Shown here: one piece after another, positions 1 to 60,063 of the stretch
How the letters are laid out: every line of letters starts with the position of its first letter
Numbering within the stretch: the stretch's first letter is position 1
DNA from: a virus
Taxonomy: Duplodnaviria > Caudoviricetes
Virus record (IMG/VR): IMGVR_UViG_3300032295_002162
Span: 1-60,063 of that record
Direction: 5' to 3' (one strand)
Length of the DNA stretch: 60,063 nucleotides
The notes under the pieces: model-generated
The model's database searches: none
Told to the model about the DNA's origin: nothing
What the model saw: only the letters and a program-made list of their open reading frames with translations
Program-made: the position numbers and the translations under genes

Positions 1-230
1 CACTTCGAACCGCAGGTGTGGAAAGTTTTTCAAGTTGGAGGGGAACTTTCCGAGCGCTAACCGAAACCCAATAATACTATTTCGTATTTGATTACTTTAC
101 TTTAAGTCTTTTACAACTTTGGTGAAATCCAATCTAAACCACACTAACCTACTACTTTTAAGTTTCAATTTTAAGTCTCAAACTAACTTGCTCTCATTAA
201 TGCGAACTCAATGTTAAACAGACTACGATG

Positions 231-302
231 AGCGGTGCGAAGGTTTTGCTCCCCCTCCTCCACACTGGAATGTGTGATGTGCTACTATTACACCAATACC
301 GC
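231..302 (-). tRNA. Non-canonical tRNA-Gly-like RNA (TCC inside an 8-nt anticodon loop; degenerate D- and T-loops)
   Basis: Minus strand folds as GCGGTAT-TG-GTGT/AATAGTA/GCAC-A-TCACA/CATTCCAG/TGTGG-AGGA-GGGGG/AGCAAAA/CCTTC-GCACCGC-T. Has Gly identity elements G1-C72, C2-G71, G3-C70, U73 and CC in the anticodon. No encoded CCA. Confidence 0.75.
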
Positions 303-309
303 TTATAAA

Positions 310-1170
310 AATAAGGATGAGAATACTCCGTATCGTAAACCAGCTTTAGAAAGATTATTGTTTCCTTTCGTTTCCACATCCTTTTGAGATGTACCGATTC
401 AATGCAGGTTATTTAAGATTAACCACTCTTTAAGTTGTAACTTACTCACCTATTACTCCCCTTATTCAATCCTGCCGAACTGATTCAACCTTGCGGGTCT
501 ATAAGCTTTTCGTAGATATCACATCCGCCTTGCGAGCGTTTGTGGCTGGGAACATCTCCCAACTATGTATGCACCTTTCGGTCACAACTGATGAACACTC
601 TTGCTTTATGTTTATTTATAAGTTTTTACACCGAAGTAAAAATAAAGTTTTGGTTCGTAGATGGATTCAGGTAGTGGTTCACCATAGGCTTCGTTATCTT
701 TTGAACAACGAAATACCAAACTACCCGATGTGTTATCCCTAACACCATACTTCAAGTCATCTTCATTAGAAGGGGTTGGTGCCCCAAACTAAAGGATAGC
801 AACGCCACCACGCGTTTACAGTCTTATCTTACTACCTTTCGTATAGCTTGATGTTAAGACCACTTTTGTATTGAATCACGCAATAGTATGAAGGGATTAA
901 GTTCATATTTCTTACATTAATTCTATGAGTTATTCTTATTGGTGTTCCCACCTCAACCAAAGAATCTACAATTCCTCAGTCATTCCGGCTCTTCGATGAT
1001 AGTGTTACCCCCACCTACAAAGTCAGAATGATATCTCACTTGCTTACTCGAGCTCCAAAGGTTTTGAAGCCGCAAGATGCTTAACCAAACATCTCACTTT
1101 ATCCTACTTTCGTAGTTTATTTAACGACCATAAGCGGCCACTCTATTATGTAACTCAAGGTTACTATATA
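310..1170 (-). ncRNA. Large ornate structured ncRNA, GOLLD-like (boundaries approximate)
   Basis: ~860 nt with higher GC than its flanks and no credible ORF. Many GNRA-capped hairpins on the minus strand (CTAC-GAAA-GTAG, GACC-GAAA-GGT, ACCC-GCAA-GGTT). AT-rich linker with a UUCG hairpin at ~605-655. Own promoter, boxA-like leader, adjacent to tRNAs. Confidence 0.6.
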
Positions 1171-1184
1171 GAATTATTTCAATA

Positions 1185-1195
1185 TTTTAAAGAAC
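1185..1195 (-). promoter_or_regulatory. boxA-like antitermination element in the leader of the large ncRNA
   Basis: GTTCTTTAAAA on the minus strand, similar to rrn boxA; a near-identical motif precedes the tmRNA. Confidence 0.5.
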
Positions 1196-1225
1196 TTTTC
1201 AGAACTTGCTTCTGATTTACTTTTG

Positions 1226-1257
1226 TAAAGATACGAAACTTTTTTCGAAATTCCTAA
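1226..1257 (-). promoter_or_regulatory. Bacteroidota-type sigma70 promoter
   Basis: TTAGG-N19-TATCTTTA, same register as 13 other copies. Confidence 0.6.
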
Positions 1258-1285
1258 TATTTTTACAAATATTTTTTATTTTTTT

Positions 1286-1361
1286 AAATGTGAATCAAAC
1301 TTATGCCCTGTTAAGGATACTCCGTTTATACTACTCTCACATTTGAATCGGTAGTGCGATT
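1286..1361 (-). ncRNA. Putative ~75 nt small structured RNA
   Basis: Directly downstream of its own promoter; AATCG/CGATT hairpin followed by an AAATGTGA/TCACATTT stem; no ORF. Confidence 0.4.
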
Positions 1362-1365
1362 TTTA

Positions 1366-1397
1366 TAAAGATACGAAATAATTTTCACAATTCCAAA
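1366..1397 (-). promoter_or_regulatory. Bacteroidota-type promoter
   Basis: TTTGG-N19-TATCTTTA. Confidence 0.65.
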
Positions 1398-1410
1398 TCT
1401 TTTTTTAAAT

Positions 1411-1508
1411 GTTATTAAGGTATCCGGCTTTTTAGCGTGTCATAAGTAAACCTATGACTGGGCGTCACGCAATCGGTTTTATTAGTTGCTGGCTTCAACC
1501 TTAATAAC
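1411..1508 (-). ncRNA. Putative ~98 nt rod-shaped small RNA
   Basis: Perfect 11-bp closing stem GTTATTAAGGT/ACCTTAATAAC, central bubble, apical stems GCGT/ACGC and GTCATA/TATGAC; own promoter immediately upstream. Confidence 0.55.
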
Positions 1509-1512
1509 TTTG

Positions 1513-1544
1513 TAAAGATCCGAAAATATTTTCATATTTCCAAA
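1513..1544 (-). promoter_or_regulatory. Bacteroidota-type promoter, GATC variant
   Basis: TTTGG-N19-GATCTTTA. Confidence 0.6.
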
Positions 1545-1571
1545 TATATTTACAAATTTTTTAATTTTTTG

Positions 1572-1644
1572 TTGCGAGGGAAGGATTCGAACCTCCGACC
1601 TTTAGGTTATGAGCCTAACGAGCTACCACTGCTACTACCTCGCG
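1572..1644 (-). tRNA. tRNA-Met(CAT), initiator type
   Basis: CGCGAGG...TTAGG-CTCATAA-CCTAA...GGTTCGAATCC...CCTCGCA-A; C1xA72 mismatch typical of fMet; CCA not encoded. Confidence 0.95.
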
Positions 1645-1666
1645 ATATAATTTCAAATAACTTATA

Positions 1667-1698
1667 CAAAGATCGGGAAAGTTTTTCATATTTCCAAA
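1667..1698 (-). promoter_or_regulatory. Bacteroidota-type promoter, GATC variant (tRNA-Met)
   Basis: TTTGG-N19-GATCTTTG. Confidence 0.6.
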
Positions 1699-1719
1699 TC
1701 TTTTTTTAAATTTTTTTAG

Positions 1720-2086
1720 TGGAGGTGAAGGGAGTCGAACCCTTGTCCAAATACGGATTTAATAAACCTCATTCACAAGCTTAGTTAGTTTTTCTTAACT
1801 AACAAAATAGATAAAGATTTATACATTCATTATCATTAATGTTTCCAATTCGATTTCGGGTTCAATTGGTATCCACCTTTGTACACATTCTATTTAAAGT
1901 CCCACGATGTGTGCGGGAGGGATTAGGCTGCTAGAGCGTAATCAGCACCAACGAATGCCATAGCATCTTCGAAGGTCATTGTAGATAATTCTACGTCATT
2001 TATTGTTCGATAGGTATTTACGGATTTCCATCTAACCCGACTTGCAACTTACCAACTCATCGCACCTGTCAAAACCAGGCACCCCC
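1720..2086 (-). ncRNA. ssrA: tmRNA
   Basis: 5' GGGGGTGCCTGGTTTTGACAGG and 3' GGGTTCGACTCCCTTCACCTCCA form an acceptor stem with G3.U70. Tag frame 1997-1923 encodes DVELSTMTFEDAMAFVGADYALAA*. Confidence 0.95.
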
Positions 2087-2089
2087 ATA

Positions 2090-2100
2090 TGTTAAAGAAC
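2090..2100 (-). promoter_or_regulatory. boxA-like element upstream of tmRNA
   Basis: GTTCTTTAACA on the minus strand, 4 nt before the tmRNA 5' end. Confidence 0.55.
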
Positions 2101-2108
2101 TTACATTA

Positions 2109-2117
2109 TATAAGTAT
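2109..2117 (-). promoter_or_regulatory. Putative phage late-type promoter motif ATAYTTATR
   Basis: Same motif in intergenic gaps at 14377, 15292, 20312, 21660 and 40104, each ~20-35 nt upstream of a start. Confidence 0.4.
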
Positions 2118-2134
2118 ATACAAATATAATTTTA

Positions 2135-2848
2135 TTAATTTTTGTTAAATATTTTCATATAATTAATATATGCCTCATTTGTTTTACTTAAATCAAAGAA
2201 AAACATATTTTCTTTATTTAATTGTTCAAGTATCATTCTATGATCATATCTAGCTAATTCATATTTTACTACATTATTCAATGTTCTAATATCTTTATAT
2301 GAAAAATTCATTTTAGTTATTACTTCACCAATAGAATAATGATTAACATAAGATTCATCTAAATCAAATGAATTAATAAAATGTTTCATAATGTTAAAGT
2401 TACCTGCGAATAGATAATCATTTATAAATAATCCATTGGTATCAATTCCTTCGGATTGTAAATATATAGTATCCTCTTCAAAATTCTCATCTAGCATGAT
2501 ATCAAATGTGGAAATCATATCACATCTATGTAAAAACACTCTACGATATTTATCATCATCAATTTCTGATATAGCAGTTTTCCAATGATATATCATATTT
2601 GTAGTATTATTAAAATACTTATCTTCTCTTTTAGAAATAATTACTTTAGCTGATGGTATATATTTTAGTATATTCTCTTCAGATATATCCTTTTGGAAAT
2701 ACTTTTCTGGACATTTATCAACATAAGAAAATTCCTTTGTAAAATTCCAGGTTGAAAAAACTATATCAAATTTATCCAAATTTTTTAATTGGGGAATAAT
2801 AACATCAAAGTTTCTATATTCTCCAAAAAAAATTAATAAATCCCGCAT
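2135..2848 (-). CDS. Hypothetical glycan-biosynthesis-like protein
   Basis: FGEYR...FSTW...HRCD...INDYLFAG pattern shared with ORFs in the 21.7-39.9 kb island. Confidence 0.5.
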   Translation of the reverse strand: MRDLLIFFGEYRNFDVIIPQLKNLDKFDIVFSTWNFTKEFSYVDKCPEKYFQKDISEENILKYIPSAKVIISKREDKYFNNTTNMIYHWKTAISEIDDDKYRRVFLHRCDMISTFDIMLDENFEEDTIYLQSEGIDTNGLFINDYLFAGNFNIMKHFINSFDLDESYVNHYSIGEVITKMNFSYKDIRTLNNVVKYELARYDHRMILEQLNKENMFFFDLSKTNEAYINYMKIFNKN

Positions 2849-2858
2849 AACTAAGTTA

Positions 2859-3239
2859 TTATTTTTTGTCCAATACTTTAGTTTTTCTAGCTTTTTTAAT
2901 TGGCTTTTTCAAAGATTCTTCGTATCGTTTTTTTAATTTAACCAATTCAGCACATTTCTCATATTCTTCAATTGATTCAAAATGCCTTAACATACCATCT
3001 ATAGTTTCGGCAAGTTCTTCTCTAACTAACATAAACTCAAATGCCAATGCATTGAATTCTGATAATCTACTATGTCCTTTCGATTTAATTATTAATTTTA
3101 AAATTAGTTTTAAATCATCTTTACTATCCATAAAATCAGATAGTTCATCATACAATGAATTTAGTATTAGGTCTTTGTTTTCTTCAACCCAATCTTCCAT
3201 CGATGAACCACTATCTAAATATATTATCTTATGCTTCAA
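2859..3239 (-). CDS. Hypothetical protein with C-terminal UVR-like motif
   Basis: EEYEKCAELVKLK. Confidence 0.55.
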   Translation of the reverse strand: MKHKIIYLDSGSSMEDWVEENKDLILNSLYDELSDFMDSKDDLKLILKLIIKSKGHSRLSEFNALAFEFMLVREELAETIDGMLRHFESIEEYEKCAELVKLKKRYEESLKKPIKKARKTKVLDKK

Positions 3240-3864
3240 TTTGTGGGAATAAAATGTTTTTCATAAAATATTGTGCTTCCTCTGCTCCTATTAAAGCTTT
3301 TAGTGCCGAATAGGTTCGTGGATTTGATGCTTGTACCTGACAATAAGTATTTTGCTTACTGATTACAACATCGATATCATCGGTTTTCTTCTCTAACCAA
3401 AGTAGGGAATTAAGATACCAATCGTATTTATCTACCACCCAATCACAAAAACGAATGAATTCTTCATCAGATTCGGGCTTTAACATAATAAACCTATCAG
3501 AGAATACAGTAGCCCACTCAGGAATCTTCTTTCTTTCCCTAAAGTCTATACCATCATCAAACGGATAGGTGGCTATAATGGGGCTTAAATCCATGTAGGC
3601 GCCGGTAACTATTTTACCTGTGCATATCACATCAAATCCAAATATCGGTTCAGGAGACCACCTATGTGGAAACGTAGTGAAGTGTAACACTTCAATCTTA
3701 CCATCGGCATATCTTTCAACATGAGCTAAACGAAAATGCTTAGCTTCATATCGGTGATTCTCCCAACCATAATCATCAGTATGTAGTGGTTGGCAGCCAG
3801 GTGCCAACTCTACCATACCTTTTAATTTAGTTGCTAAATGATTCAGATACTCTTTGTAATTCAT
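3229..3864 (-). CDS. Ferredoxin-dependent bilin reductase (PcyA/PcyX family)
   Basis: FRLAHVE, EVLH, PIFGFDVI, MDLSP, PEWATVFS and NPRT motifs; adjacent to heme oxygenase. Confidence 0.9.
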   Translation of the reverse strand: MNYKEYLNHLATKLKGMVELAPGCQPLHTDDYGWENHRYEAKHFRLAHVERYADGKIEVLHFTTFPHRWSPEPIFGFDVICTGKIVTGAYMDLSPIIATYPFDDGIDFRERKKIPEWATVFSDRFIMLKPESDEEFIRFCDWVVDKYDWYLNSLLWLEKKTDDIDVVISKQNTYCQVQASNPRTYSALKALIGAEEAQYFMKNILFPQIEA

Positions 3865-4363
3865 CTAGTATTGCTATATTGTAATCTAATGCTTTATTTG
3901 CTTCATCTCCCATCTCATCTTTTTGGAATGCTCTAACACTACCAATTAATTCCATTTGATTTTCAAACTCATACATCTTACCACTACCTGGAACTTTTGA
4001 TTTCATCATTTGTCCACCAAACATTAGGGCTAAGTAGTTCAAATAAATATGAGCAAGTATCCTATCATCGGTTAATGATTCCAAATACATACCATATTTT
4101 TTGGTTGATTCTAATGATGGGAATTTATCACTTACCTCTTTCTGAAGTTCTTGAATATCAGCAAATACTCTTTCCAATCTTTTTAAATCAGGGTGCATTT
4201 GTGGAATCTTATGTTCCTCTATACATTGAAAGATTGATGCTTGCTGATGTAGATAGAATAAATACTCTTTCTTACTCAACTCACCTCTAAACATTTTAGC
4301 ATTGAACGGCATTCTTTCTGCCTGTGTGTGCTTTTCTTGAATAGCTTCTTTTAATGGTAACAT
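3827..4363 (-). CDS. Heme oxygenase (biliverdin-producing)
   Basis: LKEAIQEKHTQAE proximal His helix; LAHIYLNYLALMFGGQMM distal helix. Confidence 0.9.
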   Translation of the reverse strand: MLPLKEAIQEKHTQAERMPFNAKMFRGELSKKEYLFYLHQQASIFQCIEEHKIPQMHPDLKRLERVFADIQELQKEVSDKFPSLESTKKYGMYLESLTDDRILAHIYLNYLALMFGGQMMKSKVPGSGKMYEFENQMELIGSVRAFQKDEMGDEANKALDYNIAILDELQRVSESFSN

Positions 4364-4368
4364 AGTTT

Positions 4369-4626
4369 TTATTTTTCTTTTGTATTAAACGTTTTAACTC
4401 CATATGAGATGTCAAACCATAAGTTTGCCCAAATTAAATTCATACCAAACATTATACCTGGATTGTTTTTTCGTTCACCAACTGCAGTATATCGTTTCCA
4501 CCATATACCTAACTTCTTTTCTTTCCATTTTGTTTTTTCATAAACAGAATCTTTATCAATTCCATCACCTTGGTATCTAAAAATAATATTGAATTTCAGC
4601 TTACCTACTTTGTTTCTAATAATCAT
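4369..4626 (-). CDS. Hypothetical protein
   Basis: ORF in tightly packed minus-strand run. Confidence 0.55.
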   Translation of the reverse strand: MIIRNKVGKLKFNIIFRYQGDGIDKDSVYEKTKWKEKKLGIWWKRYTAVGERKNNPGIMFGMNLIWANLWFDISYGVKTFNTKEK

Positions 4627-4643
4627 AAATCTTTTTTTAATTT

Positions 4644-4814
4644 TTAATGTTTCCCATTTGTATGGGTTGTTTCCTCATCATATATCCCAAATAAATCATC
4701 ACCTTTGTAATCAGGATGATTTTTATGCATATAATCAATACCCCTCACCCATAACCATGCTATGGGTATCAGGCTTATAAATATAACTGCAAATACTACT
4801 AATTGTGCTTCCAT
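4644..4814 (-). CDS. Small membrane protein, 56 aa (not in ORF track)
   Basis: MEAQLVVFAVIFISLIPIAWLWVRGIDYMHKNHPDYKGDDLF...; fills the gap between neighbours. Confidence 0.65.
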   Translation of the reverse strand: MEAQLVVFAVIFISLIPIAWLWVRGIDYMHKNHPDYKGDDLFGIYDEETTHTNGKH

Positions 4815-4816
4815 TT

Positions 4817-5104
4817 TTATTTTTCTTTTAATTGATCGTATTCTTTTACTAATCTATTTATTTGCTCTTCAATTCCATTGGAAATTACTACTTCCAATTT
4901 ATTAGGTAAATCAGTATCAAAATAAAATCTAGCCATATTGAATTTTAGTTTGATTTGGTGGTATTTAAAACCAGGAATATTTACCAATCCTTTATCAAAT
5001 ATACTATCTAAATATTCTATTACGGATGGGATGTTTATATCCAACCCATAATGTCCTTCTTCTAAATAATCTTTATACTTTTTATTAAATTCGTTTGTTG
5101 TCAT
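4817..5104 (-). CDS. Hypothetical phage protein
   Basis: Packed ORF with QIKLKF motif. Confidence 0.65.
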   Translation of the reverse strand: MTTNEFNKKYKDYLEEGHYGLDINIPSVIEYLDSIFDKGLVNIPGFKYHQIKLKFNMARFYFDTDLPNKLEVVISNGIEEQINRLVKEYDQLKEK

Positions 5105-5114
5105 AATTTAAGTT

Positions 5115-5696
5115 TTAATCCCACCAACCTCTCATATCAGAACCATCATAATCTTCCCAATTTTTGGATAATTTAGTTCCTTTGAAAATATCCCATAATT
5201 CATTCCACTCTCTCTTTTCTATATCTCTAGCTCTCTTAAATACTTTAAGATTTTGCTTCTTCTCTGCAGGTGTATCATCATCTACCAATGAAAATAATCC
5301 TTCTTTACCTTCTACAGGTTCAAATCTAATTGGATTGTAGCTCATAGGGCCCACTTGCTCTTCTGCTCTTTTAACATAATCATCATCCAATTTATGCTTA
5401 ATCAATTCCAATGCTCTACGCATCTTTATTAATTTTACATTTCGGGTCTCAGCAACTTCTATTCCTTTCTCACTCATTCCCTTCTCCATAATACTCAAAG
5501 AACGATATAGCATCTCTAATGTAAAATGGTAATCCCACCATTGATGGTTATATAATTCTTTTCTGAATCTCCAAATGTTTTTGAAAAAGTTTGGCAATCC
5601 TCTTCTAATAAATTCCCATGCCTTCCATAGTTTAGTATCATACCAAACTAATCTTTCTATACTTTCAAAAAATGAATCCCCTGCTTCTATTTTCAT
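5115..5696 (-). CDS. Hypothetical phage protein
   Basis: WWDYHF motif and C-terminal MRGWWD. Confidence 0.7.
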   Translation of the reverse strand: MKIEAGDSFFESIERLVWYDTKLWKAWEFIRRGLPNFFKNIWRFRKELYNHQWWDYHFTLEMLYRSLSIMEKGMSEKGIEVAETRNVKLIKMRRALELIKHKLDDDYVKRAEEQVGPMSYNPIRFEPVEGKEGLFSLVDDDTPAEKKQNLKVFKRARDIEKREWNELWDIFKGTKLSKNWEDYDGSDMRGWWD

Positions 5697-5698
5697 AA

Positions 5699-5914
5699 TT
5701 AATACTTTGAACGTCCTCTTCCTAATTTTTCCAATTCTTTGTATGTTCCGGCAGAACTACTCAAAGTTTTCTTTTTGAATAAATCGGATAACTTTTTTGT
5801 TGGTCTCTTTGTTATAAATCTACCATTTTCAGTTTCTTCCAATAAAGGTGCTCTCCACATTTCGTATGCAATCCAAATTGTTGTAATACTAAATCCAATG
5901 ATAAACCAAATCAT
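5699..5914 (-). CDS. Small membrane-anchored protein
   Basis: N-terminal hydrophobic helix. Confidence 0.6.
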   Translation of the reverse strand: MIWFIIGFSITTIWIAYEMWRAPLLEETENGRFITKRPTKKLSDLFKKKTLSSSAGTYKELEKLGRGRSKY

Positions 5915-5925
5915 ATATTTTAATT

Positions 5926-6345
5926 TTAAATTGTGTGCTCAATTTTTACTCTTACACAAGTTTGTGGTAATCGGCAATTCATAAAGTAATTATTCACATA
6001 ACCCATTATATTAGCCGAACCAATTGGATTTGCTGAATGAACATAAATTTGTGGTAGTGGTATTTTTGTATTCATACTTTCTGCTACCAAAAATTTAGCA
6101 CAATCCAATCCAGTCTTTTCAGTTATGTTATTATAATCCAATGTATAGTTTGGATGAACATTATTGTAGTATTCATTCATAGCAGTATCACCCAAATCGT
6201 GGTCTAATGAAATAACTTCATAATTCTCCAACCCATTCATTTTAATATGAGCTACTAATTCATCGTAACTCCTTACCACTTTCCAATCCGCATCTTTTGG
6301 AGTTCTAACATCATCCAAATATAATCTTATTTTTTCTTTTTTCAT
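5926..6345 (-). CDS. Cyclic-phosphate-processing receiver domain protein
   Basis: LYLDDVR, ISLDHDLG, TGLDCA and HSANPIG motifs. Confidence 0.8.
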   Translation of the reverse strand: MKKEKIRLYLDDVRTPKDADWKVVRSYDELVAHIKMNGLENYEVISLDHDLGDTAMNEYYNNVHPNYTLDYNNITEKTGLDCAKFLVAESMNTKIPLPQIYVHSANPIGSANIMGYVNNYFMNCRLPQTCVRVKIEHTI

Positions 6346-6354
6346 TTTTAATTT

Positions 6355-6693
6355 TTATTTCCAAAATATTTGTATGCCCAATATACCAACACTCAAAATC
6401 AGGCAAACCAAAGTCTTTGTGGTAATTGGTTCTTTAAATATAAAATAACTCATACTAGCAAAAACTATAATACCAATAGCAAATCCTATTAATCTGCTTG
6501 GCCATATCTGTCCATCAAATGCTAATACAAAATATTCTACCGATTTTATAAATAGGTATGCCATAGGAACACCTGTTAATAAAGTCATTATGGGATATTT
6601 TTCATACCATCCCCATTTGATATTACCCTGCAATTGTAGAAAGGTAATAATTTGAGCCACTAGCCCATAAAGCATTCCTAATAATAGATTCAT
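6355..6693 (-). CDS. Four-helix membrane protein (SMR/DMT-like); start revised to 6693
   Basis: Four hydrophobic segments and FKEPIT motif; the upstream ATG at 6711 falls inside the promoter. Confidence 0.65.
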   Translation of the reverse strand: MNLLLGMLYGLVAQIITFLQLQGNIKWGWYEKYPIMTLLTGVPMAYLFIKSVEYFVLAFDGQIWPSRLIGFAIGIIVFASMSYFIFKEPITTKTLVCLILSVGILGIQIFWK

Positions 6694-6697
6694 AATA

Positions 6698-6729
6698 CAA
6701 ATATACAACATTTATTTGATATAACCAAA
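6698..6729 (-). promoter_or_regulatory. Bacteroidota-type promoter
   Basis: TTTGG-N19-TATATTTG. Confidence 0.7.
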
Positions 6730-6733
6730 TAAA

Positions 6734-6925
6734 TTAATCTCCCAATAGATTTATTACTTGCCTGCGGATTCTACCATGCTTATCGGTGATTGTTATGTAT
6801 AAATCACCATTAGATGGATTAAATAGAGTTTTGTGAGTATTATAAGGGTCAGGTTGAACTCTCTTCGGTGCTTTCGAAAGCTTCATAGCTTCTAAATCTT
6901 TCTTTCGTTTTTCTTCTGATGTCAT
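6734..6925 (-). CDS. Hypothetical protein
   Basis: Short ORF overlapping the neighbour's 3' end. Confidence 0.5.
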   Translation of the reverse strand: MTSEEKRKKDLEAMKLSKAPKRVQPDPYNTHKTLFNPSNGDLYITITDKHGRIRRQVINLLGD

Positions 6926-7238
6926 TTTCTTTAATATAATCCATTAATAATTTAATACGATGTGATAATTCATACTCTTCATTTTCAACAGTCCATTCTA
7001 ATAAAGAATCAATATCATTCATAACATCACCAATCGTAAGCCTACAATGTAATATAGTTTTACTTTTACCCTTTTTAACTCTTATCTTACACACAGTAGC
7101 TACATCAACTTCATTATACAGCATCTCTTCAGCAGCTGTAATAATTTCGTTTACTATTAAAGGTCTACTATTCTCCATAAAACCCGCAAGTTCGTTATGA
7201 GATATTTCAAACTCTAATATTTTTCTAGCTTCGTTCAT
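6849..7238 (-). CDS. Hypothetical protein
   Basis: EEYELS motif resembling ORF 2859-3239. Confidence 0.6.
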   Translation of the reverse strand: MNEARKILEFEISHNELAGFMENSRPLIVNEIITAAEEMLYNEVDVATVCKIRVKKGKSKTILHCRLTIGDVMNDIDSLLEWTVENEEYELSHRIKLLMDYIKENDIRRKTKERFRSYEAFESTEESST

Positions 7239-7239
7239 T

Positions 7240-7515
7240 TTAATAAACCGGCTTTACTTTTAAAATACAACCAGATAATTTATTATTTTCTATACCTGCG
7301 GTTTCGATGGATGTAATTTCCCAATTCAAACCCGCATATTTTATTTTATTACCAACAAAGTAAGAAGGCCCTCCTTCAAAATCATACATATTCAATCCAC
7401 CATTTTCTTTTGGAGATATTCTACCAAAAGTGGATTCCCCAATAACTCTAAATGTTTGGTGGTCTAATTTTTCAATAGACCTATCTAACCCATATCTACT
7501 TTTTACAATTTCCAT
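7240..7515 (-). CDS. Hypothetical phage protein
   Basis: KSRYG and DFEGGP motifs. Confidence 0.65.
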   Translation of the reverse strand: MEIVKSRYGLDRSIEKLDHQTFRVIGESTFGRISPKENGGLNMYDFEGGPSYFVGNKIKYAGLNWEITSIETAGIENNKLSGCILKVKPVY

Positions 7516-7518
7516 CTT

Positions 7519-7707
7519 TTATTTAGTGTTAATAATATTTGATATTTTTTCTTTATCTTCAACCGATAAATTTTGAAACCAATCACTTGGCATAGTTTCA
7601 TACAATCTGATTTCGGTTTCTATCGGATTGCCATTTTCATCACATGATAAAACCCCGAGCTTCCCAGCCCAAAGATTTACCGATTCCAATTTAATCACAT
7701 TTTCCAT
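7519..7707 (-). CDS. Hypothetical protein
   Basis: Packed ORF. Confidence 0.55.
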   Translation of the reverse strand: MENVIKLESVNLWAGKLGVLSCDENGNPIETEIRLYETMPSDWFQNLSVEDKEKISNIINTK

Positions 7708-7732
7708 ACATTAGTTCTTTAGAATAAATATC

Positions 7733-8224
7733 TTAAAACAGATATTCCAATCCTTTAGTATTAGGTCTTTGATATTTAATATCAAATTCTGAATTGGTTG
7801 TCCCTTGCTTTACCTGCTTTTTATACCACATATACAAGTCCTCCAAAGTTCCCTTACCCCTCTGTCTCTCCATAGCTTTATCCCACAAATCTTTTTCAAA
7901 TTCTTTTTTAAGTTCATTTCTCAATCTCCACAATATCATTTCCTCATCTCTAAAAGCTTCTAATTCTAATTTAATGGATTTGATACGTTTCATCCTTCCC
8001 GCTTCCAATGCAGCCTCTTTACGATTCTTTTCATCAGTTCCACCATAGTTATTATAAGCCTGAAGATAAGCCTCTTCTGCTGATAGTTTAACACTTTTAG
8101 CTTCACTAAACATATAAGAATAATCAAAGTCACCATTTCGAATCTTTAGTAATAGTGGAGCATCTGATGGGAGTGGTTTATTTGGTCTACCTTTAGTCCA
8201 CCATCTATATTTGTTGTAACTCAT
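7733..8224 (-). CDS. Hypothetical phage protein
   Basis: YRWW...KIRNGDFDYS. Confidence 0.7.
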   Translation of the reverse strand: MSYNKYRWWTKGRPNKPLPSDAPLLLKIRNGDFDYSYMFSEAKSVKLSAEEAYLQAYNNYGGTDEKNRKEAALEAGRMKRIKSIKLELEAFRDEEMILWRLRNELKKEFEKDLWDKAMERQRGKGTLEDLYMWYKKQVKQGTTNSEFDIKYQRPNTKGLEYLF

Positions 8225-8242
8225 TTGGGGATTTTTTAGTTA

Positions 8243-8404
8243 TTATTTTTTAATGTTATTAGGTTTATCTCTGTTCATAATAATCTTTAACTGAGATTCT
8301 TTTAATAACTTAACAGGTTCTTTCTTTTGTTTTGGATTTTCTTCCGGCAGTTTGTAATTTTTAACAAGCCTCTCCATCCAATCTTGAGTTTGTTTTATAC
8401 TCAT
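8243..8404 (-). CDS. Small basic protein, 53 aa (not in ORF track)
   Basis: MSIKQTQDWMERLVKNYKLP...; fills the gap. Confidence 0.5.
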   Translation of the reverse strand: MSIKQTQDWMERLVKNYKLPEENPKQKKEPVKLLKESQLKIIMNRDKPNNIKK

Positions 8405-8434
8405 AACATTTATTTTTAATTTAATATTTTTAAT

Positions 8435-8465
8435 AAAAAAAGGTAGGGGAAATTAATCCCCCACC
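8435..8465 (-). terminator. Intrinsic terminator after the AAA+ gene
   Basis: GGTGGGGGA/TCCCCTACC hairpin followed by T7 on the minus strand. Confidence 0.75.
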
Positions 8466-8487
8466 CCAATGGTAATAACCCCCGAAA

Positions 8488-9687
8488 TTACCATTGAATT
8501 ACAGTATCACCTTCAGCTTCTTCAGGTTTAGTAAAGAGATTCTCATCTGAATCAGTCTTTACATATTTCTGAACTAACTGAGTGATGTAAGTTCGTTCAC
8601 TATCCACACCACCATCATTTGAGAAGAATGGATACATTGAGATTTCAGCTGCTTCAGTAAGTGAGAAGCCATCGTAAATCAATCCCGCAGTTTCTACACT
8701 AGCACGAGTTGAAACCATATTGGTAAGTTTACCACTTTCACCTCTACTCACTTCACGAGTGTGGTGAGCGATTTCAGCTACTGCTTTCAAATCATATTCA
8801 TCAACCTCAGGGAACATATACTTTAACAATTCGAATTCCTGAACATCGGTTAGAACATCCATTTCAATAGTTGTGAAACGGTCTAAGATTGCTCTATCCA
8901 ATACTCTAGTCGATGTATATTCGTTACCAATGTTAGCCGTAGCGATAAAGGTAACGCCTGATGCTACATTTACAATTGGAGAGCCTTCAGCTTCATCCAA
9001 GCGTAAGTAACGTTGTCCACCATCCAACACAGTCATTAAGATGTTCCAAGCATCAGGGTGTGCTCTACTCAACTCATCCAATAGAACCACAGCGTTTTCA
9101 GTTGTGATTGCTTTAACGAATGCCGATTCAGCGAAGAAAGTTCCTTTCTTAGAATCAAAGTGAGTGTTACCAATTAAGGTTGCTCTGGCATCCTGCGTTG
9201 CTCCTAAGTTGAAGTAAAAATCAGGACGATTAAGAGCCTTAACCAATGATTTAGCTGCCATAGTTTTACCACATCCAGCAGGTCCAGTCATCATAATGTT
9301 TTTAGCTCTAACTGCTGAACGGATTAGGTATTTCCATTTCAAATCAGTCATAACAATTGATTCAGGCTTTAGAGAAACCGAATCGTTGTGGATGAAGTTT
9401 TTAATATCTTCATGCTTAGTTGGTGCTTCAGAATTAACTTCAGCGTTTGTTTTTAACGGAGCAACTAAATCAGAATACTCTTTCATATCTACTAATCGAT
9501 ACATAAGAGAGCCGGATTTGGTTTTGATTTGTTTCAAAGCCTGTCCACTTTGGTAAGCTTTTTTTCGGGTGCCAGTATTAACACCAAGTGAGCCTACATT
9601 TGTTCCAGCAGTTGAAACCATATTGAAACGATTTCCAACCATTTCAACTTTGAAAATTTGACCAGAGAATTCTTTTACTTTTTTCAT
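8488..9687 (-). CDS. MoxR/CbbQ/CobS-like AAA+ ATPase
   Basis: Walker A GPAGCGKT, Walker B LLDELSR, ATAN, LDRAILDRF, STR. Confidence 0.9.
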   Translation of the reverse strand: MKKVKEFSGQIFKVEMVGNRFNMVSTAGTNVGSLGVNTGTRKKAYQSGQALKQIKTKSGSLMYRLVDMKEYSDLVAPLKTNAEVNSEAPTKHEDIKNFIHNDSVSLKPESIVMTDLKWKYLIRSAVRAKNIMMTGPAGCGKTMAAKSLVKALNRPDFYFNLGATQDARATLIGNTHFDSKKGTFFAESAFVKAITTENAVVLLDELSRAHPDAWNILMTVLDGGQRYLRLDEAEGSPIVNVASGVTFIATANIGNEYTSTRVLDRAILDRFTTIEMDVLTDVQEFELLKYMFPEVDEYDLKAVAEIAHHTREVSRGESGKLTNMVSTRASVETAGLIYDGFSLTEAAEISMYPFFSNDGGVDSERTYITQLVQKYVKTDSDENLFTKPEEAEGDTVIQW

Positions 9688-9733
9688 AACAAGGGGTTTA
9701 AATTATTTAGTTTCTTATCTTTTTATTACATAG

Positions 9734-9765
9734 TAAAGATCTGGAAACTTTGGCAAATTTCCAAA
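9734..9765 (-). promoter_or_regulatory. Bacteroidota-type promoter, GATC variant
   Basis: TTTGG-N19-GATCTTTA. Confidence 0.6.
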
Positions 9766-9776
9766 TCTTTTTCAGG

Positions 9777-11912
9777 TTATTTTTGAAGAAATAATCGGTT
9801 CATAGTCTTACTTACATCGTTTACGTTGGTTACATTGATGAAATTTGATGCATTTCCGTAACATTCGGTAAATATCTTACCACTATAAGATTGAGGGTCT
9901 ATAGATGATTGGTCAGTAACATAATATGAAAGGATTTTAATGCCCAATCCTTTGAGCTTTTCAACCATTTTTCGGGTGTGTCTGGCAGCATCACTACCAA
10001 CATATTCAATATCTCTACTATAAAAGTAGGGTTCACCATCTGATATATTTACGAAGTAAGAATCTACATTTGTATTTGCTCCCACCATGTATTTCATAAG
10101 TGCCTCAAAACACAAACCTTCTGGCGTAGTTCCACCCGGTCTTAAGTATTTGAACAAGCTTTTAACTTTTACAAATTTATCTCTTCTACTATCGTATGCT
10201 ACCACAACATAAGGAACTTCATTGGATGTGGTTCTGAAAGTGATTTGGATATCCAAGTTGGTAATCATATCAACTGCTTTGGCCAATGCTACCACATTAA
10301 TCATTGTTTTGGCCCACTTAGTTCCTCCCATAGAACCACTCGCATCAATTGAGATGTGTAAGTTAGCCTTATTGTATTTATCAGTTTCCTTAGTGTAGAA
10401 AACATGCTCATTACCAAATCCTAATGCTGAAATCATTCTCTTATCAATCTTACCAATTAATTGGCGATTGAAAACAGTATCTCTACTTTCAGAACGAGTT
10501 TGTAATTTTTTACCTAAGATAGTTCCCAAGCGAATTCCTTCGATAATCGATGCTTCACATTGATTATGCAATTCTACTTTTTTAGAGTTGTGATTATAAC
10601 CACTATAAGCCAAAGGAAATGAATGGTCCATCATAAGTTCCCTAGTCATTTTTTTAACGAGGATACAATCAACTCTTCTATTTGAGTTACCATGTCTAAC
10701 AAATTCCGAACCAACACTTTTTATTTCAGCATCCGCCGTATCAATAACCTCAATGGTTCTGGCATTTGTTTTTGTGATTTTGGCTTTTTTGATATTACCT
10801 CTTATAAAATCTTTTTGCTTTTGAATCTTCTTATCAAGCATTTGTTTTTGTCTGCCTGATAATGAACTATCGGATGTCTTATCAGAACCTTTAGATGGTG
10901 AAGTGCTTTCTTTACCATCACCACTAGCTTCCATATCAGTATCCATACCATTGCCATCACCATCTGAATCCATATCACCACTCATAGGTGATTTACCATT
11001 GGTTTCATTTGATTCATCTGATTCGGATTCGTTACCATTTGATTGACCAGAACCTTCACCTTCAGAACCTTCACCATTTGATTGCCCATCACCTTCACCT
11101 GATTGAGGTTGTCCATTTTGATTCGGTTTGTGATTTTCAGGATTCAAATCGATAGCTTTCATAATAACAGTGAATATATCAGCTGCTACCACAAAGGCAT
11201 CTTTGGTGGATTTCAATCTACTGATATTTTGTAAATTGGTTATTGAGTAAATTTCTCTCAATCCTTTAAGAGCGTTAAGGGAAGTAAATTTGGAATGTAA
11301 GTTAATCAATCGGAACATATAAGATTCGATTGTCTCATCCGTATATTCATCAGATTTCAATGCCTTATCAATAATCTTATCATTGAAGTAGGTATCGTAA
11401 AGAGAAACATAATAATCTCTATAGCCCGGTGCTGATTTGTAAACAAAGTTATCAATACGTCTATCTTCAACCCAATTCAGAACATCTTTCAATACTGAAT
11501 AAATGTGAATTCCTTTACATCTATTAGCGATTTGTTCTAATTCAGAATAGTTAGATAATGCACGAATGTGAGTATCTAAATCTCTTAGGAATTGAAAATC
11601 TGAAAGTTTAATGTGAGAACCCTCGTGAAGTGCTAATCCAACCGTAGTATCGAAATCAGAAGGATTTTCGATTTTAGATGAAATAGTTACAGTCTCACCA
11701 TCAGTATAAGATTCACCATTAACGGCGAATTTAACTGGGATTTGTTTTGAAGTTACAATTGAAACGAAGTTAGAAATGGCCCTCTTTTTACCGGCCAATT
11801 TGTAAAGGTCTTTAGTTCCCTTTTCCTTATCAGATAACAATTCGTAGTCGATATCGTTATCAAATTTATCCATCCAAAAGGAGGAATTTCCGTATTTGTT
11901 GAATTTGTTCAT
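9777..11912 (-). CDS. CobT-like protein: HExxH domain, acidic linker, vWA domain
   Basis: LHEGSH, NWVEDRRID, G/S/D/E-rich linker, MIDAS DASGSM...GGTT...SDGEP. Confidence 0.85.
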   Translation of the reverse strand: MNKFNKYGNSSFWMDKFDNDIDYELLSDKEKGTKDLYKLAGKKRAISNFVSIVTSKQIPVKFAVNGESYTDGETVTISSKIENPSDFDTTVGLALHEGSHIKLSDFQFLRDLDTHIRALSNYSELEQIANRCKGIHIYSVLKDVLNWVEDRRIDNFVYKSAPGYRDYYVSLYDTYFNDKIIDKALKSDEYTDETIESYMFRLINLHSKFTSLNALKGLREIYSITNLQNISRLKSTKDAFVVAADIFTVIMKAIDLNPENHKPNQNGQPQSGEGDGQSNGEGSEGEGSGQSNGNESESDESNETNGKSPMSGDMDSDGDGNGMDTDMEASGDGKESTSPSKGSDKTSDSSLSGRQKQMLDKKIQKQKDFIRGNIKKAKITKTNARTIEVIDTADAEIKSVGSEFVRHGNSNRRVDCILVKKMTRELMMDHSFPLAYSGYNHNSKKVELHNQCEASIIEGIRLGTILGKKLQTRSESRDTVFNRQLIGKIDKRMISALGFGNEHVFYTKETDKYNKANLHISIDASGSMGGTKWAKTMINVVALAKAVDMITNLDIQITFRTTSNEVPYVVVAYDSRRDKFVKVKSLFKYLRPGGTTPEGLCFEALMKYMVGANTNVDSYFVNISDGEPYFYSRDIEYVGSDAARHTRKMVEKLKGLGIKILSYYVTDQSSIDPQSYSGKIFTECYGNASNFINVTNVNDVSKTMNRLFLQK

Positions 11913-11937
11913 ATAGGGGTTATCTTTAATTACTTAG

Positions 11938-11969
11938 TAAAGATCTGGAAAGATTTCCATATTTCCAAA
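11938..11969 (-). promoter_or_regulatory. Bacteroidota-type promoter, GATC variant
   Basis: TTTGG-N19-GATCTTTA. Confidence 0.6.
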
Positions 11970-12021
11970 TCTTTTTTCAATTATTTTCCCAAATATGATA
12001 AAAAAAGCTAATATATAGCCA

Positions 12022-12186
12022 TTATTCTATATCGTCATCCCAATCATCTATTGGAAAAGATGATTCCAACTCCTCATATAAGTAAGTTAGTTCATCTATA
12101 GACTTTTCCACTTCACCCCAATCTTCATAGGATACAGCTCTTTCCAATTTATTTATGATGTTGGATACTTTTTCGGTTACATTCAT
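12022..12186 (-). CDS. Small acidic protein, 54 aa (not in ORF track)
   Basis: MNVTEKVSNIINKLERAVSYEDWGEVEKSIDELTYLYEELESSFPIDDWDDDIE*. Confidence 0.6.
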   Translation of the reverse strand: MNVTEKVSNIINKLERAVSYEDWGEVEKSIDELTYLYEELESSFPIDDWDDDIE

Positions 12187-12237
12187 AATATATAAAGTTT
12201 TAACTTATATAATATATATAAAACCAAAATAAAAAGC

Positions 12238-12696
12238 TTATTTTTTGTAATTTTTGATGAAGTCTGAACAAACTCCAGCTACCTCCGATATATCATCATT
12301 GTTTAATTCAGGCATTACCGCTATACTTCCTTTGATTGGTTGTTTGCCAGGATATGCCCATATCCAATTGAATGATGTTAGTGTTGCAGTATCTTCTTCA
12401 TGCCAAAAGTAGTTTAGCATTGCTAATGAATAATCATCATCTGAACACGATACTAATGCCTCAACATTTTTACAATGAATCCACAATACTGAACTTCTAT
12501 CTTCCAACCAATCAAAATCAATTGGATATTGTGGTTCATCATGTCCTAAAAATAATTCACCATCTATTTCCCAAAGGTCTATTTCAACATCATATCCTGC
12601 TTTTATAGCAGCATCAATATAATCCGGATGATTTTCTTTCTCAGGTATTTTACCATTGAGATTTCCTCTATGTGATATTAGTATCATTTGAACCAA
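12238..12696 (-). CDS. GDPD/PI-PLC-like phosphodiesterase
   Basis: ISHRGN, GYDVEIDL, LGHD, WIHCKN, GVCSD. Confidence 0.8.
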   Translation of the reverse strand: MVQMILISHRGNLNGKIPEKENHPDYIDAAIKAGYDVEIDLWEIDGELFLGHDEPQYPIDFDWLEDRSSVLWIHCKNVEALVSCSDDDYSLAMLNYFWHEEDTATLTSFNWIWAYPGKQPIKGSIAVMPELNNDDISEVAGVCSDFIKNYKK

Positions 12697-13109
12697 CCAA
12701 TTTTTTTACCTTCTTTCACTCTATTTTCATATTCTTCTTCCGAACCTGGATATCTCCAAGCCCATACCAACCAAAATAACATAAATGCCCCAATACCAAT
12801 TAGTGCTGCTGGTTTATGCCATAATGTAAATAAAAGGAATGTATAACTACCAACCATAGTAGCTAACATAATCCATTTAACTTTTGTTGGATAAATACTT
12901 TTCTCTTCCCAACGAATTAAATGCGGTGAGAATGTTGGATGCGTATGTAACCAATGATTTAATGCGGGTGAACTTTTAGCGAATGCCCAAGCAGCCAATA
13001 TAGCAAAGGTTGTCATAGGAACGCCAGGAACTATTGCTCCTACATAAGCCATACCTACAAAAAATATCCCCAATGATCTCCAAAGCCAAATTTTAATATT
13101 CTTTCTCAT
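12684..13109 (-). CDS. YbaN/DUF454 family inner membrane protein; start revised
   Basis: GAIVPGVPMTTFAILAAWAFAKSSPALNHWLHTHPTF. Confidence 0.85.
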   Translation of the reverse strand: MRKNIKIWLWRSLGIFFVGMAYVGAIVPGVPMTTFAILAAWAFAKSSPALNHWLHTHPTFSPHLIRWEEKSIYPTKVKWIMLATMVGSYTFLLFTLWHKPAALIGIGAFMLFWLVWAWRYPGSEEEYENRVKEGKKIGWFK

Positions 13110-13248
13110 CCCATTTATCTTTTTTGATGTTTTTTGGTTTTTTAACAACCATTTTTTTCTTAGTGAATTTTCTTTCCTTTTCGTAGAATTCATCTTCACC
13201 AATTTCTCTTTGTGCTAACTTTTTCAAATAAGCTCTTTCCGATTTCAT
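13093..13248 (-). CDS. Small basic protein
   Basis: MKSERAYLKK...; likely start at 13248. Confidence 0.45.
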   Translation of the reverse strand: MKSERAYLKKLAQREIGEDEFYEKERKFTKKKMVVKKPKNIKKDKWDEKEY

Positions 13249-13258
13249 ATAAATCCTA

Positions 13259-13516
13259 TTAATACTCCCCGTATAGAGAATACTTTTGAACTGGTTTTTC
13301 AATCTCTACTTCTTGTGTAGAAATTATAGATACAGTCCCTTCTCTTGCTGCGAGGAAAAAATCCGTTTGTCCTGTTTTTTGAAAGTGATACTCCAATGCC
13401 TCCGTTAATGTTTCTAAAATAACAGAAGGGTTACCAACAGGTGACCATCTGTCACCTGGTGGAACTCTTTTGAATACTACTTGCTTAACTTCTTCTACTT
13501 TGATTTCAGTTTGCAT
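13259..13516 (-). CDS. Hypothetical phage protein
   Basis: KRVPPGDRW motif; coupled to upstream gene. Confidence 0.7.
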   Translation of the reverse strand: MQTEIKVEEVKQVVFKRVPPGDRWSPVGNPSVILETLTEALEYHFQKTGQTDFFLAAREGTVSIISTQEVEIEKPVQKYSLYGEY

Positions 13517-13725
13517 TAGATTACTCTGATTACTTTTGATTCTCTTGCTGAGATTACTTTGTATTCGATTTGAACACCTGCTTTCTCAAAATCGCTTACT
13601 ACTTTAGCTTCTGCTTCAGTAACACTCATAGCATCAACTAAATAACTTTCTTTTTGGACTTTATCTTTACCACTCTTTAAAGTAGCTACTACCAATCCAA
13701 CTGTAACTTCAAAATACTTGCTCAT
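13516..13725 (-). CDS. DUF4494 family protein (Bacteroidota-typical)
   Basis: YFEVTV...KESYLVDAMSVTEAEAKV...ISARESKV. Confidence 0.8.
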   Translation of the reverse strand: MSKYFEVTVGLVVATLKSGKDKVQKESYLVDAMSVTEAEAKVVSDFEKAGVQIEYKVISARESKVIRVI

Positions 13726-13755
13726 AATTTTGTTTTTTTAATGTTTAAATTTATA

Positions 13756-13787
13756 CAAATATACAAATTTTTTTCCAATTCGCCAAA
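13756..13787 (-). promoter_or_regulatory. Bacteroidota-type promoter
   Basis: TTTGG-N19-TATATTTG. Confidence 0.75.
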
Positions 13788-14342
13788 TTAATATAGATAT
13801 TCTTTTTTAGGACCTGTAATGTTTCCAACTATTAGAAAGTAACAATTGAAACATAACATCCTCATATTCTCATAAGAATGATTTTTTCTATTGGCATCTA
13901 AGAAATCTAAAATAAGTGGAACTCTATGGTCTGTGATTCTTCTTTCACAATATCCACAATTACAACATTCCTCTTTCATATATCCGTTTAGAAGTAACCT
14001 TCTTTTTAACTTCCATATTGGATAGTTTGGATATTGACCGGCTAGGATATCATCCAATTTGTGAAACTCACCTGTATTTGGGTTTGTTTTACGAATACCA
14101 ATCCCAGATGGATTTTTTAAATCTTCAAATACACCATATATCTTTGCCCACTTTTTGTAAGTGTTATATGATGTTCCTAATAATCTTGCTGCTTCAGCCG
14201 CTGAACGGGCTTTCTTTTGTGCATCTCTAATTTCCCATTCTAATATGGGTTTGGCACCCATACCTCTTTTACTTCTAACCTTTGGTGCTTTAGAAAGGTC
14301 ATTTATTGGGTCATAATTTGGAAACTCTTTATAATTCTTCAT
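13788..14342 (-). CDS. HTH plus degenerate HNH/zinc-finger protein
   Basis: SAAEAARLLGTSYNTYKKWA HTH; CxxC...LDFLDANRKN...ENMRMLCFNC with the HNH His position occupied by Phe. Confidence 0.7.
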   Translation of the reverse strand: MKNYKEFPNYDPINDLSKAPKVRSKRGMGAKPILEWEIRDAQKKARSAAEAARLLGTSYNTYKKWAKIYGVFEDLKNPSGIGIRKTNPNTGEFHKLDDILAGQYPNYPIWKLKRRLLLNGYMKEECCNCGYCERRITDHRVPLILDFLDANRKNHSYENMRMLCFNCYFLIVGNITGPKKEYLY

Positions 14343-14407
14343 AACTAAATTTGATATATTAACTTATTTCTATGTATATAAGTATATCAATTTTATTTTT
14401 TTAAAAA

Positions 14408-14785
14408 TTATCCCTTTGTTTCATCGTAGGTAATAGTCCCATCAGGAGTCATGTGACCTGTTCTGATTGCAGTTCCACTAATTACTGCTACATCAGCAGG
14501 TGGTTCGTGATAGATTACATCGTAACCCACACCTCTACCATAGTTTACTGATTCAATATCAGGTATAATAGATAACAAAACCTTATCGAAATTGTTTACA
14601 AAAAAAGGTTCGTGTGATAATTCTTTTAGAATTTGTTGTGCAGTTTTAGGATTGTTCTCATCTTGCGGAACATCTCTAATTGCCACCCAAACATTTTTTC
14701 CGTTTTGTAATTGTTGGTTAATTAACCACTCATGTCCTTTGTGCCAATTCTGCCATCTTCCGATGTATAGTGCATACTTTTTCAT
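14408..14785 (-). CDS. HxGH cytidyltransferase-like nucleotidyltransferase
   Basis: IGRWQNWHKGH, YGRGVGY, ISGTAIR. Confidence 0.85.
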   Translation of the reverse strand: MKKYALYIGRWQNWHKGHEWLINQQLQNGKNVWVAIRDVPQDENNPKTAQQILKELSHEPFFVNNFDKVLLSIIPDIESVNYGRGVGYDVIYHEPPADVAVISGTAIRTGHMTPDGTITYDETKG

Positions 14786-14801
14786 AACCTATTGTTTTAA
14801 T

Positions 14802-15269
14802 TTATTGTTCGCTTAAATAATGAATTATTTTTGTGAATGATTGGATTGGATTATCTTTTGTTGTATCAACATCCATAAATTTTTGAGTAGGTGCTTCATA
14901 ATCATCTACTTTAAATTCATCCCTTTCTCTTTTCTTTGAAGTATGTACGTAAAATTCATACAAATCGTTTCCGATTCGTTGTTTGAACTCTTCTCTAATT
15001 TCTAAGTATGGGGAAACCAATGTTACGACTACATCACATCCGTTTTTATAAACGTATTCTGCAATCATTTGGGCGTTTCTGATATTTTGTATTCTGCCCT
15101 CTTTTGTATAATTTTTGTTGATGGTTAATTCTCTCAAATCATCACCATCCACATGGAAAACATTACTTCTCCAATTTCTTTTTTCAGTTCCTAAAAATTC
15201 TACCAATTTTTTTCCTAAAACTGTCTTACCTGCTCCTGGTTGCCCAGTGAACCAATATATTTTTGCCAT
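14802..15269 (-). CDS. cysC: Adenylyl-sulfate kinase-like P-loop kinase
   Basis: WFTGQPGAGKT, VDGDDLR, LVSPY, YEAP. Confidence 0.8.
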   Translation of the reverse strand: MAKIYWFTGQPGAGKTVLGKKLVEFLGTEKRNWRSNVFHVDGDDLRELTINKNYTKEGRIQNIRNAQMIAEYVYKNGCDVVVTLVSPYLEIREEFKQRIGNDLYEFYVHTSKKRERDEFKVDDYEAPTQKFMDVDTTKDNPIQSFTKIIHYLSEQ

Positions 15270-15312
15270 AGCTTTATTTTAATGTAACAATTATAAGTAT
15301 TAGGTTTTTAAA

Positions 15313-15810
15313 TTATCCTATGTATGCTACTGAAAAGTTATCATTACCGTCGAATGAACCACTACCAACTACTAAAGCTGCTTTTAAAGTATCACCTACG
15401 TCTAAATAGGATATAGTAGAACCTCCTGAGTGATTCATAGAAGTATTTGGGCCGAATTCTATCATTACTTCAGTAACATTACCAGCGGTAGCACTACCAC
15501 TTTTATAAACGATGAATTGATTAATCGTATTATTGGTATTATTTTCAGTTCTTACTACCAAATTTACTTGATATAACCCTGCTATTGGTGCGGTAAAAAT
15601 ACCTGTGGTTGGGTTGAAATGATTTCCCTGATTAAAAACCGGTGTTTGTAATAAACTTGCCGATAATACTAATCCGGGTGATGCAGTTGCTCTTATAGCA
15701 CCACCATTACCTATCACTTTAAATGCCGGTCTATTTGGCATTTTGATTGAACCACTATTGATTACAATCGAACCAGTTAGGTCTAATGAACCTGATAATT
15801 TCATTGCCAT
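15313..15810 (-). CDS. C1q-domain protein (putative receptor-binding/tail tip)
   Basis: RPAF...FNQGNHFNPTTGIFTAPIAGLYQV...YLDVGD...NFSVAYIG. Confidence 0.85.
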   Translation of the reverse strand: MAMKLSGSLDLTGSIVINSGSIKMPNRPAFKVIGNGGAIRATASPGLVLSASLLQTPVFNQGNHFNPTTGIFTAPIAGLYQVNLVVRTENNTNNTINQFIVYKSGSATAGNVTEVMIEFGPNTSMNHSGGSTISYLDVGDTLKAALVVGSGSFDGNDNFSVAYIG

Positions 15811-15845
15811 ATTAATCTATTCTTATTGCTATAAAATTTCCGTTT
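15770..15845. repeat. 76-bp direct repeat, copy A
   Basis: 72/76 identical to 16647-16722. Confidence 0.95.
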
Positions 15846-15853
15846 TTAAATTA

Positions 15854-16687
15854 TTATGCTACTTGAGTTATTGTCACAATTATAGATGGAGTTGCCGGTC
15901 TACTTGGTGTTGATTGTGTTCCTTTATATTGTAATTGTCCATTTCCAGTATCGTTTGACCAATATAACTCAATGTAATCACCCGCAGTAATTGGAGTAAG
16001 TAAGTTTAATGCCGCTACACCAAATCCACCACCACTTATCTTTTCAACAGAAAAATCGGTGTTTGAATCTGCCATATTCGAACCTGTCATAGCAAACCAT
16101 ATCGAAAAATCACACGCTTCAGTTGCGGTAGTATGCAATTGTGCGGAAAATTGTATGTTATATAATCCGGTATTTTCAATTGTCAATCTCGTTGGAAACC
16201 CACTACCATTATTTGCAACATAAACACCTTCTGAACCATTGTATTTTGTTCCAAACTTCATAGCGTATGCGGTATTTACCGAACCAGATTGAGTTTCCAA
16301 CGAACCCCACTGTCCATAGTTGAACAATTTGTTTCCTGCTCTATAATACGATGAACCACTTGCTATGTTGATACTTCCACTAAAAGTAGAATTACCCTTT
16401 ACTTCATGTGAACCCGTAAAGTAAGATGAACCAGTTACTATGAATATGGAATTGTGGAAATTGGAACTACCACTAACTTCAATACTACCACTCATAAAAG
16501 TGTTTCCAACAATAGTATTAGTTCCACTTAATATGTGAGTTCCATTAAATGTTGTAGATCCACTTACATTAACACTACCACTTAAAACAGTATTACCCGT
16601 CAAAGTATTGTTACCCGATTGAACAGTCGAACCACTAGTATTAAGTGAACCTGTTAGGTCTAACGAACCTGATAATTTCATTCCCAT
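15854..16687 (-). CDS. Tail-fibre-like protein with G/S/T repeats and a C1q/TNF-like C-terminus
   Basis: SGS/TGS repeats; TGLYNIQFSAQL...AGDYIELYW...PSIIVTITQV. Confidence 0.75.
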   Translation of the reverse strand: MGMKLSGSLDLTGSLNTSGSTVQSGNNTLTGNTVLSGSVNVSGSTTFNGTHILSGTNTIVGNTFMSGSIEVSGSSNFHNSIFIVTGSSYFTGSHEVKGNSTFSGSINIASGSSYYRAGNKLFNYGQWGSLETQSGSVNTAYAMKFGTKYNGSEGVYVANNGSGFPTRLTIENTGLYNIQFSAQLHTTATEACDFSIWFAMTGSNMADSNTDFSVEKISGGGFGVAALNLLTPITAGDYIELYWSNDTGNGQLQYKGTQSTPSRPATPSIIVTITQVA

Positions 16688-16722
16688 ATTAATCTATTCT
16701 TATTGCTATGAAATTTCCGTTT
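16647..16722. repeat. 76-bp direct repeat, copy B
   Basis: Spans the 3' end of the 826-aa gene and the first 14 codons of the 277-aa gene. Confidence 0.95.
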
Positions 16723-19169
16723 CTATATAAACCACCCAATGGAACTCCACCAGCTGCTGCTGCCGTATCATCTGCAAAGTTTAAACTTTGAGAAACTTGT
16801 TGGAGTATTACAAAACCATTTTCTATTGTATGAGTTGAACCACTAACATTTAATGAGCCGGTTACTTCTACTCCATTCTGACCTGCTCTAAATTTTCTTA
16901 ACCATGTTGAACCATTAAATTCTGCAATATTAAATCCACTAGCCCCACCATTTCTGCTATCGAATACAAATTCAGCTGAACCCCTTTGTGATACATTTGA
17001 ATAGTTACTACCAAAAATTTGATAATAAGGACCATAAATTGAACTACCATCAAAGAAACCAAACAGCATTGCATTTGTATTTCCAGAATTATAAACCAAT
17101 GGTGATGGATTACTTAAATTTAAATTTCCTTTTATTTCTTGCGTACCATAAAAAGTATTAGCCGATGATGTTTCTGCAAATAAGAAATAATTTTCTATTT
17201 GTGTAGATGATGATACAATTGCTGCTCCTTTTAAAGATGCAGTATATGATTGAACTCCACTTATTGTTGTCAATAAAGAAGAGGTTACTGCCTGAGTTAA
17301 GGTGTTAATTGAGTTTTGTGAACCTGTTTGATTATTTAATTCGAACAATTGATTCGAAGAAGAAACAATACTTACACTCTTCAACGATGCCGTATATGCT
17401 TGCAATCCACCAACTATAGTAATTAGGGATGAAGTTACTGCTAAAGTTAAATTGTTAATGGAATTCTGAGAACCTGTTTGGTTATTTAATTCAAATAATT
17501 GGTTTGATGATGAAACTATTGCTACACTCTTAAGCGATGCCGTATATGCCTGCAATCCACCAACTATAGTAATTAACGATGAAGTTACTGCTTGCGTTAG
17601 TGTGTTAACTGCTAATTGAGATGCCGTAAAACTATTAATATTAGTTGTAGAAGTTCCTGCCGATGCCGTAAATGAGTTTAAAGATGCGGTTACAATTGCT
17701 ATACCATTATTAATTGAATTTTGAGAACCTGTTTGGTTGTTTAATTCAAATAATTGATTAGATGAACTAACTACACCATTTGTTGCAAGTATAGAACCGG
17801 TGATACCACCCATTACAATTAAAGAACCAGTTATTTGAGTATTTTGTGAAACTAAAAGATTATTATCAACCGTTAATCCCTTTCCAAATAAACGAGTATC
17901 TCTAAAAATCAATGCATCACCTGCGTTATTACTACTTAATAAAGTACGGTCTACACCCTCTTGTTCGAATACCAATGCTACGCCAGAATCACTTGCCATA
18001 AATTTCCAAGCGTTATTTTCAGGCCCAACATCATTATTTCTATATCTTAATTCTAAAGTAGCGTTTCCAGTAATTGGGTCAATTGTAGTATGTCTAAAAC
18101 TCAAAGAACTTGTCAACTCACCACTTCCAGTTATAATATTAAATTGTCCATTTGATATTGATAAAGAACCAGTAATTGCTTGATTTGCTCTAAAAGTATT
18201 TGAACCCGTTGTTGCGAATATATTGTAATTTAATATTTGTTGAGATGATGATACAATTGCCGCAGATTTTAATGATGCGGTATAAGATTGTAATCCCCCA
18301 ACTATATCTATTAAAGATTGAGTTACTGCACCTATTAATGGGTTATTGATAACTCCATCAACTTTTAATCCATTACCATTTATATTTACATATCCTGTTG
18401 TAGTTATACCAGCCTGTACACCCAATGTAGTTCCATTAAAAGTAAATGCTGAACTATCAGTTAAAGTTCCATTAGAACCAACATACACAACTCTATTTTG
18501 AGTAAGTGTATTTAATGCTAATGAACCGGATACTTTTAGAGAACCTGTAAATTCATGTGTATCTTCAAATGTATCACCAAAACGTGTTGAACCCGATTCG
18601 TATTGAACGGATGATGTTACTATTGATGTTTGAACTTGTCTGGCAGTCAATACACCATTTACAACTAAATTATTATTTACAGTTAAAGGACTACTAAAAG
18701 ATACAGGTCTTGTGAACGAAATATCACCATACCCCGTTCCAACCTCCATAAAAGTTTTGAATCGGTTTGCTGGAGTTGCCTCTGTATTATCGTATGTATA
18801 TAATTTTGCACCAGGAGTTCCATCATTAGCAAATAATTGAACTTTAAATCCTTCAGTTCCAACAGGCGTTACTAAACTACCGGTAGTCATTATAAAATCA
18901 TGCCCTTCTAAAGTAGTTTGTTGTTGACTATTACCAGAACCAACTCTTACAGTTTGAGTTGTTGTAAATATGTTTGCGTTATTTTCAATTACACTTTCTC
19001 TGAAATCCTCATAACTTATTTGATTTGTAGTTCCATTTGTAATTGGATATGTATTACCTACCACATTAGACATTACAACAGGAATGACAGCTGAGCCTGA
19101 TATACCACTTATAGTTGTTAAATTGGATATCTTTTTACTACCGGTTGCTACTTGATATAATTCTGCCAT
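16689..19169 (-). CDS. Long tail-fibre-like structural protein
   Basis: SGSTRFGDTFEDTHEFTGS, S/T/G/N-rich, internal repeats, C-terminal FADDTAAAAGGVPLGGLYRNG. Confidence 0.8.
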   Translation of the reverse strand: MAELYQVATGSKKISNLTTISGISGSAVIPVVMSNVVGNTYPITNGTTNQISYEDFRESVIENNANIFTTTQTVRVGSGNSQQQTTLEGHDFIMTTGSLVTPVGTEGFKVQLFANDGTPGAKLYTYDNTEATPANRFKTFMEVGTGYGDISFTRPVSFSSPLTVNNNLVVNGVLTARQVQTSIVTSSVQYESGSTRFGDTFEDTHEFTGSLKVSGSLALNTLTQNRVVYVGSNGTLTDSSAFTFNGTTLGVQAGITTTGYVNINGNGLKVDGVINNPLIGAVTQSLIDIVGGLQSYTASLKSAAIVSSSQQILNYNIFATTGSNTFRANQAITGSLSISNGQFNIITGSGELTSSLSFRHTTIDPITGNATLELRYRNNDVGPENNAWKFMASDSGVALVFEQEGVDRTLLSSNNAGDALIFRDTRLFGKGLTVDNNLLVSQNTQITGSLIVMGGITGSILATNGVVSSSNQLFELNNQTGSQNSINNGIAIVTASLNSFTASAGTSTTNINSFTASQLAVNTLTQAVTSSLITIVGGLQAYTASLKSVAIVSSSNQLFELNNQTGSQNSINNLTLAVTSSLITIVGGLQAYTASLKSVSIVSSSNQLFELNNQTGSQNSINTLTQAVTSSLLTTISGVQSYTASLKGAAIVSSSTQIENYFLFAETSSANTFYGTQEIKGNLNLSNPSPLVYNSGNTNAMLFGFFDGSSIYGPYYQIFGSNYSNVSQRGSAEFVFDSRNGGASGFNIAEFNGSTWLRKFRAGQNGVEVTGSLNVSGSTHTIENGFVILQQVSQSLNFADDTAAAAGGVPLGGLYRNGNFIAIRID
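17200..17770 (-). repeat. 150-bp (50-aa) tandem repeats inside the tail-fibre gene
   Basis: GA(A/G)GTTACTGC recurs at 17281, 17431 and 17581; peptide unit VTSSLITIVGGLQAYTASLKS..IVSSSNQLFELNNQTGSQNSIN. Confidence 0.85.
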
Positions 19170-19198
19170 TTACTTTATATTATTTTGTATCTCTAATC

Positions 19199-19546
19199 TT
19201 AGTTTATATAAGCGTTTAACTCATATTCGTTTTGCCCACCCCACATACTTCTTGTCTTTGAACCATCTGGGTTTCTTTTATAAGTTCCCATTCCGTAAAC
19301 TTGGATATGAAGCATTTTCTTTTGTGGTTTACCATCTTTAGTTAATTGGATAGAAAATCTATTTGTTTTACCATCCGATGGTTTTTTAGGTCCCATCCCT
19401 ATTTGTCTAAAAGCATCATCATCATCAATTTCATATCCTTTCTTTTCTGCATATTCTCTAGCAGTATTGATTGCTGATGTATATGTTTTATGATATACTG
19501 CGTAATCTGATTTTGCTTCGTTGAATAAATCCTTTAACTTTATCAT
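19199..19546 (-). CDS. Putative virion protein
   Basis: MIKLKDLFNE N-terminus; C-terminal YELNAYIN. Confidence 0.65.
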   Translation of the reverse strand: MIKLKDLFNEAKSDYAVYHKTYTSAINTAREYAEKKGYEIDDDDAFRQIGMGPKKPSDGKTNRFSIQLTKDGKPQKKMLHIQVYGMGTYKRNPDGSKTRSMWGGQNEYELNAYIN

Positions 19547-19547
19547 C

Positions 19548-20291
19548 TTATTTCTTTATCATTTTTTTAAGTGATATCGATTCGTTTCTCATATAAGGTT
19601 TATTATCAAAGATTGATTGAATCTTATCTGCCTCTTTGTGAAATCCATTCATTCTTAATGTGAATGCAATACCATCCGCTGCTTCAACTCCACCCCATCC
19701 TGATGCTTGTGATACTTTTCTACCCAATTCATGTGCATTATCATCACCACCCCAATACTCTGAACTATCTACTCCTGTTGTTCGTATTGCTTTCATCTTC
19801 TCATCATATTGAGGATCATCCATTGATGGGTAATCTACTTTCTTAGCCCATTCTGGCTTTCCTTCAATTGATGCAACCAATTCTCTTGCTTCACTATGGA
19901 AGTTTGCATCAGTAAGCGCCTCAACTGCGGCCTGAAACATTACTTTTTTGTATTTCTCATTACCCAACTTTTGTGGAGTAATTCCAAATTTTTCTGCCTG
20001 TGCTTTAGCTTCTTTATTTACTTGTGGATTACCTGGTCTTTTCTTAGCAGGTTCTGCTTTAGGTTCATCCTTTTTAGGTTCTTCCTTTTTATCAACTTTA
20101 GCTGGTTTATTAAATAGATTTACACCACTTTTAGCTTTACCACCAGCTTTTGGTTCTTTTACATTTGTATGAGTTCCAGCTTTAACGGCTGAATCTCTAC
20201 TATCTTTAGATTTGAATACCGATGTTTTTCCGGTTTTCTTATTCGTAGCCGTAAATGTTTCAGCTTCAGTAAGTAAGTTCTTTAGTTTCAT
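19548..20291 (-). CDS. Putative head-internal protein
   Basis: MKLKNLLTE N-terminus; K/E/P-rich linker. Confidence 0.65.
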   Translation of the reverse strand: MKLKNLLTEAETFTATNKKTGKTSVFKSKDSRDSAVKAGTHTNVKEPKAGGKAKSGVNLFNKPAKVDKKEEPKKDEPKAEPAKKRPGNPQVNKEAKAQAEKFGITPQKLGNEKYKKVMFQAAVEALTDANFHSEARELVASIEGKPEWAKKVDYPSMDDPQYDEKMKAIRTTGVDSSEYWGGDDNAHELGRKVSQASGWGGVEAADGIAFTLRMNGFHKEADKIQSIFDNKPYMRNESISLKKMIKK

Positions 20292-20328
20292 TTGAATATA
20301 ATTCGATTTAATATAAATATAAAAAAGT

Positions 20329-20859
20329 TTAAGAATGTTTCACCAATTGAATCTTCTTTCTAATATTGGTATAATTTGCCAATCTTTTACGAACAGCCTC
20401 TACATTTTTAGGTGAATCATCAACGAAATACACATTATCAAACCCATTTTTCTTAATCTGGTCCTCTATCCAATCTGCTTTGGATTCTGGGTTATTATCA
20501 CCCAATGCTACTACAAATACATCCCTAATTCCACTATCTTTGATGAAATCATATACCGGTTTGTATGCTGCTCTAGCAGTTAGGATATATACTGCTTTAT
20601 CCGAATCCTTAGCCATATTTTTCAATAACTCAAAATATCCCTTTATTACCTTCGGATTCTTAACTTGTTGGAAATCTTTAAAATCAAATTGGTCACCTGG
20701 CTTTTCTTTGTAAACTGCGTATTGGCCGGGCGTTAGTTTGAATTTTCTCCCTTCTTTATTTGTAACGTATATATAAGAACTCGTTTTGACAAGTGTATCA
20801 TCAAAGTCAAAAACTCTCAATTTTTTATCTTCCGTAAACAGTGCTCTTGATATTGGCAT
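20329..20859 (-). CDS. HAD-family phosphatase (PNK 3'-phosphatase-like)
   Basis: FDFDDTL, ILTAR, K, FVDDSPKN. Confidence 0.85.
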   Translation of the reverse strand: MPISRALFTEDKKLRVFDFDDTLVKTSSYIYVTNKEGRKFKLTPGQYAVYKEKPGDQFDFKDFQQVKNPKVIKGYFELLKNMAKDSDKAVYILTARAAYKPVYDFIKDSGIRDVFVVALGDNNPESKADWIEDQIKKNGFDNVYFVDDSPKNVEAVRKRLANYTNIRKKIQLVKHS

Positions 20860-20860
20860 T

Positions 20861-21178
20861 TTATCCGTTAATTTGTTGTCTTTTTGCTTTTGGAAGCGCT
20901 TTTTCCAACTTATCGTTTTCTTTTGTAAGGAATTCTACCTTAACACTCAATGCTGCCACTTCTTTTGTAAGAGCTAATACCATAGAACGTAATTCATCCT
21001 TTTCTTTAGATGATTCTTGTAATAGTGTTTCTAATTTAGTGATTCGGTCTTTGCAATCGTGCTTGATGAATTCATCATCTCTTTCCCTTCTTTGAGCTCT
21101 TTTCTCATAATAACGGAATGCAGATGCTCCACCTAATACTGTGATTGCCGTTATCAATACTGAATACATATTTTCCAT
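20861..21178 (-). CDS. Membrane-anchored coiled-coil protein (possible holin-like)
   Basis: N-terminal TM helix followed by heptad repeats. Confidence 0.6.
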   Translation of the reverse strand: MENMYSVLITAITVLGGASAFRYYEKRAQRRERDDEFIKHDCKDRITKLETLLQESSKEKDELRSMVLALTKEVAALSVKVEFLTKENDKLEKALPKAKRQQING

Positions 21179-21189
21179 TGGTTATTGTT

Positions 21190-21636
21190 TTATCTTGTTT
21201 TACCCATTACATGCCAAGCCATTTTTATCATTTGTGGAATTGGCATTTTAAATAAAGATTCTTTGTTTTTATCTGATAGTGCATTATATAATTTTAAAAC
21301 CACATTTGCACTTTGAACATCTACTAATGTTGTTTTTCCACCATCTTTTACTTTTAACGCAGAATGCGTTTTTACAATGTTATTAAATGTATCGATTAGT
21401 GCTTTTTCTCTTGGATTTATTGATTCTGATATTGGGTGATGTCCTCCACATCCACAATCGTGAACTTCGTTACAGCCACAAGAATGGCCTTCTTCTATTG
21501 GATTTTCAATTGGCTCTTCTTCAGTTTGAGGTAAACCTGTCCCTGCTCTTTCCAATCCCTTATCATCAAATACTGATTCTTTTACGGAATTTCTAACAAT
21601 TTCCCTTACTATTTTTCTTAATTCGCTGATACGCAT
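21190..21636 (-). CDS. Putative virion protein
   Basis: MRISELRKIVREIV N-terminus; HSCGC/HDCGC motifs. Confidence 0.6.
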   Translation of the reverse strand: MRISELRKIVREIVRNSVKESVFDDKGLERAGTGLPQTEEEPIENPIEEGHSCGCNEVHDCGCGGHHPISESINPREKALIDTFNNIVKTHSALKVKDGGKTTLVDVQSANVVLKLYNALSDKNKESLFKMPIPQMIKMAWHVMGKTR

Positions 21637-21679
21637 ACTTTTCTTATATGTTTAATATACATAAATATAAGAATTATTA

Positions 21680-22564
21680 TTAAGGGTTACTTTTTCCATC
21701 CATTTTTTCTACAAATTTCTTAGTCTCTTCCGCAAATAATCCCATTGCTTTGGTATAAAATTCGTTCTTTTTATCAAAACTAACTAATTTGCCCGAAAAT
21801 GATGGCGTTTTACGATGGATATCTTCTGCTATGTATATACCATCCAATATGTATTGTCTTATAGGATACCCTTTTTGTTGTAACCAACTAGCCATAGTCA
21901 TACTATATGTATCTTCAGGCCCATACCCCCCAAATGATTCGGGTATTTCGATGGTTTCCCAAAATGATTTAGAATATAGAGTATGCATTCCACAGCCAAA
22001 TTTGAATCCTGTCAGTTGTTTGGCCTCTATCTTATCTATATCCTGCATTGGAGCAGAATCATTAGCTGCTATACTATGAGCATATCCCAACTCCTTATCT
22101 AAGAAATCTCTGTGTGTTAAAACTGCCCAGCTTTCATCCCACCACTTTGGAAGTGATGGTGAAATTACATACATATCATTTAACTGATATGAGATATTCA
22201 ATTGGTATTTTAGTAATTTTGGAGAAAATGATATATCGGTATCACAAAATACAAATTGGTCATAATCCAACTTTACACTTTCCCTTTTTTGCTGGGTAGT
22301 TCCCCATAGAGAATCATCGGTTGTAATTTCATTTATATTTGGAATTCCTTCAAATGCCAAATTGAATCTTCGGATGAAATAATCTTGCTTCAATTCACTG
22401 TTTTCCCAATCAGTTAATTTTGGATTAAGATTAAGTGATGCTTTAAATGCTATAGCATCAGTTTTTTCTAAATATGCCATAGAATAACGAAACAATAGCA
22501 TCAGTCTATATAACTGCTCTACTTCGTTTGGCATCACATGGATGCAAATTAAGGTTTTTTTCAT
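21680..22564 (-). CDS. GT-A fold glycosyltransferase-like protein
   Basis: FCDTD DxD motif; FGGYGPED. Confidence 0.7.
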   Translation of the reverse strand: MKKTLICIHVMPNEVEQLYRLMLLFRYSMAYLEKTDAIAFKASLNLNPKLTDWENSELKQDYFIRRFNLAFEGIPNINEITTDDSLWGTTQQKRESVKLDYDQFVFCDTDISFSPKLLKYQLNISYQLNDMYVISPSLPKWWDESWAVLTHRDFLDKELGYAHSIAANDSAPMQDIDKIEAKQLTGFKFGCGMHTLYSKSFWETIEIPESFGGYGPEDTYSMTMASWLQQKGYPIRQYILDGIYIAEDIHRKTPSFSGKLVSFDKKNEFYTKAMGLFAEETKKFVEKMDGKSNP

Positions 22565-23748
22565 ACTAACTTTTCTTGGTAGTATGAGTTATTTAGATTT
22601 GCCAATTCCAATTGGTATTCTATCATACTATTTATTGTTATTTTAAATATATCTAACTCAAATGTTCCAACTTCACCACTATCTTTAATTATATAGTGTA
22701 AGTTTTGGATAATTTTAAATGATTCATTGGTTAATTTAGTTCCATCAAATTCAACAACAATATCATTCTCGCCAATTGGGTCATTGTGTCCTATGATTAG
22801 AACTCTCTTATCAATATCAAACAGTGTATTCTCTCGTTCCATTTCGATGTAGTCCTGAGTTCTTCCTATCTCAAATACTTCATCTACATAAATTCTATCA
22901 CACCAAGGTTCTAATGCTTCTAATAACATTAAGTTACACTTATTTACAACAAATGCAACGTTGAATTTAGGTGGAATAATTGGATGTTGAAACTCATCGT
23001 TTTGTATCCAACTTCCCCATTTTCTTAAATAATTCCTACTAGCTTTTTTAGTTTGAATTTTGAAATAATCATCATCCTTACCAACAGCTTCAGTCCATCT
23101 ATGCCCTCTACAAGTTAGGTGATACACAAACGCATCTCTACTTTGAACTAATTTATAACCTGATAATATCCATCTTTGAAAAATATCACTATCTTCATAC
23201 GGAAATGGTGCGAATAACGGATCATGTCCACCCATTGCCTGAAAATCTTCTTTGTAAAGAATCCAAGGTGCGAACATACCCGTTGTAGTTACATCTTGCC
23301 ATTGACTTGATTGTTGCTCCAAACAATAAGTTTCAAACCCATCAATATCCAATGAATCAAAATCCATCCCAAAATCTTTGATTATCTTTTCTTTTCCGGC
23401 AGGGTGTAATGGTGGTTCAATTCTAGTTCCACAAACAACAACACCTTTCTTAAGATGTTTCATTAAGTTTGAAACATAGTTAGGACCTACAATCATATCA
23501 GCGTGTAGGATACCCACAACTGCGTTAGTAGCCAATTCTATACCTTTATCATAGAGAATAGTATGCCCAACTCTTTCTTCACTTCTGAATGAAATACAAT
23601 TTTGTTCTTGTATCCATTCCCAAGTTCCATCAGTTGAACCATCATCCAATAATACTAACTCAGCATCGGGTTCATTTCTCTGAATAGATTCTACAACATT
23701 TTTCAAGTGTCTTAAATTATTATAAGACGGTATTACGAAACTTATCAT
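22561..23748 (-). CDS. GT2 glycosyltransferase
   Basis: ISFVIPSYN, DDGSTDGT, HADM, GGHDPLF...EDSD. Confidence 0.9.
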   Translation of the reverse strand: MISFVIPSYNNLRHLKNVVESIQRNEPDAELVLLDDGSTDGTWEWIQEQNCISFRSEERVGHTILYDKGIELATNAVVGILHADMIVGPNYVSNLMKHLKKGVVVCGTRIEPPLHPAGKEKIIKDFGMDFDSLDIDGFETYCLEQQSSQWQDVTTTGMFAPWILYKEDFQAMGGHDPLFAPFPYEDSDIFQRWILSGYKLVQSRDAFVYHLTCRGHRWTEAVGKDDDYFKIQTKKASRNYLRKWGSWIQNDEFQHPIIPPKFNVAFVVNKCNLMLLEALEPWCDRIYVDEVFEIGRTQDYIEMERENTLFDIDKRVLIIGHNDPIGENDIVVEFDGTKLTNESFKIIQNLHYIIKDSGEVGTFELDIFKITINSMIEYQLELANLNNSYYQEKLV

Positions 23749-23776
23749 TTTATGTGTTGTTTATGTTTATATAATG

Positions 23777-24469
23777 TTATATTTGAGTTATTTCTGAGAT
23801 TGAATCTTCAGATTCAGGTATAAAATTATTGTACCATATTTTATTTTGTATATTTGCAACTATTTTATATGGTATGTAATTATCCAATGATATGATATCA
23901 AAATACTTTATCATATATTTTTTGTTATCAGAATTATTATCAAGCTTCACACCTTCTCTATCCTCTATGTAAAATTTACAAAGAGCTTGCTCAGGTATAT
24001 CATAATGTATATACATATCATTATCTAAAACGAAATTGCTGGCGGCTTCCTCAAACATTTTATTAATATTTAGAGTCTTTCCTATTAAAATATGATCACT
24101 TATATGATATGGATATCTATTCCATTCTCTAAAAAAAACAGGAGAAGTTAATATTTTATCATCATTTTTTAATAAAATATCTATTGCATGTTCTAAATTT
24201 GAATACTCTTCATCCCCTCTCAATTTAATTACATATTTAGTAGTTACAAATGATAATCCTGCAATAGTGCTTTGTATTTGTAAATTTTTATTCTGAACTC
24301 CAGGGTCTTTAGGATATTTTGATTTTATTAAGGTAATATTTCTATCACACTTTACATCAGAATTTTCCCAAGTTGAAACAATAATAGGTATATTAGGGTA
24401 TGATTTATAATAAAAATCATACGTTGATTGTAATATTTTACCTTGAATTAATAATGTAACCTGCTCCAT
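23777..24469 (-). CDS. WavE-like protein
   Basis: LIQG, IIVSTW, NLQIQSTIAGL, IKLRGD, HISD. Confidence 0.75.
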   Translation of the reverse strand: MEQVTLLIQGKILQSTYDFYYKSYPNIPIIVSTWENSDVKCDRNITLIKSKYPKDPGVQNKNLQIQSTIAGLSFVTTKYVIKLRGDEEYSNLEHAIDILLKNDDKILTSPVFFREWNRYPYHISDHILIGKTLNINKMFEEAASNFVLDNDMYIHYDIPEQALCKFYIEDREGVKLDNNSDNKKYMIKYFDIISLDNYIPYKIVANIQNKIWYNNFIPESEDSISEITQI

Positions 24470-24496
24470 ATATTAATTATAACGTTTTGCCAATTT

Positions 24497-25204
24497 TTAT
24501 AATTTAAATTTACTACCTTTGGAATATGCCCATAAATCAAAACCGGTATTGTAATTTATATAATTAACAAATCCGTTTTCTTTTATAAAAGAAATTGTTG
24601 TATCTGAAACACAATGATGGTCGTGGAAAAATATAATAGAATCATCATTTAGATAATTTAAAATTACATTAACATCGGCTTGTATTTGTTCAAATGAATG
24701 ACCCCCATCTATAAAAGCAAAATCTAATTTAGTATTTTCAAAGTGCTTACTTAATATAGATGGTACATCATCCGGAGACCATCCTATTTCTAAAGAAACA
24801 ATTTCAGATAAATTATTGTTATTTATCAAATTTGATGCCATTTTATATCCATCTGCGGTTTCGGGTGTTTTTATTAGTTTTGTACCTATACCATATTGTT
24901 GGGAATGATTAAAATGCTCTTCCACATATGCATCCATAGTTACTAATTTACCATTTGTGATTTTCAATCCTTGTCCAATAACACAAGAAGATATACCAAA
25001 TGCAGTTGCTATTTCAAAACCAAATTTAAGATTATTTTTTAGTATAATATTATATACAATTTTAGCTTCAGTTTCTTTTAAAGACCAAGGATGAAAATGA
25101 TTGGATAGTTTTAAATTATAATCACCATTATTATATATCTTTTCTAATTTAAAATCTAAATTAAAAGATTCAGATTGTTCTACTAATTCATCAAATGTTT
25201 TCAT
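24497..25204 (-). CDS. Class I SAM methyltransferase (Methyltransf_24-like)
   Basis: EIATAFGISS, DFAFIDGGHS, IFFHD. Confidence 0.85.
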   Translation of the reverse strand: MKTFDELVEQSESFNLDFKLEKIYNNGDYNLKLSNHFHPWSLKETEAKIVYNIILKNNLKFGFEIATAFGISSCVIGQGLKITNGKLVTMDAYVEEHFNHSQQYGIGTKLIKTPETADGYKMASNLINNNNLSEIVSLEIGWSPDDVPSILSKHFENTKLDFAFIDGGHSFEQIQADVNVILNYLNDDSIIFFHDHHCVSDTTISFIKENGFVNYINYNTGFDLWAYSKGSKFKL

Positions 25205-25226
25205 TTCTATTTGTTTTTATATTATT

Positions 25227-26603
25227 TTATATTTTTTTATAAGCTTTTACATATATCCATTGAGGATGTCCGCTATCTGAATAAGATTCTCTAATTTCTG
25301 TTGTTATATTTATAAATCCTATATTTGTTAAATCCGTTATAACATCTTCTTCATTTTGAACTCTCACATCCCAAGCTGAATTAGTTCCATTAGCTTCATA
25401 ACAATTTTCAAAGTAAGAACTTCTAGGGCCTAAATCGGATTTTAAATCATTACCATACCCCATTTGAAATGAAAATAACCCACCAGGTTTTAGGGTTCGT
25501 AACAAATCAGTTATTAATGATTTTCTAATATCATAAACAGGTATGTGTTGTAATGCAATTGTTGACATTATAAAATCATATTCATTACTCATCAATTCGG
25601 AAACATCAATACCATTATTACAATACCAACCACTATTTTGATTTTTATATGTTTCTTTATTATGGTTTATATTACCAATAGATAAATCAATACCATCCAC
25701 TCTATCCCAATCACATAGGGTTAACATATTACTTACATTTCTTCCTTTACCACATGCAAAATCCAATGCAACTTTACCATCCCAACTTGTTTTATCTTTC
25801 AAATCACCCAAAAGAATATTCCAATAATCTTCATTACTATTGTGTTCTTCGTGATTTGATGTTCCCAAAGAATATGCTCTTTTTTGCATTTGGGTGTATT
25901 TGTTTTCTGAATTCATACTTTCTATTTTTTCTAATTGGAATCGTATCATTCCGCTTGGAATTGTTACACCATTATGGTCTTTGTTATAAATTATATTATC
26001 TAATATATCAATTTTTATTTCATTTTCGTTTAAAAATTCACGCAAGCAATTTTCATTACTAAACTCACCATGATTTAATTCATGTCTATTTTTATTATAA
26101 TAATTAGTTACGAAATCCGATACAACATTCATAACATTTCTATCCCCAATAAAAAATTGGTCATTTAATGATATATCAAAATCCCAATGTTGTGTTTGAA
26201 AATAAACTCCTCTTAATTTTGGACAATATAAGGTATTTGGTTTTAAATTTGATAATAACTCTTCAGTTATATTTCCATATGTAAAATTTAAATCACATCT
26301 ACTTTTTATATACCAATCATATACATTTGGAGTATTATCAATAACATTTTTTAAATTCCAAAATTGCCAAAACCCACATTGTCCCGGTTCGTTATTTCTA
26401 TATTTACTCCAATTAGTTTTATTAAAATCTATAGATGGGGTTTCAAACAAATTCTTAAGATGCCATCCACTGTTTAACCAATCATCTTTATAATGAGACA
26501 AGCACGATGCGTAAGTATCATAATTACCTATTATATTATTATGATTTTGTATTATAGTTGAATTACCCCTATATGGTCCTGCTAATATGATTGCTATATT
26601 CAT
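25227..26603 (-). CDS. Glycan-biosynthesis domain fused to class I SAM methyltransferase
   Basis: N-terminal LAGPYR...KSRCD...NDQFFIG; C-terminal LDFACGKGRN...LQHI...LKPGG. Confidence 0.8.
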   Translation of the reverse strand: MNIAIILAGPYRGNSTIIQNHNNIIGNYDTYASCLSHYKDDWLNSGWHLKNLFETPSIDFNKTNWSKYRNNEPGQCGFWQFWNLKNVIDNTPNVYDWYIKSRCDLNFTYGNITEELLSNLKPNTLYCPKLRGVYFQTQHWDFDISLNDQFFIGDRNVMNVVSDFVTNYYNKNRHELNHGEFSNENCLREFLNENEIKIDILDNIIYNKDHNGVTIPSGMIRFQLEKIESMNSENKYTQMQKRAYSLGTSNHEEHNSNEDYWNILLGDLKDKTSWDGKVALDFACGKGRNVSNMLTLCDWDRVDGIDLSIGNINHNKETYKNQNSGWYCNNGIDVSELMSNEYDFIMSTIALQHIPVYDIRKSLITDLLRTLKPGGLFSFQMGYGNDLKSDLGPRSSYFENCYEANGTNSAWDVRVQNEEDVITDLTNIGFINITTEIRESYSDSGHPQWIYVKAYKKI

Positions 26604-26608
26604 TTGAA

Positions 26609-27238
26609 TTAATTAACTATCCAAAATCGTCTTTGGTTTTCATTAAATAGATTATTATCAGTATCCTCCCAATCATAAAAATGCGCATAAGCATTTAATG
26701 AAGTATCTTTAAATTTTTGATATTTCTTATTATTATTTTCAATAATACTTTCAACAAATGATGTTGTGGGGATTCCCGCATTATTAGTCAAAGATTGATC
26801 GTATCCTTCCTCATATCTAAAATATAATTCAGATTTAAAACTATCATATATCACAGTTTCAAAGAACATTAAATCGCAATTGTTTAGGCAATTTTCTAAA
26901 TGCTCTTTATGAAACTTTTCTAAGTGATAATACAATCCAAAATTGATGATTATATCCCACTTACCCCACTTCCATTCATTTGTATCTAAATCTGCTTGTT
27001 CTACATTTAATTCAGGATAATATTCTTTTATCTTTTGTATATTTTCCAATCTACCTTCAACAGCTAAAACTTCAGCTCCGATTGAATTAAAATATGCACT
27101 AAAATAACCATTGCAAGCCCCCAATTCTAATATGCGTTTTCCTTTAAAAAAATCAGTAGGATATTTTGATAATATAAATTGCAACCTAGCAGTCTGCCAA
27201 TCTGGATGATACCAACTATCTTTTATATTATTTACCAT
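26609..27238 (-). CDS. Class I SAM methyltransferase
   Basis: RILELGACNG, VEGR, GLYYHL. Confidence 0.85.
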   Translation of the reverse strand: MVNNIKDSWYHPDWQTARLQFILSKYPTDFFKGKRILELGACNGYFSAYFNSIGAEVLAVEGRLENIQKIKEYYPELNVEQADLDTNEWKWGKWDIIINFGLYYHLEKFHKEHLENCLNNCDLMFFETVIYDSFKSELYFRYEEGYDQSLTNNAGIPTTSFVESIIENNNKKYQKFKDTSLNAYAHFYDWEDTDNNLFNENQRRFWIVN

Positions 27239-28598
27239 AATTTTCCAAATAGTATTTTAAATCTTCCGGTGTTCCAGTTCCCCACATTTTAGGAACATCA
27301 AAAGTTCTGATAACTCTGCCCCCTTCTATTGCTTGATTGAAAACAGGACATACATAGAACTCATTGTTAACTCTTACATTTTTTGAAATCATTTGTTCTG
27401 CGTATTTTACAAAATCAGAACCATGCTTCCAATAGTAGAAACCTACAGTTGCCAAATCTGAAATTGGATTCTTTTCAGCTACTTCAGTTACAATACCATT
27501 ATCATCTATCTTAGCAAAACTCCATTTAGGATGGGTTGCTTTGAAAGTTACAATACCACCATCCGCATCAGTTTCATTCATCTTATAGAAGAACTCGTTT
27601 GAATCCCATTCTACAAATTGGTCTGAATTAGCGAAGAATAGTGGAGCATCTGAATCAATATACTCTTTAGCCAATAATGCCGTGCAAGCTGCTCCTTCGG
27701 TTAATCCATCAACTTCAACTACCTTACAATTAGGTGCGATTAAGTTTAATAGGGTATCTAAGTTATACTTCTCCCTATGTTCTTTCTGAACAACGAATAC
27801 AAAGTTAGCATCGATGTTTAAATTTTCAACTACCATTTGAATCATTGGTTTACCATTAACATCGATTAATGGTTTAGGAAATGTGTAACCTGCAGCTGCG
27901 AATCTACTTCCAGCTCCAGCCATTGGGATAAGAACATTCATCTTACCACCTTGCCATTTTGGAATACTCATAATTTTATTTTCTTTTAATTTATTTGATA
28001 TTTTTTCAAAAGTTAAATCCGATGGATTATCTACTCTTAAAACGTTTGCTCTACTTCTACTTGCTGCCAATAAACCATGTGGAGAATCCTCTACAATTAG
28101 AGTTTCTTCCGGCAAACATCCCATCATACTCATTGCCTTCCAATACATTTCAGGGTGCGGTTTAGAGTTCTTCACATCCTCATTAGAGATGATTAAATCC
28201 ATAAACTCAATAAGACCTATCTTTGATAACATAACCAATACAGACCTTCTAATTGAGTTTGAAGCACATGCCAATTTATATCCCATATCTCTTAATCGTT
28301 TAAATACGAGAATCAAATGGGTATTTGGTTGCAATTCCGATATTGCTTCTATTGTTAGTTGTTGTTTTCTATTCCAAACTGTTTCGTATGTGTTTGGATG
28401 TAAACCTTTTTTCTCAGTAAGTAGTTCTAATTTTTGATTAGTTTTAAGTCCATCATAGATAGATAGATGTTCTTTTTCTGTAATAACGTATTTGTTACTC
28501 TGTCCAATTTCCCAAAGGGCTTGGTTAAGTGTTTTAAAGTGTATTTCTTTAGCTTCAACTAATACGCCATCCAAATCGAATATAATTAATTTTGTCAT
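27228..28598 (-). CDS. HAD phosphatase fused to sugar-phosphate nucleotidyltransferase
   Basis: FDLDGVL...KPHPEMY...VEDS; IPMAGAGSRF...PKPLI...GTPEDL. Confidence 0.9.
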   Translation of the reverse strand: MTKLIIFDLDGVLVEAKEIHFKTLNQALWEIGQSNKYVITEKEHLSIYDGLKTNQKLELLTEKKGLHPNTYETVWNRKQQLTIEAISELQPNTHLILVFKRLRDMGYKLACASNSIRRSVLVMLSKIGLIEFMDLIISNEDVKNSKPHPEMYWKAMSMMGCLPEETLIVEDSPHGLLAASRSRANVLRVDNPSDLTFEKISNKLKENKIMSIPKWQGGKMNVLIPMAGAGSRFAAAGYTFPKPLIDVNGKPMIQMVVENLNIDANFVFVVQKEHREKYNLDTLLNLIAPNCKVVEVDGLTEGAACTALLAKEYIDSDAPLFFANSDQFVEWDSNEFFYKMNETDADGGIVTFKATHPKWSFAKIDDNGIVTEVAEKNPISDLATVGFYYWKHGSDFVKYAEQMISKNVRVNNEFYVCPVFNQAIEGGRVIRTFDVPKMWGTGTPEDLKYYLENYGK

Positions 28599-29290
28599 AT
28601 TATTCCTCTTTCAAATGGGTTAATGTTATATATATTAAATAGTGTATTTAATTCTTTTTCGTATTCATAATAGTTCCATTTTCCTTTATTAATTGCGGTT
28701 GCAATATATGGAAAAACTGAACTATCATTGTGGTAAATTCCTCTTCGTTTCTCATTACCCAAGCTTACCATATAGTGTCCATCTTCTACAGGAACTGCAT
28801 CCTCAAATTCCCAAATATTTAATGATTCTACTTTAGATAATAAATCTAAAAATGTTTTTGTTTTTATTATAGTTGGTTGGATTGAAAATTTAGTATCCCT
28901 ATTGTTGATAATATTTTTATCACCTTCCCAGCTTTGGAAATTACCAACAATTGATATTAATTTTATACTCTTAACTTTATCATCGGCTACATAACCAACA
29001 TATTTGTTTAGATTATCAATCATAGGAGATTGCATTAATATCATATCTTCATGTAAGAATAATACAACATCTTCTTTTATTTGAGGAAGTATCTCCTTCC
29101 ATCTCTCGGTATATGGTTTTGAATCATCATATTGTATTTGGTTATACTCTGATAATCTATCATCGATTTTATTTACAGCTACATATACCTTCACATCAGG
29201 CATATATGATTTTAATTCACCAAAAAAGATTGGCCATAAATCACTTACATCCGTATGTGTGTAAACTACTATTGGTGCATTTATTCCCAT
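28595..29290 (-). CDS. Glycosyltransferase-like hypothetical protein
   Basis: FLHEDM, IWEFE, KGKW. Confidence 0.6.
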   Translation of the reverse strand: MGINAPIVVYTHTDVSDLWPIFFGELKSYMPDVKVYVAVNKIDDRLSEYNQIQYDDSKPYTERWKEILPQIKEDVVLFLHEDMILMQSPMIDNLNKYVGYVADDKVKSIKLISIVGNFQSWEGDKNIINNRDTKFSIQPTIIKTKTFLDLLSKVESLNIWEFEDAVPVEDGHYMVSLGNEKRRGIYHNDSSVFPYIATAINKGKWNYYEYEKELNTLFNIYNINPFERGII

Positions 29291-30009
29291 ATTGTATCTA
29301 AATTTATTCTATTGTCCCAAAGTTTGTTATTAATCATCCACCACTTATAAAATGCAATTGAGTTCGAAAGGTCACCTCTATTATTTTCAATTGAAGTTGC
29401 GAATTTATGAAAATCCGAATCTATATACATTGATTGCTCTAAGAAATCATATAAGGTTGTAAATTCCACCATAACCTCAGGCGAACCATAAAACCACATA
29501 TCAGCTGGTCCCATATGAAAATGATTCCAATCTGCCATATAAATTTTATCAGCAATTATATCAGTTTGAAAGTTTATACATTGAACTGCAAATGGATTTC
29601 CTAAACCAGGTCCTGATATATTTCTATTAATTCTACCCAAATCAAAACGAGCTTTGATGATAATATCATATTTTGTATTTGGTTGTTGGTGTGGTAACTT
29701 CATTGCTTCGGTTACACTATACAAATGTGATAATACCGATTGCGGTGAACGAGGACAATTTTGTAATGTATCTAATCCTCTTTCTTTAATTAATTCACTA
29801 AAATCTTTTTGTGGTTCAAATATAGCTGCTTTAGGTTGATATATTAATTCTATTAAATCTTTTTTATCAACTTCCCAACTATGAATGAATACATCCACAT
29901 CACCTTTATCTAAGATATGTTTTTTAATATGCTCATGTCCATCAAATCCATTAGAAGTCGAATCGTGGTTTGAATCAAATAACCCATGTAAGCAAAGTGC
30001 TATTTTCAT
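29281..30009 (-). CDS. Glycan-biosynthesis-like hypothetical protein
   Basis: MKIALCLHG, DVFIHSW, YDIIIKARFD, DMWFYG. Confidence 0.65.
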   Translation of the reverse strand: MKIALCLHGLFDSNHDSTSNGFDGHEHIKKHILDKGDVDVFIHSWEVDKKDLIELIYQPKAAIFEPQKDFSELIKERGLDTLQNCPRSPQSVLSHLYSVTEAMKLPHQQPNTKYDIIIKARFDLGRINRNISGPGLGNPFAVQCINFQTDIIADKIYMADWNHFHMGPADMWFYGSPEVMVEFTTLYDFLEQSMYIDSDFHKFATSIENNRGDLSNSIAFYKWWMINNKLWDNRINLDTIWE

Positions 30010-30641
30010 TGTTTGTAATGTTTATGTCGAAACACTTCAGGCAATCGATCAGTAAAATGACTTAAACTTTGATGGTCTGTCATCCAATAGTGGCCATATC
30101 CATGTTTAAAAAATATATTATTTTCTTTTGTTAACTTTTTTATTATAAAGTTTGCTTTGGCATCAAGTCCTAACTCATACATTTTTTTTGTAAACCCAAA
30201 TTCTGGATATGGTGGATTTGTATCTATAGTAAATAATGCTATCATATCATCGATATCACCTTCCATAAAAAAATCAGCTACATATCCATCTTCGTGTTGA
30301 ATAAATGAATAGAAATTAATAAAATTAGTATCAAACAATTTTAATAATTCATTTGCATTATTTGGTTCTAAATCACATCTCCATTTTATCACTCTATCAT
30401 ATCCCAATTCTTTTGCTTTTAAAAATCCATTTAAAGATGATATTCTTTGTAATTGAAAATTTAATGGACCATAATTGGTAGGATGTTGATTATATAAAAC
30501 TATATCAGTTTCTTCATATGCAGTTTTGTCAGCATCTGTCCAAGTTGAAAATATTAAAGGAATTCCTTCAAATTTTTCTTTTAATGCTTTTACAAAATCT
30601 TTGTCTGTTCTTCCCTGAACAACTACACAAACCTTACTCAT
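30006..30641 (-). CDS. WavE-like protein
   Basis: VVVQG, IFSTW, QLQRISSLNG, IKWRCD. Confidence 0.65.
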   Translation of the reverse strand: MSKVCVVVQGRTDKDFVKALKEKFEGIPLIFSTWTDADKTAYEETDIVLYNQHPTNYGPLNFQLQRISSLNGFLKAKELGYDRVIKWRCDLEPNNANELLKLFDTNFINFYSFIQHEDGYVADFFMEGDIDDMIALFTIDTNPPYPEFGFTKKMYELGLDAKANFIIKKLTKENNIFFKHGYGHYWMTDHQSLSHFTDRLPEVFRHKHYKQ

Positions 30642-31273
30642 TATTCTATAACTTTATTATTTTTGAAAACAGTAAATTCGGTTAAATCTCTATAACCATT
30701 TAATTCACCTTGGTCTGAATTATGTAATGGTAAGTTTTGAAACATTGCCAAACCATGTGCTGCTTGTTGCGGAGTCATATACATATTCCATCCACAAAAT
30801 GTAATATCATCATCCTTATAATACTTCTCACTTCTACCTTCGTAACGTGCTTTCTTAAACCAATCAGCTGCTTCAGCATTATCAGTTAGAATCATACCAC
30901 CTTTCCAAATTGGAAGTATCTTTTTAATATGGAATGATAATCCCATAAATGTTCCGGGCATATACATATCTTTTGTTAATCTCTTAGCCGCATCCCAAAT
31001 AGGATATGGTTTCAATTGGTATGCACCTACCCAATGATTTGTTTCAGGTCTTTTATCAAAGATAACCTCACCACCAGCGTGTATAATTGATTGTGGAACT
31101 GAAAGATATGTTTTGGATGGGATGGTTACCTCTTTAACTTCATTGTATTTACAAATTAAGAATAGTGCATTTGTGCAACTATCAATCGAAATAGCGTAAG
31201 GTGCTCCAGTGTAGTTAGCAATTTCCTCTTCAAACATTCTTACAATCTTGTAAGGGTTGTGTAACATTGGCAT
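30641..31273 (-). CDS. DegT/DnrJ/EryC1/StrS aminotransferase, short form
   Basis: FEEEIANYTGAPYAISIDSCTNAL, DAA, SFHIKK...GGMIL; start probably MPMLH. Confidence 0.85.
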   Translation of the reverse strand: MPMLHNPYKIVRMFEEEIANYTGAPYAISIDSCTNALFLICKYNEVKEVTIPSKTYLSVPQSIIHAGGEVIFDKRPETNHWVGAYQLKPYPIWDAAKRLTKDMYMPGTFMGLSFHIKKILPIWKGGMILTDNAEAADWFKKARYEGRSEKYYKDDDITFCGWNMYMTPQQAAHGLAMFQNLPLHNSDQGELNGYRDLTEFTVFKNNKVIE

Positions 31274-31275
31274 AA

Positions 31276-31902
31276 TTAATCGTTTTCGTTTATTATTTCT
31301 ATACAAAGGATATTCTTATCATTCACCATAACAAGTCTACCATCTTTTGTTTCAAACTTTGTGAACTGTCCTTGCTTAATCGAATCAGTATCAACTCCAT
31401 TAAATGTTCTTTTTTCCCCACCAACAAAGTGTAGAATTTTAGAAACATATTTTCCTTTTTGTGTGATTGAACTCTTTAGGCTTACCATTTTGGTTTTCAA
31501 TTTATAGTATGTAAATCTTTCATCTTTACCACTTACTTCAAATCCACAACTAAGGAATAATTTATCACTAGCGGCATTACCATGCTTTACTTTAGCGTAT
31601 GCAGTTGGCCATATCTTCATACATTCACCAATCATAAATTTACCAACTCCCATACCTTGAAAATCAGGATGTGTGCAAACTCTAATATCATCTTCAATAA
31701 CACCAACATATCCTGCAGGCTTTCCATCAACCAAAGCTATACGATAATTTTTACCATACTTTTGCATATAGATTTGTTGTTGCTGATATTCTATAATTGT
31801 TGTTTCTATAAATCCATCAACTACTCTACCATCTTGTCTTAACTCTCTAACGAAGTTCCAATACTCAGGCCCACATTCTACTAATTTTAATTCCATATAC
31901 AT
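31276..31902 (-). CDS. GNAT acetyltransferase with extra C-terminal domain
   Basis: THPDFQGMGVGK, NAASDKLFLSCGF. Confidence 0.8.
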   Translation of the reverse strand: MYMELKLVECGPEYWNFVRELRQDGRVVDGFIETTIIEYQQQQIYMQKYGKNYRIALVDGKPAGYVGVIEDDIRVCTHPDFQGMGVGKFMIGECMKIWPTAYAKVKHGNAASDKLFLSCGFEVSGKDERFTYYKLKTKMVSLKSSITQKGKYVSKILHFVGGEKRTFNGVDTDSIKQGQFTKFETKDGRLVMVNDKNILCIEIINEND

Positions 31903-32666
31903 ACTTTATTTAAATCACCACCCCCAACATATCCCCAAAATCTTTGAAGATAATCTCTATCAGTTGGCATATTCATCATTGGTGTCAAGCACGTCCCAAT
32001 ATCAATATAAGAATTATTAGGACAATCTCTAAATAATTCATAAACTGCCAAGTTTGTAAAAGTGGATGCTGAAAAAAGGAATACATGGTTTTGGATATTA
32101 TTTTCTTTAATCCATTTTCTAATTTCATCAATTTTATCATAATCATTAATCATTGCGTTATAACCTACTCTAAAATCTTTTACAAAAAATGGTAATTTGG
32201 ATAAATCTGCATTTTCATGTCCAATAAATACACAATCTTTACTATAAAAAATTGGAAGTATATGTTGTATAAAAAGTGGATAGTTTCCGTTTACCCATAG
32301 ATTTGCCCAACTTAAACTTTCATCATCACCACCATGTAAATCTACCTGCCAATCAAATGCTTCTTTACCTACACAACAACTACAACTAATACCTTTATAA
32401 TAATTTGGTTGTCTATGTTTGTATGCTTCAATTAATCTATCTCTAAATTCCGAATGGATTTCAGGATTAAATTCTTTGTGATCTTCAGATTTGTATATTG
32501 ATGGATGAACTCTATCATCTACTTGATATACATCTCCTGCCAATTTTAAAACTTTATTTTGTAAAATAAATAACTCACCATCAGAATATCTTGCAAATGC
32601 AAATGGTTCATTGTTTTGTATTTTTCCTACGAACATTCCAAAATGTTCTCTAAAATTCTTCTGCAT
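31887..32666 (-). CDS. GT-D/DUF1792-like protein
   Basis: FARYSDGE...YIDIG. Confidence 0.55.
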   Translation of the reverse strand: MQKNFREHFGMFVGKIQNNEPFAFARYSDGELFILQNKVLKLAGDVYQVDDRVHPSIYKSEDHKEFNPEIHSEFRDRLIEAYKHRQPNYYKGISCSCCVGKEAFDWQVDLHGGDDESLSWANLWVNGNYPLFIQHILPIFYSKDCVFIGHENADLSKLPFFVKDFRVGYNAMINDYDKIDEIRKWIKENNIQNHVFLFSASTFTNLAVYELFRDCPNNSYIDIGTCLTPMMNMPTDRDYLQRFWGYVGGGDLNKVCIWN

Positions 32667-33651
32667 CTAATATCTTTTTAATTTTTTCTGCTGATTTCCC
32701 ATCTCCGTATGGACAGGGTTCACAAATATACGGATTTTCTATTAACTTTCCAAATAATTCTCCTAATTTGTTTGGGTTTCCACATAAATACAAATGGCCC
32801 GTTTCAATACCTTCAGGTCTTTCAGTAGTATGTCTACATACAATAACCTTTTTATTAAAAAATGAACCTTCTTCTTGTATTCCACCACTATCTGAAATAA
32901 TCAATTTACATTTCTTAATATGTAAAATCATATCTAAATGACTCATTGGTTCTACAACATTAACATCAGTTAATAAATGCTTCCATTTCTGAACATTAGG
33001 ATTTGGGTGAATTGGTAAAATAAATTCTAAATTTGGATTTTGTTTAGCTAAGTTGTTTATTTCAGTAAACCACTCATCCATTAAATTATGGTTTTCTCTA
33101 CGATGTAATGTAACTAATACAAAGTTTTCATAAGTAGAATCACCAAAATCAACCAAATTATCCAATACAGTATTACCAACTACATAAGTAAATCCACTTA
33201 CTTTTTCATCTTCCAAATTATCATAAGATTTTTCAGTTGGAGCAAAGTTTACATCTGATATTCTGGCAATCATTTGTCTATATGCTTCTTCAGGATACGG
33301 ATGTTGTAAGTTATAACTTCTCAATCCAGCTTCTAAGTAATAGATTTTAATACTTCTATTAAATGCTGCTAAAGCACATCCAAATGCTGATGCCGTATCT
33401 CCCTGAACCAATACACCTCTAAAATCACTCTCTGGAAATTGTAACATACAATCACTTACAATACTATCTAAACGATTTGTATTATCGCTTATATTGATTC
33501 TATAATCAACCTTAGTATCTTTTAATAAATCCTCATGCTGACCTGTAAAAAGTAATTGGTATTCAGTATCATCCATTAAATCAATTAATGGTTTCACTTT
33601 TAACCATTCAGGTCTAGTGCCAAAACATATTAATATCGGTTTCTTATTCAT
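32650..33651 (-). CDS. wecB: UDP-GlcNAc 2-epimerase (non-hydrolysing)
   Basis: FGTRPE, TGQH, QGDT, EAGLRS, TLHRREN, DSGGIQEE, PYGDG. Confidence 0.95.
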   Translation of the reverse strand: MNKKPILICFGTRPEWLKVKPLIDLMDDTEYQLLFTGQHEDLLKDTKVDYRINISDNTNRLDSIVSDCMLQFPESDFRGVLVQGDTASAFGCALAAFNRSIKIYYLEAGLRSYNLQHPYPEEAYRQMIARISDVNFAPTEKSYDNLEDEKVSGFTYVVGNTVLDNLVDFGDSTYENFVLVTLHRRENHNLMDEWFTEINNLAKQNPNLEFILPIHPNPNVQKWKHLLTDVNVVEPMSHLDMILHIKKCKLIISDSGGIQEEGSFFNKKVIVCRHTTERPEGIETGHLYLCGNPNKLGELFGKLIENPYICEPCPYGDGKSAEKIKKILDAEEF

Positions 33652-34405
33652 TTACTAACTTCCAACCTTTTAATCTTTGTTCTCTAAAAAATTCAGTCAT
33701 TATTTGTTTGAATGGAACTCCATCGATAGATGGTGTGTTGTTTTCCCACAATGAGGCCGAATCAGCTCCCCAATCTTTTGTGCTACCCCACATTTCAATA
33801 TCACTCTTTGGGTGTGGTGGAATATAAGAACCCAATCCCGCATACTTTTGTAACATATATGAAAAGTGCATATCTTCACCACAAGTATTATATCTCGGGT
33901 CTGGCAATTCTCTGAACATATACGATAACCATTCTTTCTTAAAGAACCAATTATGTCCAATGATATCCACTTGCACTGTCTTTTCATTATTACCTGCTGG
34001 TGGCCAACCAAAGCGAATGTAATGTTCATAGTAAGATGAATACTCAGGCGGTAATGGTTTAGGATAAAGTAATCCTACAGTTCCTAATAAACCTTCATGC
34101 GTTTTCATTGTTTCTAAACAATTCTCAATCCATTTAGAACCTGGAATTGTATCATCATCAATCACACATACATAAGGATTCTTAGCGTTCATAGCAAAAT
34201 AGAATCTTGCCCATACACCAAAGTTGTAATTACAATATGCAGCAGGTATTTCACCACCAATATCGTAATTAATCAAATCATCATCACCTGGATTATTATA
34301 CCATAAAAGAATCTCAGTAGGTTGAACCGTCTGAGCTTTTAAGGCTTCCATTTGAACGTTTAAGTTGTTACCTCTTTTGTAACCATTTAATATAACTGTA
34401 ACCAT
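33644..34405 (-). CDS. GT-A/GT2-like glycosyltransferase
   Basis: VIDDDTIPG, GEDMHFS. Confidence 0.8.
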   Translation of the reverse strand: MVTVILNGYKRGNNLNVQMEALKAQTVQPTEILLWYNNPGDDDLINYDIGGEIPAAYCNYNFGVWARFYFAMNAKNPYVCVIDDDTIPGSKWIENCLETMKTHEGLLGTVGLLYPKPLPPEYSSYYEHYIRFGWPPAGNNEKTVQVDIIGHNWFFKKEWLSYMFRELPDPRYNTCGEDMHFSYMLQKYAGLGSYIPPHPKSDIEMWGSTKDWGADSASLWENNTPSIDGVPFKQIMTEFFREQRLKGWKLVNE

Positions 34406-34408
34406 AAG

Positions 34409-35248
34409 TTAAAATTGTTTTATCATTCCGTATTCATCAAAGATAGGAAATTTTCCCCACTTTGCCAACCATTTTTGCTGATTTATTTGTTCACATTTAA
34501 TTTGTCTTTCCGAACTCTTACCATCGTTCTCTTCCAATCTATGAGAACCTCTAGCTCCAAAGTGCCAAACAAATGATTTGGATGGTAGAATAAATCTAAC
34601 ACCATTATTCATCATTCGTAAAAATAAATCCATATCTTCCCAACTACTCGGTGCAAATAAGGGGTCATTACCACCCGTTTCATTCCATACTTCTTTTTTT
34701 ACCAATCCACTAACACCTTCACCTTTTGGTATTTCAAAATCATTAGATTCTATAACCTCTTTTACCCACTCATCAAATCCATTTGAATCAAAATCATCGT
34801 GATATGCACCAAACGCGTCTTTTGGAACAATAACAGTTCCATACCTTTGTGGTGAACCAAACATATCGGGTTCAACTCTATGAGAATTTACCCATAATTT
34901 TTCATTTGGATATTTTTGGTGAACTTTTAACAATTCCAAATCCCAATCTTTTGTTACATAAAAATCTGAATGTAGAAACATAATGTATTCCGTTTCTACT
35001 CTTTCCGCACAAAAGTTCATCCCACCACCAATACCAATTGGTTCTTCGTTTTTATCAATATAAATTGATAAGTTATATTTCTTAGTATTTTCAAATAACC
35101 ATTCATCAGTTCCATCCGTGCAATTTTCAGCATGGATAATAAAAGGAGCATCTTTATAAAAAGAATTCTTACGAACACTTTCAATTGCTATCTTTAAATA
35201 AGGTAGATTATTGAATGTTGATATACAAAAAGTTAATGGAGTATTCAT
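34409..35248 (-). CDS. GT2 glycosyltransferase
   Basis: CTDGT, FLHSD, GGNDPLF...WEDMD. Confidence 0.85.
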   Translation of the reverse strand: MNTPLTFCISTFNNLPYLKIAIESVRKNSFYKDAPFIIHAENCTDGTDEWLFENTKKYNLSIYIDKNEEPIGIGGGMNFCAERVETEYIMFLHSDFYVTKDWDLELLKVHQKYPNEKLWVNSHRVEPDMFGSPQRYGTVIVPKDAFGAYHDDFDSNGFDEWVKEVIESNDFEIPKGEGVSGLVKKEVWNETGGNDPLFAPSSWEDMDLFLRMMNNGVRFILPSKSFVWHFGARGSHRLEENDGKSSERQIKCEQINQQKWLAKWGKFPIFDEYGMIKQF

Positions 35249-35877
35249 TATAATGTTTCGTAGTAGTTATTTTGTCTTTCTTGTCTTTCTATTTCTTTAT
35301 GATGATACAAACAATACTCCTCATCGGTTGGTAATACTGACAATGTATTATATCCAATAATTCTCTCATGCACCTTTCCTGTCCATTCTATTTCCGATGT
35401 TCTTCTGTAGATTCTGGTTTGATAATCCGGAAAGTTTACCCAACCATGTTCATTTAGTTTCCATCCCCATTTTTTAACATGCATATCAGTTAATCCTTCT
35501 ACGGTGTTAATACGTGGAACAAAGAAAAGGTCTACATCTTTATTATATTCCAATAATTGGTGAATATTTTCAACCAAATATTCATTTGGTATTTCATCTG
35601 CATCTACTTGAAAAATAAAAATACCATTTGCATGGTTTTTTAAATTGTTTTTATAAGATGCGAAATCACCAGCTAATGGAAATGATATAACCTTAATTGA
35701 TTTGTGTATTTGAGATACAATTGCAAGATACTGCTTAACCGCATCGGTAGCAGAATCTTCATCGTATTGGATTAATATCTCATCTTCCGATTTTATTTTT
35801 GGTTGTAAATAATCAACCAATTTTGTAATCTCTTTAAGCTCATTACAAACTGTAATAGCGTATGTAACATTTATCAT
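35248..35877 (-). CDS. GT2 glycosyltransferase
   Basis: QVDADE, PDYQTRIY, KVHE. Confidence 0.85.
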   Translation of the reverse strand: MINVTYAITVCNELKEITKLVDYLQPKIKSEDEILIQYDEDSATDAVKQYLAIVSQIHKSIKVISFPLAGDFASYKNNLKNHANGIFIFQVDADEIPNEYLVENIHQLLEYNKDVDLFFVPRINTVEGLTDMHVKKWGWKLNEHGWVNFPDYQTRIYRRTSEIEWTGKVHERIIGYNTLSVLPTDEEYCLYHHKEIERQERQNNYYETL

Positions 35878-36326
35878 AATAACGATTTTAAGAAATCAGA
35901 TTTTAATTTTACTTCTTGTATATAATTTAAACCCGCAATATTGTAAGTTCTATATGGTCTTGGGTTTGTGTTATATATAGATTTTCCTTTTATTTTACTT
36001 TCAAATAATTTATTACCCTGTATATCTGATTCAATTATTATATCTTCTAACTTTTTCATAGAATCAATATCCTCACTTTTTAAATCGGATTTTAATAATG
36101 TTTTTAACCAATTTTTAAAAATATCAGGAGAAACATCATTAAGTTTTAAACAATTTAATTTTTTTTCATGGATGCCAAATACAAATACTAATGATGAATT
36201 TGGTCCTGTTTGTGCACGAGCTTCACCATCTGAATAACTATATGATGAAATTCTATATAAATTTCCAGGTGTTATTAACGATTTGGAAATTCTAGCTTCT
36301 TTATCAATAAATCTACTATATACCAT
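35874..36326 (-). CDS. Hypothetical phage protein
   Basis: Coupled ORF with YRTY motif. Confidence 0.6.
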   Translation of the reverse strand: MVYSRFIDKEARISKSLITPGNLYRISSYSYSDGEARAQTGPNSSLVFVFGIHEKKLNCLKLNDVSPDIFKNWLKTLLKSDLKSEDIDSMKKLEDIIIESDIQGNKLFESKIKGKSIYNTNPRPYRTYNIAGLNYIQEVKLKSDFLKSLL

Positions 36327-36327
36327 A

Positions 36328-37176
36328 TTATAATGAGTTTATATATTCCTTTAATTTATCCGTAGGAGTCCACCCTAATCTATCAATTGCATCATTGTTA
36401 ACTCTGATAGTTTCTTTATAGTTACCTCTTTCCTGAGACATATACACTTTAACTGCACTAAACTTTTCAACAAACAATTCTGCAACTTCGTTTAGTGAAT
36501 AATTGAACCCAGTTCCTAATTCCCAAGCATCCTCATGCGTATCAGTTCCAAATGCGATTTTAATCAAACCATCAACAATATCATCGATGTGTGTGAAATC
36601 TCTTCTTTGCTCACCATCACCTACAATTGTAATTGGGTGGTTTTGCTCAACTTGTCCTCTCCACTTTCCAATTACAGCTGCCCATTTACCTTCCGTAATT
36701 TCACCAGGTCCATAAACGTTGTAGAATCTTGCAATCTCAACATTCAATCCGTATATCATACGATATAACTTACAAACATCTTCACCTAACTTTTTATACA
36801 ATGCGTATGGTGAAAGAAATGGGTCATGCCATTGTGAGGATGAACCACTATATACAACTTTTACATTGTTATGTCTTGCCCATTCACAAACTGCTTCAGT
36901 TCCCCTTGCGTTAACTCTGAATGTTTCTGATGGTTGTTCAAATGATGGTTGGATTCTACTTAATGCTGCTAAATGAAAACACAAATCTATACTATCACCC
37001 TTTAGGTATTCAATTTGTTCTATATCCCAAGGTAGGTATTTAACACCATCAACTTCATCTGCAGGTTTACCGATTTCATAGTTATCTAATCCAATAACAT
37101 CATGTCCATCTGCTATCAATCTTTTAGCAAGATTCTTACCAACAAATCCTAATGCGCCCGTTATTAGTATTTTCAT
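36328..37176 (-). CDS. NAD-dependent epimerase/dehydratase
   Basis: ITGALGFVG, HLAA, YxxxK (YALYK), NVYGP, GDGEQRRDF. Confidence 0.92.
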   Translation of the reverse strand: MKILITGALGFVGKNLAKRLIADGHDVIGLDNYEIGKPADEVDGVKYLPWDIEQIEYLKGDSIDLCFHLAALSRIQPSFEQPSETFRVNARGTEAVCEWARHNNVKVVYSGSSSQWHDPFLSPYALYKKLGEDVCKLYRMIYGLNVEIARFYNVYGPGEITEGKWAAVIGKWRGQVEQNHPITIVGDGEQRRDFTHIDDIVDGLIKIAFGTDTHEDAWELGTGFNYSLNEVAELFVEKFSAVKVYMSQERGNYKETIRVNNDAIDRLGWTPTDKLKEYINSL

Positions 37177-37177
37177 A

Positions 37178-38449
37178 TTATTGAACTTTATTTAATTTAG
37201 GTAATCTGATAGGAACAATAGTTGGTTTTCCTTTAGCGTATTTTTCCATAATATCTTCAAATTGCTTATTCATTTTTTCCAATGAAAAATTATTAACGAT
37301 ATTATCTTTCAATCCTTTAGATTGGTCTGAATATGTTTTATAGTTTTTATAAACATCGTGCATTTTATTAGCTGCGTTTGAATAATTTACAGTAAACCAT
37401 TGTGCCTCTTTCATAAGAAATTGGTCTGCCGCAGATTCATCAACTGCCGTTAACGAACCATCTAATAAAACAGTATTTTCTTTTGGTAGGAAATCTAAAT
37501 GACCACTCCAATTAGAAACTAAAATTGGTTTGCCAGTTGTTGCAAATTCTGCTAAAGGTCTACCATATCCTTCACCTTTAGCAAATGATACCATAGCTTT
37601 AACTTTTGGATGATGATATAAAGAAGCCATTTCACTTTCATTCAAATCACCATGCATCAAGTAGATAGGAGGACATTTATCACCAAATGTTTTAGTAATA
37701 CTATCAATTCTTTCAGCCATATTTTCTCTATCCATAACAGAGAATCCAGCTGATGATGTTTTTACAATCAAACCCGGTTGTTGTCCTTTTGGAATATATT
37801 GGAATACCGTAGCGAATGTTTTAATCACCATTCCAATATCTTTTCTATCCTGACCTAAATTACCCTTTAACCAATGCCCTACAGCTAAGAAGTTAAAATC
37901 GGTTTCAATTTTATCAAGTTGAGTTAAATTAGTTTTAGTTTCTGGCAAAAATACTGATAAATCAACACCTTCCATCAAAACTTCAACAGGTTTATTAACT
38001 CTAAATTCATTAACAATTTGACCTGTATTTTGATCTTTTTGTTGATATGCAGTTCCTACTAAAGAATTTTTAGTAAATGTAGATGGGACTAATGTTAAAT
38101 CCATTTTGTTTGTTCCATCGATAAATTCTTTTGGAACAATTGTAGTTTCAACTCCAGCAGTAATACCGATATTATAATTACCCATTGGAGTAAATTCGTT
38201 TGCTACTGAAACTTGCATAAAAATATCAGGCTTTACTTCAATTTGTCCGATTACTCTTTCCAACATCCATCTACCAAAATCAGTTTGTCCATCCACTTGG
38301 TTTTGTGGAGTATTACCCCATCTCATTGGGATGATTTTTATATTATATTTGTCCATCTTACGAAGAGATTTCAATAAATCTCTACAATGGTCACCATAAC
38401 CACTTCTCGTAAATACTGGCCCTTGAAATACTAATGTTTGCTTATTCAT
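37178..38449 (-). CDS. GT4-like (GT-B) glycosyltransferase
   Basis: RSGYG, RKDIG, KGEGYGRPLAE, WSGHLDF. Confidence 0.88.
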   Translation of the reverse strand: MNKQTLVFQGPVFTRSGYGDHCRDLLKSLRKMDKYNIKIIPMRWGNTPQNQVDGQTDFGRWMLERVIGQIEVKPDIFMQVSVANEFTPMGNYNIGITAGVETTIVPKEFIDGTNKMDLTLVPSTFTKNSLVGTAYQQKDQNTGQIVNEFRVNKPVEVLMEGVDLSVFLPETKTNLTQLDKIETDFNFLAVGHWLKGNLGQDRKDIGMVIKTFATVFQYIPKGQQPGLIVKTSSAGFSVMDRENMAERIDSITKTFGDKCPPIYLMHGDLNESEMASLYHHPKVKAMVSFAKGEGYGRPLAEFATTGKPILVSNWSGHLDFLPKENTVLLDGSLTAVDESAADQFLMKEAQWFTVNYSNAANKMHDVYKNYKTYSDQSKGLKDNIVNNFSLEKMNKQFEDIMEKYAKGKPTIVPIRLPKLNKVQ

Positions 38450-38454
38450 AACTT

Positions 38455-39858
38455 TTATTTAATTTTAAATACATCAAATCTATCACGCGGTTTCCAATTT
38501 GCTAAAGTGGTATCAATACCTTCACTCATTGTGTTAATCATATTGGTATGAGATAATCCCATATCACCGATGAATGCTTCTCTACCTTCCAAACCATTAG
38601 CTTTTCTTTCCTCTTTAGGAGTTTCATACATTTCTAAAATAGCCTGTGCTACTTCTTCCAAATCTACTCTATCATCCCAAATATAAGGTGTAGGAACTGA
38701 ACCTGCTAAACTTCTACTTCTACTCCATACCGGTCTAGCCCAACTTCCACAATTCAATTTATCTTCCCATTGTCTCCAATCGTGTAATGAACCCAATTCG
38801 ATATAATCATCTGGCGTTAGCAATGCTCCATCTTGTGTAAAGCCTGCCTGGTCTTGCAATCCACCCGTAACATTGATAATGATAGGAGTTCCAGCCATTA
38901 CTGATTCTGCAGTTGCTAATCCAAATCCTTCGTTGTTAGCTATGTTGATTGTTACATCTGCGATGTTATATATAAGATTTAATTCTTCAACAGGTCTCCT
39001 CTTTTCTGAAAAGATAATATTACTCTTTGATGCTACTGCCTCAATTACTTTAGGTAAATCAGTTCCGTTTTCATCGATAGGTTGTGTGTGCATTAGTAAA
39101 CATACTTTCTTTGCTTTCTCTTCACCAATCATTTCACAAAAACGATTGAATGCCCAAATCACATCAGCTGGTTGTTTTCTTCTAATGTTACGATTACTCC
39201 AATATAATACAAAATCATAGTCACCACCCTTTAAAATTTCTTTACGGAATTCCGCAGGAACTTCTGCTGGCTTATATACTTCAGTATTAATTCCGTGAGG
39301 AACATAACTAACTTGCCAAGGTTGTTTTGGCTGCCAAGTTGTTCCATTATCTAATGCTGATAATCTTTTAATGATACCATACGTTTGTCGAGAGATACAA
39401 CCAATCCAATCACAACTTTCATAATAGTTACGATTATATAATGGATCTGGCAAATCATCCCAAATTGCGTAGAATAAAATTGGAACGTTTTGTCTGATTT
39501 CATGCTCCATTTCATATAACCAAATCCAATATCTCGGGTCAGTAAAGTGTAAGATAGCATCAGGTTGTTCTGCATTAATTAGTTGTCTAATCAAATCCGC
39601 ATTACCATATCCATTCCAAGGAAGAACTTTAACCGATGCATCTGCTACACCCGTTCTTTGTCTAATATCTTCACTTAAATCCAATACTCTACCTTGTTCA
39701 GGGTGATTAATAGCGGCACCTACCTGAAACCAATCATATTTATCAACTGTACCTACAACAAATTCTTTTGACATTGTAGCTATACCACTTGCCATTCTTA
39801 AATCATCCGAAAGTAATAGGATTTTTGGTTTTTTCTTTGTAACGTTTTCCATTAACAT
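38455..39858 (-). CDS. GT4-like (GT-B) glycosyltransferase
   Basis: VPHGI, NRNIRRK, NEGFGLATAES, TGGLQD. Confidence 0.9.
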   Translation of the reverse strand: MLMENVTKKKPKILLLSDDLRMASGIATMSKEFVVGTVDKYDWFQVGAAINHPEQGRVLDLSEDIRQRTGVADASVKVLPWNGYGNADLIRQLINAEQPDAILHFTDPRYWIWLYEMEHEIRQNVPILFYAIWDDLPDPLYNRNYYESCDWIGCISRQTYGIIKRLSALDNGTTWQPKQPWQVSYVPHGINTEVYKPAEVPAEFRKEILKGGDYDFVLYWSNRNIRRKQPADVIWAFNRFCEMIGEEKAKKVCLLMHTQPIDENGTDLPKVIEAVASKSNIIFSEKRRPVEELNLIYNIADVTINIANNEGFGLATAESVMAGTPIIINVTGGLQDQAGFTQDGALLTPDDYIELGSLHDWRQWEDKLNCGSWARPVWSRSRSLAGSVPTPYIWDDRVDLEEVAQAILEMYETPKEERKANGLEGREAFIGDMGLSHTNMINTMSEGIDTTLANWKPRDRFDVFKIK

Positions 39859-39872
39859 TTTTGTTTTAACAA

Positions 39873-40076
39873 TTAAAATTGAGAACCGCTGATTTGTAGT
39901 TTTAGATATTCGTTCATTTCGTGTCTAAATTCTTCATCGGTTACATATCTTTCTACAGTTCTATTAACTAATTTTTGTAAAGTTACATCCGAATCGAACG
40001 ATACTTTTTTAAATGATGAATATACATCTTTAAGAAGTTTTACGGTTGTAAGCTTTGTGTTATCATTTTGCTTCAT
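39873..40076 (-). CDS. Ribbon-helix-helix-like small DNA-binding protein
   Basis: LTTVKL strand followed by two helices. Confidence 0.55.
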   Translation of the reverse strand: MKQNDNTKLTTVKLLKDVYSSFKKVSFDSDVTLQKLVNRTVERYVTDEEFRHEMNEYLKLQISGSQF

Positions 40077-40138
40077 ACTAATATTTGTTTTTGTATATAT
40101 AGATATAAATATATACTTCCCAAATTTTTAGTAAAAAA

Positions 40139-41008
40139 TTAAGCTATTCCATCACAAATTTTTCTATGAAAGAATTCACAATACTTGCAATTCTTTTGTC
40201 CTTTGCCTGGGTTTTTGGTATATGGGATGTCCAATCTCCTATCTCCGTTCTCATCGAATACAATATCGATGAATTCCATAAATTCAGAAAATGCTTTATT
40301 TACGGATGGAGAACCATTGGCAGGAATATGTTTTGATATGTATGGAATTGGAAATGGAGATTCTTCCATAAGTTTACGTTTCATAATTTGAAACTCAACT
40401 CGTATCTTTTGTAAAGGAATTCCGTATAAATCAGAATAGAACTTTTTATAAATAAGAATTTGAGCGTTCTTAATTTTATCTTCTTTCTGATATTTGTTCC
40501 AACCTCTAGTTGAAGTTTTTAAGTCAATGATAACTATTTCACCGGATGATACATCTCTTAATACAATATCAATAAATGCAATAAATTGAACACCTGGCTT
40601 AATTTCATAATTCATTGGTATTTCAATACCAACTAATTCGAATCCACTCTTTGTGTATAATTTATCAATATGCTTTTTAAACCATTCTAAAATTCTCCTA
40701 CCATCACCAAAGAATTCTTCCAATTCTATTTGCTCACACGGAGCGCCCTCACTCATCTTTTCCTTTTCCTTTACAAACTCATCTCTAAGTTTAGATAATA
40801 ACATCTTATCCATATCAAGCTCATTTGCCTGCTTTTTGGATACACCATAAAATACGGTCAGATAATGCTGAATTACTTCGTGCATTGCCGTTCCGAAAAT
40901 GGTATGTATATTAGATGAACTCTCACCTAATTTATCTATATAATTTAACTTATATTGTTGTGGACAGCTTGAATATGTGCTATATTGTGAGAAACTTACT
41001 CTAGTCAT
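40139..41008 (-). CDS. PD-(D/E)xK RecB/Cas4-like exonuclease
   Basis: SFSQ...CP, GTAMH, FID, IIDLKT, Q..IY, CKYC...C. Confidence 0.88.
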   Translation of the reverse strand: MTRVSFSQYSTYSSCPQQYKLNYIDKLGESSSNIHTIFGTAMHEVIQHYLTVFYGVSKKQANELDMDKMLLSKLRDEFVKEKEKMSEGAPCEQIELEEFFGDGRRILEWFKKHIDKLYTKSGFELVGIEIPMNYEIKPGVQFIAFIDIVLRDVSSGEIVIIDLKTSTRGWNKYQKEDKIKNAQILIYKKFYSDLYGIPLQKIRVEFQIMKRKLMEESPFPIPYISKHIPANGSPSVNKAFSEFMEFIDIVFDENGDRRLDIPYTKNPGKGQKNCKYCEFFHRKICDGIA

Positions 41009-41026
41009 TTGTTATTTTTTATGGTA

Positions 41027-41058
41027 TAAAGATACGAAAAATATCGCAATCTTCCAAA
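41027..41058 (-). promoter_or_regulatory. Bacteroidota-type promoter
   Basis: TTTGG-N19-TATCTTTA. Confidence 0.65.
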
Positions 41059-41069
41059 TTAAAATCTAG

Positions 41070-41438
41070 TTATTTTTCCCCTCCCCAATTCTTAATAATA
41101 CGCATAATTATAGTATTAGAAATATCTCCCATAGAAAATAAAATATCGTTTAACGGAGTTGCAGATACACCACCATCCTTTTCAAATTCATCAAAAAACC
41201 ATTTAGCCCATTGATTAAATTGTGAAAGTGTTATTAGGTTTTTATCAAAAGCCCTAATTATATCATCAGCTAAAATAGATTTAAATTGATACTCCTTATA
41301 TTTTTGTGATATGTTTACTTTACCAGAAAATATATCTATAGGTGCTACCATAATTGTTCTATTGGTATATCGTAAAGTATAATCACGAATATCTTGCTTA
41401 AGATCATTAATATATTGAAGTTTTGTGAATTTCTGCAC
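41070..41438 (-). CDS. Hypothetical protein (start uncertain)
   Basis: ORF fills the gap. Confidence 0.45.
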   Translation of the reverse strand: MQKFTKLQYINDLKQDIRDYTLRYTNRTIMVAPIDIFSGKVNISQKYKEYQFKSILADDIIRAFDKNLITLSQFNQWAKWFFDEFEKDGGVSATPLNDILFSMGDISNTIIMRIIKNWGGEK

Positions 41439-41442
41439 AATT

Positions 41443-41649
41443 TTAATTTAATTGAAATTCAATTACATTTAATTTGTAGTTCATTCCTTCGGAATTTTCC
41501 TCAACATAGATACTTGCTTTATTATCGTTCCATTCTACTTTTGTATCAAAATCAAAGTTTTTACTTTTAATAGTGGATTCTAATACAGTTTGAAGTTTAG
41601 TAGTATCCAAACTATTAATTAATTCTTTTATTTTTTCTGAATTTGTCAT
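41443..41649 (-). CDS. Hypothetical protein
   Basis: Coupled ORF. Confidence 0.55.
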   Translation of the reverse strand: MTNSEKIKELINSLDTTKLQTVLESTIKSKNFDFDTKVEWNDNKASIYVEENSEGMNYKLNVIEFQLN

Positions 41650-42095
41650 ATTTTTAATTTTAGTTTTTTTATAATTTTTGGGTCAGTTCCGTAACTTTCC
41701 GCTATATTTTGTAAGGTCTGATGTCCACCTTTGATTGCATACAGAATATCTACATATTCCTCAGCTTCATTTTCAGATACCTCATAGTATTTGGAAACCA
41801 ATTCTACCATCCATTTTTCATACTTTTCCGATGATGCGGGCTTCATATATTTCAAAAATGTCCTGCTTTTTGGGATAACCCCAATTAATGCCAAATATAA
41901 GGATTTTGGTGGTAGTTCCTGTAGTATTGGTTGTAACTCAGCTATGGTAGATACCCAATCGGTATTCATAGAAAGGAATCTAAGAACCATATAGTTAGAC
42001 CATGTCTTTTTATCCCCATCTTCCAAATTATCCCAATACTTAGGATTTTGGACATCAGTTATCTGCTTTATATGGTCAAATAGAGTTACTGCCAT
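41646..42095 (-). CDS. Clamp loader small subunit (gp62-like)
   Basis: LFDHIKQI...YMVLRFLSM...YYEVSENEAEEY; near the gp44-like gene. Confidence 0.75.
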   Translation of the reverse strand: MAVTLFDHIKQITDVQNPKYWDNLEDGDKKTWSNYMVLRFLSMNTDWVSTIAELQPILQELPPKSLYLALIGVIPKSRTFLKYMKPASSEKYEKWMVELVSKYYEVSENEAEEYVDILYAIKGGHQTLQNIAESYGTDPKIIKKLKLKI

Positions 42096-42097
42096 TG

Positions 42098-42355
42098 TTA
42101 TTCTGCTTTTAATCCTTTAGGTAATAGTTCATCAAGAACTTCACCACAATCTCCACAAAGGAATAATTCTACCGGAAATACTTCATCCTTTGGTTTGTTA
42201 GTAACTAACTTTGATATTCTTCTCCATGCGAATCCCTGAACAAATACTTCACCTCCGCATTTTTTACACGCGATTGCTTCAGTTTTTGTTAAATCTAATG
42301 GTTGAACTTCTTGCTCACCCATTCCTGTTCCATCTGCTCCTAAAATATTTGCCAT
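42098..42355 (-). CDS. Zinc-ribbon protein
   Basis: CKKCG...CGDCG. Confidence 0.7.
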   Translation of the reverse strand: MANILGADGTGMGEQEVQPLDLTKTEAIACKKCGGEVFVQGFAWRRISKLVTNKPKDEVFPVELFLCGDCGEVLDELLPKGLKAE

Positions 42356-42356
42356 A

Positions 42357-43301
42357 TTATCCGATTAAATTGTTTATTTGAATTAATGTTGCTGCCATTG
42401 GTATTTCCTTATCAATACATTGTGCGTGATTTAATTGACCTTGCGATAATTCAATTATTACATTGGCTGTATTGTTTGGTGCATATTCTTCTACTTTTTC
42501 ATATAACAAAGTATATAAATCAGTAAAGTCAGTTACCTTACTATCAATAATAGTTTGTCTTAGTTTTAGATAACGATTTCGTTTATCATCTTTTGATTTA
42601 AGAATATCAATAACTTTTTGTTTGTAATCATTTTCTAAAAGATTTTTAACATCAAGTTTTAATACACCTTTAATAGAATTCATTTGGCAAGTGTTGATTA
42701 CCTTACGAATATCAGGATAACTAGCATCGATGATTGGAACTAAATCTTTAATATCGAATTCCACATTTTCTGCTTTCAAAATCTTACTCATTTGAATTGC
42801 TACATCCTTTTTAGTTGGAGGAACAATCTGAAATGATTGACATCTACTTTGAATTGGGTCAATTACTTTCTCAACATAGTTACACGTTAAGATGAAACGA
42901 CAATGCCCACTAAATGTTTCCATTAAGTTACGCAAGATTGCCTGTGCGTTGTGAGTCATATAATCAAACTCATCCAAAATGATAATCTTAAATGGTTTGA
43001 ATCCCATAGAAGATGCAAAGTTGGTGATTTTAGTTCTTACAGTTTCAACATTGTTTTCAGATGATGCGTTGATAATCATATAATCACAATCAATCGATTT
43101 TACAATTAACTTTGCTAATGTAGTTTTACCCGTACCTGCTTTTCCATATAGTAATAAGTGTGGAATCTCAGCTGCTTCCAAATAACCTTCTACTTTTGAT
43201 TTTAGATGTTCGTTACCTACATAATCAACAAGCTTTGATGGGCGATACTTTTCTACCCAAAGGTTGTTGTTTACCTTTTCTTCAGTTTGCTCTATAAACA
43301 T
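42357..43301 (-). CDS. Clamp loader large subunit (RFC/gp44-like)
   Basis: WVEKYRP, GKAGTGKT, LDEFD, IQSRC. Confidence 0.95.
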   Translation of the reverse strand: MFIEQTEEKVNNNLWVEKYRPSKLVDYVGNEHLKSKVEGYLEAAEIPHLLLYGKAGTGKTTLAKLIVKSIDCDYMIINASSENNVETVRTKITNFASSMGFKPFKIIILDEFDYMTHNAQAILRNLMETFSGHCRFILTCNYVEKVIDPIQSRCQSFQIVPPTKKDVAIQMSKILKAENVEFDIKDLVPIIDASYPDIRKVINTCQMNSIKGVLKLDVKNLLENDYKQKVIDILKSKDDKRNRYLKLRQTIIDSKVTDFTDLYTLLYEKVEEYAPNNTANVIIELSQGQLNHAQCIDKEIPMAATLIQINNLIG

Positions 43302-43312
43302 AATTTATTTTT

Positions 43313-43744
43313 TTATTTTCCTGTTGAACCAAATCCACCTTCACCTCTTTCGGTATCCGATAACTCATCAGCTTCTTCAAACTCAATTGGAGGATGTGGA
43401 ATAATCATAATTTGTGCAACTCTATCACCTACTTTATAATCATTCTCACTAACCGAATTGTTATTAATCTTATTGAATGTGGCTTGTAACTCACCTCTAT
43501 ATCCACTATCGATTACTCCAACTGAATTACTTAATTGTAATCTAGTTTTTCTAATTGATGAACGAGGAAATACCAATCCTACAAATCCTTTAGGTATTTC
43601 CAATGCAACTCCCAATCCGTATGTTATTTGAGTATCTGTTTCTGATATAACCGATGTTGCTATTAAATCCATTCCAGCATCTCCATCTTTTGCATACGAT
43701 GGAATTTGTGCTAATGAATTTACTTTTTTAATTTTTACTTGCAT
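43313..43744 (-). CDS. dut: Trimeric dUTPase
   Basis: AGMDL, PRSS, GVIDSGYRGE, RVAQ, RGEGGFGSTG. Confidence 0.97.
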   Translation of the reverse strand: MQVKIKKVNSLAQIPSYAKDGDAGMDLIATSVISETDTQITYGLGVALEIPKGFVGLVFPRSSIRKTRLQLSNSVGVIDSGYRGELQATFNKINNNSVSENDYKVGDRVAQIMIIPHPPIEFEEADELSDTERGEGGFGSTGK

Positions 43745-43754
43745 ATTTTTTATT

Positions 43755-44972
43755 TTATCTTCCTACTTCTCCTAAATAATTTTCTTTCATTTGTTCCCAA
43801 CTCATTCCAATTGCATCAATATAGAATAAATGTTCAGGTTTCAATCTACCTTCATCATGTAGTTTTGTATATCTACTGATTGCATGTTTCTTCCACCATT
43901 TGTTAATGTATTCAACACCTTGCTCAAACTTAGGTTTTAGGATTAGTTTATCTTCATCAATTCTATTACATAAGAAATCGTTTCCGTTCTCATACATCAT
44001 AGCGAAATAAACACCTCTCTTAAATCCGTGATGATATTCAGTTGCTTTGATACCACACTCTTTGAAGATTTGTCCTAATATCTTTTGTTTGATACCACTA
44101 ACAGGTCCACTAGCTCCATCACCTGCTCCCATATTAGCACCATTACGAATACGTTCATTTGTGATATTGTTCTGATACCATTCAGCACGATTCTCTTTTA
44201 ACCATTGATGCCAAGGGTCATAGAATTTATCATCCGGCTTCAAACTAATTTTACCGGCTGATTCTCCTAAAGTTTTGAATAAAGGGATACCATTATATTG
44301 TGAGTGAATACCATATAAAGATGTTGTTCCAACTGCAATTAAAGTATTACCATATTTGGTTTTCCAATAGTTGCGAATTTCAGGAACAGTAGTCATCATA
44401 GCCACTAACTTACCACCTAAGAAGTTGTAACCTAATGGTTGGGTGCATACAATTGTAGAAGCGATAGTAGTATTGTTTAACTTACCATCAACAAACTTAT
44501 TATCTTTAGTCCAACCAATGTAGTTATCTCTAACTCCCATAGCTGTAACATCGGATGCTAATGAAATTTGTCCTAATAGTTTTCCACTTACTCTATCTTT
44601 TACATTAATCTTTACATTTCTGCCAGGGTTTGCTGTAAAATCCATTGTATGAATCATACGTCTTACCGCTGCCCATTTAGTAGATTCCTTCGGGTCATCA
44701 ACAATCTCAACGTAAGGGTCTAACGATTCAATTTCTTTTATCGTTAGCTCCTTATTGTTGATATCAGTTGGTTTCCATTGAAGGTCATAATAAGATGCAA
44801 TTTGGGATTTTGCTTGAATCATTGTAGGTTCTTGCAATTCTACCCACTTCTTATACAATGTTTGTTCCTGCACACTCATTGTCATAAGGTAGTCCATATT
44901 TTCTTTTAACTTTACTTTTTCAATATCAAAGTCAAAGACAGGTTTTTGTGGTTCAGTATCCCAAAAGCTCAT
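43755..44972 (-). CDS. DUF4338/DruA-like protein (Mom-related), long form
   Basis: PGRNVK, RDNYIGW, QPLGYNFLGGKL, WKTKYG, TTSLYG..SQY, LGESAG. Confidence 0.8.
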   Translation of the reverse strand: MSFWDTEPQKPVFDFDIEKVKLKENMDYLMTMSVQEQTLYKKWVELQEPTMIQAKSQIASYYDLQWKPTDINNKELTIKEIESLDPYVEIVDDPKESTKWAAVRRMIHTMDFTANPGRNVKINVKDRVSGKLLGQISLASDVTAMGVRDNYIGWTKDNKFVDGKLNNTTIASTIVCTQPLGYNFLGGKLVAMMTTVPEIRNYWKTKYGNTLIAVGTTSLYGIHSQYNGIPLFKTLGESAGKISLKPDDKFYDPWHQWLKENRAEWYQNNITNERIRNGANMGAGDGASGPVSGIKQKILGQIFKECGIKATEYHHGFKRGVYFAMMYENGNDFLCNRIDEDKLILKPKFEQGVEYINKWWKKHAISRYTKLHDEGRLKPEHLFYIDAIGMSWEQMKENYLGEVGR

Positions 44973-44978
44973 ATTATA

Positions 44979-45674
44979 TTATTTAATTTCTACTAAGTAG
45001 TATTCAGATTTGTAATCTCCATCTTCGAATGATACATGCGATAATCCTTTAGATGAAATTTTCAATGAAGATGATGTTGCTCCTTTGTTACCAACTAAGA
45101 TTGCTTTCAAATACTTTGCTGAGAATCCAATTGGTTCAATATCGTTTTCACACTTACAATTTACTGTCAATGAAATACGATTTGAATTGATAGATGAATA
45201 TCCTAATACGATTTCACCTTTACCACCTTTACACATAAATGTGAAAGTGTCTGCATCAGCCAATGCACCTTTTGATTTTACGAATTTGTTTACGAACTCA
45301 TCATCTAATGTAAGTTCTGCATCAAATGGAGGAAGTGCTTTCAATTCAGGAACTGCTGGAATTACTGAAGGTGCTGCCAACATATACTGCATTTTAGTTC
45401 CATTATCAGAGAACTTAATTGCGCCGGTTACTTCTTCAGCTTTAATGTTTTCATCCAATACACTCAATAATCCTTTCAATTGAGATGTGGTATAAATACC
45501 AAATTCACCTGCTGGAAAATCTGCATCTTTTAATGATACAGTACCTAACAAAGTTTTATCATCAGAAATCATTTTTACTGATAATTCCGAACCGTCTGAT
45601 TTAACCATAACTGATTCGATTTCTCCTCCTAAGTTGTAACGGTTAATAAAACCATCTAATTTACTTTTTTTCAT
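44979..45674 (-). CDS. Sliding clamp (gp45/PCNA-like)
   Basis: Size, EFGIY, FSAKYL and YYLV motifs; position next to PolB. Confidence 0.8.
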   Translation of the reverse strand: MKKSKLDGFINRYNLGGEIESVMVKSDGSELSVKMISDDKTLLGTVSLKDADFPAGEFGIYTTSQLKGLLSVLDENIKAEEVTGAIKFSDNGTKMQYMLAAPSVIPAVPELKALPPFDAELTLDDEFVNKFVKSKGALADADTFTFMCKGGKGEIVLGYSSINSNRISLTVNCKCENDIEPIGFSAKYLKAILVGNKGATSSSLKISSKGLSHVSFEDGDYKSEYYLVEIK

Positions 45675-45706
45675 GTTATTTTTTTAAAGTTTAAATTTTT
45701 ATTTTA

Positions 45707-45738
45707 CAAATATACGAATTTATTTTCATTTTACCAAA
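45707..45738 (-). promoter_or_regulatory. Bacteroidota-type promoter
   Basis: TTTGG-N19-TATATTTG. Confidence 0.75.
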
Positions 45739-48261
45739 TTAAAATGCGAAAAATTGTTCTGCTGTTTTTTGTGATGATAGAACAGCTCCCCATCCTAATG
45801 CTCCATAGAAATCTTCTAATTTCTTAAGTAATTCTCTTTCAAAAATTTTATCATAATCAATGTAGGTTCTTACCAAATCCATTATTTCGGTTGGGTCATT
45901 ATATCCATTAAATCCTACCGCATCCAATCCAAACGGATTTTGCTTCAAATACACCCACTTAATCTTATCACCATCCTTCATTGGTTCGTATTGATTTTGA
46001 ACTCCATAATGAACTAATAATTGATTGTAAGCGATTGCTGCTTTAACGTGCGCCGGAGTTCCACTATTGAATTGGAACATTGCTCTATTATCTTTCTTCT
46101 TTGGAATGTATTTAGATAATTCTTTTACTGCTGAGTTCTTAGCAATAGAAGTTACCTCCATATTAACCAAATCCTTTTTGAAATCATAGATTTTATCAGT
46201 TAATACCATTTCAGTTTCACCTTGTAGAATTGAAATAAGAATACTACTCATAAACTTACGGAATTGTGCGGGATATGATGAACGAACCACATCCAATCCT
46301 TTAACTTGCAACGTATCACATGGAATACCATTCTCTGCAATAATCCATTGAGCGTATCGTTTCTTAGCAATCCAAATACCACTTCGGCTTACAAATTCTT
46401 TTTTGATTTGGAATCTATGTTTTGTTTTATCAACATTGAATACCTTCACAGATAAAACATCGTAGAAATTATTTAAGAAATCTTGCGTTTCTCCAGCAAT
46501 AGCATCCACCTTTTGTGCAATTTCTTTATCATCATCATTTTTCCAATCTTTATATCTATGATTTAAAATAGGAACTGCTGAAAAGAATACGGAGTCCGTA
46601 TCAATGTAGATATTAAAATCTTCACCTTTAGTTCCTAACTCTTTATTGTATTTGATGTTAGCCATATCAGCCGTAGATTTAATTACAGTCTGACCTGTTA
46701 GGGTTACAGCCTCAGCGTTATCTACATCATAGAATCGGAAAGCAGGTAATCCTAATACTCCATATAGGGAGTTCAATAAGATTTTCTGCACCAATTGTCT
46801 TTTCTTATAGAATGCGTATTTTTCTTTATCACCACTTTCACCATATTTCTTTTCCAATGCTCTAAACTCCACACGTTGCTTAAACCATAAATCCAAAATA
46901 TCAGGAATACAACCAGGCTTATCGGTGTTATAAAGAACACCATTCGATGCTACTGAGTATTTACTCTCATCTAATAGTTTTCTTAGGTTTTCGTTTGTGA
47001 TAGTTTTACCATTGATTACATAAGAATCCACTTCGTTTTTTACAAACTTTTGTGCATCCCAATTTTCAATTTTACCAACTTTAGTTTCCGGTGAAATATT
47101 AATGGTCATAATGATTGATGGATATAGTGATGTTAAATCCAAGTCATATATCCAATCATACTTACCAACGATAGGTGCTTTAACATATGCTCCAATGAAC
47201 TTTTCTTGCTCATTATCTCTTAATGCCTGCATCATCTCTTGCCTATCCGCAGGTTTGTTAGGTGCTACAATATCTCTACGTTTTAGATAACATAAAAGTG
47301 CTCCTTCCAAATACTTTGATGAATAAACGAAATCTTCATATGGAACGTGTCCTGCGTGACAGATACCTCTAGCCGTATCAATAAACTGCAACTTAGCATC
47401 CATATCTACAACCAATTGAACGTCTACCAAGTTATACTCAATAAACTTTTCAATATCTTGGCTGAATAATAAATCTAAATTACCACTATATTCAATCTTA
47501 CCTCTACCCAATTCTTTCATAGCTATACTATCCAAACGATAGTTATCCAATTCAGAATATGTAAAGTTTTTGTAAAGTGAAAGGTAATCCAAATAAGATA
47601 CACCAGCCATAAAGAATCTCTTACGATATGGTGACCAAAAACACTCACCAATTGGTGATAATCTATTAGCGTGCTTTTGCCCTACTACTCTTTTAATACG
47701 ATTGTATAGATACGGAGTATCAAAGTAATCAATGTTCCAGCCCGTAACAATAGATGGATTAATATATTCATACAAATCCAAATACTTCATAATCATATCC
47801 CTCTCATCTCTAAAAGGAATAACGTGTGCTTTTTCAGTTTTACTTTCCTTCATCTTACCACCCTTATCCATAATCAATACATAATATTGATTTGTGGCAG
47901 AATCATGCAAACCGATAGCCGTTAATTCATTCTCAGCTTTTTCAACATCAGGCAAACCCGTTTCCATTTCAACCTCAATATCATAAGTTAGGATAACGTG
48001 TCCATCTGATGGTATATCGGAATCAGTATAAGTATCAACTAATACTCTCGTTGTTTCAGGAACATCCGATTCAAATAAATCGGCATCATCTTTTTTAAAC
48101 TTATAAATTTTTGTTACTTTGTCTCCATATAAAGTTGTATATTCACCTCTTTGTGCTTTTTCATAAGCGTATCGGGTGTATGGAAATGTGCGGTATCCTT
48201 GTTTATCATCCCATAGATGGACTAAATTCTTTTCTCTCTGATAGTAAACGTTTTGATACAT
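45739..48261 (-). CDS. Family B DNA polymerase
   Basis: DIE, GWNIDYFD, YNLVD, DLTSLYPSI, KILLNSLYG, YIDTDS, KKRY. Confidence 0.97.
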   Translation of the reverse strand: MYQNVYYQREKNLVHLWDDKQGYRTFPYTRYAYEKAQRGEYTTLYGDKVTKIYKFKKDDADLFESDVPETTRVLVDTYTDSDIPSDGHVILTYDIEVEMETGLPDVEKAENELTAIGLHDSATNQYYVLIMDKGGKMKESKTEKAHVIPFRDERDMIMKYLDLYEYINPSIVTGWNIDYFDTPYLYNRIKRVVGQKHANRLSPIGECFWSPYRKRFFMAGVSYLDYLSLYKNFTYSELDNYRLDSIAMKELGRGKIEYSGNLDLLFSQDIEKFIEYNLVDVQLVVDMDAKLQFIDTARGICHAGHVPYEDFVYSSKYLEGALLCYLKRRDIVAPNKPADRQEMMQALRDNEQEKFIGAYVKAPIVGKYDWIYDLDLTSLYPSIIMTINISPETKVGKIENWDAQKFVKNEVDSYVINGKTITNENLRKLLDESKYSVASNGVLYNTDKPGCIPDILDLWFKQRVEFRALEKKYGESGDKEKYAFYKKRQLVQKILLNSLYGVLGLPAFRFYDVDNAEAVTLTGQTVIKSTADMANIKYNKELGTKGEDFNIYIDTDSVFFSAVPILNHRYKDWKNDDDKEIAQKVDAIAGETQDFLNNFYDVLSVKVFNVDKTKHRFQIKKEFVSRSGIWIAKKRYAQWIIAENGIPCDTLQVKGLDVVRSSYPAQFRKFMSSILISILQGETEMVLTDKIYDFKKDLVNMEVTSIAKNSAVKELSKYIPKKKDNRAMFQFNSGTPAHVKAAIAYNQLLVHYGVQNQYEPMKDGDKIKWVYLKQNPFGLDAVGFNGYNDPTEIMDLVRTYIDYDKIFERELLKKLEDFYGALGWGAVLSSQKTAEQFFAF

Positions 48262-49403
48262 TAATTGCTTAGTTGTTTGTGTAGTTCTTTAATCATTTTA
48301 TCTTCATTTGTAGAAAGTTCTTTTGCTCTTTCAATTGCTTTTAGATTTAATTCATTACGATACACATCATCATCTAAAATTTTATCTAAGATTTCAAAGA
48401 ATTCTTTTTTGTTTTTCCAAAATATTCCGTTAGGGTCTATTTCTCTATAACAATCAGATTCTTGCCAAACCATTGGAGTTCCGTTCATCATACAATCAGT
48501 TCCACTAACACTCCAACCATAATTAGATTGCCTCATCTGAACTCCTACCATACAATCTTGTAATCTTTGGTAGTATTCATGCTTTGGTGATTTTGTATTG
48601 TCAATCCAAGAATGAGTAGCACTACCTTTTAGTTGTGGAATCCAAACTACGAAATCTTGTCTTTGTTGACGATATTCTTCCATTAATTCAATAAACTTCG
48701 GATAACCTTTATATGCAGCAGGTCTATGATTGAATACAATAATTTTTCTTTTGGTTTCCGATGGTGCGTTTACAATTTTTGTTTCTTCAACACCCAAATT
48801 CCAAACTGTAAGAATACTATCTAATTTTTGAACAAATTCATCATTGAATATTTCTTTTGCTTCTAATAAAACTCTATTCTTTTGGTCTTGAGTATTAAGG
48901 TAGCAAGTTTCCATTTGTGAAATACCCAATAGTTCTATTGGTAACCATAACCATTTTGCTTTTCCAGCTCTCCTATCGATACCATTACATGGTAGATGTT
49001 TAGAACCTTCAAACCAATGAGAATAACCAATTATTTTGGTTTCAAATTTAGCATACCTTCCAATTTGAGGCCAATCCGGCAGATGCGAATAAATCACATC
49101 ATATTCCGTATCAGTTAATACTTTAATCAAATCTACAGATGGAAATGCTCTTTGATTCATCATATCACCTGGTATGTGAATTTCAATTTGCTTTACATTT
49201 GGTAGGTTGAGTTTTTTAGTTACATTACCTTTCGGAACTAATACATTCCAAAAATAATCACCATACCTTTCCAATGCTTTAATGTGATTATGAATTACAT
49301 CAATAAATGAATCCTTTTCAATATCTGAAGAATTTGTTATATTTGGTATAACTAATACCTTCTTAGCGTTTTTATAATCTATACTATCCCAAAATTGTAT
49401 CAT
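48261..49403 (-). CDS. GT-B fold glycosyltransferase coupled to the polymerase
   Basis: IVFNHR...YKG...GWSVSGTDCMMNGTP; stop overlaps the PolB start. Confidence 0.7.
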   Translation of the reverse strand: MIQFWDSIDYKNAKKVLVIPNITNSSDIEKDSFIDVIHNHIKALERYGDYFWNVLVPKGNVTKKLNLPNVKQIEIHIPGDMMNQRAFPSVDLIKVLTDTEYDVIYSHLPDWPQIGRYAKFETKIIGYSHWFEGSKHLPCNGIDRRAGKAKWLWLPIELLGISQMETCYLNTQDQKNRVLLEAKEIFNDEFVQKLDSILTVWNLGVEETKIVNAPSETKRKIIVFNHRPAAYKGYPKFIELMEEYRQQRQDFVVWIPQLKGSATHSWIDNTKSPKHEYYQRLQDCMVGVQMRQSNYGWSVSGTDCMMNGTPMVWQESDCYREIDPNGIFWKNKKEFFEILDKILDDDVYRNELNLKAIERAKELSTNEDKMIKELHKQLSN

Positions 49404-49412
49404 ATTAATTTT

Positions 49413-51437
49413 TTATTTTTGTTTTTGTTCCGCAATATGTTTTAATGCTGCTACGGTTTGTTTATATATGTATTCTGTTTGGTATTTATTCTTATACTTC
49501 TCTTGCGTTTTTGCAATCCAATCATACCATTCAGATACTTTTGTTATTTGCTTATCAGTAGCTCCATCATTTACATTATTTTGTAAATATCTTAATACTA
49601 AATGATGATGATTGGTATTTTCTAAATGCTCCAATGAAGTTCCAGGTAAAGGGTCTCCATCATTATCCCAACCAACACTTTGAGCTTCACCAGAAGAATC
49701 CAATTCAAACCATTGAAGTTTAGGTATTCCAAAACTTTGGAAACGTTCAATTTCTTTTTTAGTAGCTTTTATATTACTACCTTGATTTCCGGTTATTTTA
49801 TTAAACGTTTCTACAAACTTATTTATCAATTCAATATCAGTAAAGTGATGCGCTCTACCTAAATGAGATTTCGAACCCCTTTGGTCAGGTGAATTAGTTG
49901 TATCATTTTTTAAGCTTATCATTTCAGCAAATTCTGATGCCTTTATATAAACTGTTGCGGTTTTGGATTTCTTATCAATCTTAAATACATCATCACCAAA
50001 GAACACATCATTAAATGTTTGAATCAATCGTTTTGCGTTTAGAGTACAACCCTCATCATCCCATTTGTTAAACATTTTGTTATCATCAACTAAGATAGCA
50101 GCATATAGTGGATATAATGGGATACCAAATGTAGGATGTATTAATTCATTTATTTTGCTAACATCATATTCATTTTTATCAGCAAATTCAGCCAAATATT
50201 TAAGTCTTACTTTTAGTTTATCCAATTCAGCTTTAACCTCAGGTGAATATAGGTGTTTAACCATCGCCTTATTTAACTTAGTAGTTTCCTTTACCAAATC
50301 AGGAATTGCAGATACACCATAGTTACCACCTTTTTTTGTTTTATTATCCTTACCTTCCATAAATAAGGCAAGTGATGCAAAGTTATCTCTAATTGAAATG
50401 GTGTTTTTTGTGAAATCACCTTTTTTGAATATAGCTGTGGCCAATACTGGTAATATTCGGTATTCTTCTGCTTTACCTATTAACTTATTCTGATATTCTA
50501 ATATACTATCCCATTCATCACTCATCAAATTATCTTTAACATATTGAGTTAGCGGGTTTACATCAATCAAATCAGCAAATACAAAGTTAATGTTGTGCCA
50601 TTCATTGAATTTGTTATTGATATTTTTCAATTCATTTACAACAATATCAGATTTACCAATTACAATTGTAAAATGATGAGTTGAACCATTTAATAAATCA
50701 TCAACACCACTTTCACCCAACAATTTTGATATAGTAAACTTTTCACTAGCATCGGAGTTTTCCAATCGTTCTTTAATTTCCGAAAATTCTAAAGAATTGG
50801 ATGTTGCATCGGGATATTTGGTTTCAATATCATTTATTATTTCCAATACATCCTTTGATGAAATTTCGTTTTCATCAATAGTATTCATTTCTTCTATGTT
50901 TTGTTGAGTAAGATTGGAATTTGATAAGGAAGTGTACTGCTCTCTCATTAAATTTCTATGAAGAAATTCCATTAGATTGGAACGGTCATAATGTTCTAAT
51001 ACATTATCAGAAGTCCCATATCTACTAGCAATAGGAAATACATTAGTATCAGCCCAATCCATAGATAACAAAGTTAAGTATCTGAATTGATCTTTTACTT
51101 TATCCATTCCACCATTTTCAATTCTTTGTTCCTTTAACTTTTTACTTTTTGTAGAAGATAGAACCACTTCCGATGATAGATAATCTGGATTATAAGATTT
51201 CAATAAAGGGTTTAGTTTAATCATTCCCTTTACTTTCAATACAACAATACCTAAATCACTAGCCATCTTCTTTAAGAGATTAACTTCATTGAATAGTTTG
51301 TTGTAGTTTGATTCGGTTTTCACTGGGTCACAGTAGAAAGAGCCATCAAATTTGATTAATTCAAACTCAGTAGATTCAGCGATAGTACTTCCAAGCTCAC
51401 GTCTTAGTGTTCTTTGTTTTTTCATTTGTTTTTTCAT
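49413..51437 (-). CDS. Large hypothetical protein, 674 aa
   Basis: Long ORF with its own promoter; no confident family. Confidence 0.75.
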   Translation of the reverse strand: MKKQMKKQRTLRRELGSTIAESTEFELIKFDGSFYCDPVKTESNYNKLFNEVNLLKKMASDLGIVVLKVKGMIKLNPLLKSYNPDYLSSEVVLSSTKSKKLKEQRIENGGMDKVKDQFRYLTLLSMDWADTNVFPIASRYGTSDNVLEHYDRSNLMEFLHRNLMREQYTSLSNSNLTQQNIEEMNTIDENEISSKDVLEIINDIETKYPDATSNSLEFSEIKERLENSDASEKFTISKLLGESGVDDLLNGSTHHFTIVIGKSDIVVNELKNINNKFNEWHNINFVFADLIDVNPLTQYVKDNLMSDEWDSILEYQNKLIGKAEEYRILPVLATAIFKKGDFTKNTISIRDNFASLALFMEGKDNKTKKGGNYGVSAIPDLVKETTKLNKAMVKHLYSPEVKAELDKLKVRLKYLAEFADKNEYDVSKINELIHPTFGIPLYPLYAAILVDDNKMFNKWDDEGCTLNAKRLIQTFNDVFFGDDVFKIDKKSKTATVYIKASEFAEMISLKNDTTNSPDQRGSKSHLGRAHHFTDIELINKFVETFNKITGNQGSNIKATKKEIERFQSFGIPKLQWFELDSSGEAQSVGWDNDGDPLPGTSLEHLENTNHHHLVLRYLQNNVNDGATDKQITKVSEWYDWIAKTQEKYKNKYQTEYIYKQTVAALKHIAEQKQK

Positions 51438-51477
51438 TTAAACATTAATTAATATGGGTGCTCCGACCCGATTTATA

Positions 51478-51509
51478 CAAATATACGAATAATATTTGGA
51501 ATCGCCAAA
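51478..51509 (-). promoter_or_regulatory. Bacteroidota-type promoter
   Basis: TTTGG-N19-TATATTTG. Confidence 0.75.
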
Positions 51510-51510
51510 T

Positions 51511-51750
51511 CTACTTTCGTTTATTTTGTTTTTTTATAGTAGATAATACCCGTTCTCCATCTTGAATTCTCAATGCCTTTTCAACCAAGTGTTGTTCTAC
51601 ATTTGGAGTGTTATCAATAATTGGTTTTATCAATTCCATAACCTCATCCAGTGGTAGCCCATCCTCTAACATACGTCTAACCAACGATCCAATCATAGGA
51701 TTTGAAACCTCGTCTCTCATCCATTTTTCCATTTCTTCTTTACTTTTCAT
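51511..51750 (-). CDS. Hypothetical protein
   Basis: Packed ORF. Confidence 0.55.
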   Translation of the reverse strand: MKSKEEMEKWMRDEVSNPMIGSLVRRMLEDGLPLDEVMELIKPIIDNTPNVEQHLVEKALRIQDGERVLSTIKKQNKRK

Positions 51751-51761
51751 ATTATTTTGGT

Positions 51762-52058
51762 TTAACTATCTAACATTGGGAATTCTTCTTCTGCTACTTC
51801 TAATCCCATACGTCTATCTAAACAAGTAAGAACATAAGAGAATGCTGCACAACATCCACTATGGAATCCATGTTGCCAATCTGAATGTTCTCCTTCTAAT
51901 TCTGCAACTTCTTCCGCAAATTCTCTCTCTACTCTTTCTCTTGCTTCCTTTACACCTTTAATGTTGATATGCTCAGGCTTACTTCTTGCATACCATAGTA
52001 AATGGTTATACTTATCGTATTTTTTTGCAATGATTTCTTCTAATTCTTTTGTTTTCAT
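51762..52058 (-). CDS. Hypothetical phage protein
   Basis: LLWYARS...DWQHGFHSG...FPMLDS. Confidence 0.7.
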   Translation of the reverse strand: MKTKELEEIIAKKYDKYNHLLWYARSKPEHINIKGVKEARERVEREFAEEVAELEGEHSDWQHGFHSGCCAAFSYVLTCLDRRMGLEVAEEEFPMLDS

Positions 52059-52125
52059 AATTTGTAATTTTTATACTATTTTAACAATTGTATTTCAAAA
52101 AATCCAATGATTGTGGATAACTTTT

Positions 52126-53052
52126 TTAATTATTTTTGTATTTCCATACAAAACCTTTGTGTTGTAAACTTCCTTTTGTATTGTTTTGCCAGTTTAAACA
52201 TACATTTCTTATGCTCGATTTTGAAACTTTAAGAGTAGAATTATAATAATCATATATTTCAGCTAATCCATCCCAAAGTTTAATTTCCTTTCCATTTATA
52301 TCACATTGAATTATTTGAGGAGCATTTCTTCTTTTTTTAGCAGAGTTCTTAAATTTATAAATGGTAGTAAGTTCAAACTTTCTTCCCATTCTACTTTTAC
52401 TCATCTTCTCACAGGTTTCCTTTGGTAACTTTCTACCTTTTAATTTCTCAGAAATTTTCTTTTTAGTAGATTCTTTTTTAGGAACGCCTCTTTGTTTTAA
52501 TCCCAAATTAACCCAATGATTATTATCTTTACACCATTGTAACATTTTATCTTTAGCTTTATGTCCACCTAATGAACAAAATTCAGACATTTGTTTTGAA
52601 TCAAATGAAAACAGTCCATGCTTATTATCTCTATTTTTAGCCCCACCTACTTTACCACCTTTAGAACATATACTTTTTAATTGTCCTGTCTTAGCAGCTT
52701 CATTACCTCTTTTCACTGCATAATCATAATTTACATAGGTTAAAGCGCCATCACATTTATATTCCTTCCATAGTTCCTTTTTCTTATCATAAGCAGTATT
52801 GCTTGGGAATACACCTATTGGTTTAAACGTTTCTAAATTGAATTTGAATGGTGATATTTTTGAAGTAGCAATGTCTACCCATTTAGTTCCATGTATCTTT
52901 TTACTACCATCTTTAGTTTCTATGTAGTATAAAAGTATGTCATGCGATGATACCTTTGTAACATCTACAATTGCATTTAATACTTTATTTCCACCAATAG
53001 CTCCAAATAATAAAGCACCAATACTATTCTTAAGAAAGCTTCTTCTATTCAT
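52126..53052 (-). CDS. NUMOD3/NUMOD1 homing-endonuclease-like protein with a twin-arginine-like N-terminus
   Basis: MNRRSFLK plus hydrophobic stretch; ESTKKKISEKLKG and ETCEKMSKSRMG; IIQCDINGKEIKLW...IRNVC...KGFVWKY. Confidence 0.75.
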   Translation of the reverse strand: MNRRSFLKNSIGALLFGAIGGNKVLNAIVDVTKVSSHDILLYYIETKDGSKKIHGTKWVDIATSKISPFKFNLETFKPIGVFPSNTAYDKKKELWKEYKCDGALTYVNYDYAVKRGNEAAKTGQLKSICSKGGKVGGAKNRDNKHGLFSFDSKQMSEFCSLGGHKAKDKMLQWCKDNNHWVNLGLKQRGVPKKESTKKKISEKLKGRKLPKETCEKMSKSRMGRKFELTTIYKFKNSAKKRRNAPQIIQCDINGKEIKLWDGLAEIYDYYNSTLKVSKSSIRNVCLNWQNNTKGSLQHKGFVWKYKNN

Positions 53053-53053
53053 T

Positions 53054-53434
53054 TTATTTCTTTAGATTTAACCAAAACTTTTGTAAGTGAAGAAAATTAT
53101 CATAGGTATCACCATCTAAATTCATTTGATGTATTCTATCTAATTTAGTTTCAATAAATTGAATATCAGCATCTTTATAATTAGATTGAAATAATGACGT
53201 GTTGGTTTCATACTCTTCAATAAACCCATCAATTAGTGTCCACATTTTTTGAATAGCGGTTTTATGGTTGCCAGGCAGAGTAAACCTTTGTATGTGTTTT
53301 CTGAATTTACTATTAGGGTCAATAACCTTTTTAGCTATTTCTTTTTCTAATTGTTTTACACCTCTAAAACCAACCTGCCTTCCGGCGCCCATTGCTACAT
53401 TTTTAACTAATGTTCCTAAGAATGATTTTGCCAT
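53054..53434 (-). CDS. Hypothetical protein
   Basis: Packed ORF. Confidence 0.6.
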   Translation of the reverse strand: MAKSFLGTLVKNVAMGAGRQVGFRGVKQLEKEIAKKVIDPNSKFRKHIQRFTLPGNHKTAIQKMWTLIDGFIEEYETNTSLFQSNYKDADIQFIETKLDRIHQMNLDGDTYDNFLHLQKFWLNLKK

Positions 53435-53437
53435 AAC

Positions 53438-53857
53438 TTATTTATTTTGATTTGTAATTAAATTAACATACTTATTTTGCGAATGTTCATAACTTTTTTG
53501 TTTATTAACATATAACTTATCAATAAGCCTTCCAACCTTAATATACAATTTACCAACCTTTATATCCAACCATTCTCTGGTTTCATCGGATATATTAGTA
53601 TTATACTTAAAGTTCTTTAAATAAATCAATTGAAGATTTTTAACACAATAAATTCTTTCTTGCAAACCACCCTCAATTGGTAGTTTATTCATTGGTGGGA
53701 TTTGTAATCCAAATAAACCAAGTTCAATAAGTTCTGAATGGTTATGTCTTTCCATCTCATTGGATAGGAAATTTTTGAAATTAGGATTATCCGCCCTATC
53801 TATTTCAGATTTTAGGATATCGATAATTTCTTGTCTTAATACTTTCATAATTCTCAT
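53438..53857 (-). CDS. Hypothetical protein
   Basis: ORF directly after a promoter. Confidence 0.55.
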   Translation of the reverse strand: MRIMKVLRQEIIDILKSEIDRADNPNFKNFLSNEMERHNHSELIELGLFGLQIPPMNKLPIEGGLQERIYCVKNLQLIYLKNFKYNTNISDETREWLDIKVGKLYIKVGRLIDKLYVNKQKSYEHSQNKYVNLITNQNK

Positions 53858-53871
53858 CTTTTATTACATAA

Positions 53872-53903
53872 TAAAGATCAGAAAAATATCGCAATTTACC
53901 AAA
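53872..53903 (-). promoter_or_regulatory. Bacteroidota-type promoter, GATC variant
   Basis: TTTGG-N19-GATCTTTA. Confidence 0.6.
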
Positions 53904-53928
53904 TATTTTAGGGATTATTTTTGAGTTT

Positions 53929-54645
53929 TTATACCTCACAAAGCTTTGATTTCCAGTCTTTTACAAGCGGTTTTAAAAAAACTTTCTTTATAGGGGATTG
54001 GGTTACCACATAATGCTCCCTACCAACGGCATATTTCTTAATAGCCTCTTCGGGGTGGTTTCTAGCCATTTCACCCCTCTTAGAATCCTCCTTTTGCCAC
54101 AACAATAGTGGTGCCTTCTTAATGGAGTTTCCTAGAGTTTCACCAATCATAACCCAATTATCAGCCAAATATACCGCACCATTTCGTTTATTATCAGAAC
54201 CATCAATTAGGGGTTGAACAAATGTTTCTAACATTACCAATTCATCACCATATTTTTCCTGCCATCTTTTTGCACCAACTTCTCTTAATAATTTAAGAGC
54301 CATCGTTCCAACATTTTTAATACCATTATCTGGCACTAAACAAAACCTATAGTTATTTGCTACTTTATTTGAGTTTTTAAGACGAGTATCTTTATTCCAA
54401 CCAATCCAATTATCCCTAGCACCAATTGCTAATACGCAAGATGAAATACCAATTGCTCCAATTGGTTCACCATCAGCCGAACGATAAATTAGGTAATTGA
54501 TTCTTCTTTGTGGGACATCTTTATACTTCACATACGAATGATGTGTGTTTATTATATCTCTGAATATTTTTGTTTGAGATGGGTTTAAACACTCTTGTAA
54601 AAATATAGGATACTCATAAGAATTACTATAATCAAAAAATGACAT
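53929..54645 (-). CDS. DUF4338/DruA-like protein (Mom-related), short form
   Basis: HHSY, RINYLI, RDNWIGW, VANNYRFCL, WQEKYG, LETFV, GAVYLADNWVMIGET. Confidence 0.88.
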   Translation of the reverse strand: MSFFDYSNSYEYPIFLQECLNPSQTKIFRDIINTHHSYVKYKDVPQRRINYLIYRSADGEPIGAIGISSCVLAIGARDNWIGWNKDTRLKNSNKVANNYRFCLVPDNGIKNVGTMALKLLREVGAKRWQEKYGDELVMLETFVQPLIDGSDNKRNGAVYLADNWVMIGETLGNSIKKAPLLLWQKEDSKRGEMARNHPEEAIKKYAVGREHYVVTQSPIKKVFLKPLVKDWKSKLCEV

Positions 54646-54648
54646 TTA

Positions 54649-55122
54649 CTAAGAGTTTTTTGATTCCAAATACTCATAAAATTTGTTACTAGCAACCGAT
54701 TTGTTTTTTCTGAGTAATCCTTTCTCATTCATATCAACCAAATCATCTTTAGTGATTTCGATGAATGCTAATTCCGATAGATTTCGGAAATCAATTCCAA
54801 TATATGAATCTAATGAATCTAACTTTTCAGCGTAACCTTCTTCCGTTACACTTCTACCAAATCCAACTTCTTTAGATGAAGCGAAACTAATACCATGTGT
54901 GATACTTCTAACTTCAATTCTTTCTCCATTTACACCATCAACATCATAAGAACTTCCTTCACTTTTAGCTCTATTACCTCCCATTTTGTTGGCGTAAATA
55001 AACTCACCTAAACGTCCTACAATTCTACCATCATTAAAAAACTTAATGGTTTCCTCAACACTCAATCCCAATCCCTCAGCTACCTTTTCTAAATCCAATT
55101 GATGTTTTAACTTTTGTTCCAT
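54649..55122 (-). CDS. Possible PD-(D/E)xK restriction-endonuclease-like protein
   Basis: GRLGE...SYDV...IEVRS spacing. Confidence 0.5.
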   Translation of the reverse strand: MEQKLKHQLDLEKVAEGLGLSVEETIKFFNDGRIVGRLGEFIYANKMGGNRAKSEGSSYDVDGVNGERIEVRSITHGISFASSKEVGFGRSVTEEGYAEKLDSLDSYIGIDFRNLSELAFIEITKDDLVDMNEKGLLRKNKSVASNKFYEYLESKNS

Positions 55123-55150
55123 TTGTGTTTATCGTTTATCGTTTATATTG

Positions 55151-55182
55151 TAAAGATCTGAAAAATACCTGATATTTCCAAA
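55151..55182 (-). promoter_or_regulatory. Bacteroidota-type promoter, GATC variant
   Basis: TTTGG-N19-GATCTTTA. Confidence 0.6.
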
Positions 55183-55186
55183 CTTT

Positions 55187-55453
55187 TTACCAACTATTAT
55201 AGATACCAATTGCACCAACTATTAACCAAAATGTGTTCATTATGATATATGGTTTGTTATTTCGTTCCCAAGCACAATATGTTAGTAATACCGCATCAAA
55301 TGTATTAAATACCCACATCCAAAGGAATGGAGTATCCTTTCCCATTACAGATAACATACCAAATGTAGATATTCTTATAACTACACCAATACCCTCTAAT
55401 AACTCCAATATCTTGTCTGATTTAATCAGTTTACCTTTCGGTTGTTGTTTCAT
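55187..55453 (-). CDS. Small three-helix membrane protein
   Basis: Hydrophobic segments; MNTFWLIVGAIGI. Confidence 0.65.
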   Translation of the reverse strand: MKQQPKGKLIKSDKILELLEGIGVVIRISTFGMLSVMGKDTPFLWMWVFNTFDAVLLTYCAWERNNKPYIIMNTFWLIVGAIGIYNSW

Positions 55454-55454
55454 A

Positions 55455-56255
55455 TTACCAATATTTTTGTTCTATCGAATCTTCAGGTGGATGTGTATCC
55501 CAATGAATTACATCCGTATTATAAGATGATGCATCTTTTGGATACGGCATTATTGGATGTTTTAATCTTTTAAATAAATCCTTCTTTTCTTTCTTATCTT
55601 GTGCAAGAATTTGAATGTATCTATGTTTAGGTGGTTCTTCTCTTCTCCAAAATTCTTTATAACCACTCTTACCAATTTCTTTTCTTAAATGCTCTAAGTT
55701 ATTACTTCCCCAAGTTGAGAATACAGTTCTACTATGAATCCATTTAAAAGGATTATCTGAAAGTGAGATACCATAGTTAGGCATTAGGGCAATATCAGTA
55801 TTTAACCCCTGATAAATCCAATTCGTTGCCTGATATATACCTCCTAAATGTTTTTGTCCATTGTCAGCGTATGAAATTAAAACCTTAATTGCTTTATCAT
55901 TTTCCTTTAACCATTTGAAAGATTGTCCTAATGCAAATGATTCGATATTAGAACCATAACCATCATCACAATAAAGGCGAGTTAATTCCAATACATTATC
56001 TTTTGTTAATCCTTCACAAACCGATGTTGGTGCTTTTGCTCCAACAGGAAAACCATAAATGATTGCACCAATTAATTTATCACCATCAAATGTTGTAAGA
56101 TTATCTTCTCTATAATAAATACCCAATGAGTATCTACAAGCTGTCCAAGCGTGAGTGTAGTGTTTCTTAACAATAATATCTTTAGCTATACTTTTAGATA
56201 TTGGTGCTACATACACTTTAGAAGTATCACAATATTGTTTACCGTCAACTTTCAT
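55455..56255 (-). CDS. Mom-family adenine-modification (GNAT-like) protein, paralog 2
   Basis: KKHY, LIGAIIYG, LELTRL, ES, LISYAD..Q.HLGGIYQATNWIYQG, HSRT, KHRY. Confidence 0.88.
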   Translation of the reverse strand: MKVDGKQYCDTSKVYVAPISKSIAKDIIVKKHYTHAWTACRYSLGIYYREDNLTTFDGDKLIGAIIYGFPVGAKAPTSVCEGLTKDNVLELTRLYCDDGYGSNIESFALGQSFKWLKENDKAIKVLISYADNGQKHLGGIYQATNWIYQGLNTDIALMPNYGISLSDNPFKWIHSRTVFSTWGSNNLEHLRKEIGKSGYKEFWRREEPPKHRYIQILAQDKKEKKDLFKRLKHPIMPYPKDASSYNTDVIHWDTHPPEDSIEQKYW

Positions 56256-57012
56256 TTGTAACTGGATTTAATTGATGTATTTCTTCCATAAAATCTTCCG
56301 ATGTTTTCGGATATGGAAGCGTTGGGTGTTTTAATTCCTTTAATAATTTTTTTCTATCTTTACCACTAACTAAAATATAAACATATCTATGCTTTCGTGG
56401 TTCTTTCTTAATCCAAAATGGTGATGTTACCATTGTTTGAATTATCTTTGGGTCATTCGTTCCATACTTTACATACGAAGTTCTACTATGATGCCATTCA
56501 TCATCTTCGTTCCATTTAAAACTCCAACTATCATTGTATCTAAGTTTGTTACCCTGATATAACCAATTGGTTGCTTGATAGATTGTTCCGTTGTGTCCAA
56601 CTTTTGGATCTGAATATGATATCAGAGCTTTGATATGTGGTGCGTTTTCTCTTAACCAATCAAATGTTTGAGATAAAAACCAACTTTCAATGTTAGAACC
56701 ATAACCATCAAATACAAATAATCGGGTTAGTTCTAATACTTCAGTTCTCTCTAAAGAAGGTGTAATTGATTGCCCAGCACTTCTACCAATTGGGTCACCA
56801 TAACAAGCAACTCCAATTAGTTTTTCCTCTACGTTTGCAAAAAATGCGTGCTCTTCTACATCAGATGTAAATAAACCAATAGCATATGATACTTTAGTCC
56901 ACAATCCACTATAATGGTTATTGATGATAATATCTTTAGCTACCGATTTGTTTATTGGCCTGATTGATAATTTCGAAGTATCGCAGTATAGTTTGTTTTC
57001 TATTTTACCCAT
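56245..57012 (-). CDS. Mom-family adenine-modification (GNAT-like) protein, paralog 1
   Basis: NNHYS, LIGVACYG, LELTRL, LISYSD...HNGTIYQATNWLYQG, HSRT, KHRY, LPYPK. Confidence 0.88.
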   Translation of the reverse strand: MGKIENKLYCDTSKLSIRPINKSVAKDIIINNHYSGLWTKVSYAIGLFTSDVEEHAFFANVEEKLIGVACYGDPIGRSAGQSITPSLERTEVLELTRLFVFDGYGSNIESWFLSQTFDWLRENAPHIKALISYSDPKVGHNGTIYQATNWLYQGNKLRYNDSWSFKWNEDDEWHHSRTSYVKYGTNDPKIIQTMVTSPFWIKKEPRKHRYVYILVSGKDRKKLLKELKHPTLPYPKTSEDFMEEIHQLNPVTNES

Positions 57013-57197
57013 TCTGAAAAAGCTTGTTGGTATGCATCAACTTTATCAATGTTGGGATTAGCCACCATTTCTTTCTTAGCCCATTCAATTACCTCCAAGC
57101 GCAATCCATATGCGGATGCCTCCATTAAGATTTCTTCGATTTGTTCTTCGTTGGTCATAACATTTTTATTTAAATACTTCCACTGCTCCCACTCCAA
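57000..57197 (-). CDS. Hypothetical protein
   Basis: EEILMEASAYGLRLEV; real start may be MTNEE. Confidence 0.6.
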   Translation of the reverse strand: MEWEQWKYLNKNVMTNEEQIEEILMEASAYGLRLEVIEWAKKEMVANPNIDKVDAYQQAFSEWVK

Positions 57198-57382
57198 AAT
57201 TCATTTAAGTGAGCCCAAGTTTTCTTATCTATTATTTTTTTAATATTAGAGGGAGATACGTTGTGGTTACGAGCCATAACTCTAATGTTTCTGTGCCCTA
57301 TCTTCCACAAATGTCGTATCATCAACACTTGGTCATCAGTCAGTTTAGCTGAAGGATGGAATTGTCCTCTTAATATACCCAT
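57170..57382 (-). CDS. Stand-alone HTH resembling the C-terminal DNA-binding domain of HNH endonucleases
   Basis: RGQFHPSAKLTDDQVLMIR...ARNHNVSPSNIKKI...TWAH. Confidence 0.75.
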   Translation of the reverse strand: MGILRGQFHPSAKLTDDQVLMIRHLWKIGHRNIRVMARNHNVSPSNIKKIIDKKTWAHLNEFWSGSSGSI

Positions 57383-57386
57383 ATAA

Positions 57387-57418
57387 CAAATTTACGAAAC
57401 TTTTTTGATATTACCAAA
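57387..57418 (-). promoter_or_regulatory. Bacteroidota-type promoter (near-leaderless) heading the HTH-mom-mom operon
   Basis: TTTGG-N19-TAAATTTG. Confidence 0.7.
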
Positions 57419-57422
57419 TTTT

Positions 57423-57686
57423 TTATGCTAAATGTTGTGTAATAGCCTCAACTATTGCACCTTTAGGTTGCATACCTAAAAATCTCTTCATTTCTACACC
57501 ATCTCTTTCAATAACTATGGTTGGAACTGAACGAATACCATATTGAGTTGCCTCATCGTATGCTACATCCACATCATACTCTTCAAATTTTACATTTGAA
57601 AATTGTGTTTTTACTTCATTCATTACTGGAGCCAATGCTCTACATGGACCACACCATGCTGCTGAAAATTTCTTAACTGTTACCAT
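57423..57686 (-). CDS. trxA: Thioredoxin
   Basis: WCGPC, IRSVPT. Confidence 0.95.
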   Translation of the reverse strand: MVTVKKFSAAWCGPCRALAPVMNEVKTQFSNVKFEEYDVDVAYDEATQYGIRSVPTIVIERDGVEMKRFLGMQPKGAIVEAITQHLA

Positions 57687-57713
57687 AATTAATTTTTATA
57701 TATTTTATTTTTA

Positions 57714-59495
57714 TTAACCTTCACAACTTACACAAGTTTCATCCATTGCTCTTGCTGCTATATCACCTCTTAATACTGATTCGGTTCTCATATAGTAAAG
57801 AGTTTTAACACCTTGCTTCCACGCTTCCATATGGATTTGGTTAATCCACTTTGGTTCAGCCGTTGCAGGGAATGCTAAGTTTAGAGAAACTGCTTGGTCG
57901 ATATATTGTTGTCTTACACCTGCTTGTCTTACTAAGTCCAACTGATTTATTTCTTTGAATGTTTTGAATACATCCTTAACTGAATTACATCTACCTTTGT
58001 GAGATTCTTCAGTAACTTCACTGCATTCAACCAATTTACCATCTAAGTAACACCACTCATCTAAGAAATCTAAATCTTGCACCGAGCCACCATCTGCAAG
58101 GATTTTATCCCATACTTCTTTAGTATTTTTACCAATCTTACGAAGTAATCTTTCCAATTCAGGATTTTTTCTAATGAAAGTTCCTTTTGATGTTTGTTCC
58201 GTAAATACGTTAGCTGCCCAAGGTTCAATACCACTACTTACGTTACCACTCAACTTAGAGTTTGATACCGTAGGTGCCACTGCTCTTAAGTGTGTGTTTC
58301 TGAAACCACTTTCTTTACACCATAATGGTTCGCCATATTCATTTGCCAAATCTCTACTTGCTCTTTCACTTTCAATCTTTAATTGAGAGAAAATCTTACG
58401 AGTTTCAAATTGAGCTTGCAATCCTTCGAATGGTAATCCTTTTTGTTGTAAGTAAGTGTGCCATCCCAATACACCTAAACCCAATGCTCTACCTCTTTCC
58501 GCTGAACGAACTGAATTCTCAAATCCTTTCATATTCTTAGCTCTTTGTAAGAACTCTTCCAATACACCATCTAAGAAAATAGTAGATGTATAAACTAAAT
58601 CAGTATCTTTCCATTCATCATACTTTGCTAAGTTAAGTGAACTTAAACAACAAACGAATGAATGTTGCTCATCGGTATGTAAAACGATTTCAGAACAAAT
58701 GTTGGTCATGTGAACTTTCAATCCATTCTTCTTATACATTTCAGGATTTGCTTTGTTCACATTTCCTTTGTACATAATGTATGGTTCGCCGGTTGCTTTT
58801 CTTTTCTGAAGTAACTTGCCCCATTTACGTCTAGCATCAGAATCACCTTCTTCAACTTTCTTCATAAATCTATCACTAACTACAACACATTGATGTAAGT
58901 TAAGTGATTGACGGTTAACATCACCTTTAGGTTCTCTAATCTCTAAGAAATCTTCGAAGTCTTTGTGTTCTATTTTAATGTTTACCGATGCTGCTCCTCT
59001 ACGAACTGAACCCTGATTTGTAGCGAGGATAGTTGAATCATAAATCTTAGTGAATGGGACAATACCATCTGATGTTCCGTTACCAGTAATTTTACTACCA
59101 GCAGGTCTAATCATATTGATACCAATACCAACCCCACCACCATGCTTTGCTAACAACATTAATTCTAAGTTCTTAGAACCAATCTCATAGATACTATCAC
59201 CAACATCAATACCGAAGCATGAAATAGGTAATCCTCTATCAGTTCCTGTATTTGCTAATACCGGCGTTGCTAAACACAACCAACCTTTCCAAATATAATC
59301 AAAGAACTTTGTTGCTAATTGTGGTTTATCTAACCTCTTAGCAACTGCCGTAGCAACTCTCCAATATGCATCTTTTGGTTTTTCTCCTGCTTGCAAATAT
59401 GTTTTGGATATAGTTTTTATGTATATCTCATTATTACCCCAAGATGGAAAATCAACATCAACTTCCCATCCAAAATCTTCTCCGTAGTTTTTCAT
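57714..59495 (-). CDS. nrdA: Ribonucleotide reductase class I alpha subunit (no ATP cone)
   Basis: TPVLAN, ISCF, TNICSEI, CCLSS, APTVSNS, KTLYY, terminal CVSCEG. Confidence 0.96.
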   Translation of the reverse strand: MKNYGEDFGWEVDVDFPSWGNNEIYIKTISKTYLQAGEKPKDAYWRVATAVAKRLDKPQLATKFFDYIWKGWLCLATPVLANTGTDRGLPISCFGIDVGDSIYEIGSKNLELMLLAKHGGGVGIGINMIRPAGSKITGNGTSDGIVPFTKIYDSTILATNQGSVRRGAASVNIKIEHKDFEDFLEIREPKGDVNRQSLNLHQCVVVSDRFMKKVEEGDSDARRKWGKLLQKRKATGEPYIMYKGNVNKANPEMYKKNGLKVHMTNICSEIVLHTDEQHSFVCCLSSLNLAKYDEWKDTDLVYTSTIFLDGVLEEFLQRAKNMKGFENSVRSAERGRALGLGVLGWHTYLQQKGLPFEGLQAQFETRKIFSQLKIESERASRDLANEYGEPLWCKESGFRNTHLRAVAPTVSNSKLSGNVSSGIEPWAANVFTEQTSKGTFIRKNPELERLLRKIGKNTKEVWDKILADGGSVQDLDFLDEWCYLDGKLVECSEVTEESHKGRCNSVKDVFKTFKEINQLDLVRQAGVRQQYIDQAVSLNLAFPATAEPKWINQIHMEAWKQGVKTLYYMRTESVLRGDIAARAMDETCVSCEG

Positions 59496-59505
59496 AAATT
59501 ATTTT

Positions 59506-60063
59506 TTAAAATATATCATCCCAATTTTCACCCTCGCCTGCTTTTGAATAATCAGTAGGTCTCATAGCGAAGAAATCCGTATGAGTAACTCCACCAGTTA
59601 AATGGTAGAACCAATCCAATTCAGATGCTTTCTTTTCATTAAATTCGAAGTAGTCATCACCACCCTTAATAGGGTTATATCCCAACTCTCCTAATTTCTC
59701 ATTAACTCTTTTTGTAATAAATTCTTTTAGGTCATTCTTTTTAAGATTCTCCAAATCACCCATTTCAAAAATCTTATCAATGAATTTGTGTTCCAAATCT
59801 CTAATCATTTCAGCTGCTTTGTAGATATCAGCTTTTGCTTCTTCTAACAATTCAGGAAATTCATCACACATATGTCTGAATAATTGACAACCCATTTTAG
59901 AATGTAGGGATTCATCTCTCACACTCCACTTCATTTGTTGTCCAATTCCTTTTAATAAGTTTCTCATTTGGAAACTATAAAGAACTGCGAATGAAGAATA
60001 TAATGCCACACCTTCCGCAAATGCCGAAAAGATAGCAAGTGAACGAGCAACCTCAACTCTAGC
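59506..60063 (-). CDS. nrdB: Ribonucleotide reductase beta subunit, C-terminal part (runs off the window)
   Basis: AEGVALYSSF, RDESLH, TDFFAMRPTDYSK. Confidence 0.93.
   Translation of the reverse strand, partial: ARVEVARSLAIFSAFAEGVALYSSFAVLYSFQMRNLLKGIGQQMKWSVRDESLHSKMGCQLFRHMCDEFPELLEEAKADIYKAAEMIRDLEHKFIDKIFEMGDLENLKKNDLKEFITKRVNEKLGELGYNPIKGGDDYFEFNEKKASELDWFYHLTGGVTHTDFFAMRPTDYSKAGEGENWDDIF

Follow-up and report, generated by a model that had tools for sequence, protein, structure and literature searches.

GOLLD RNA is among the largest non-coding RNAs of bacteria and phages and forms a 14-mer cage. The locus analysed here raises the question of why such an RNA is followed, after a few nucleotides, by a tRNA-shaped module with strongly altered loops, and whether that module is a working decoder, a relic of a tRNA array or an element kept for another role. 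The module lies near the start of a 60,063-nt stretch of DNA from a large freshwater phage (hereafter, the window), positions 1 to 60,063 of the IMG/VR virus record IMGVR_UViG_3300032295_002162 (Duplodnaviria; Caudoviricetes). In the order in which the minus strand is read, the features of this end of the window are the following.

1717–2086, minus strand: phage-encoded tmRNA, heading the same-strand RNA gene cluster (ARAGORN; Rfam RF00023, 107 bits).
1571–1644, minus strand: tRNA-Met(CAU) with a C1/A72 mismatch, upstream of GOLLD on the same strand (ARAGORN; Rfam, 56.2 bits).
1163–1191, minus strand: weak candidate promoter immediately before the 5' end of GOLLD, with TTTAAA and TATAGT separated by 17 nt and 9 of 12 positions matched in a consensus scan.
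729–1140, minus strand: variable 5' domain of GOLLD RNA, with an approximate 5' boundary (blastn and RNA-library contigs).
314–728, minus strand: conserved 3' domain of GOLLD RNA (Rfam RF02032, 316.9 bits against a gathering score of 150, model positions 1–416).
303–313, minus strand: A/U-only spacer UAUUUUUAUAA from the last GOLLD hairpin to G1 of the tRNA-like module, proposed from its sequence as an RNase P leader.
231–302, minus strand: tRNA-Gly-derived tRNA-like module, with G1 at 302 and a discriminator U at 231 (Rfam, minimum-free-energy fold and covariation).
14–230, minus strand: element X, conserved and non-coding, about 215 nt, starting right after the module (at C74) and stopping before the next tRNA-like module.
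1–13, minus strand: opening 13 nt of another tRNA-like module, truncated by the contig end; they match the beginning of the module found after element X in the relative L192.

The extent of GOLLD is set by blastn matches with LR756502.1 and LR745206.1, whose GOLLD regions resemble the window up to position ~1139, and by RNA-library contigs from 4 runs, which reach position 1136 in the 5' domain. In the comparison with annotated phages, the GOLLD region resembles only two unannotated megaphage records, at 70–74% identity. The promoter consensus scan as a whole was not enriched, with 8 sites found against 10.2 expected from shuffles. Two relatives, L290 and L291, show the same order of tmRNA, tRNA-Met, GOLLD and Gly-like module; the sequence retrieved for L287 ends within the tmRNA, and L288 and L289 have no tmRNA match.

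Read from 302 to 231, the module is a 72-nt cloverleaf with four stems and the dimensions of a tRNA, as seen in the sequence, its alignment to the Rfam tRNA model and the minimum-free-energy fold. At its minimum free energy, 228–305 on the minus strand adopts precisely this cloverleaf (−23.2 kcal/mol, z = −2.35); a fold as stable was reached by 4 of 200 shuffles. The acceptor stem (GCGGUAU/GCACCGC) contains a single A6.C67 mismatch and a U7.G66 wobble; the D stem is GUGU/GCAC with the loop AAUAGUA; the anticodon stem UCACA/UGUGG carries an 8-nt loop, CAUUCCAG; and the T stem GGGGG/CCUUC, with two G.U pairs, carries the loop AGCAAAA and is followed by the discriminator U. The stems and loops described in the original prediction, namely one A.C pair in the acceptor, two G.U pairs in the T stem, the 8-nt anticodon loop and the AGCAAAA T loop, are thus borne out by the fold and the Rfam alignment; its position was also right, and the strand, which it did not give, is minus. 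It was correct in part on the elbow: in place of the canonical G18 G19 with U54 U55 C56 and A58, the window has A18 G19 with A54 G55 C56, so that G18 and the two T-loop uridines are gone, whereas the G19-C56 contact, thought to be missing as well, is kept. The anticodon loop differs likewise from the canonical seven bases with U33 and unpaired positions 32 and 38, having eight bases that a C32-G38 pair could close to a 6-nt loop. By contrast, the bacterial glycine identity set (U73, G1-C72, C2-G71, C35 and C36; PMC9976931, in the part of that source available) is complete. The expectation that standard scanners would pass over the module was also correct: ARAGORN called no tRNA at 231–302 in the window, and the Rfam tRNA model (RF00005), although aligned over its full length (model positions 1–71; E = 0.011 in a 2.3-kb search), scores 26.5 bits, below its gathering score of 29. 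A family model, R1, of which the window sequence is itself a member, scores it at 86.7 bits.

Homologues show how the module is maintained. The set comprises at least 68 distinct sequences from phage and metagenome contigs, all beside GOLLD, and counts out of 68 refer to it; GOLLD adjacency and the G1-C2-G3/CGCU ends are fixed in it by the search pattern and filter. All four stems are kept in the 68. Stem cells are paired in 95.9% of cases as against 80.0% in shuffles, with none of 500 shuffles reaching the observed value, and two-sided, compensatory changes affect 14 of the 21 stem pairs, including covariation at all five pairs of the anticodon stem. The elbow is coupled without exception: positions 18/19 of the D loop and 54–56 of the T loop occur as AG with RGC (41 sequences), GG with UUC (23) or GA with UUU (4), and never in mixed form (0/68), a coupling that accounts for the retained G19-C56. 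Within the 41 distinct sequences of the remodelled AG/RGC subgroup, the anticodon stem exists in 17 different, fully compensated versions and position 58 is variable, while in a sister subgroup the T stem has been shortened to 4 bp by a coordinated 2-nt deletion that removed one base from each strand. Sequence entropy is about zero at C35, C36 and A37, which are invariant in 68/68, and 0.8–1.9 bits at stem positions. The base after the discriminator (position 74) is C in 68/68 across 8 different downstream trinucleotides, and the same C follows 96 of 101 genuine tRNAs from the arrays of these phages; judged by this conservation, the 3' end of the module is probably handled as that of a tRNA would be.

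The module is therefore a real cloverleaf, and it is not decaying. A dead duplicate from a tRNA array, its stems still paired only through youth, would suit a sequence that falls below the Rfam cut-off, escapes ARAGORN, carries mismatches at 6-67 and 7-66 of the acceptor and lies in surroundings rich in tRNA genes. Nevertheless, covariation, elbow coupling and loop bases far more conserved than the stems essentially refute this reading, as does the orderly loss of a T-stem pair in one subgroup, and we consider it very improbable; moreover, the module persists beside GOLLD 3' domains whose mutual identity, within the remodelled subgroup, is just 64–99% (median, 77%). Specialisation rather than decay, and the compensatory changes that were to be sought among aligned homologues, had both been put forward from the sequence of the window and both hold. 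A single origin of the remodelled elbow was rejected: elbow type is discordant with the tree of GOLLD 3' domains, on which it must have changed 8 times, and branches with good support impose no fewer than 3 of these changes. This distribution fits module swapping, or a pair of paralogous copies of which the first was lost, and not one clean clade.

If the module is maintained, does it decode? A tRNA-Gly reading GGN codons, or a +1 frameshift suppressor reading four bases through its enlarged loop, could be expected to keep C35 and C36 in the anticodon, A37 next to them and the tRNA-type 3' signature C74, as the family does, and the loop has 8 nt in 41 of the 68 (CAUUCCAG in 34, CGAUCCAG in 4, CAUACCAG in 2 and UAUUCCAA in 1). 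Frameshift suppressors of the sufD type are tRNA-Gly derivatives with one extra anticodon-loop base, a canonical body and an open loop. Unlike these, the family does not hold the loop at 8 nt but varies it between 6, 7 and 8 nt, even beside nearly identical GOLLDs, and its elbow is remodelled, with U54 and U55 gone and position 58 variable. Positions 32 and 38 are C and G in 66/68, and the pair would close the loop to 4–6 nt; one homologue has U32-A38 instead, consistent with a genuine 32-38 pair. A 7-nt loop with U33 occurs in only 4/68. Furthermore, two related phage genomes, G002 (100% complete) and G003, possess genes apart from the module for tRNA-Gly(UCC), whose loop is the normal CUUCCAA, and for tRNA-Gly(GCC). 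Given the closable loop, the scarcity of 7-nt loops with U33, the variable length and these ordinary tRNA-Gly genes, decoding is unlikely for the window module, and we assign only a very small probability to any working decoder; the frameshift suppressor that the original prediction listed among possible roles is disfavoured on the same grounds. A kissing interaction between the loop and GOLLD was also considered and rejected. The GOLLD 5' domain contains a complementary GGAAUG at about −680, but a comparison of 20 loci showed no covariation between it and the loop: GGAAUG can accompany CGUCCAG loops, for instance, and CAUUCCAG loops are found with altered sites.

The position of the module points elsewhere. 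G1 lies 12 nt past the end of the GOLLD model on the same strand, and on the minus strand no terminator-like site was found at 303–313 or anywhere else between GOLLD and the window start. The spacer measures 6–12 nt in the 68 homologues, and 559 of its 570 bases are A or U. Searches with GOLLD-independent patterns returned Gly-like matches that adjoin GOLLD in 10/10 cases and, in another search, 9/9. What else may follow the RNA was examined in 76 distinct GOLLD loci, collected without bias, by means of ARAGORN, the family profile, a strict test for UUCRA T arms and a test for hairpins followed by T runs. Among same-strand ARAGORN tRNAs within 260 nt of GOLLD, 14 of 16 start at +8 to +18, and ARAGORN-called tRNA-Met genes occupy this slot at 12 loci. 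The 76 loci also hold 2 further Gly-like modules, 31 terminator-like hairpins and 6 uncalled T-arm modules, 4 of which are acceptor/T-arm minihelices; at one locus (L083), a GAAA tetraloop stands in place of the anticodon loop. Nothing recognisable by the four tests follows GOLLD at 23/76 loci, and a close GOLLD relative, L012, has no module. Since tRNA modules or terminators stand at the same site, they look interchangeable as GOLLD endings, and the minihelix and tetraloop forms show that the anticodon is dispensable there. A custom acceptor-plus-T-arm detector was discarded, as it fired at 55 of 78 loci but also at 851 of 1,560 shuffles. In 185,579 species genomes of cultured or metagenome-assembled hosts, a pattern joining the GOLLD end to the module gave 16 matches, none with GOLLD or a tRNA-like fold.

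Transcript evidence covers the two flanks. In RNA-library contigs, the GOLLD portion is deeply covered by 4 runs, each from a different study, and element X is represented in 2 of these, with contigs at 55–219 (X6) and 93–190 (X1). Positions 232–308 appear in none of the fragmentary contigs of the 4 runs, which include no bridge from GOLLD to the module, and the adjoining GOLLD bin (309–385) appears in one run; small structured RNAs are often lost from such libraries, and the gap speaks neither for excision nor against it. The alignment of element X (A2, 7 sequences) is highly conserved, with double changes at 2 of 53 predicted pairs. Rfam assigned no family to the downstream elements at E up to 0.1, nor to that of the window at E up to 10. 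The layout is punctuated, with tRNA-like modules on both sides of element X.

The reading that we favour, with roughly even confidence, is that the module is a non-decoding paralogue of tRNA-Gly(UCC), kept as tRNA-type punctuation, and that RNase P together with tRNA 3' maturation sets the 3' end of GOLLD. A processing signal for the upstream large RNA had been one of the roles suggested at the outset, and it is the best contextual fit to a module that begins 6–12 nt after GOLLD, where tRNAs, minihelices or terminators stand at other loci. In the mechanism that we propose, GOLLD, the tRNA-like module, element X and the further tRNA-like module would be co-transcribed, and the tRNA-maturation machinery of the host would recognise the stack of acceptor and T arm together with the retained G19-C56 elbow. 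RNase P would cleave on the 5' side, and trimming and CCA completion would follow on the 3' side. Excision would leave GOLLD with a 3' end bearing an A/U tail of ~11 nt (303–313), create the 5' end of element X and release a discrete RNA of ~72–75 nt. Several features could weaken recognition by RNase P or RNase Z, namely A6.C67 and U7.G66 at the base of the acceptor stem, the loss of U54 and U55, the lack of an invariant A58 and, in the sister subgroup, the 4-bp T stem. In many relatives a terminator-like element (X2) lies within a few nucleotides of the module, so that punctuation is not obviously needed there. Nor does punctuation alone explain invariant C35, C36 and A37 amid drifting stems. 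From these bases, an acceptor end of glycine type and the closure by C32-G38, we speculate that a factor specific for glycine tRNAs, such as glycyl-tRNA synthetase (GlyRS), also binds the RNA once released.

Three other readings take the same observations further. A released tRNA that accepts glycine without decoding, charged by GlyRS once excised and completed with CCA, and kept off the ribosome or EF-Tu, could coexist with punctuation, and we regard it as rather unlikely. It would draw on the 68/68 invariance of C35, C36 and A37 and on a glycine identity set that is complete in the window and in 10/10 GOLLD-linked matches of a pattern that leaves the acceptor unfixed, even though the search pattern itself dictates G1-G3 and CGCU for most of the set. 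The family also has features of the staphylococcal non-proteogenic tRNAs discussed below (G55-C56 in 41/68; a possible C32-G38 pair in 66/68), and the U32-A38 variant suits a real 32-38 pair. On the other side, sister GOLLD lineages use minihelices or tetraloops, which could not hold the glycine anticodon identity, and the record of the window and four related phage records contain no match over the cut-off to FemAB (PF02388, 0/5) or Acetyltransf_6 (PF13480, 0/5), although a Fem-family partner could be supplied by the host. The roles that might be envisaged for such an RNA include glycyl donor, GlyRS sink or sensor, and decoy for tRNA-directed host defence. More doubtful still is that the module stays covalently attached to GOLLD as a 3' domain, an exonuclease-resistant cap or a mimic displayed 14 times on the nanocage. 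The remodelled elbow and the 6-67 and 7-66 mismatches might blunt RNase P cleavage, terminator hairpins take the same place at 31/76 loci, the short A/U spacer is conserved and of fixed length, and Kretsch et al., in the available portion of their report, picture GOLLD cages with covalently linked tRNAs from the linker region. Against permanent attachment, C74 is kept just as in the genuine tRNAs of these phages, the slot at 12 loci holds a bona fide tRNA-Met that is presumably released, and element X continues directly after the module; with no terminator between the two, some cleavage at the module is needed in any case. We hold it similarly doubtful that the module is a glycine-identity tRNA mimic, made one-to-one with the cage RNA, that binds GlyRS or another tRNA-Gly-specific host factor through its closed loop and A18/G55 elbow, outside translation, and serves as ligand, cargo or decoy of a nanocage function. 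Should this be so, the module and element X would form part of a conserved RNA operon, GOLLD – tRNA mimic – X – tRNA mimic, in large freshwater phages.

Tailoring a tRNA fold for the punctuation that we favour has parallels. In mitochondria, tRNA folds within polycistronic transcripts are cleavage marks that free the neighbouring RNAs, and in T4-like phages small stable RNAs sit within the tRNA cluster. Those marks are functional tRNAs, whereas the proposed mark in the window is a non-decoding paralogue reserved for the task, its elbow remodelled. The closest positional parallel is mascRNA, the tRNA-like fold at which RNase P cuts to form the 3' end of MALAT1 (PMC8457004, PMC4824109, both in the portions available). 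As there and in MEN-beta, a large structured non-coding RNA is followed directly on its 3' side by a module shaped like a tRNA, on the same strand and with no intervening terminator; the anticodon arm of the module does not serve decoding, and excision of the module is proposed here to make the 3' end of the large RNA. MALAT1 differs in being eukaryotic and nuclear, while the phage module is clearly derived from tRNA-Gly, retains C35, C36 and an entire D arm, and has a cleavage that is so far predicted. The staphylococcal non-proteogenic tRNA-Gly species, as described in the accessible part of PMC7826273, have UGC for UUC in the T loop, altered D and T arms, a 6-bp anticodon stem and a 5-base loop. 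The phage modules resemble these NP1–NP3 RNAs as extra copies of tRNA-Gly(UCC) type with G55, changed D and T arms, an additional anticodon-stem pair and preserved glycine identity; in the same account, NP1–NP3 are chromosomal, have a usable CCA end, feed Fem transferases and are not linked to a large non-coding RNA, unlike the modules of these phages, in whose five records no Fem-family gene was found. As for GOLLD itself, the available parts of the literature report nearby tRNA islands, a Met-tRNA located upstream in the case of env-38 and, within the RNA, tRNAs or a pseudo-tRNA. The window agrees with that association in having GOLLD within a phage tRNA cluster, and departs from the nearby genes and internal linker of those accounts in having a tRNA-like module at a fixed distance past the 3' end, followed by element X. 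In these parts of the literature, we found no description of a conserved non-decoding 3' tRNA-like module together with element X; older accounts of flanking tRNAs could overlap with it.

[quoted passage not shown] For tRNA architecture, too, the family serves as a natural experiment, in which G18/U55 has become A18/G55, or G19-C56 has become A19-U56, and the L-shape appears to be kept despite the rebuilt elbow; part of the same experiment is the closing of the anticodon loop while C35 and C36 remain invariant. Standard tRNA finders miss such modules, and annotations of phage tRNA clusters consequently under-report them. GOLLD, moreover, probably belongs to a longer punctuated RNA operon with a further conserved, as yet unnamed, RNA-like element. 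In 7 of 8 relatives this element is followed by ...AUAAGCGG and a D arm, whereas L192 has a start of the window type.

The tRNA-Gly-like module lies in a cluster of RNA genes at the low-coordinate end of the window, a 60,063-base record with a CheckV completeness of 31% whose large ORFs are all located on the minus strand. The cluster comprises the following features, in the order of that strand.

2086-1717, minus: phage-encoded tmRNA, followed by a tRNA-Met
1644-1571, minus: tRNA-Met(CAU) with a C1/A72 mismatch
1191-1163, minus: weak promoter-like site just upstream of GOLLD
to about 1140, minus: GOLLD 5' domain, with similarity to two unannotated megaphage records and RNA-library contigs up to 1136
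728-314, minus: conserved GOLLD 3' domain (Rfam RF02032; 316.9 bits, cut-off 150)
302-231, minus: Gly-like module, its first base 12 nt past the end of the GOLLD model
~230-14, minus: element X, a conserved stretch of ~215 nt that follows the module here and in the closest relatives
13-1, minus: opening of a further tRNA-like module, truncated where the contig stops and matching the module after X in locus L192

From GOLLD to the window start, the minus strand has no terminator-like site. The order tmRNA, tRNA-Met, GOLLD, Gly-like module and then a tRNA array is also seen in loci L290 and L291; the L287 sequence ends within the tmRNA, and a tmRNA match is absent from L288 and L289.

The original prediction of a cloverleaf at 231..302 holds, with the same stems and loops when read on the minus strand: an acceptor stem GCGGUAU/GCACCGC with an A6.C67 mismatch and U7.G66, a D arm (stem GUGU/GCAC, loop AAUAGUA), an anticodon arm (stem UCACA/UGUGG, 8-nt loop CAUUCCAG), a T arm (stem GGGGG/CCUUC with two G.U pairs, loop AGCAAAA) and U as the discriminator. 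This is the minimum free energy structure of the module (-23.2 kcal/mol, z -2.35), equalled by 4 of 200 shuffles. As had been anticipated for standard scanners, ARAGORN made no call for the module in the window, and the Rfam tRNA model aligned to it end to end at 26.5 bits, below the 29-bit cut-off (E 0.011 in a 2.3-kb search). Judged alone, the module would be a marginal match, and it is the homologues that settle the question.

Homologues were gathered with several patterns. A viral scan with a GOLLD-internal pattern returned at least 120 loci, and 93 of the matches listed are GOLLD (nhmmer, at least 50 bits); past the GOLLD 3' end, L023 and L037 carry module homologues whose loop is unchanged and whose anticodon stems differ by compensated changes. 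A pattern joining the GOLLD end to the first module bases matched 24 viral and at least 119 metagenome loci. With these and the loci of the D-arm pattern described next, and once chance matches were filtered out, the set came to 68 distinct tRNA-like sequences among the matches listed, with GOLLD adjacency, G1-C2-G3 and the CGCU end imposed by pattern and filter. Independent checks of GOLLD adjacency came from two other patterns. One, confined to the D arm and variable region and free of GOLLD and acceptor sequence, found 20 loci, 10 of which are the Gly-like element, right after a GOLLD in every case, the other 10 being an unrelated ordinary CAU-anticodon tRNA. The second GOLLD-free pattern, for the window's own remodelled-elbow type (A18 G19 in the D loop with RGC at 54-56 in the T loop), gave 9 matches, all on GOLLD-bearing contigs.

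The alignment of the 68 sequences bears out the earlier view of specialisation rather than decay, in that the compensatory changes sought among homologues were found, with both sides altered in 14 of 21 pairs. Standard pairs fill 95.9% of stem cells versus 80.0% after shuffling, a level reached by none of 500 shuffles, and slid registers pair only 41-57%. The anticodon stem covaries in all five pairs, with 99.7% of cells paired. Among the 41 remodelled-elbow sequences there are 17 versions of this stem, all fully complementary as listed, and in one subgroup a T-stem pair has gone through a coordinated deletion on both strands. As these 41 lie beside GOLLD 3' domains that are only 64-99% identical to one another (median 77%), recent, passive decay of the module is ruled out.

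Positions 18/19 and 54-56 occur in three combinations only, AG with (A/G)GC in 41 sequences, GG with UUC in 23 and GA with UUU in 4, with mixed forms in 0/68. GA/UUU is the classic compensation from G19-C56 to A19-U56, and AG/RGC preserves G19-C56 while altering 18 and 55 together; U8, A14 and A21 are invariant or nearly so. The elbow has thus been rebuilt, not lost: the canonical bases have indeed changed, but to describe G18G19 and TTC as missing overstates the loss, given these coupled combinations, the near-invariant bases and the retained G19-C56. In L026, from a distant GOLLD lineage, a minihelix at +5 to +52 after GOLLD has the T loop AGCAAGA, close to the AGCAAAA of the window, which may point to an alternative T-loop motif that recurs.

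Anticodon loops of the 68 sequences
CAUUCCAG: 34
CGUCCAG: 16
CGAUCCAG: 4
CCACCAG: 3
CCUCCAG, CUCCCAG and CAUACCAG: 2 each
CUUCCAA, CUUCCAG, CGACCAG, CAUCCG and UAUUCCAA: 1 each

At positions 32/38, 66 sequences have C/G, one has U/A and one C/A, so that the anticodon stem can gain one pair, leaving 4-6 loop bases. U33 in a 7-nt loop is found in only 4/68, and C35, C36 and A37 are invariant (entropy 0 bits versus 0.8-1.9 bits at stem positions). By these features it is probably not a decoding loop. Further down the array, the related phage genomes G002 (100% complete) and G003 encode a tRNA-Gly(GCC) and a tRNA-Gly(UCC) whose loop is the normal CUUCCAA. A covariance model of the family, which the sequences used in building it match by construction, scores GOLLD-linked copies at 75-88 bits, array tRNA-Gly(UCC) at 52-61 and other tRNAs below 41, and finds one copy in the window. 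In six loci (L158, L162, L164, L187, L193 and L239) the D arm of the Gly-like module contains an extra hairpin of 24 nt, whose own stem shows compensating changes; the cloverleaf is otherwise canonical.

In the 68 sequences the spacer from GOLLD to G1 is 6-12 nt long and A or U at 559/570 bases. Among the matches listed, 76 distinct GOLLD loci form an unbiased set, with 16 same-strand ARAGORN tRNAs within 260 nt. Of these, 14 begin at +8 to +18 (12 tRNA-Met, one Gly and one whose loop is odd), and two begin at +89 and +98, the latter (L083) after a tRNA-like. The Gly-like element occurs in 2 further loci, an uncalled T-arm module in 6 and a hairpin with a T-run in 31, and 23 have nothing recognisable after GOLLD. 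Among the uncalled modules, L061, L112, L122 and L049 carry acceptor/T-arm minihelices with a D-loop remnant that keeps GG, L083 a cloverleaf with a GAAA tetraloop as anticodon loop, and L026 the minihelix described above. The recurrent unit after GOLLD is therefore the acceptor/T-arm/elbow module, not the anticodon, with terminators alternating with it. In other lineages, the anticodon stem of several GOLLD-adjacent tRNA-Met is of the initiator-like GGG/CCC form.

On the 3' side, all 68 sequences have a C directly behind the discriminator, across at least 7 different downstream modules, as do 96 of 101 genuine array tRNAs of these phages. Element X, also present in L191, L192, L196, L209, L238 and L245, is a candidate new phage ncRNA: it is stop-rich, flanked on both sides by tRNA-like modules, highly conserved in 7 aligned copies (double changes in 2 of 53 predicted pairs) and without a match in an Rfam search. 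Related openings (…UCGUAGUCUG, …UCGUAGUGGUU and …UUCGUGGUC) follow a tRNA or tRNA-like in the distant lineages L102, L003 and L026. X2, a second downstream module of ~70 nt, is found just after a tRNA-like or minihelix in L023, L037, L061, L112, L141 and others; with a long stem closing on a T-run and a conserved interior (…AUGAGGCU…AACCGGAGCAUGACUUGA…), and no Rfam match, it looks like a structured terminator or small RNA.

The best-supported reading of the Gly-like module is tRNA-type punctuation. Its fold is under selection, its position fixed, its 3' signature tRNA-like and its presence redundant for decoding, and at the GOLLD 3' site it is interchangeable with tRNAs, minihelices and terminators. 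The module would be transcribed together with GOLLD and X and cut out by the tRNA-maturation enzymes of the host; cleavage by RNase P and release, which like co-transcription we infer, would set the 3' end of GOLLD and the 5' end of X. Parts of the stretch occur in 20 public runs, 19 of them recorded as RNA. In four RNA libraries from four studies, contigs cover GOLLD from ~380 to 1136, with depths adding up to between tens and thousands, and in two of the four they include element X (55-219 and 93-190). Bins 1156-1309 beside the covered GOLLD are empty, although the contig signal may still include DNA carry-over. Assembled contigs show neither ends nor strand. A rival reading has the module staying on GOLLD as an uncut 3' appendage.

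Punctuation alone explains neither the glycine-type acceptor end nor the invariance of C35, C36 and A37, features that match the bacterial glycine identity set (PMC9976931). A charged but non-decoding tRNA, or a decoy, is accordingly either a second layer or a rival. The module resembles the staphylococcal non-proteogenic tRNA-Gly in combining G55-C56 with altered D and T arms and one more pair in the anticodon stem (PMC7826273), but no Fem-family gene was found in five phage records. Elbow type is discordant with the GOLLD 3'-domain tree: mapping it there takes 8 changes, and well-supported branches force at least 3 of these. In several genomes the module is present twice, once after GOLLD and once after X or in tandem. 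Such a pattern would be expected if paralogous modules were exchanged or lost as these phages recombine.

We place the finding alongside two phenomena already known, processing elements that resemble tRNAs and the association of GOLLD with tRNAs. Earlier work places GOLLD near tRNA islands, with tRNAs or a pseudo-tRNA possible inside, and env-38 downstream of a Met-tRNA (Kretsch et al. 2025, PMC6582537, PMC12990946). The full-text literature searched on GOLLD contains no account of its maturation by RNase P, nor of a conserved tRNA-like without a decoding role at its 3' end; flanking tRNAs might be mentioned in Weinberg 2009 and Morgado 2020, which lie outside that literature.

A search for the GOLLD-module junction in a genome collection of 185,579 prokaryote species yielded no genome with one. 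Near-complete relatives measure 176-199 kb. Proteins encoded in the window include a T4-type family B DNA polymerase, clamp loader, ribonucleotide reductase and PD-(D/E)XK nuclease. Its heme oxygenase, ferredoxin-dependent bilin reductase and CobS-like AAA ATPase, genes typical of T4-like cyanophages, hint at a cyanobacterial host. The positions of these three and of further minus-strand genes are listed below; the Mom-family ORFs suggest adenine hypermodification of the phage DNA.

3229-4363 and 8488-9687, minus: heme oxygenase, bilin reductase and CobS-like ATPase
~20300-39900, minus: sugar-nucleotide/glycosyltransferase cluster (GT2, GT4, UDP-GlcNAc 2-epimerase, DegT aminotransferase, GNAT, NAD epimerase, methyltransferases)
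43755-44972 and 53929-54645, minus: two phage-encoded DruA-domain ORFs (PF14236, Druantia defence system)
55455-57012, minus: two adjacent Mom-family ORFs (PF25680, E 4e-45 and 1e-44)

Follow-up and report, generated by a model that had tools for sequence, protein, structure and literature searches.

The 60,063-nucleotide stretch of viral DNA analysed here (the window; IMG/VR record IMGVR_UViG_3300032295_002162) encodes on its minus strand, at 302..231, a non-canonical tRNA-like RNA derived from a tRNA-Gly(UCC), as judged by the Rfam tRNA alignment and by our own covariance model, R1. This RNA is real, conserved and structured, and its glycine identity nucleotides are kept while its stems and loop size vary. 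In the phage group concerned, the presence of the element tracks a Mom cassette through repeated cassette swaps. We give about even chances to the explanation that it is a phage-made, non-decoding descendant of tRNA-Gly(UCC) that provides the two Mom proteins with a private glycine carrier and also ends the transcript of the neighbouring GOLLD RNA.

The element scores 26.5 bits against the Rfam tRNA model RF00005 (E 0.012 in 2.6 kb), below the gathering score of 29, and ARAGORN made no call on it, while R1 gives it 94.4 bits. According to the available sections of PMC9976931 and PMC7826273, tRNA-Gly identity in bacteria is carried by U73, G1-C72, C2-G71, C35 and C36. In the Rfam alignment, G1-C72, C2-G71, G3-C70, U73 and U34C35C36 are all present in the window RNA, and the bacterial GlyRS set is complete and invariant in 8/8 aligned homologues. 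The loops depart from those of a canonical tRNA, that is, a 7-nt anticodon loop with U33, G18G19 and U54-U55-C56. The anticodon loop reads AUUCCA with a C-G closing pair, which makes 6 or 8 nt and not 7; the D loop, AAUAGUA, is without the GG doublet (G18G19), and the T loop, AGCAAAA, is without U54-U55. At the 3' end U73 is followed by C, and CCA is not encoded.

A DNA pattern search retrieved seven homologues in viral contigs, all of them directly 3' of GOLLD, giving with the window RNA an alignment of eight sequences with a mean column identity of 88%. Covariation in this alignment upholds a cloverleaf of four helices (22 pairs, 93.7% of cells paired, compared with 33-58% in slid controls), and the covariation score was reached by 0/500 shuffles. 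Five pairs change on both sides, namely 4/6 of the anticodon stem and 1/5 of the T stem; in the acceptor stem, 6-66 and 7-65 mostly fail to pair. The loops are invariant among these eight sequences. Further homologues occur at 27 near-clade metagenome loci, and about 35 distinct GOLLD-proximal elements could be compared, chosen by their GCG...CGCU ends. Every anticodon loop among them contains NCC, mostly UCC with a few ACC or CCC, in settings that include CGUCCAG (with G33), CGACCAG, the 6-nt CAUCCG and the 8-nt CAUUCCAG, CAUUCCUG and CGAUCCAG; canonical 7-nt loops with U33 are few. Such variation in loop size, together with G33, in close relatives argues against a decoding role. A canonical tRNA-Gly(UCC) is also found in the relatives' tRNA arrays, whether or not the genome bears Mom, and the GOLLD-proximal element is thus a surplus paralog beside it.

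The element belongs to an island that also holds a tmRNA, a tRNA-Met and GOLLD, all on the minus strand; the source phage is large and of freshwater origin. The conserved 3' domain of GOLLD lies at 314..728 (RF02032, 316.9 bits against a gathering score of 150, model positions 1-416), and the entire GOLLD RNA probably starts near 1155 and ends at 314. RNA contigs from four metatranscriptome runs cover the bins 309-1155 and leave 1156-1309 uncovered, and a promoter-like site, TTTAAA-17-TATAGT, is present at 1191..1163 (-) as a consensus match only. Over 232-308 the RNA contigs have zero coverage, which is uninformative either way. Upstream of GOLLD stand a canonical tRNA-Met(CAU) at 1572..1644 (ARAGORN; Rfam 56.2 bits) and the phage tmRNA at 1717..2086 (RF00023, 107 bits; ARAGORN tag peptide ending in ALAA). 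In the sequence, an 11-nt spacer (303..313) separates the GOLLD 3' end from G1 of the tRNA-like RNA; in relatives this spacer measures 7-13 nt, mostly with AUAA at its end, and no terminator-like site was found between the two RNAs in the window sequence. On the other side of the element, an alignment of 12 relatives defines a spacer RNA of about 200 nt (20..230) that is both conserved and structured, with 18 predicted pairs of which 11 show compensatory changes; it is matched by RNA contigs at 93-190 (run X1, exactly) and 55-219 (run X3). This spacer RNA leads to a second tRNA-Gly-like element, of which the contig end leaves the first 13 nt, GCGGUUCGAAGUG, at 1..13 (-); these align with the beginning of the second element in the relative L001 (242..171; R1 53.6 bits). 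The occupant of the GOLLD 3' slot differs in other phages. Mom-lacking relatives carry there a minihelix of about 45 nt (acceptor and T arm) whose acceptor stem covaries, and a tRNA-Met lies 10-23 nt past GOLLD in 15/88 more distant GOLLD loci, so a tRNA after GOLLD is in itself generic.

The two Mom paralogs are encoded near the other end of the window, also on the minus strand, with an 11-nt overlap and 43% mutual identity: Mom A (255 aa, 56245..57012; PF25680 1.4e-44; Mu Mom structure PDB 8bv8 8.6e-09) and Mom B (266 aa, 55455..56255; PF25680 4.1e-45; PDB 8bv8 1.2e-05). Both lie well above the PF25680 cut-off, at 154.4 and 152.6 bits against 27.1. In 22/22 orthologues of Mom A the equivalents of Mu H58, Y59, R111, S124, D149 and Y159 are invariant, and the R151 position holds K (16) or N (6). 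Mom B likewise keeps H58, Y59, R111, S124 and Y159 in its 22 orthologues, with D (16) or N (6) at the D149 position and G at the R151 position in 22/22. In Mu Mom, R111, S124 and R151 are essential and D149 is important too; the replacements at R151 suggest that Mom A and Mom B may differ from Mu Mom in mechanism. Mom always occurs as a tandem pair, with two Pfam matches per Mom-bearing relative searched. Two DruA/DUF4338 relatives are encoded on the same strand, one of 238 aa at 53929..54645 (PF14236 9e-22), which carries the Mom core motif and matches Mom A locally in BLASTP over NG.iY.A.NW, and one of 405 aa at 43755..44972 (PF14236 1.5e-17); their scores, 78 and 64.2 bits, exceed the PF14236 cut-off of 27. 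The large subunit of ribonucleotide reductase (57714..59495, -) adjoins the Mom cassette and served as a synteny marker by orthologue comparison: orthologues with 87-96% identity lie beside Mom in seven relatives (G003, G004, G014, G016, G107, G109 and G110); in G009 the neighbour is the alternative cassette. An earlier note on this DNA had described a tRNA-like RNA at 231-302 with GlyRS identity and devoid of features needed for translation, together with two Mom paralogs at 55455-57012 and two DUF4338 relatives. The Rfam alignment and covariation bear out the RNA, which is on the minus strand, and the Pfam matches confirm both protein pairs. Its account of the context was incomplete, as it mentioned neither the GOLLD domain (728..314) 11 nt upstream nor the second element at the contig edge (13..1).

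The earlier note had also linked the RNA to Mom, and the co-occurrence that it proposed as a test is borne out within the phage's own clade. By one uniform rule, with the trait definition set after inspection of the data, a Gly-identity tRNA or tRNA-like element is found between GOLLD and the tRNA array in 17/17 Mom-bearing contigs with a visible flank, versus 0/14 relatives in which the Mom locus holds an alternative cassette; the set includes many fragments, and a further 25 or so near-clade contigs were excluded because their cassette region is uncovered. Fifteen of the 17 have an odd element; in the other two, G061 and G062, whose GOLLD sequences are the same, the only element at this place is a canonical tRNA-Gly. 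Mu is not known to encode a tRNA. Both cases indicate that the odd tRNA is not obligatory for Mom.

The contrast is sharpest between G016 and G009, which are collinear and near-isogenic: their flanking proteins share 97-100% identity, and the differences between the two are Mom A and B versus a PLP-like and MTase-like pair, and about 200 nt with two odd tRNA-Gly genes. The G013/G002 pair repeats this contrast, with upstream flanks 92-96% identical, and in G077, which has the alternative cassette, a homologous element is present without C2-G71, G3-C70 and UCC. Placed on the GOLLD tree, Mom must have switched state seven times or more, and the independent contrasts are concordant in 5/5 cases on starred (well-supported) branches and in 7/7 on all branches, the sign test on the five starred contrasts giving p 0.0625, short of 0.05. 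As GOLLD lies between both loci, a single recombination tract cannot swap them both without replacing GOLLD.

Mu Mom, as reported in the available part of PMC13219725, transfers glycine from Gly-tRNA-Gly to adenine N6, which substantiates the donor named in the earlier note, at least for Mu. The same part describes all three E. coli isoacceptors as active and Gly-tRNA-Ala as inactive, states that Mom probably reads the acceptor end of the tRNA, and makes no mention of a phage-encoded partner RNA for Mom. The explanation that we favour would run as follows. The tRNA-like RNA would be transcribed as the tail of GOLLD, as suggested by the 11-nt spacer without a terminator. Host RNase P may then cut at G1, an event that would both free the element and create the GOLLD 3' end, and the 3' end of the element would be trimmed and completed with CCA. 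Because G1-C72, C2-G71, U73, C35 and C36 are retained, published identity rules predict that host GlyRS charges the element with glycine, while the abnormal anticodon loop and elbow would exclude it from the ribosome. By homology to Mu Mom, Mom A and Mom B would move the glycyl group to adenine N6 in the phage DNA, which may thereby be protected from restriction. Thus the private glycine donor of the earlier note gains from the literature, the co-occurrence and the loop variability, and has to be amended in that the element is tied to GOLLD rather than free-standing and that the odd tRNA is not obligatory.

Other explanations have to be weighed against this one. A decaying, functionless tRNA pseudogene might be expected to show a sub-threshold Rfam score and to escape ARAGORN, as the element does, yet all four helices are maintained by compensatory changes, the loops are invariant at 88% mean column identity, and homologues recur at the 27 near-clade loci, so that this reading is barely credible. 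A working decoder, whether one more tRNA-Gly reading GGA/GGG or, given the 8-nt loop, a suppressor of the quadruplet or +1 frameshift type, would suit a phage with many tRNAs and a tmRNA, and 8-nt anticodon loops are a hallmark of frameshift-suppressor tRNAs. Nevertheless, a loop of 6, 7 or 8 nt with G, U or AU at position 33 in close relatives fits a single decoding function poorly, the T and D loops of the window's subtype are without the canonical elbow bases, and a canonical tRNA-Gly(UCC) exists alongside it; we therefore hold a decoding role to be highly improbable.

The element could instead serve GOLLD only, as a processing handle or tethered appendage whose tRNA fold recruits RNase P or stays linked, its glycine identity being a historical accident and its link to Mom a matter of shared ancestry or linkage. 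The constant position 7-14 nt past GOLLD in every relative speaks for this, as do the tRNA-Met of distant loci and the covarying minihelix that fills the same slot in Mom-lacking relatives; tRNAs or pseudo-tRNAs in or beside GOLLD are also on record in the available parts of bioRxiv 2024.12.08.627333 and PMC6582537. However, an anticodon arm is dispensable for RNase P, and still the element keeps NCC and the closing C/G on a covarying stem; glycine identity is gone precisely where Mom is absent (G077); and the element follows Mom in at least five independent contrasts whereas GOLLD itself does not. An exclusive role of this kind is possible but unlikely, and as a second role it is compatible with the donor explanation. 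Distinctly unlikely is a decoy or regulator that would soak up factors attacking tRNA-Gly or Gly-tRNA-Gly (GNAT toxins, anticodon nucleases) or would buffer or inhibit Mom to spare the translational Gly-tRNA pool. The U73 and G71 read in tRNA-Gly by TacT-type GNAT toxins (PMC9976931, available part) are both kept, and coupling to Mom would also be expected if the element limited Mom's cost. Against it, we saw no co-varying defence or toxin gene, and the retention of C35C36 suggests that GlyRS recognises and charges the element, a property for which a decoy acting only through its acceptor end would have no use.

Set against known systems, the proposed glycine carrier combines features of several. 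Like Mu Mom, both window proteins match the Pfam Mom family (about 153 bits each) and PDB 8bv8; in contrast to Mu, this phage group has two divergent tandem paralogs in which R151 is not conserved, and a phage-encoded partner RNA is proposed where Mu depends on host tRNA-Gly. The non-proteogenic tRNA-Gly of Staphylococcus, donors for FemX/FmhB, FemA and FemB, are likewise extra tRNA-Gly(UCC) paralogs with the GlyRS identity set. The window RNA differs from them in being virus-encoded and attached to GOLLD, in the abnormality of the anticodon loop (6 or 8 nt, or G33), and in its acceptor, presumed to be DNA adenine rather than peptidoglycan; it is unrelated to them by descent, as that lineage is reported to be restricted to staphylococci. 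The window GOLLD resembles others with neighbouring or embedded tRNAs in its place in a phage tRNA island, with tRNA-Met upstream. MALAT1-mascRNA (PMC8457004) is comparable in that a tRNA-like fold follows immediately on the 3' side of a long, structured non-coding RNA whose 3' end RNase P could form, although that system is eukaryotic and nuclear, and cleavage of the window RNA is a prediction. Our literature search found no report of a non-decoding tRNA with glycine identity directly 3' of GOLLD only in Mom-bearing phages, with a minihelix or nothing there otherwise. A bolder, very unlikely extension is that GOLLD and the glycine tRNA-like RNA form one machine, a 14-mer nanocage whose covalent glycine-charged tails would be a concentrated donor depot for Mom and so make it a compartment built of RNA that supplies DNA hypermodification, the minihelix of sister phages playing a matching role for the alternative cassette (MTase-like, AsnB-like, GNAT). 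The tails 7-14 nt past GOLLD, the lack of a terminator and a tail type that follows the type of DNA-modification cassette are compatible with it.

If the private glycine carrier is confirmed, it would be the first virus-encoded tRNA retained for DNA chemistry instead of translation, and the principle of the staphylococcal non-proteogenic tRNA would be extended to phages and DNA hypermodification. The newly discovered tRNA dependence of Mom would gain a genetic partner; the carrier would also suggest that Mom needs the acceptor end and GlyRS identity and not a functional anticodon loop, and would offer a first functional handle on the 3' end of GOLLD RNAs. The sub-threshold "pseudo-tRNAs" of phage tRNA islands can be under selection, and the locus at which Mom alternates with a second cassette is a swap hotspot for DNA modification in abundant freshwater jumbo phages.

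The tRNA-like element (302..231, minus strand) starts 11 nt after the GOLLD RNA (728..314, minus strand; 316.9 bits, threshold 150). It retains G1-C72, C2-G71, G3-C70, U73 and UCC, its anticodon loop reads AUUCCA with an invariant C-G closing pair (6 nt, or 8 nt with the pair open), its D and T loops are AAUAGUA and AGCAAAA, and CCA is not encoded. The earlier note had placed this RNA exactly and had correctly described it as keeping the GlyRS identity elements while having lost features needed for translation. ARAGORN made no call for the element, and the Rfam tRNA model scored it at 26.5 bits, below the threshold of 29. A DNA pattern derived from its D arm and loop, searched in IMG/VR, recovered the element in seven contigs, each time 7-12 nt after GOLLD (280-306 bits). 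In the resulting alignment of eight sequences every loop is invariant, changes on both sides are seen in 4/6 anticodon-stem pairs and 1/5 T-stem pairs, 93.7% of the cells are paired versus 33-58% with the partners slid, and the covariation score was reached by 0/500 shuffles. The element is a real RNA. The plus-strand fold of 225-310 gave no tRNA match, and the homologues favour the minus strand. Discarded loci were L007-L010 (chance DNA-pattern matches with neither tRNA nor GOLLD), L017 and L018 (chance matches to the D-arm/loop pattern), and L002-L004 and L006, retrieved with a first GOLLD pattern and devoid of GOLLD. A covariance model of the element (R1) and ARAGORN revealed more distant versions adjoining GOLLD in further contigs.

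About 35 distinct GOLLD-proximal elements were gathered into a family by their GCG...CGCU ends. The anticodon loop carries UCC in most of them and ACC or CCC in a few. Canonical loops (CUUCCAG, CUUCCAA, CUCCCAG) are few; the others include CGUCCAG, with a G at position 33, which is universally U, as well as CGACCAG, the 6-nt CAUCCG and the 8-nt variants CAUUCCAG, CAUUCCUG and CGAUCCAG. In some members an additional hairpin interrupts the D loop, and the window's subtype has altered T and D loops as well. U73 is followed by C throughout, and only part of the family encodes CCA. In the GOLLD 3' flanks of L371, L408, L386 and L537, the tRNA-Gly-like elements bear a ~25-nt extra D-loop hairpin (GGUUCCAC.CGGGUUUACCC.CGGGAUAG) and also the 8-nt loop CGAUCCAG. 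The bacterial glycine identity set is described as U73, G1-C72, C2-G71, C35 and C36 (PMC9976931, PMC7826273). Since the family keeps this set, the features read by GlyRS are preserved and those needed by the ribosome are not; judged by their sequences, the GOLLD-proximal Gly elements do not look like decoders. Canonical tRNA-Gly(UCC) is also present in the tRNA arrays of the same genomes. In Staphylococcus aureus, the non-proteogenic tRNA-Gly are described as having altered D and T regions, being preferred by FmhB and binding EF-Tu poorly (PMC7826273).

The two Mom paralogs, Mom A (57012..56245) and Mom B (56255..55455), and two DruA/DUF4338 relatives (54645..53929 and 44972..43755), all on the minus strand, were confirmed as the earlier note had claimed. 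Both Mom proteins match the solved structure of Mu Mom by sequence. The chain numbering of that structure is 9 off the paper's numbering and was fixed via H58/Y59. The equivalents of H58, Y59, R111, S124 and Y159 are invariant in 22 orthologues per paralog. The D149 position is D in every Mom A copy, whereas the Mom B copies have D (16) or N (6) there, and the position of R151, essential in Mu, holds K or N in Mom A and G in Mom B. Every Mom-bearing contig searched gives two Pfam Mom matches. Because Mu Mom is a dimer, a Mom A/Mom B heterodimer would be a reasonable guess; a prediction of this complex scored 0.00 and has no bearing for or against it. Mu Mom is reported to transfer glycine from Gly-tRNA-Gly to the N6 of adenine in double-stranded DNA, the adduct then rearranging to N6-carbamoylmethyladenine (PMC13219725). 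The donor named in the earlier note is thus the published one for Mu Mom; according to the same source, all three E. coli isoacceptors are active and Gly-tRNA-Ala is inactive, and its authors suspect that Mom reads the acceptor end (PMC13219725). Our literature search, at the level of main texts, found nothing tying a phage tRNA-Gly or GOLLD to Mom.

The window itself (60,063 bp, 32% G+C) has no overlap between its ends, and all its ORFs of at least 150 aa lie on the minus strand. CheckV estimates its completeness at 31%, so the phage genome is probably ~190 kb. The RNA island at its left end includes a tmRNA (2086..1717, minus strand; tag DVELSTMTFEDAMAFVGADYALAA), kept in relatives with similar tags, and a tRNA-Met(CAU) (1644..1572, minus strand). 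Just upstream of this island, on the minus strand, lie genes for a ferredoxin-dependent bilin reductase (3229-3864; 5.7e-21) and a heme oxygenase (3827-4363; 5.9e-12), auxiliary genes typical of cyanophages and found here in a freshwater phage of 32% G+C. A family-B DNA polymerase, a clamp-loader-like ATPase and a ribonucleotide reductase are also encoded, together with an ~18-kb minus-strand block of sugar-nucleotide and glycan genes (22000-40000) comprising GT2 and GT4 glycosyltransferases, a UDP-GlcNAc 2-epimerase, an NAD epimerase/dehydratase, a HAD-nucleotidyltransferase fusion and a methyltransferase. No close cultured relative was found in the phage database, where the best DNA matches are two uncultured ~640 kb phages, over GOLLD only; the closest Mom match is that of Polaribacter phage P12002L, at 48% identity.

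Among the relatives, the locus adjoining the ribonucleotide reductase holds either the Mom pair or an alternative cassette. The core of the latter is one or two 410-aa N6/N4-methylase-like proteins with the motifs DFSAGWG and SPPY. It is accompanied by a PLP-enzyme-like protein in contig G009 (L238:11692-13702, minus strand), and by an AsnB-like amidotransferase-like protein (motifs MCGI... and SGGIDS) and a small GNAT-like protein in G002 (L241:9426-13828, minus strand); the same three gene types as in G002 occur in G020 (L217:11032-14115). Pfam scores for this cassette are sub-threshold, and the AsnB-like and GNAT-like proteins were named from motifs by eye. The cassette appears to be another, as yet uncharacterised, system for DNA hypermodification. 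Whole contigs were searched for Mom with the Pfam model, the window serving as positive control: Mom was detected in 0/25 alternative-cassette contigs, the two systems were never found in one contig, and strong matches to the alternative cassette occur only in Mom-lacking contigs. GOLLD lies within 10 kb of only 2/71 alternative-cassette loci, and elsewhere on the contig in 1/25 of the longest alternative-cassette contigs. Outside the near clade, that is, the phages close to that of the window, Mom was found in 0/36 GOLLD contigs.

The co-variation of the element with Mom was counted over the 31 contigs that show the cassette as well as the GOLLD 3' flank, under the uniform rule that an element is 58-106 nt long, has GCG...CGCU ends and is located after GOLLD and ahead of the first array tRNA that is not tRNA-Gly. 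Such an element is present in 17/17 Mom contigs and 0/14 alternative-cassette contigs (uncorrected Fisher 3.8e-9). It is odd in 15 of the Mom contigs. The other two, G061 and G062, are identical in GOLLD sequence and carry a canonical tRNA-Gly(UCC) with CCA encoded. The 14 alternative-cassette contigs have a ~45-nt minihelix (acceptor stem and T arm), nothing (G009 and a near-duplicate), or, in G077, a homologous tRNA-like RNA from which acceptor pairs 2-71 and 3-70 and UCC are gone. The Mom contig G016 and G009 are collinear over ~18 kb, the cassette-flanking proteins being 97-100% identical and the others in the stretch 67-100%; what sets them apart is the cassette and a clean stretch of ~200 nt with two odd tRNA-Gly genes. 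The same contrast is seen between G013 and G002, whose upstream flanks share 92-96% identity. A maximum-likelihood tree built on the GOLLD 3' domain implies at least seven changes of cassette state. On its well-supported branches 5/5 independent pairs are concordant (two-sided sign test 0.0625, the lowest value that five pairs can give), and 7/7 when all branches are used. Within the near clade, testing for co-occurrence of the RNA with Mom, as suggested in the earlier note, gave a result in its favour. The cassette and element loci are 8-79 kb apart with GOLLD in between, so joint changes incongruent with the GOLLD tree are not explicable by a single recombination tract. A metagenome scan gave 120 loci, including 27 near-clade GOLLD loci with more element variants; none reaches the cassette, so no contrasts were added. 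Left out of the count were ~25 near-clade contigs whose fragment is short of the cassette region, G001, G005, G007, G008, G010-G012, G015, G017-G019, G111, G114-G116, G118, G119, G121-G123, G125 and G126, and loci L343, L357 and L395. G122 and G115 had appeared to be counterexamples; each of these two contigs stops at GOLLD itself.

The minihelix follows GOLLD in Mom-lacking relatives and in G013 (for instance at L005:5860-5924 and L217:7395-7453, minus strand, and L165:2646-2705, plus strand), and is found in 11/14 alternative-cassette contigs versus 1/17 Mom contigs. It combines a 6-7-bp acceptor stem covarying between lineages, the 11-nt connector AAUGGUUAAUG and a canonical T arm (UUCGAUU), without an anticodon arm. 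Its support is the acceptor-stem covariation, read by eye; its fold energies were not better than those of shuffles (z -0.7, -1.2, +0.7).

The main rival explanation is that the element serves purely for GOLLD processing or tethering. Among 109 GOLLD loci examined (21 in the near clade, 88 others), a tRNA-Met lies 10-23 nt after GOLLD in 15/88 of those outside the near clade, and many distant GOLLDs of a later set are followed by a hairpin and T run, as read from the sequences. A tRNA or terminator directly 3' of GOLLD is therefore generic, which fits a role in forming the GOLLD 3' end. GOLLD lying among tRNAs, and possibly holding tRNAs or a pseudo-tRNA, is described in print (bioRxiv 2024.12.08.627333, PMC6582537). 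In the window, no terminator-like site was found between GOLLD and the element, and a promoter-like site lies at 1191..1163. Contigs from four metatranscriptome runs of four studies (X1, X3, X5, X10) cover 309-1155 and partly 55-219, leaving 232-308 uncovered, and none bridges GOLLD and the element; as contigs cannot show ends, this coverage speaks neither for nor against processing. To be set beside this rival is the Mom-associated content of the slot, with its 17/17 and 0/14 split. An account in two layers, one generic and one specific to the Mom bearers, is the most economical.

Several further observations concern this region. In GOLLD clades farther from the window, at L389, L393, L397, L341, L351, L367 and others, a strong hairpin and T run directly 3' of GOLLD (GCCAAAAGGUGUUACA...UGUGACACCUUUUUUUG) is intrinsic-terminator-like and replaces the tRNA. 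Near-clade GOLLD (309-1155) appears in metatranscriptomes of at least four studies with a summed word depth of up to thousands, and a further 19 RNA runs (10 studies) contain 28-49% of the sampled words. A ~200-nt conserved RNA-like element (window 20-230, minus strand) comes after the tRNA-like RNA or the minihelix, with counterparts at L001:249-458, L015:4171-4371, L128:3936-4138, L313:2374-2579 and others, in Mom-bearing and Mom-lacking relatives alike. Compensatory changes occur in 11/18 of its predicted pairs, its closing helix (UUCGU...ACGAA) is invariant and its terminal hairpin is GAAAG...CUUUC. It was seen in RNA contigs of two runs and matched no Rfam family.

In the generic layer of the two-layer account, GOLLD would need a 3'-end partner, a role that a tRNA-shaped RNase P substrate may fill in many phages. 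In the specific layer, one or two tRNA-Gly derivatives, presumably still chargeable and released from decoding constraints, would occupy the GOLLD slot of near-clade Mom bearers, and would be lost or stripped of glycine identity once Mom is swapped out. The dedicated-donor idea of the earlier note agrees with this pattern, charging and donor use being what we infer, with two corrections: the element belongs to the GOLLD unit, and an odd tRNA would help Mom without being obligatory, given G061/G062 and Mu itself. We consider it quite likely that the element and Mom are functionally coupled. Filling of the slot with such derivatives where Mom is present, and their loss or change where it is not, is the pattern expected of a dedicated glycyl donor, and whether the element indeed supplies Mom with glycine seems to us an even call.
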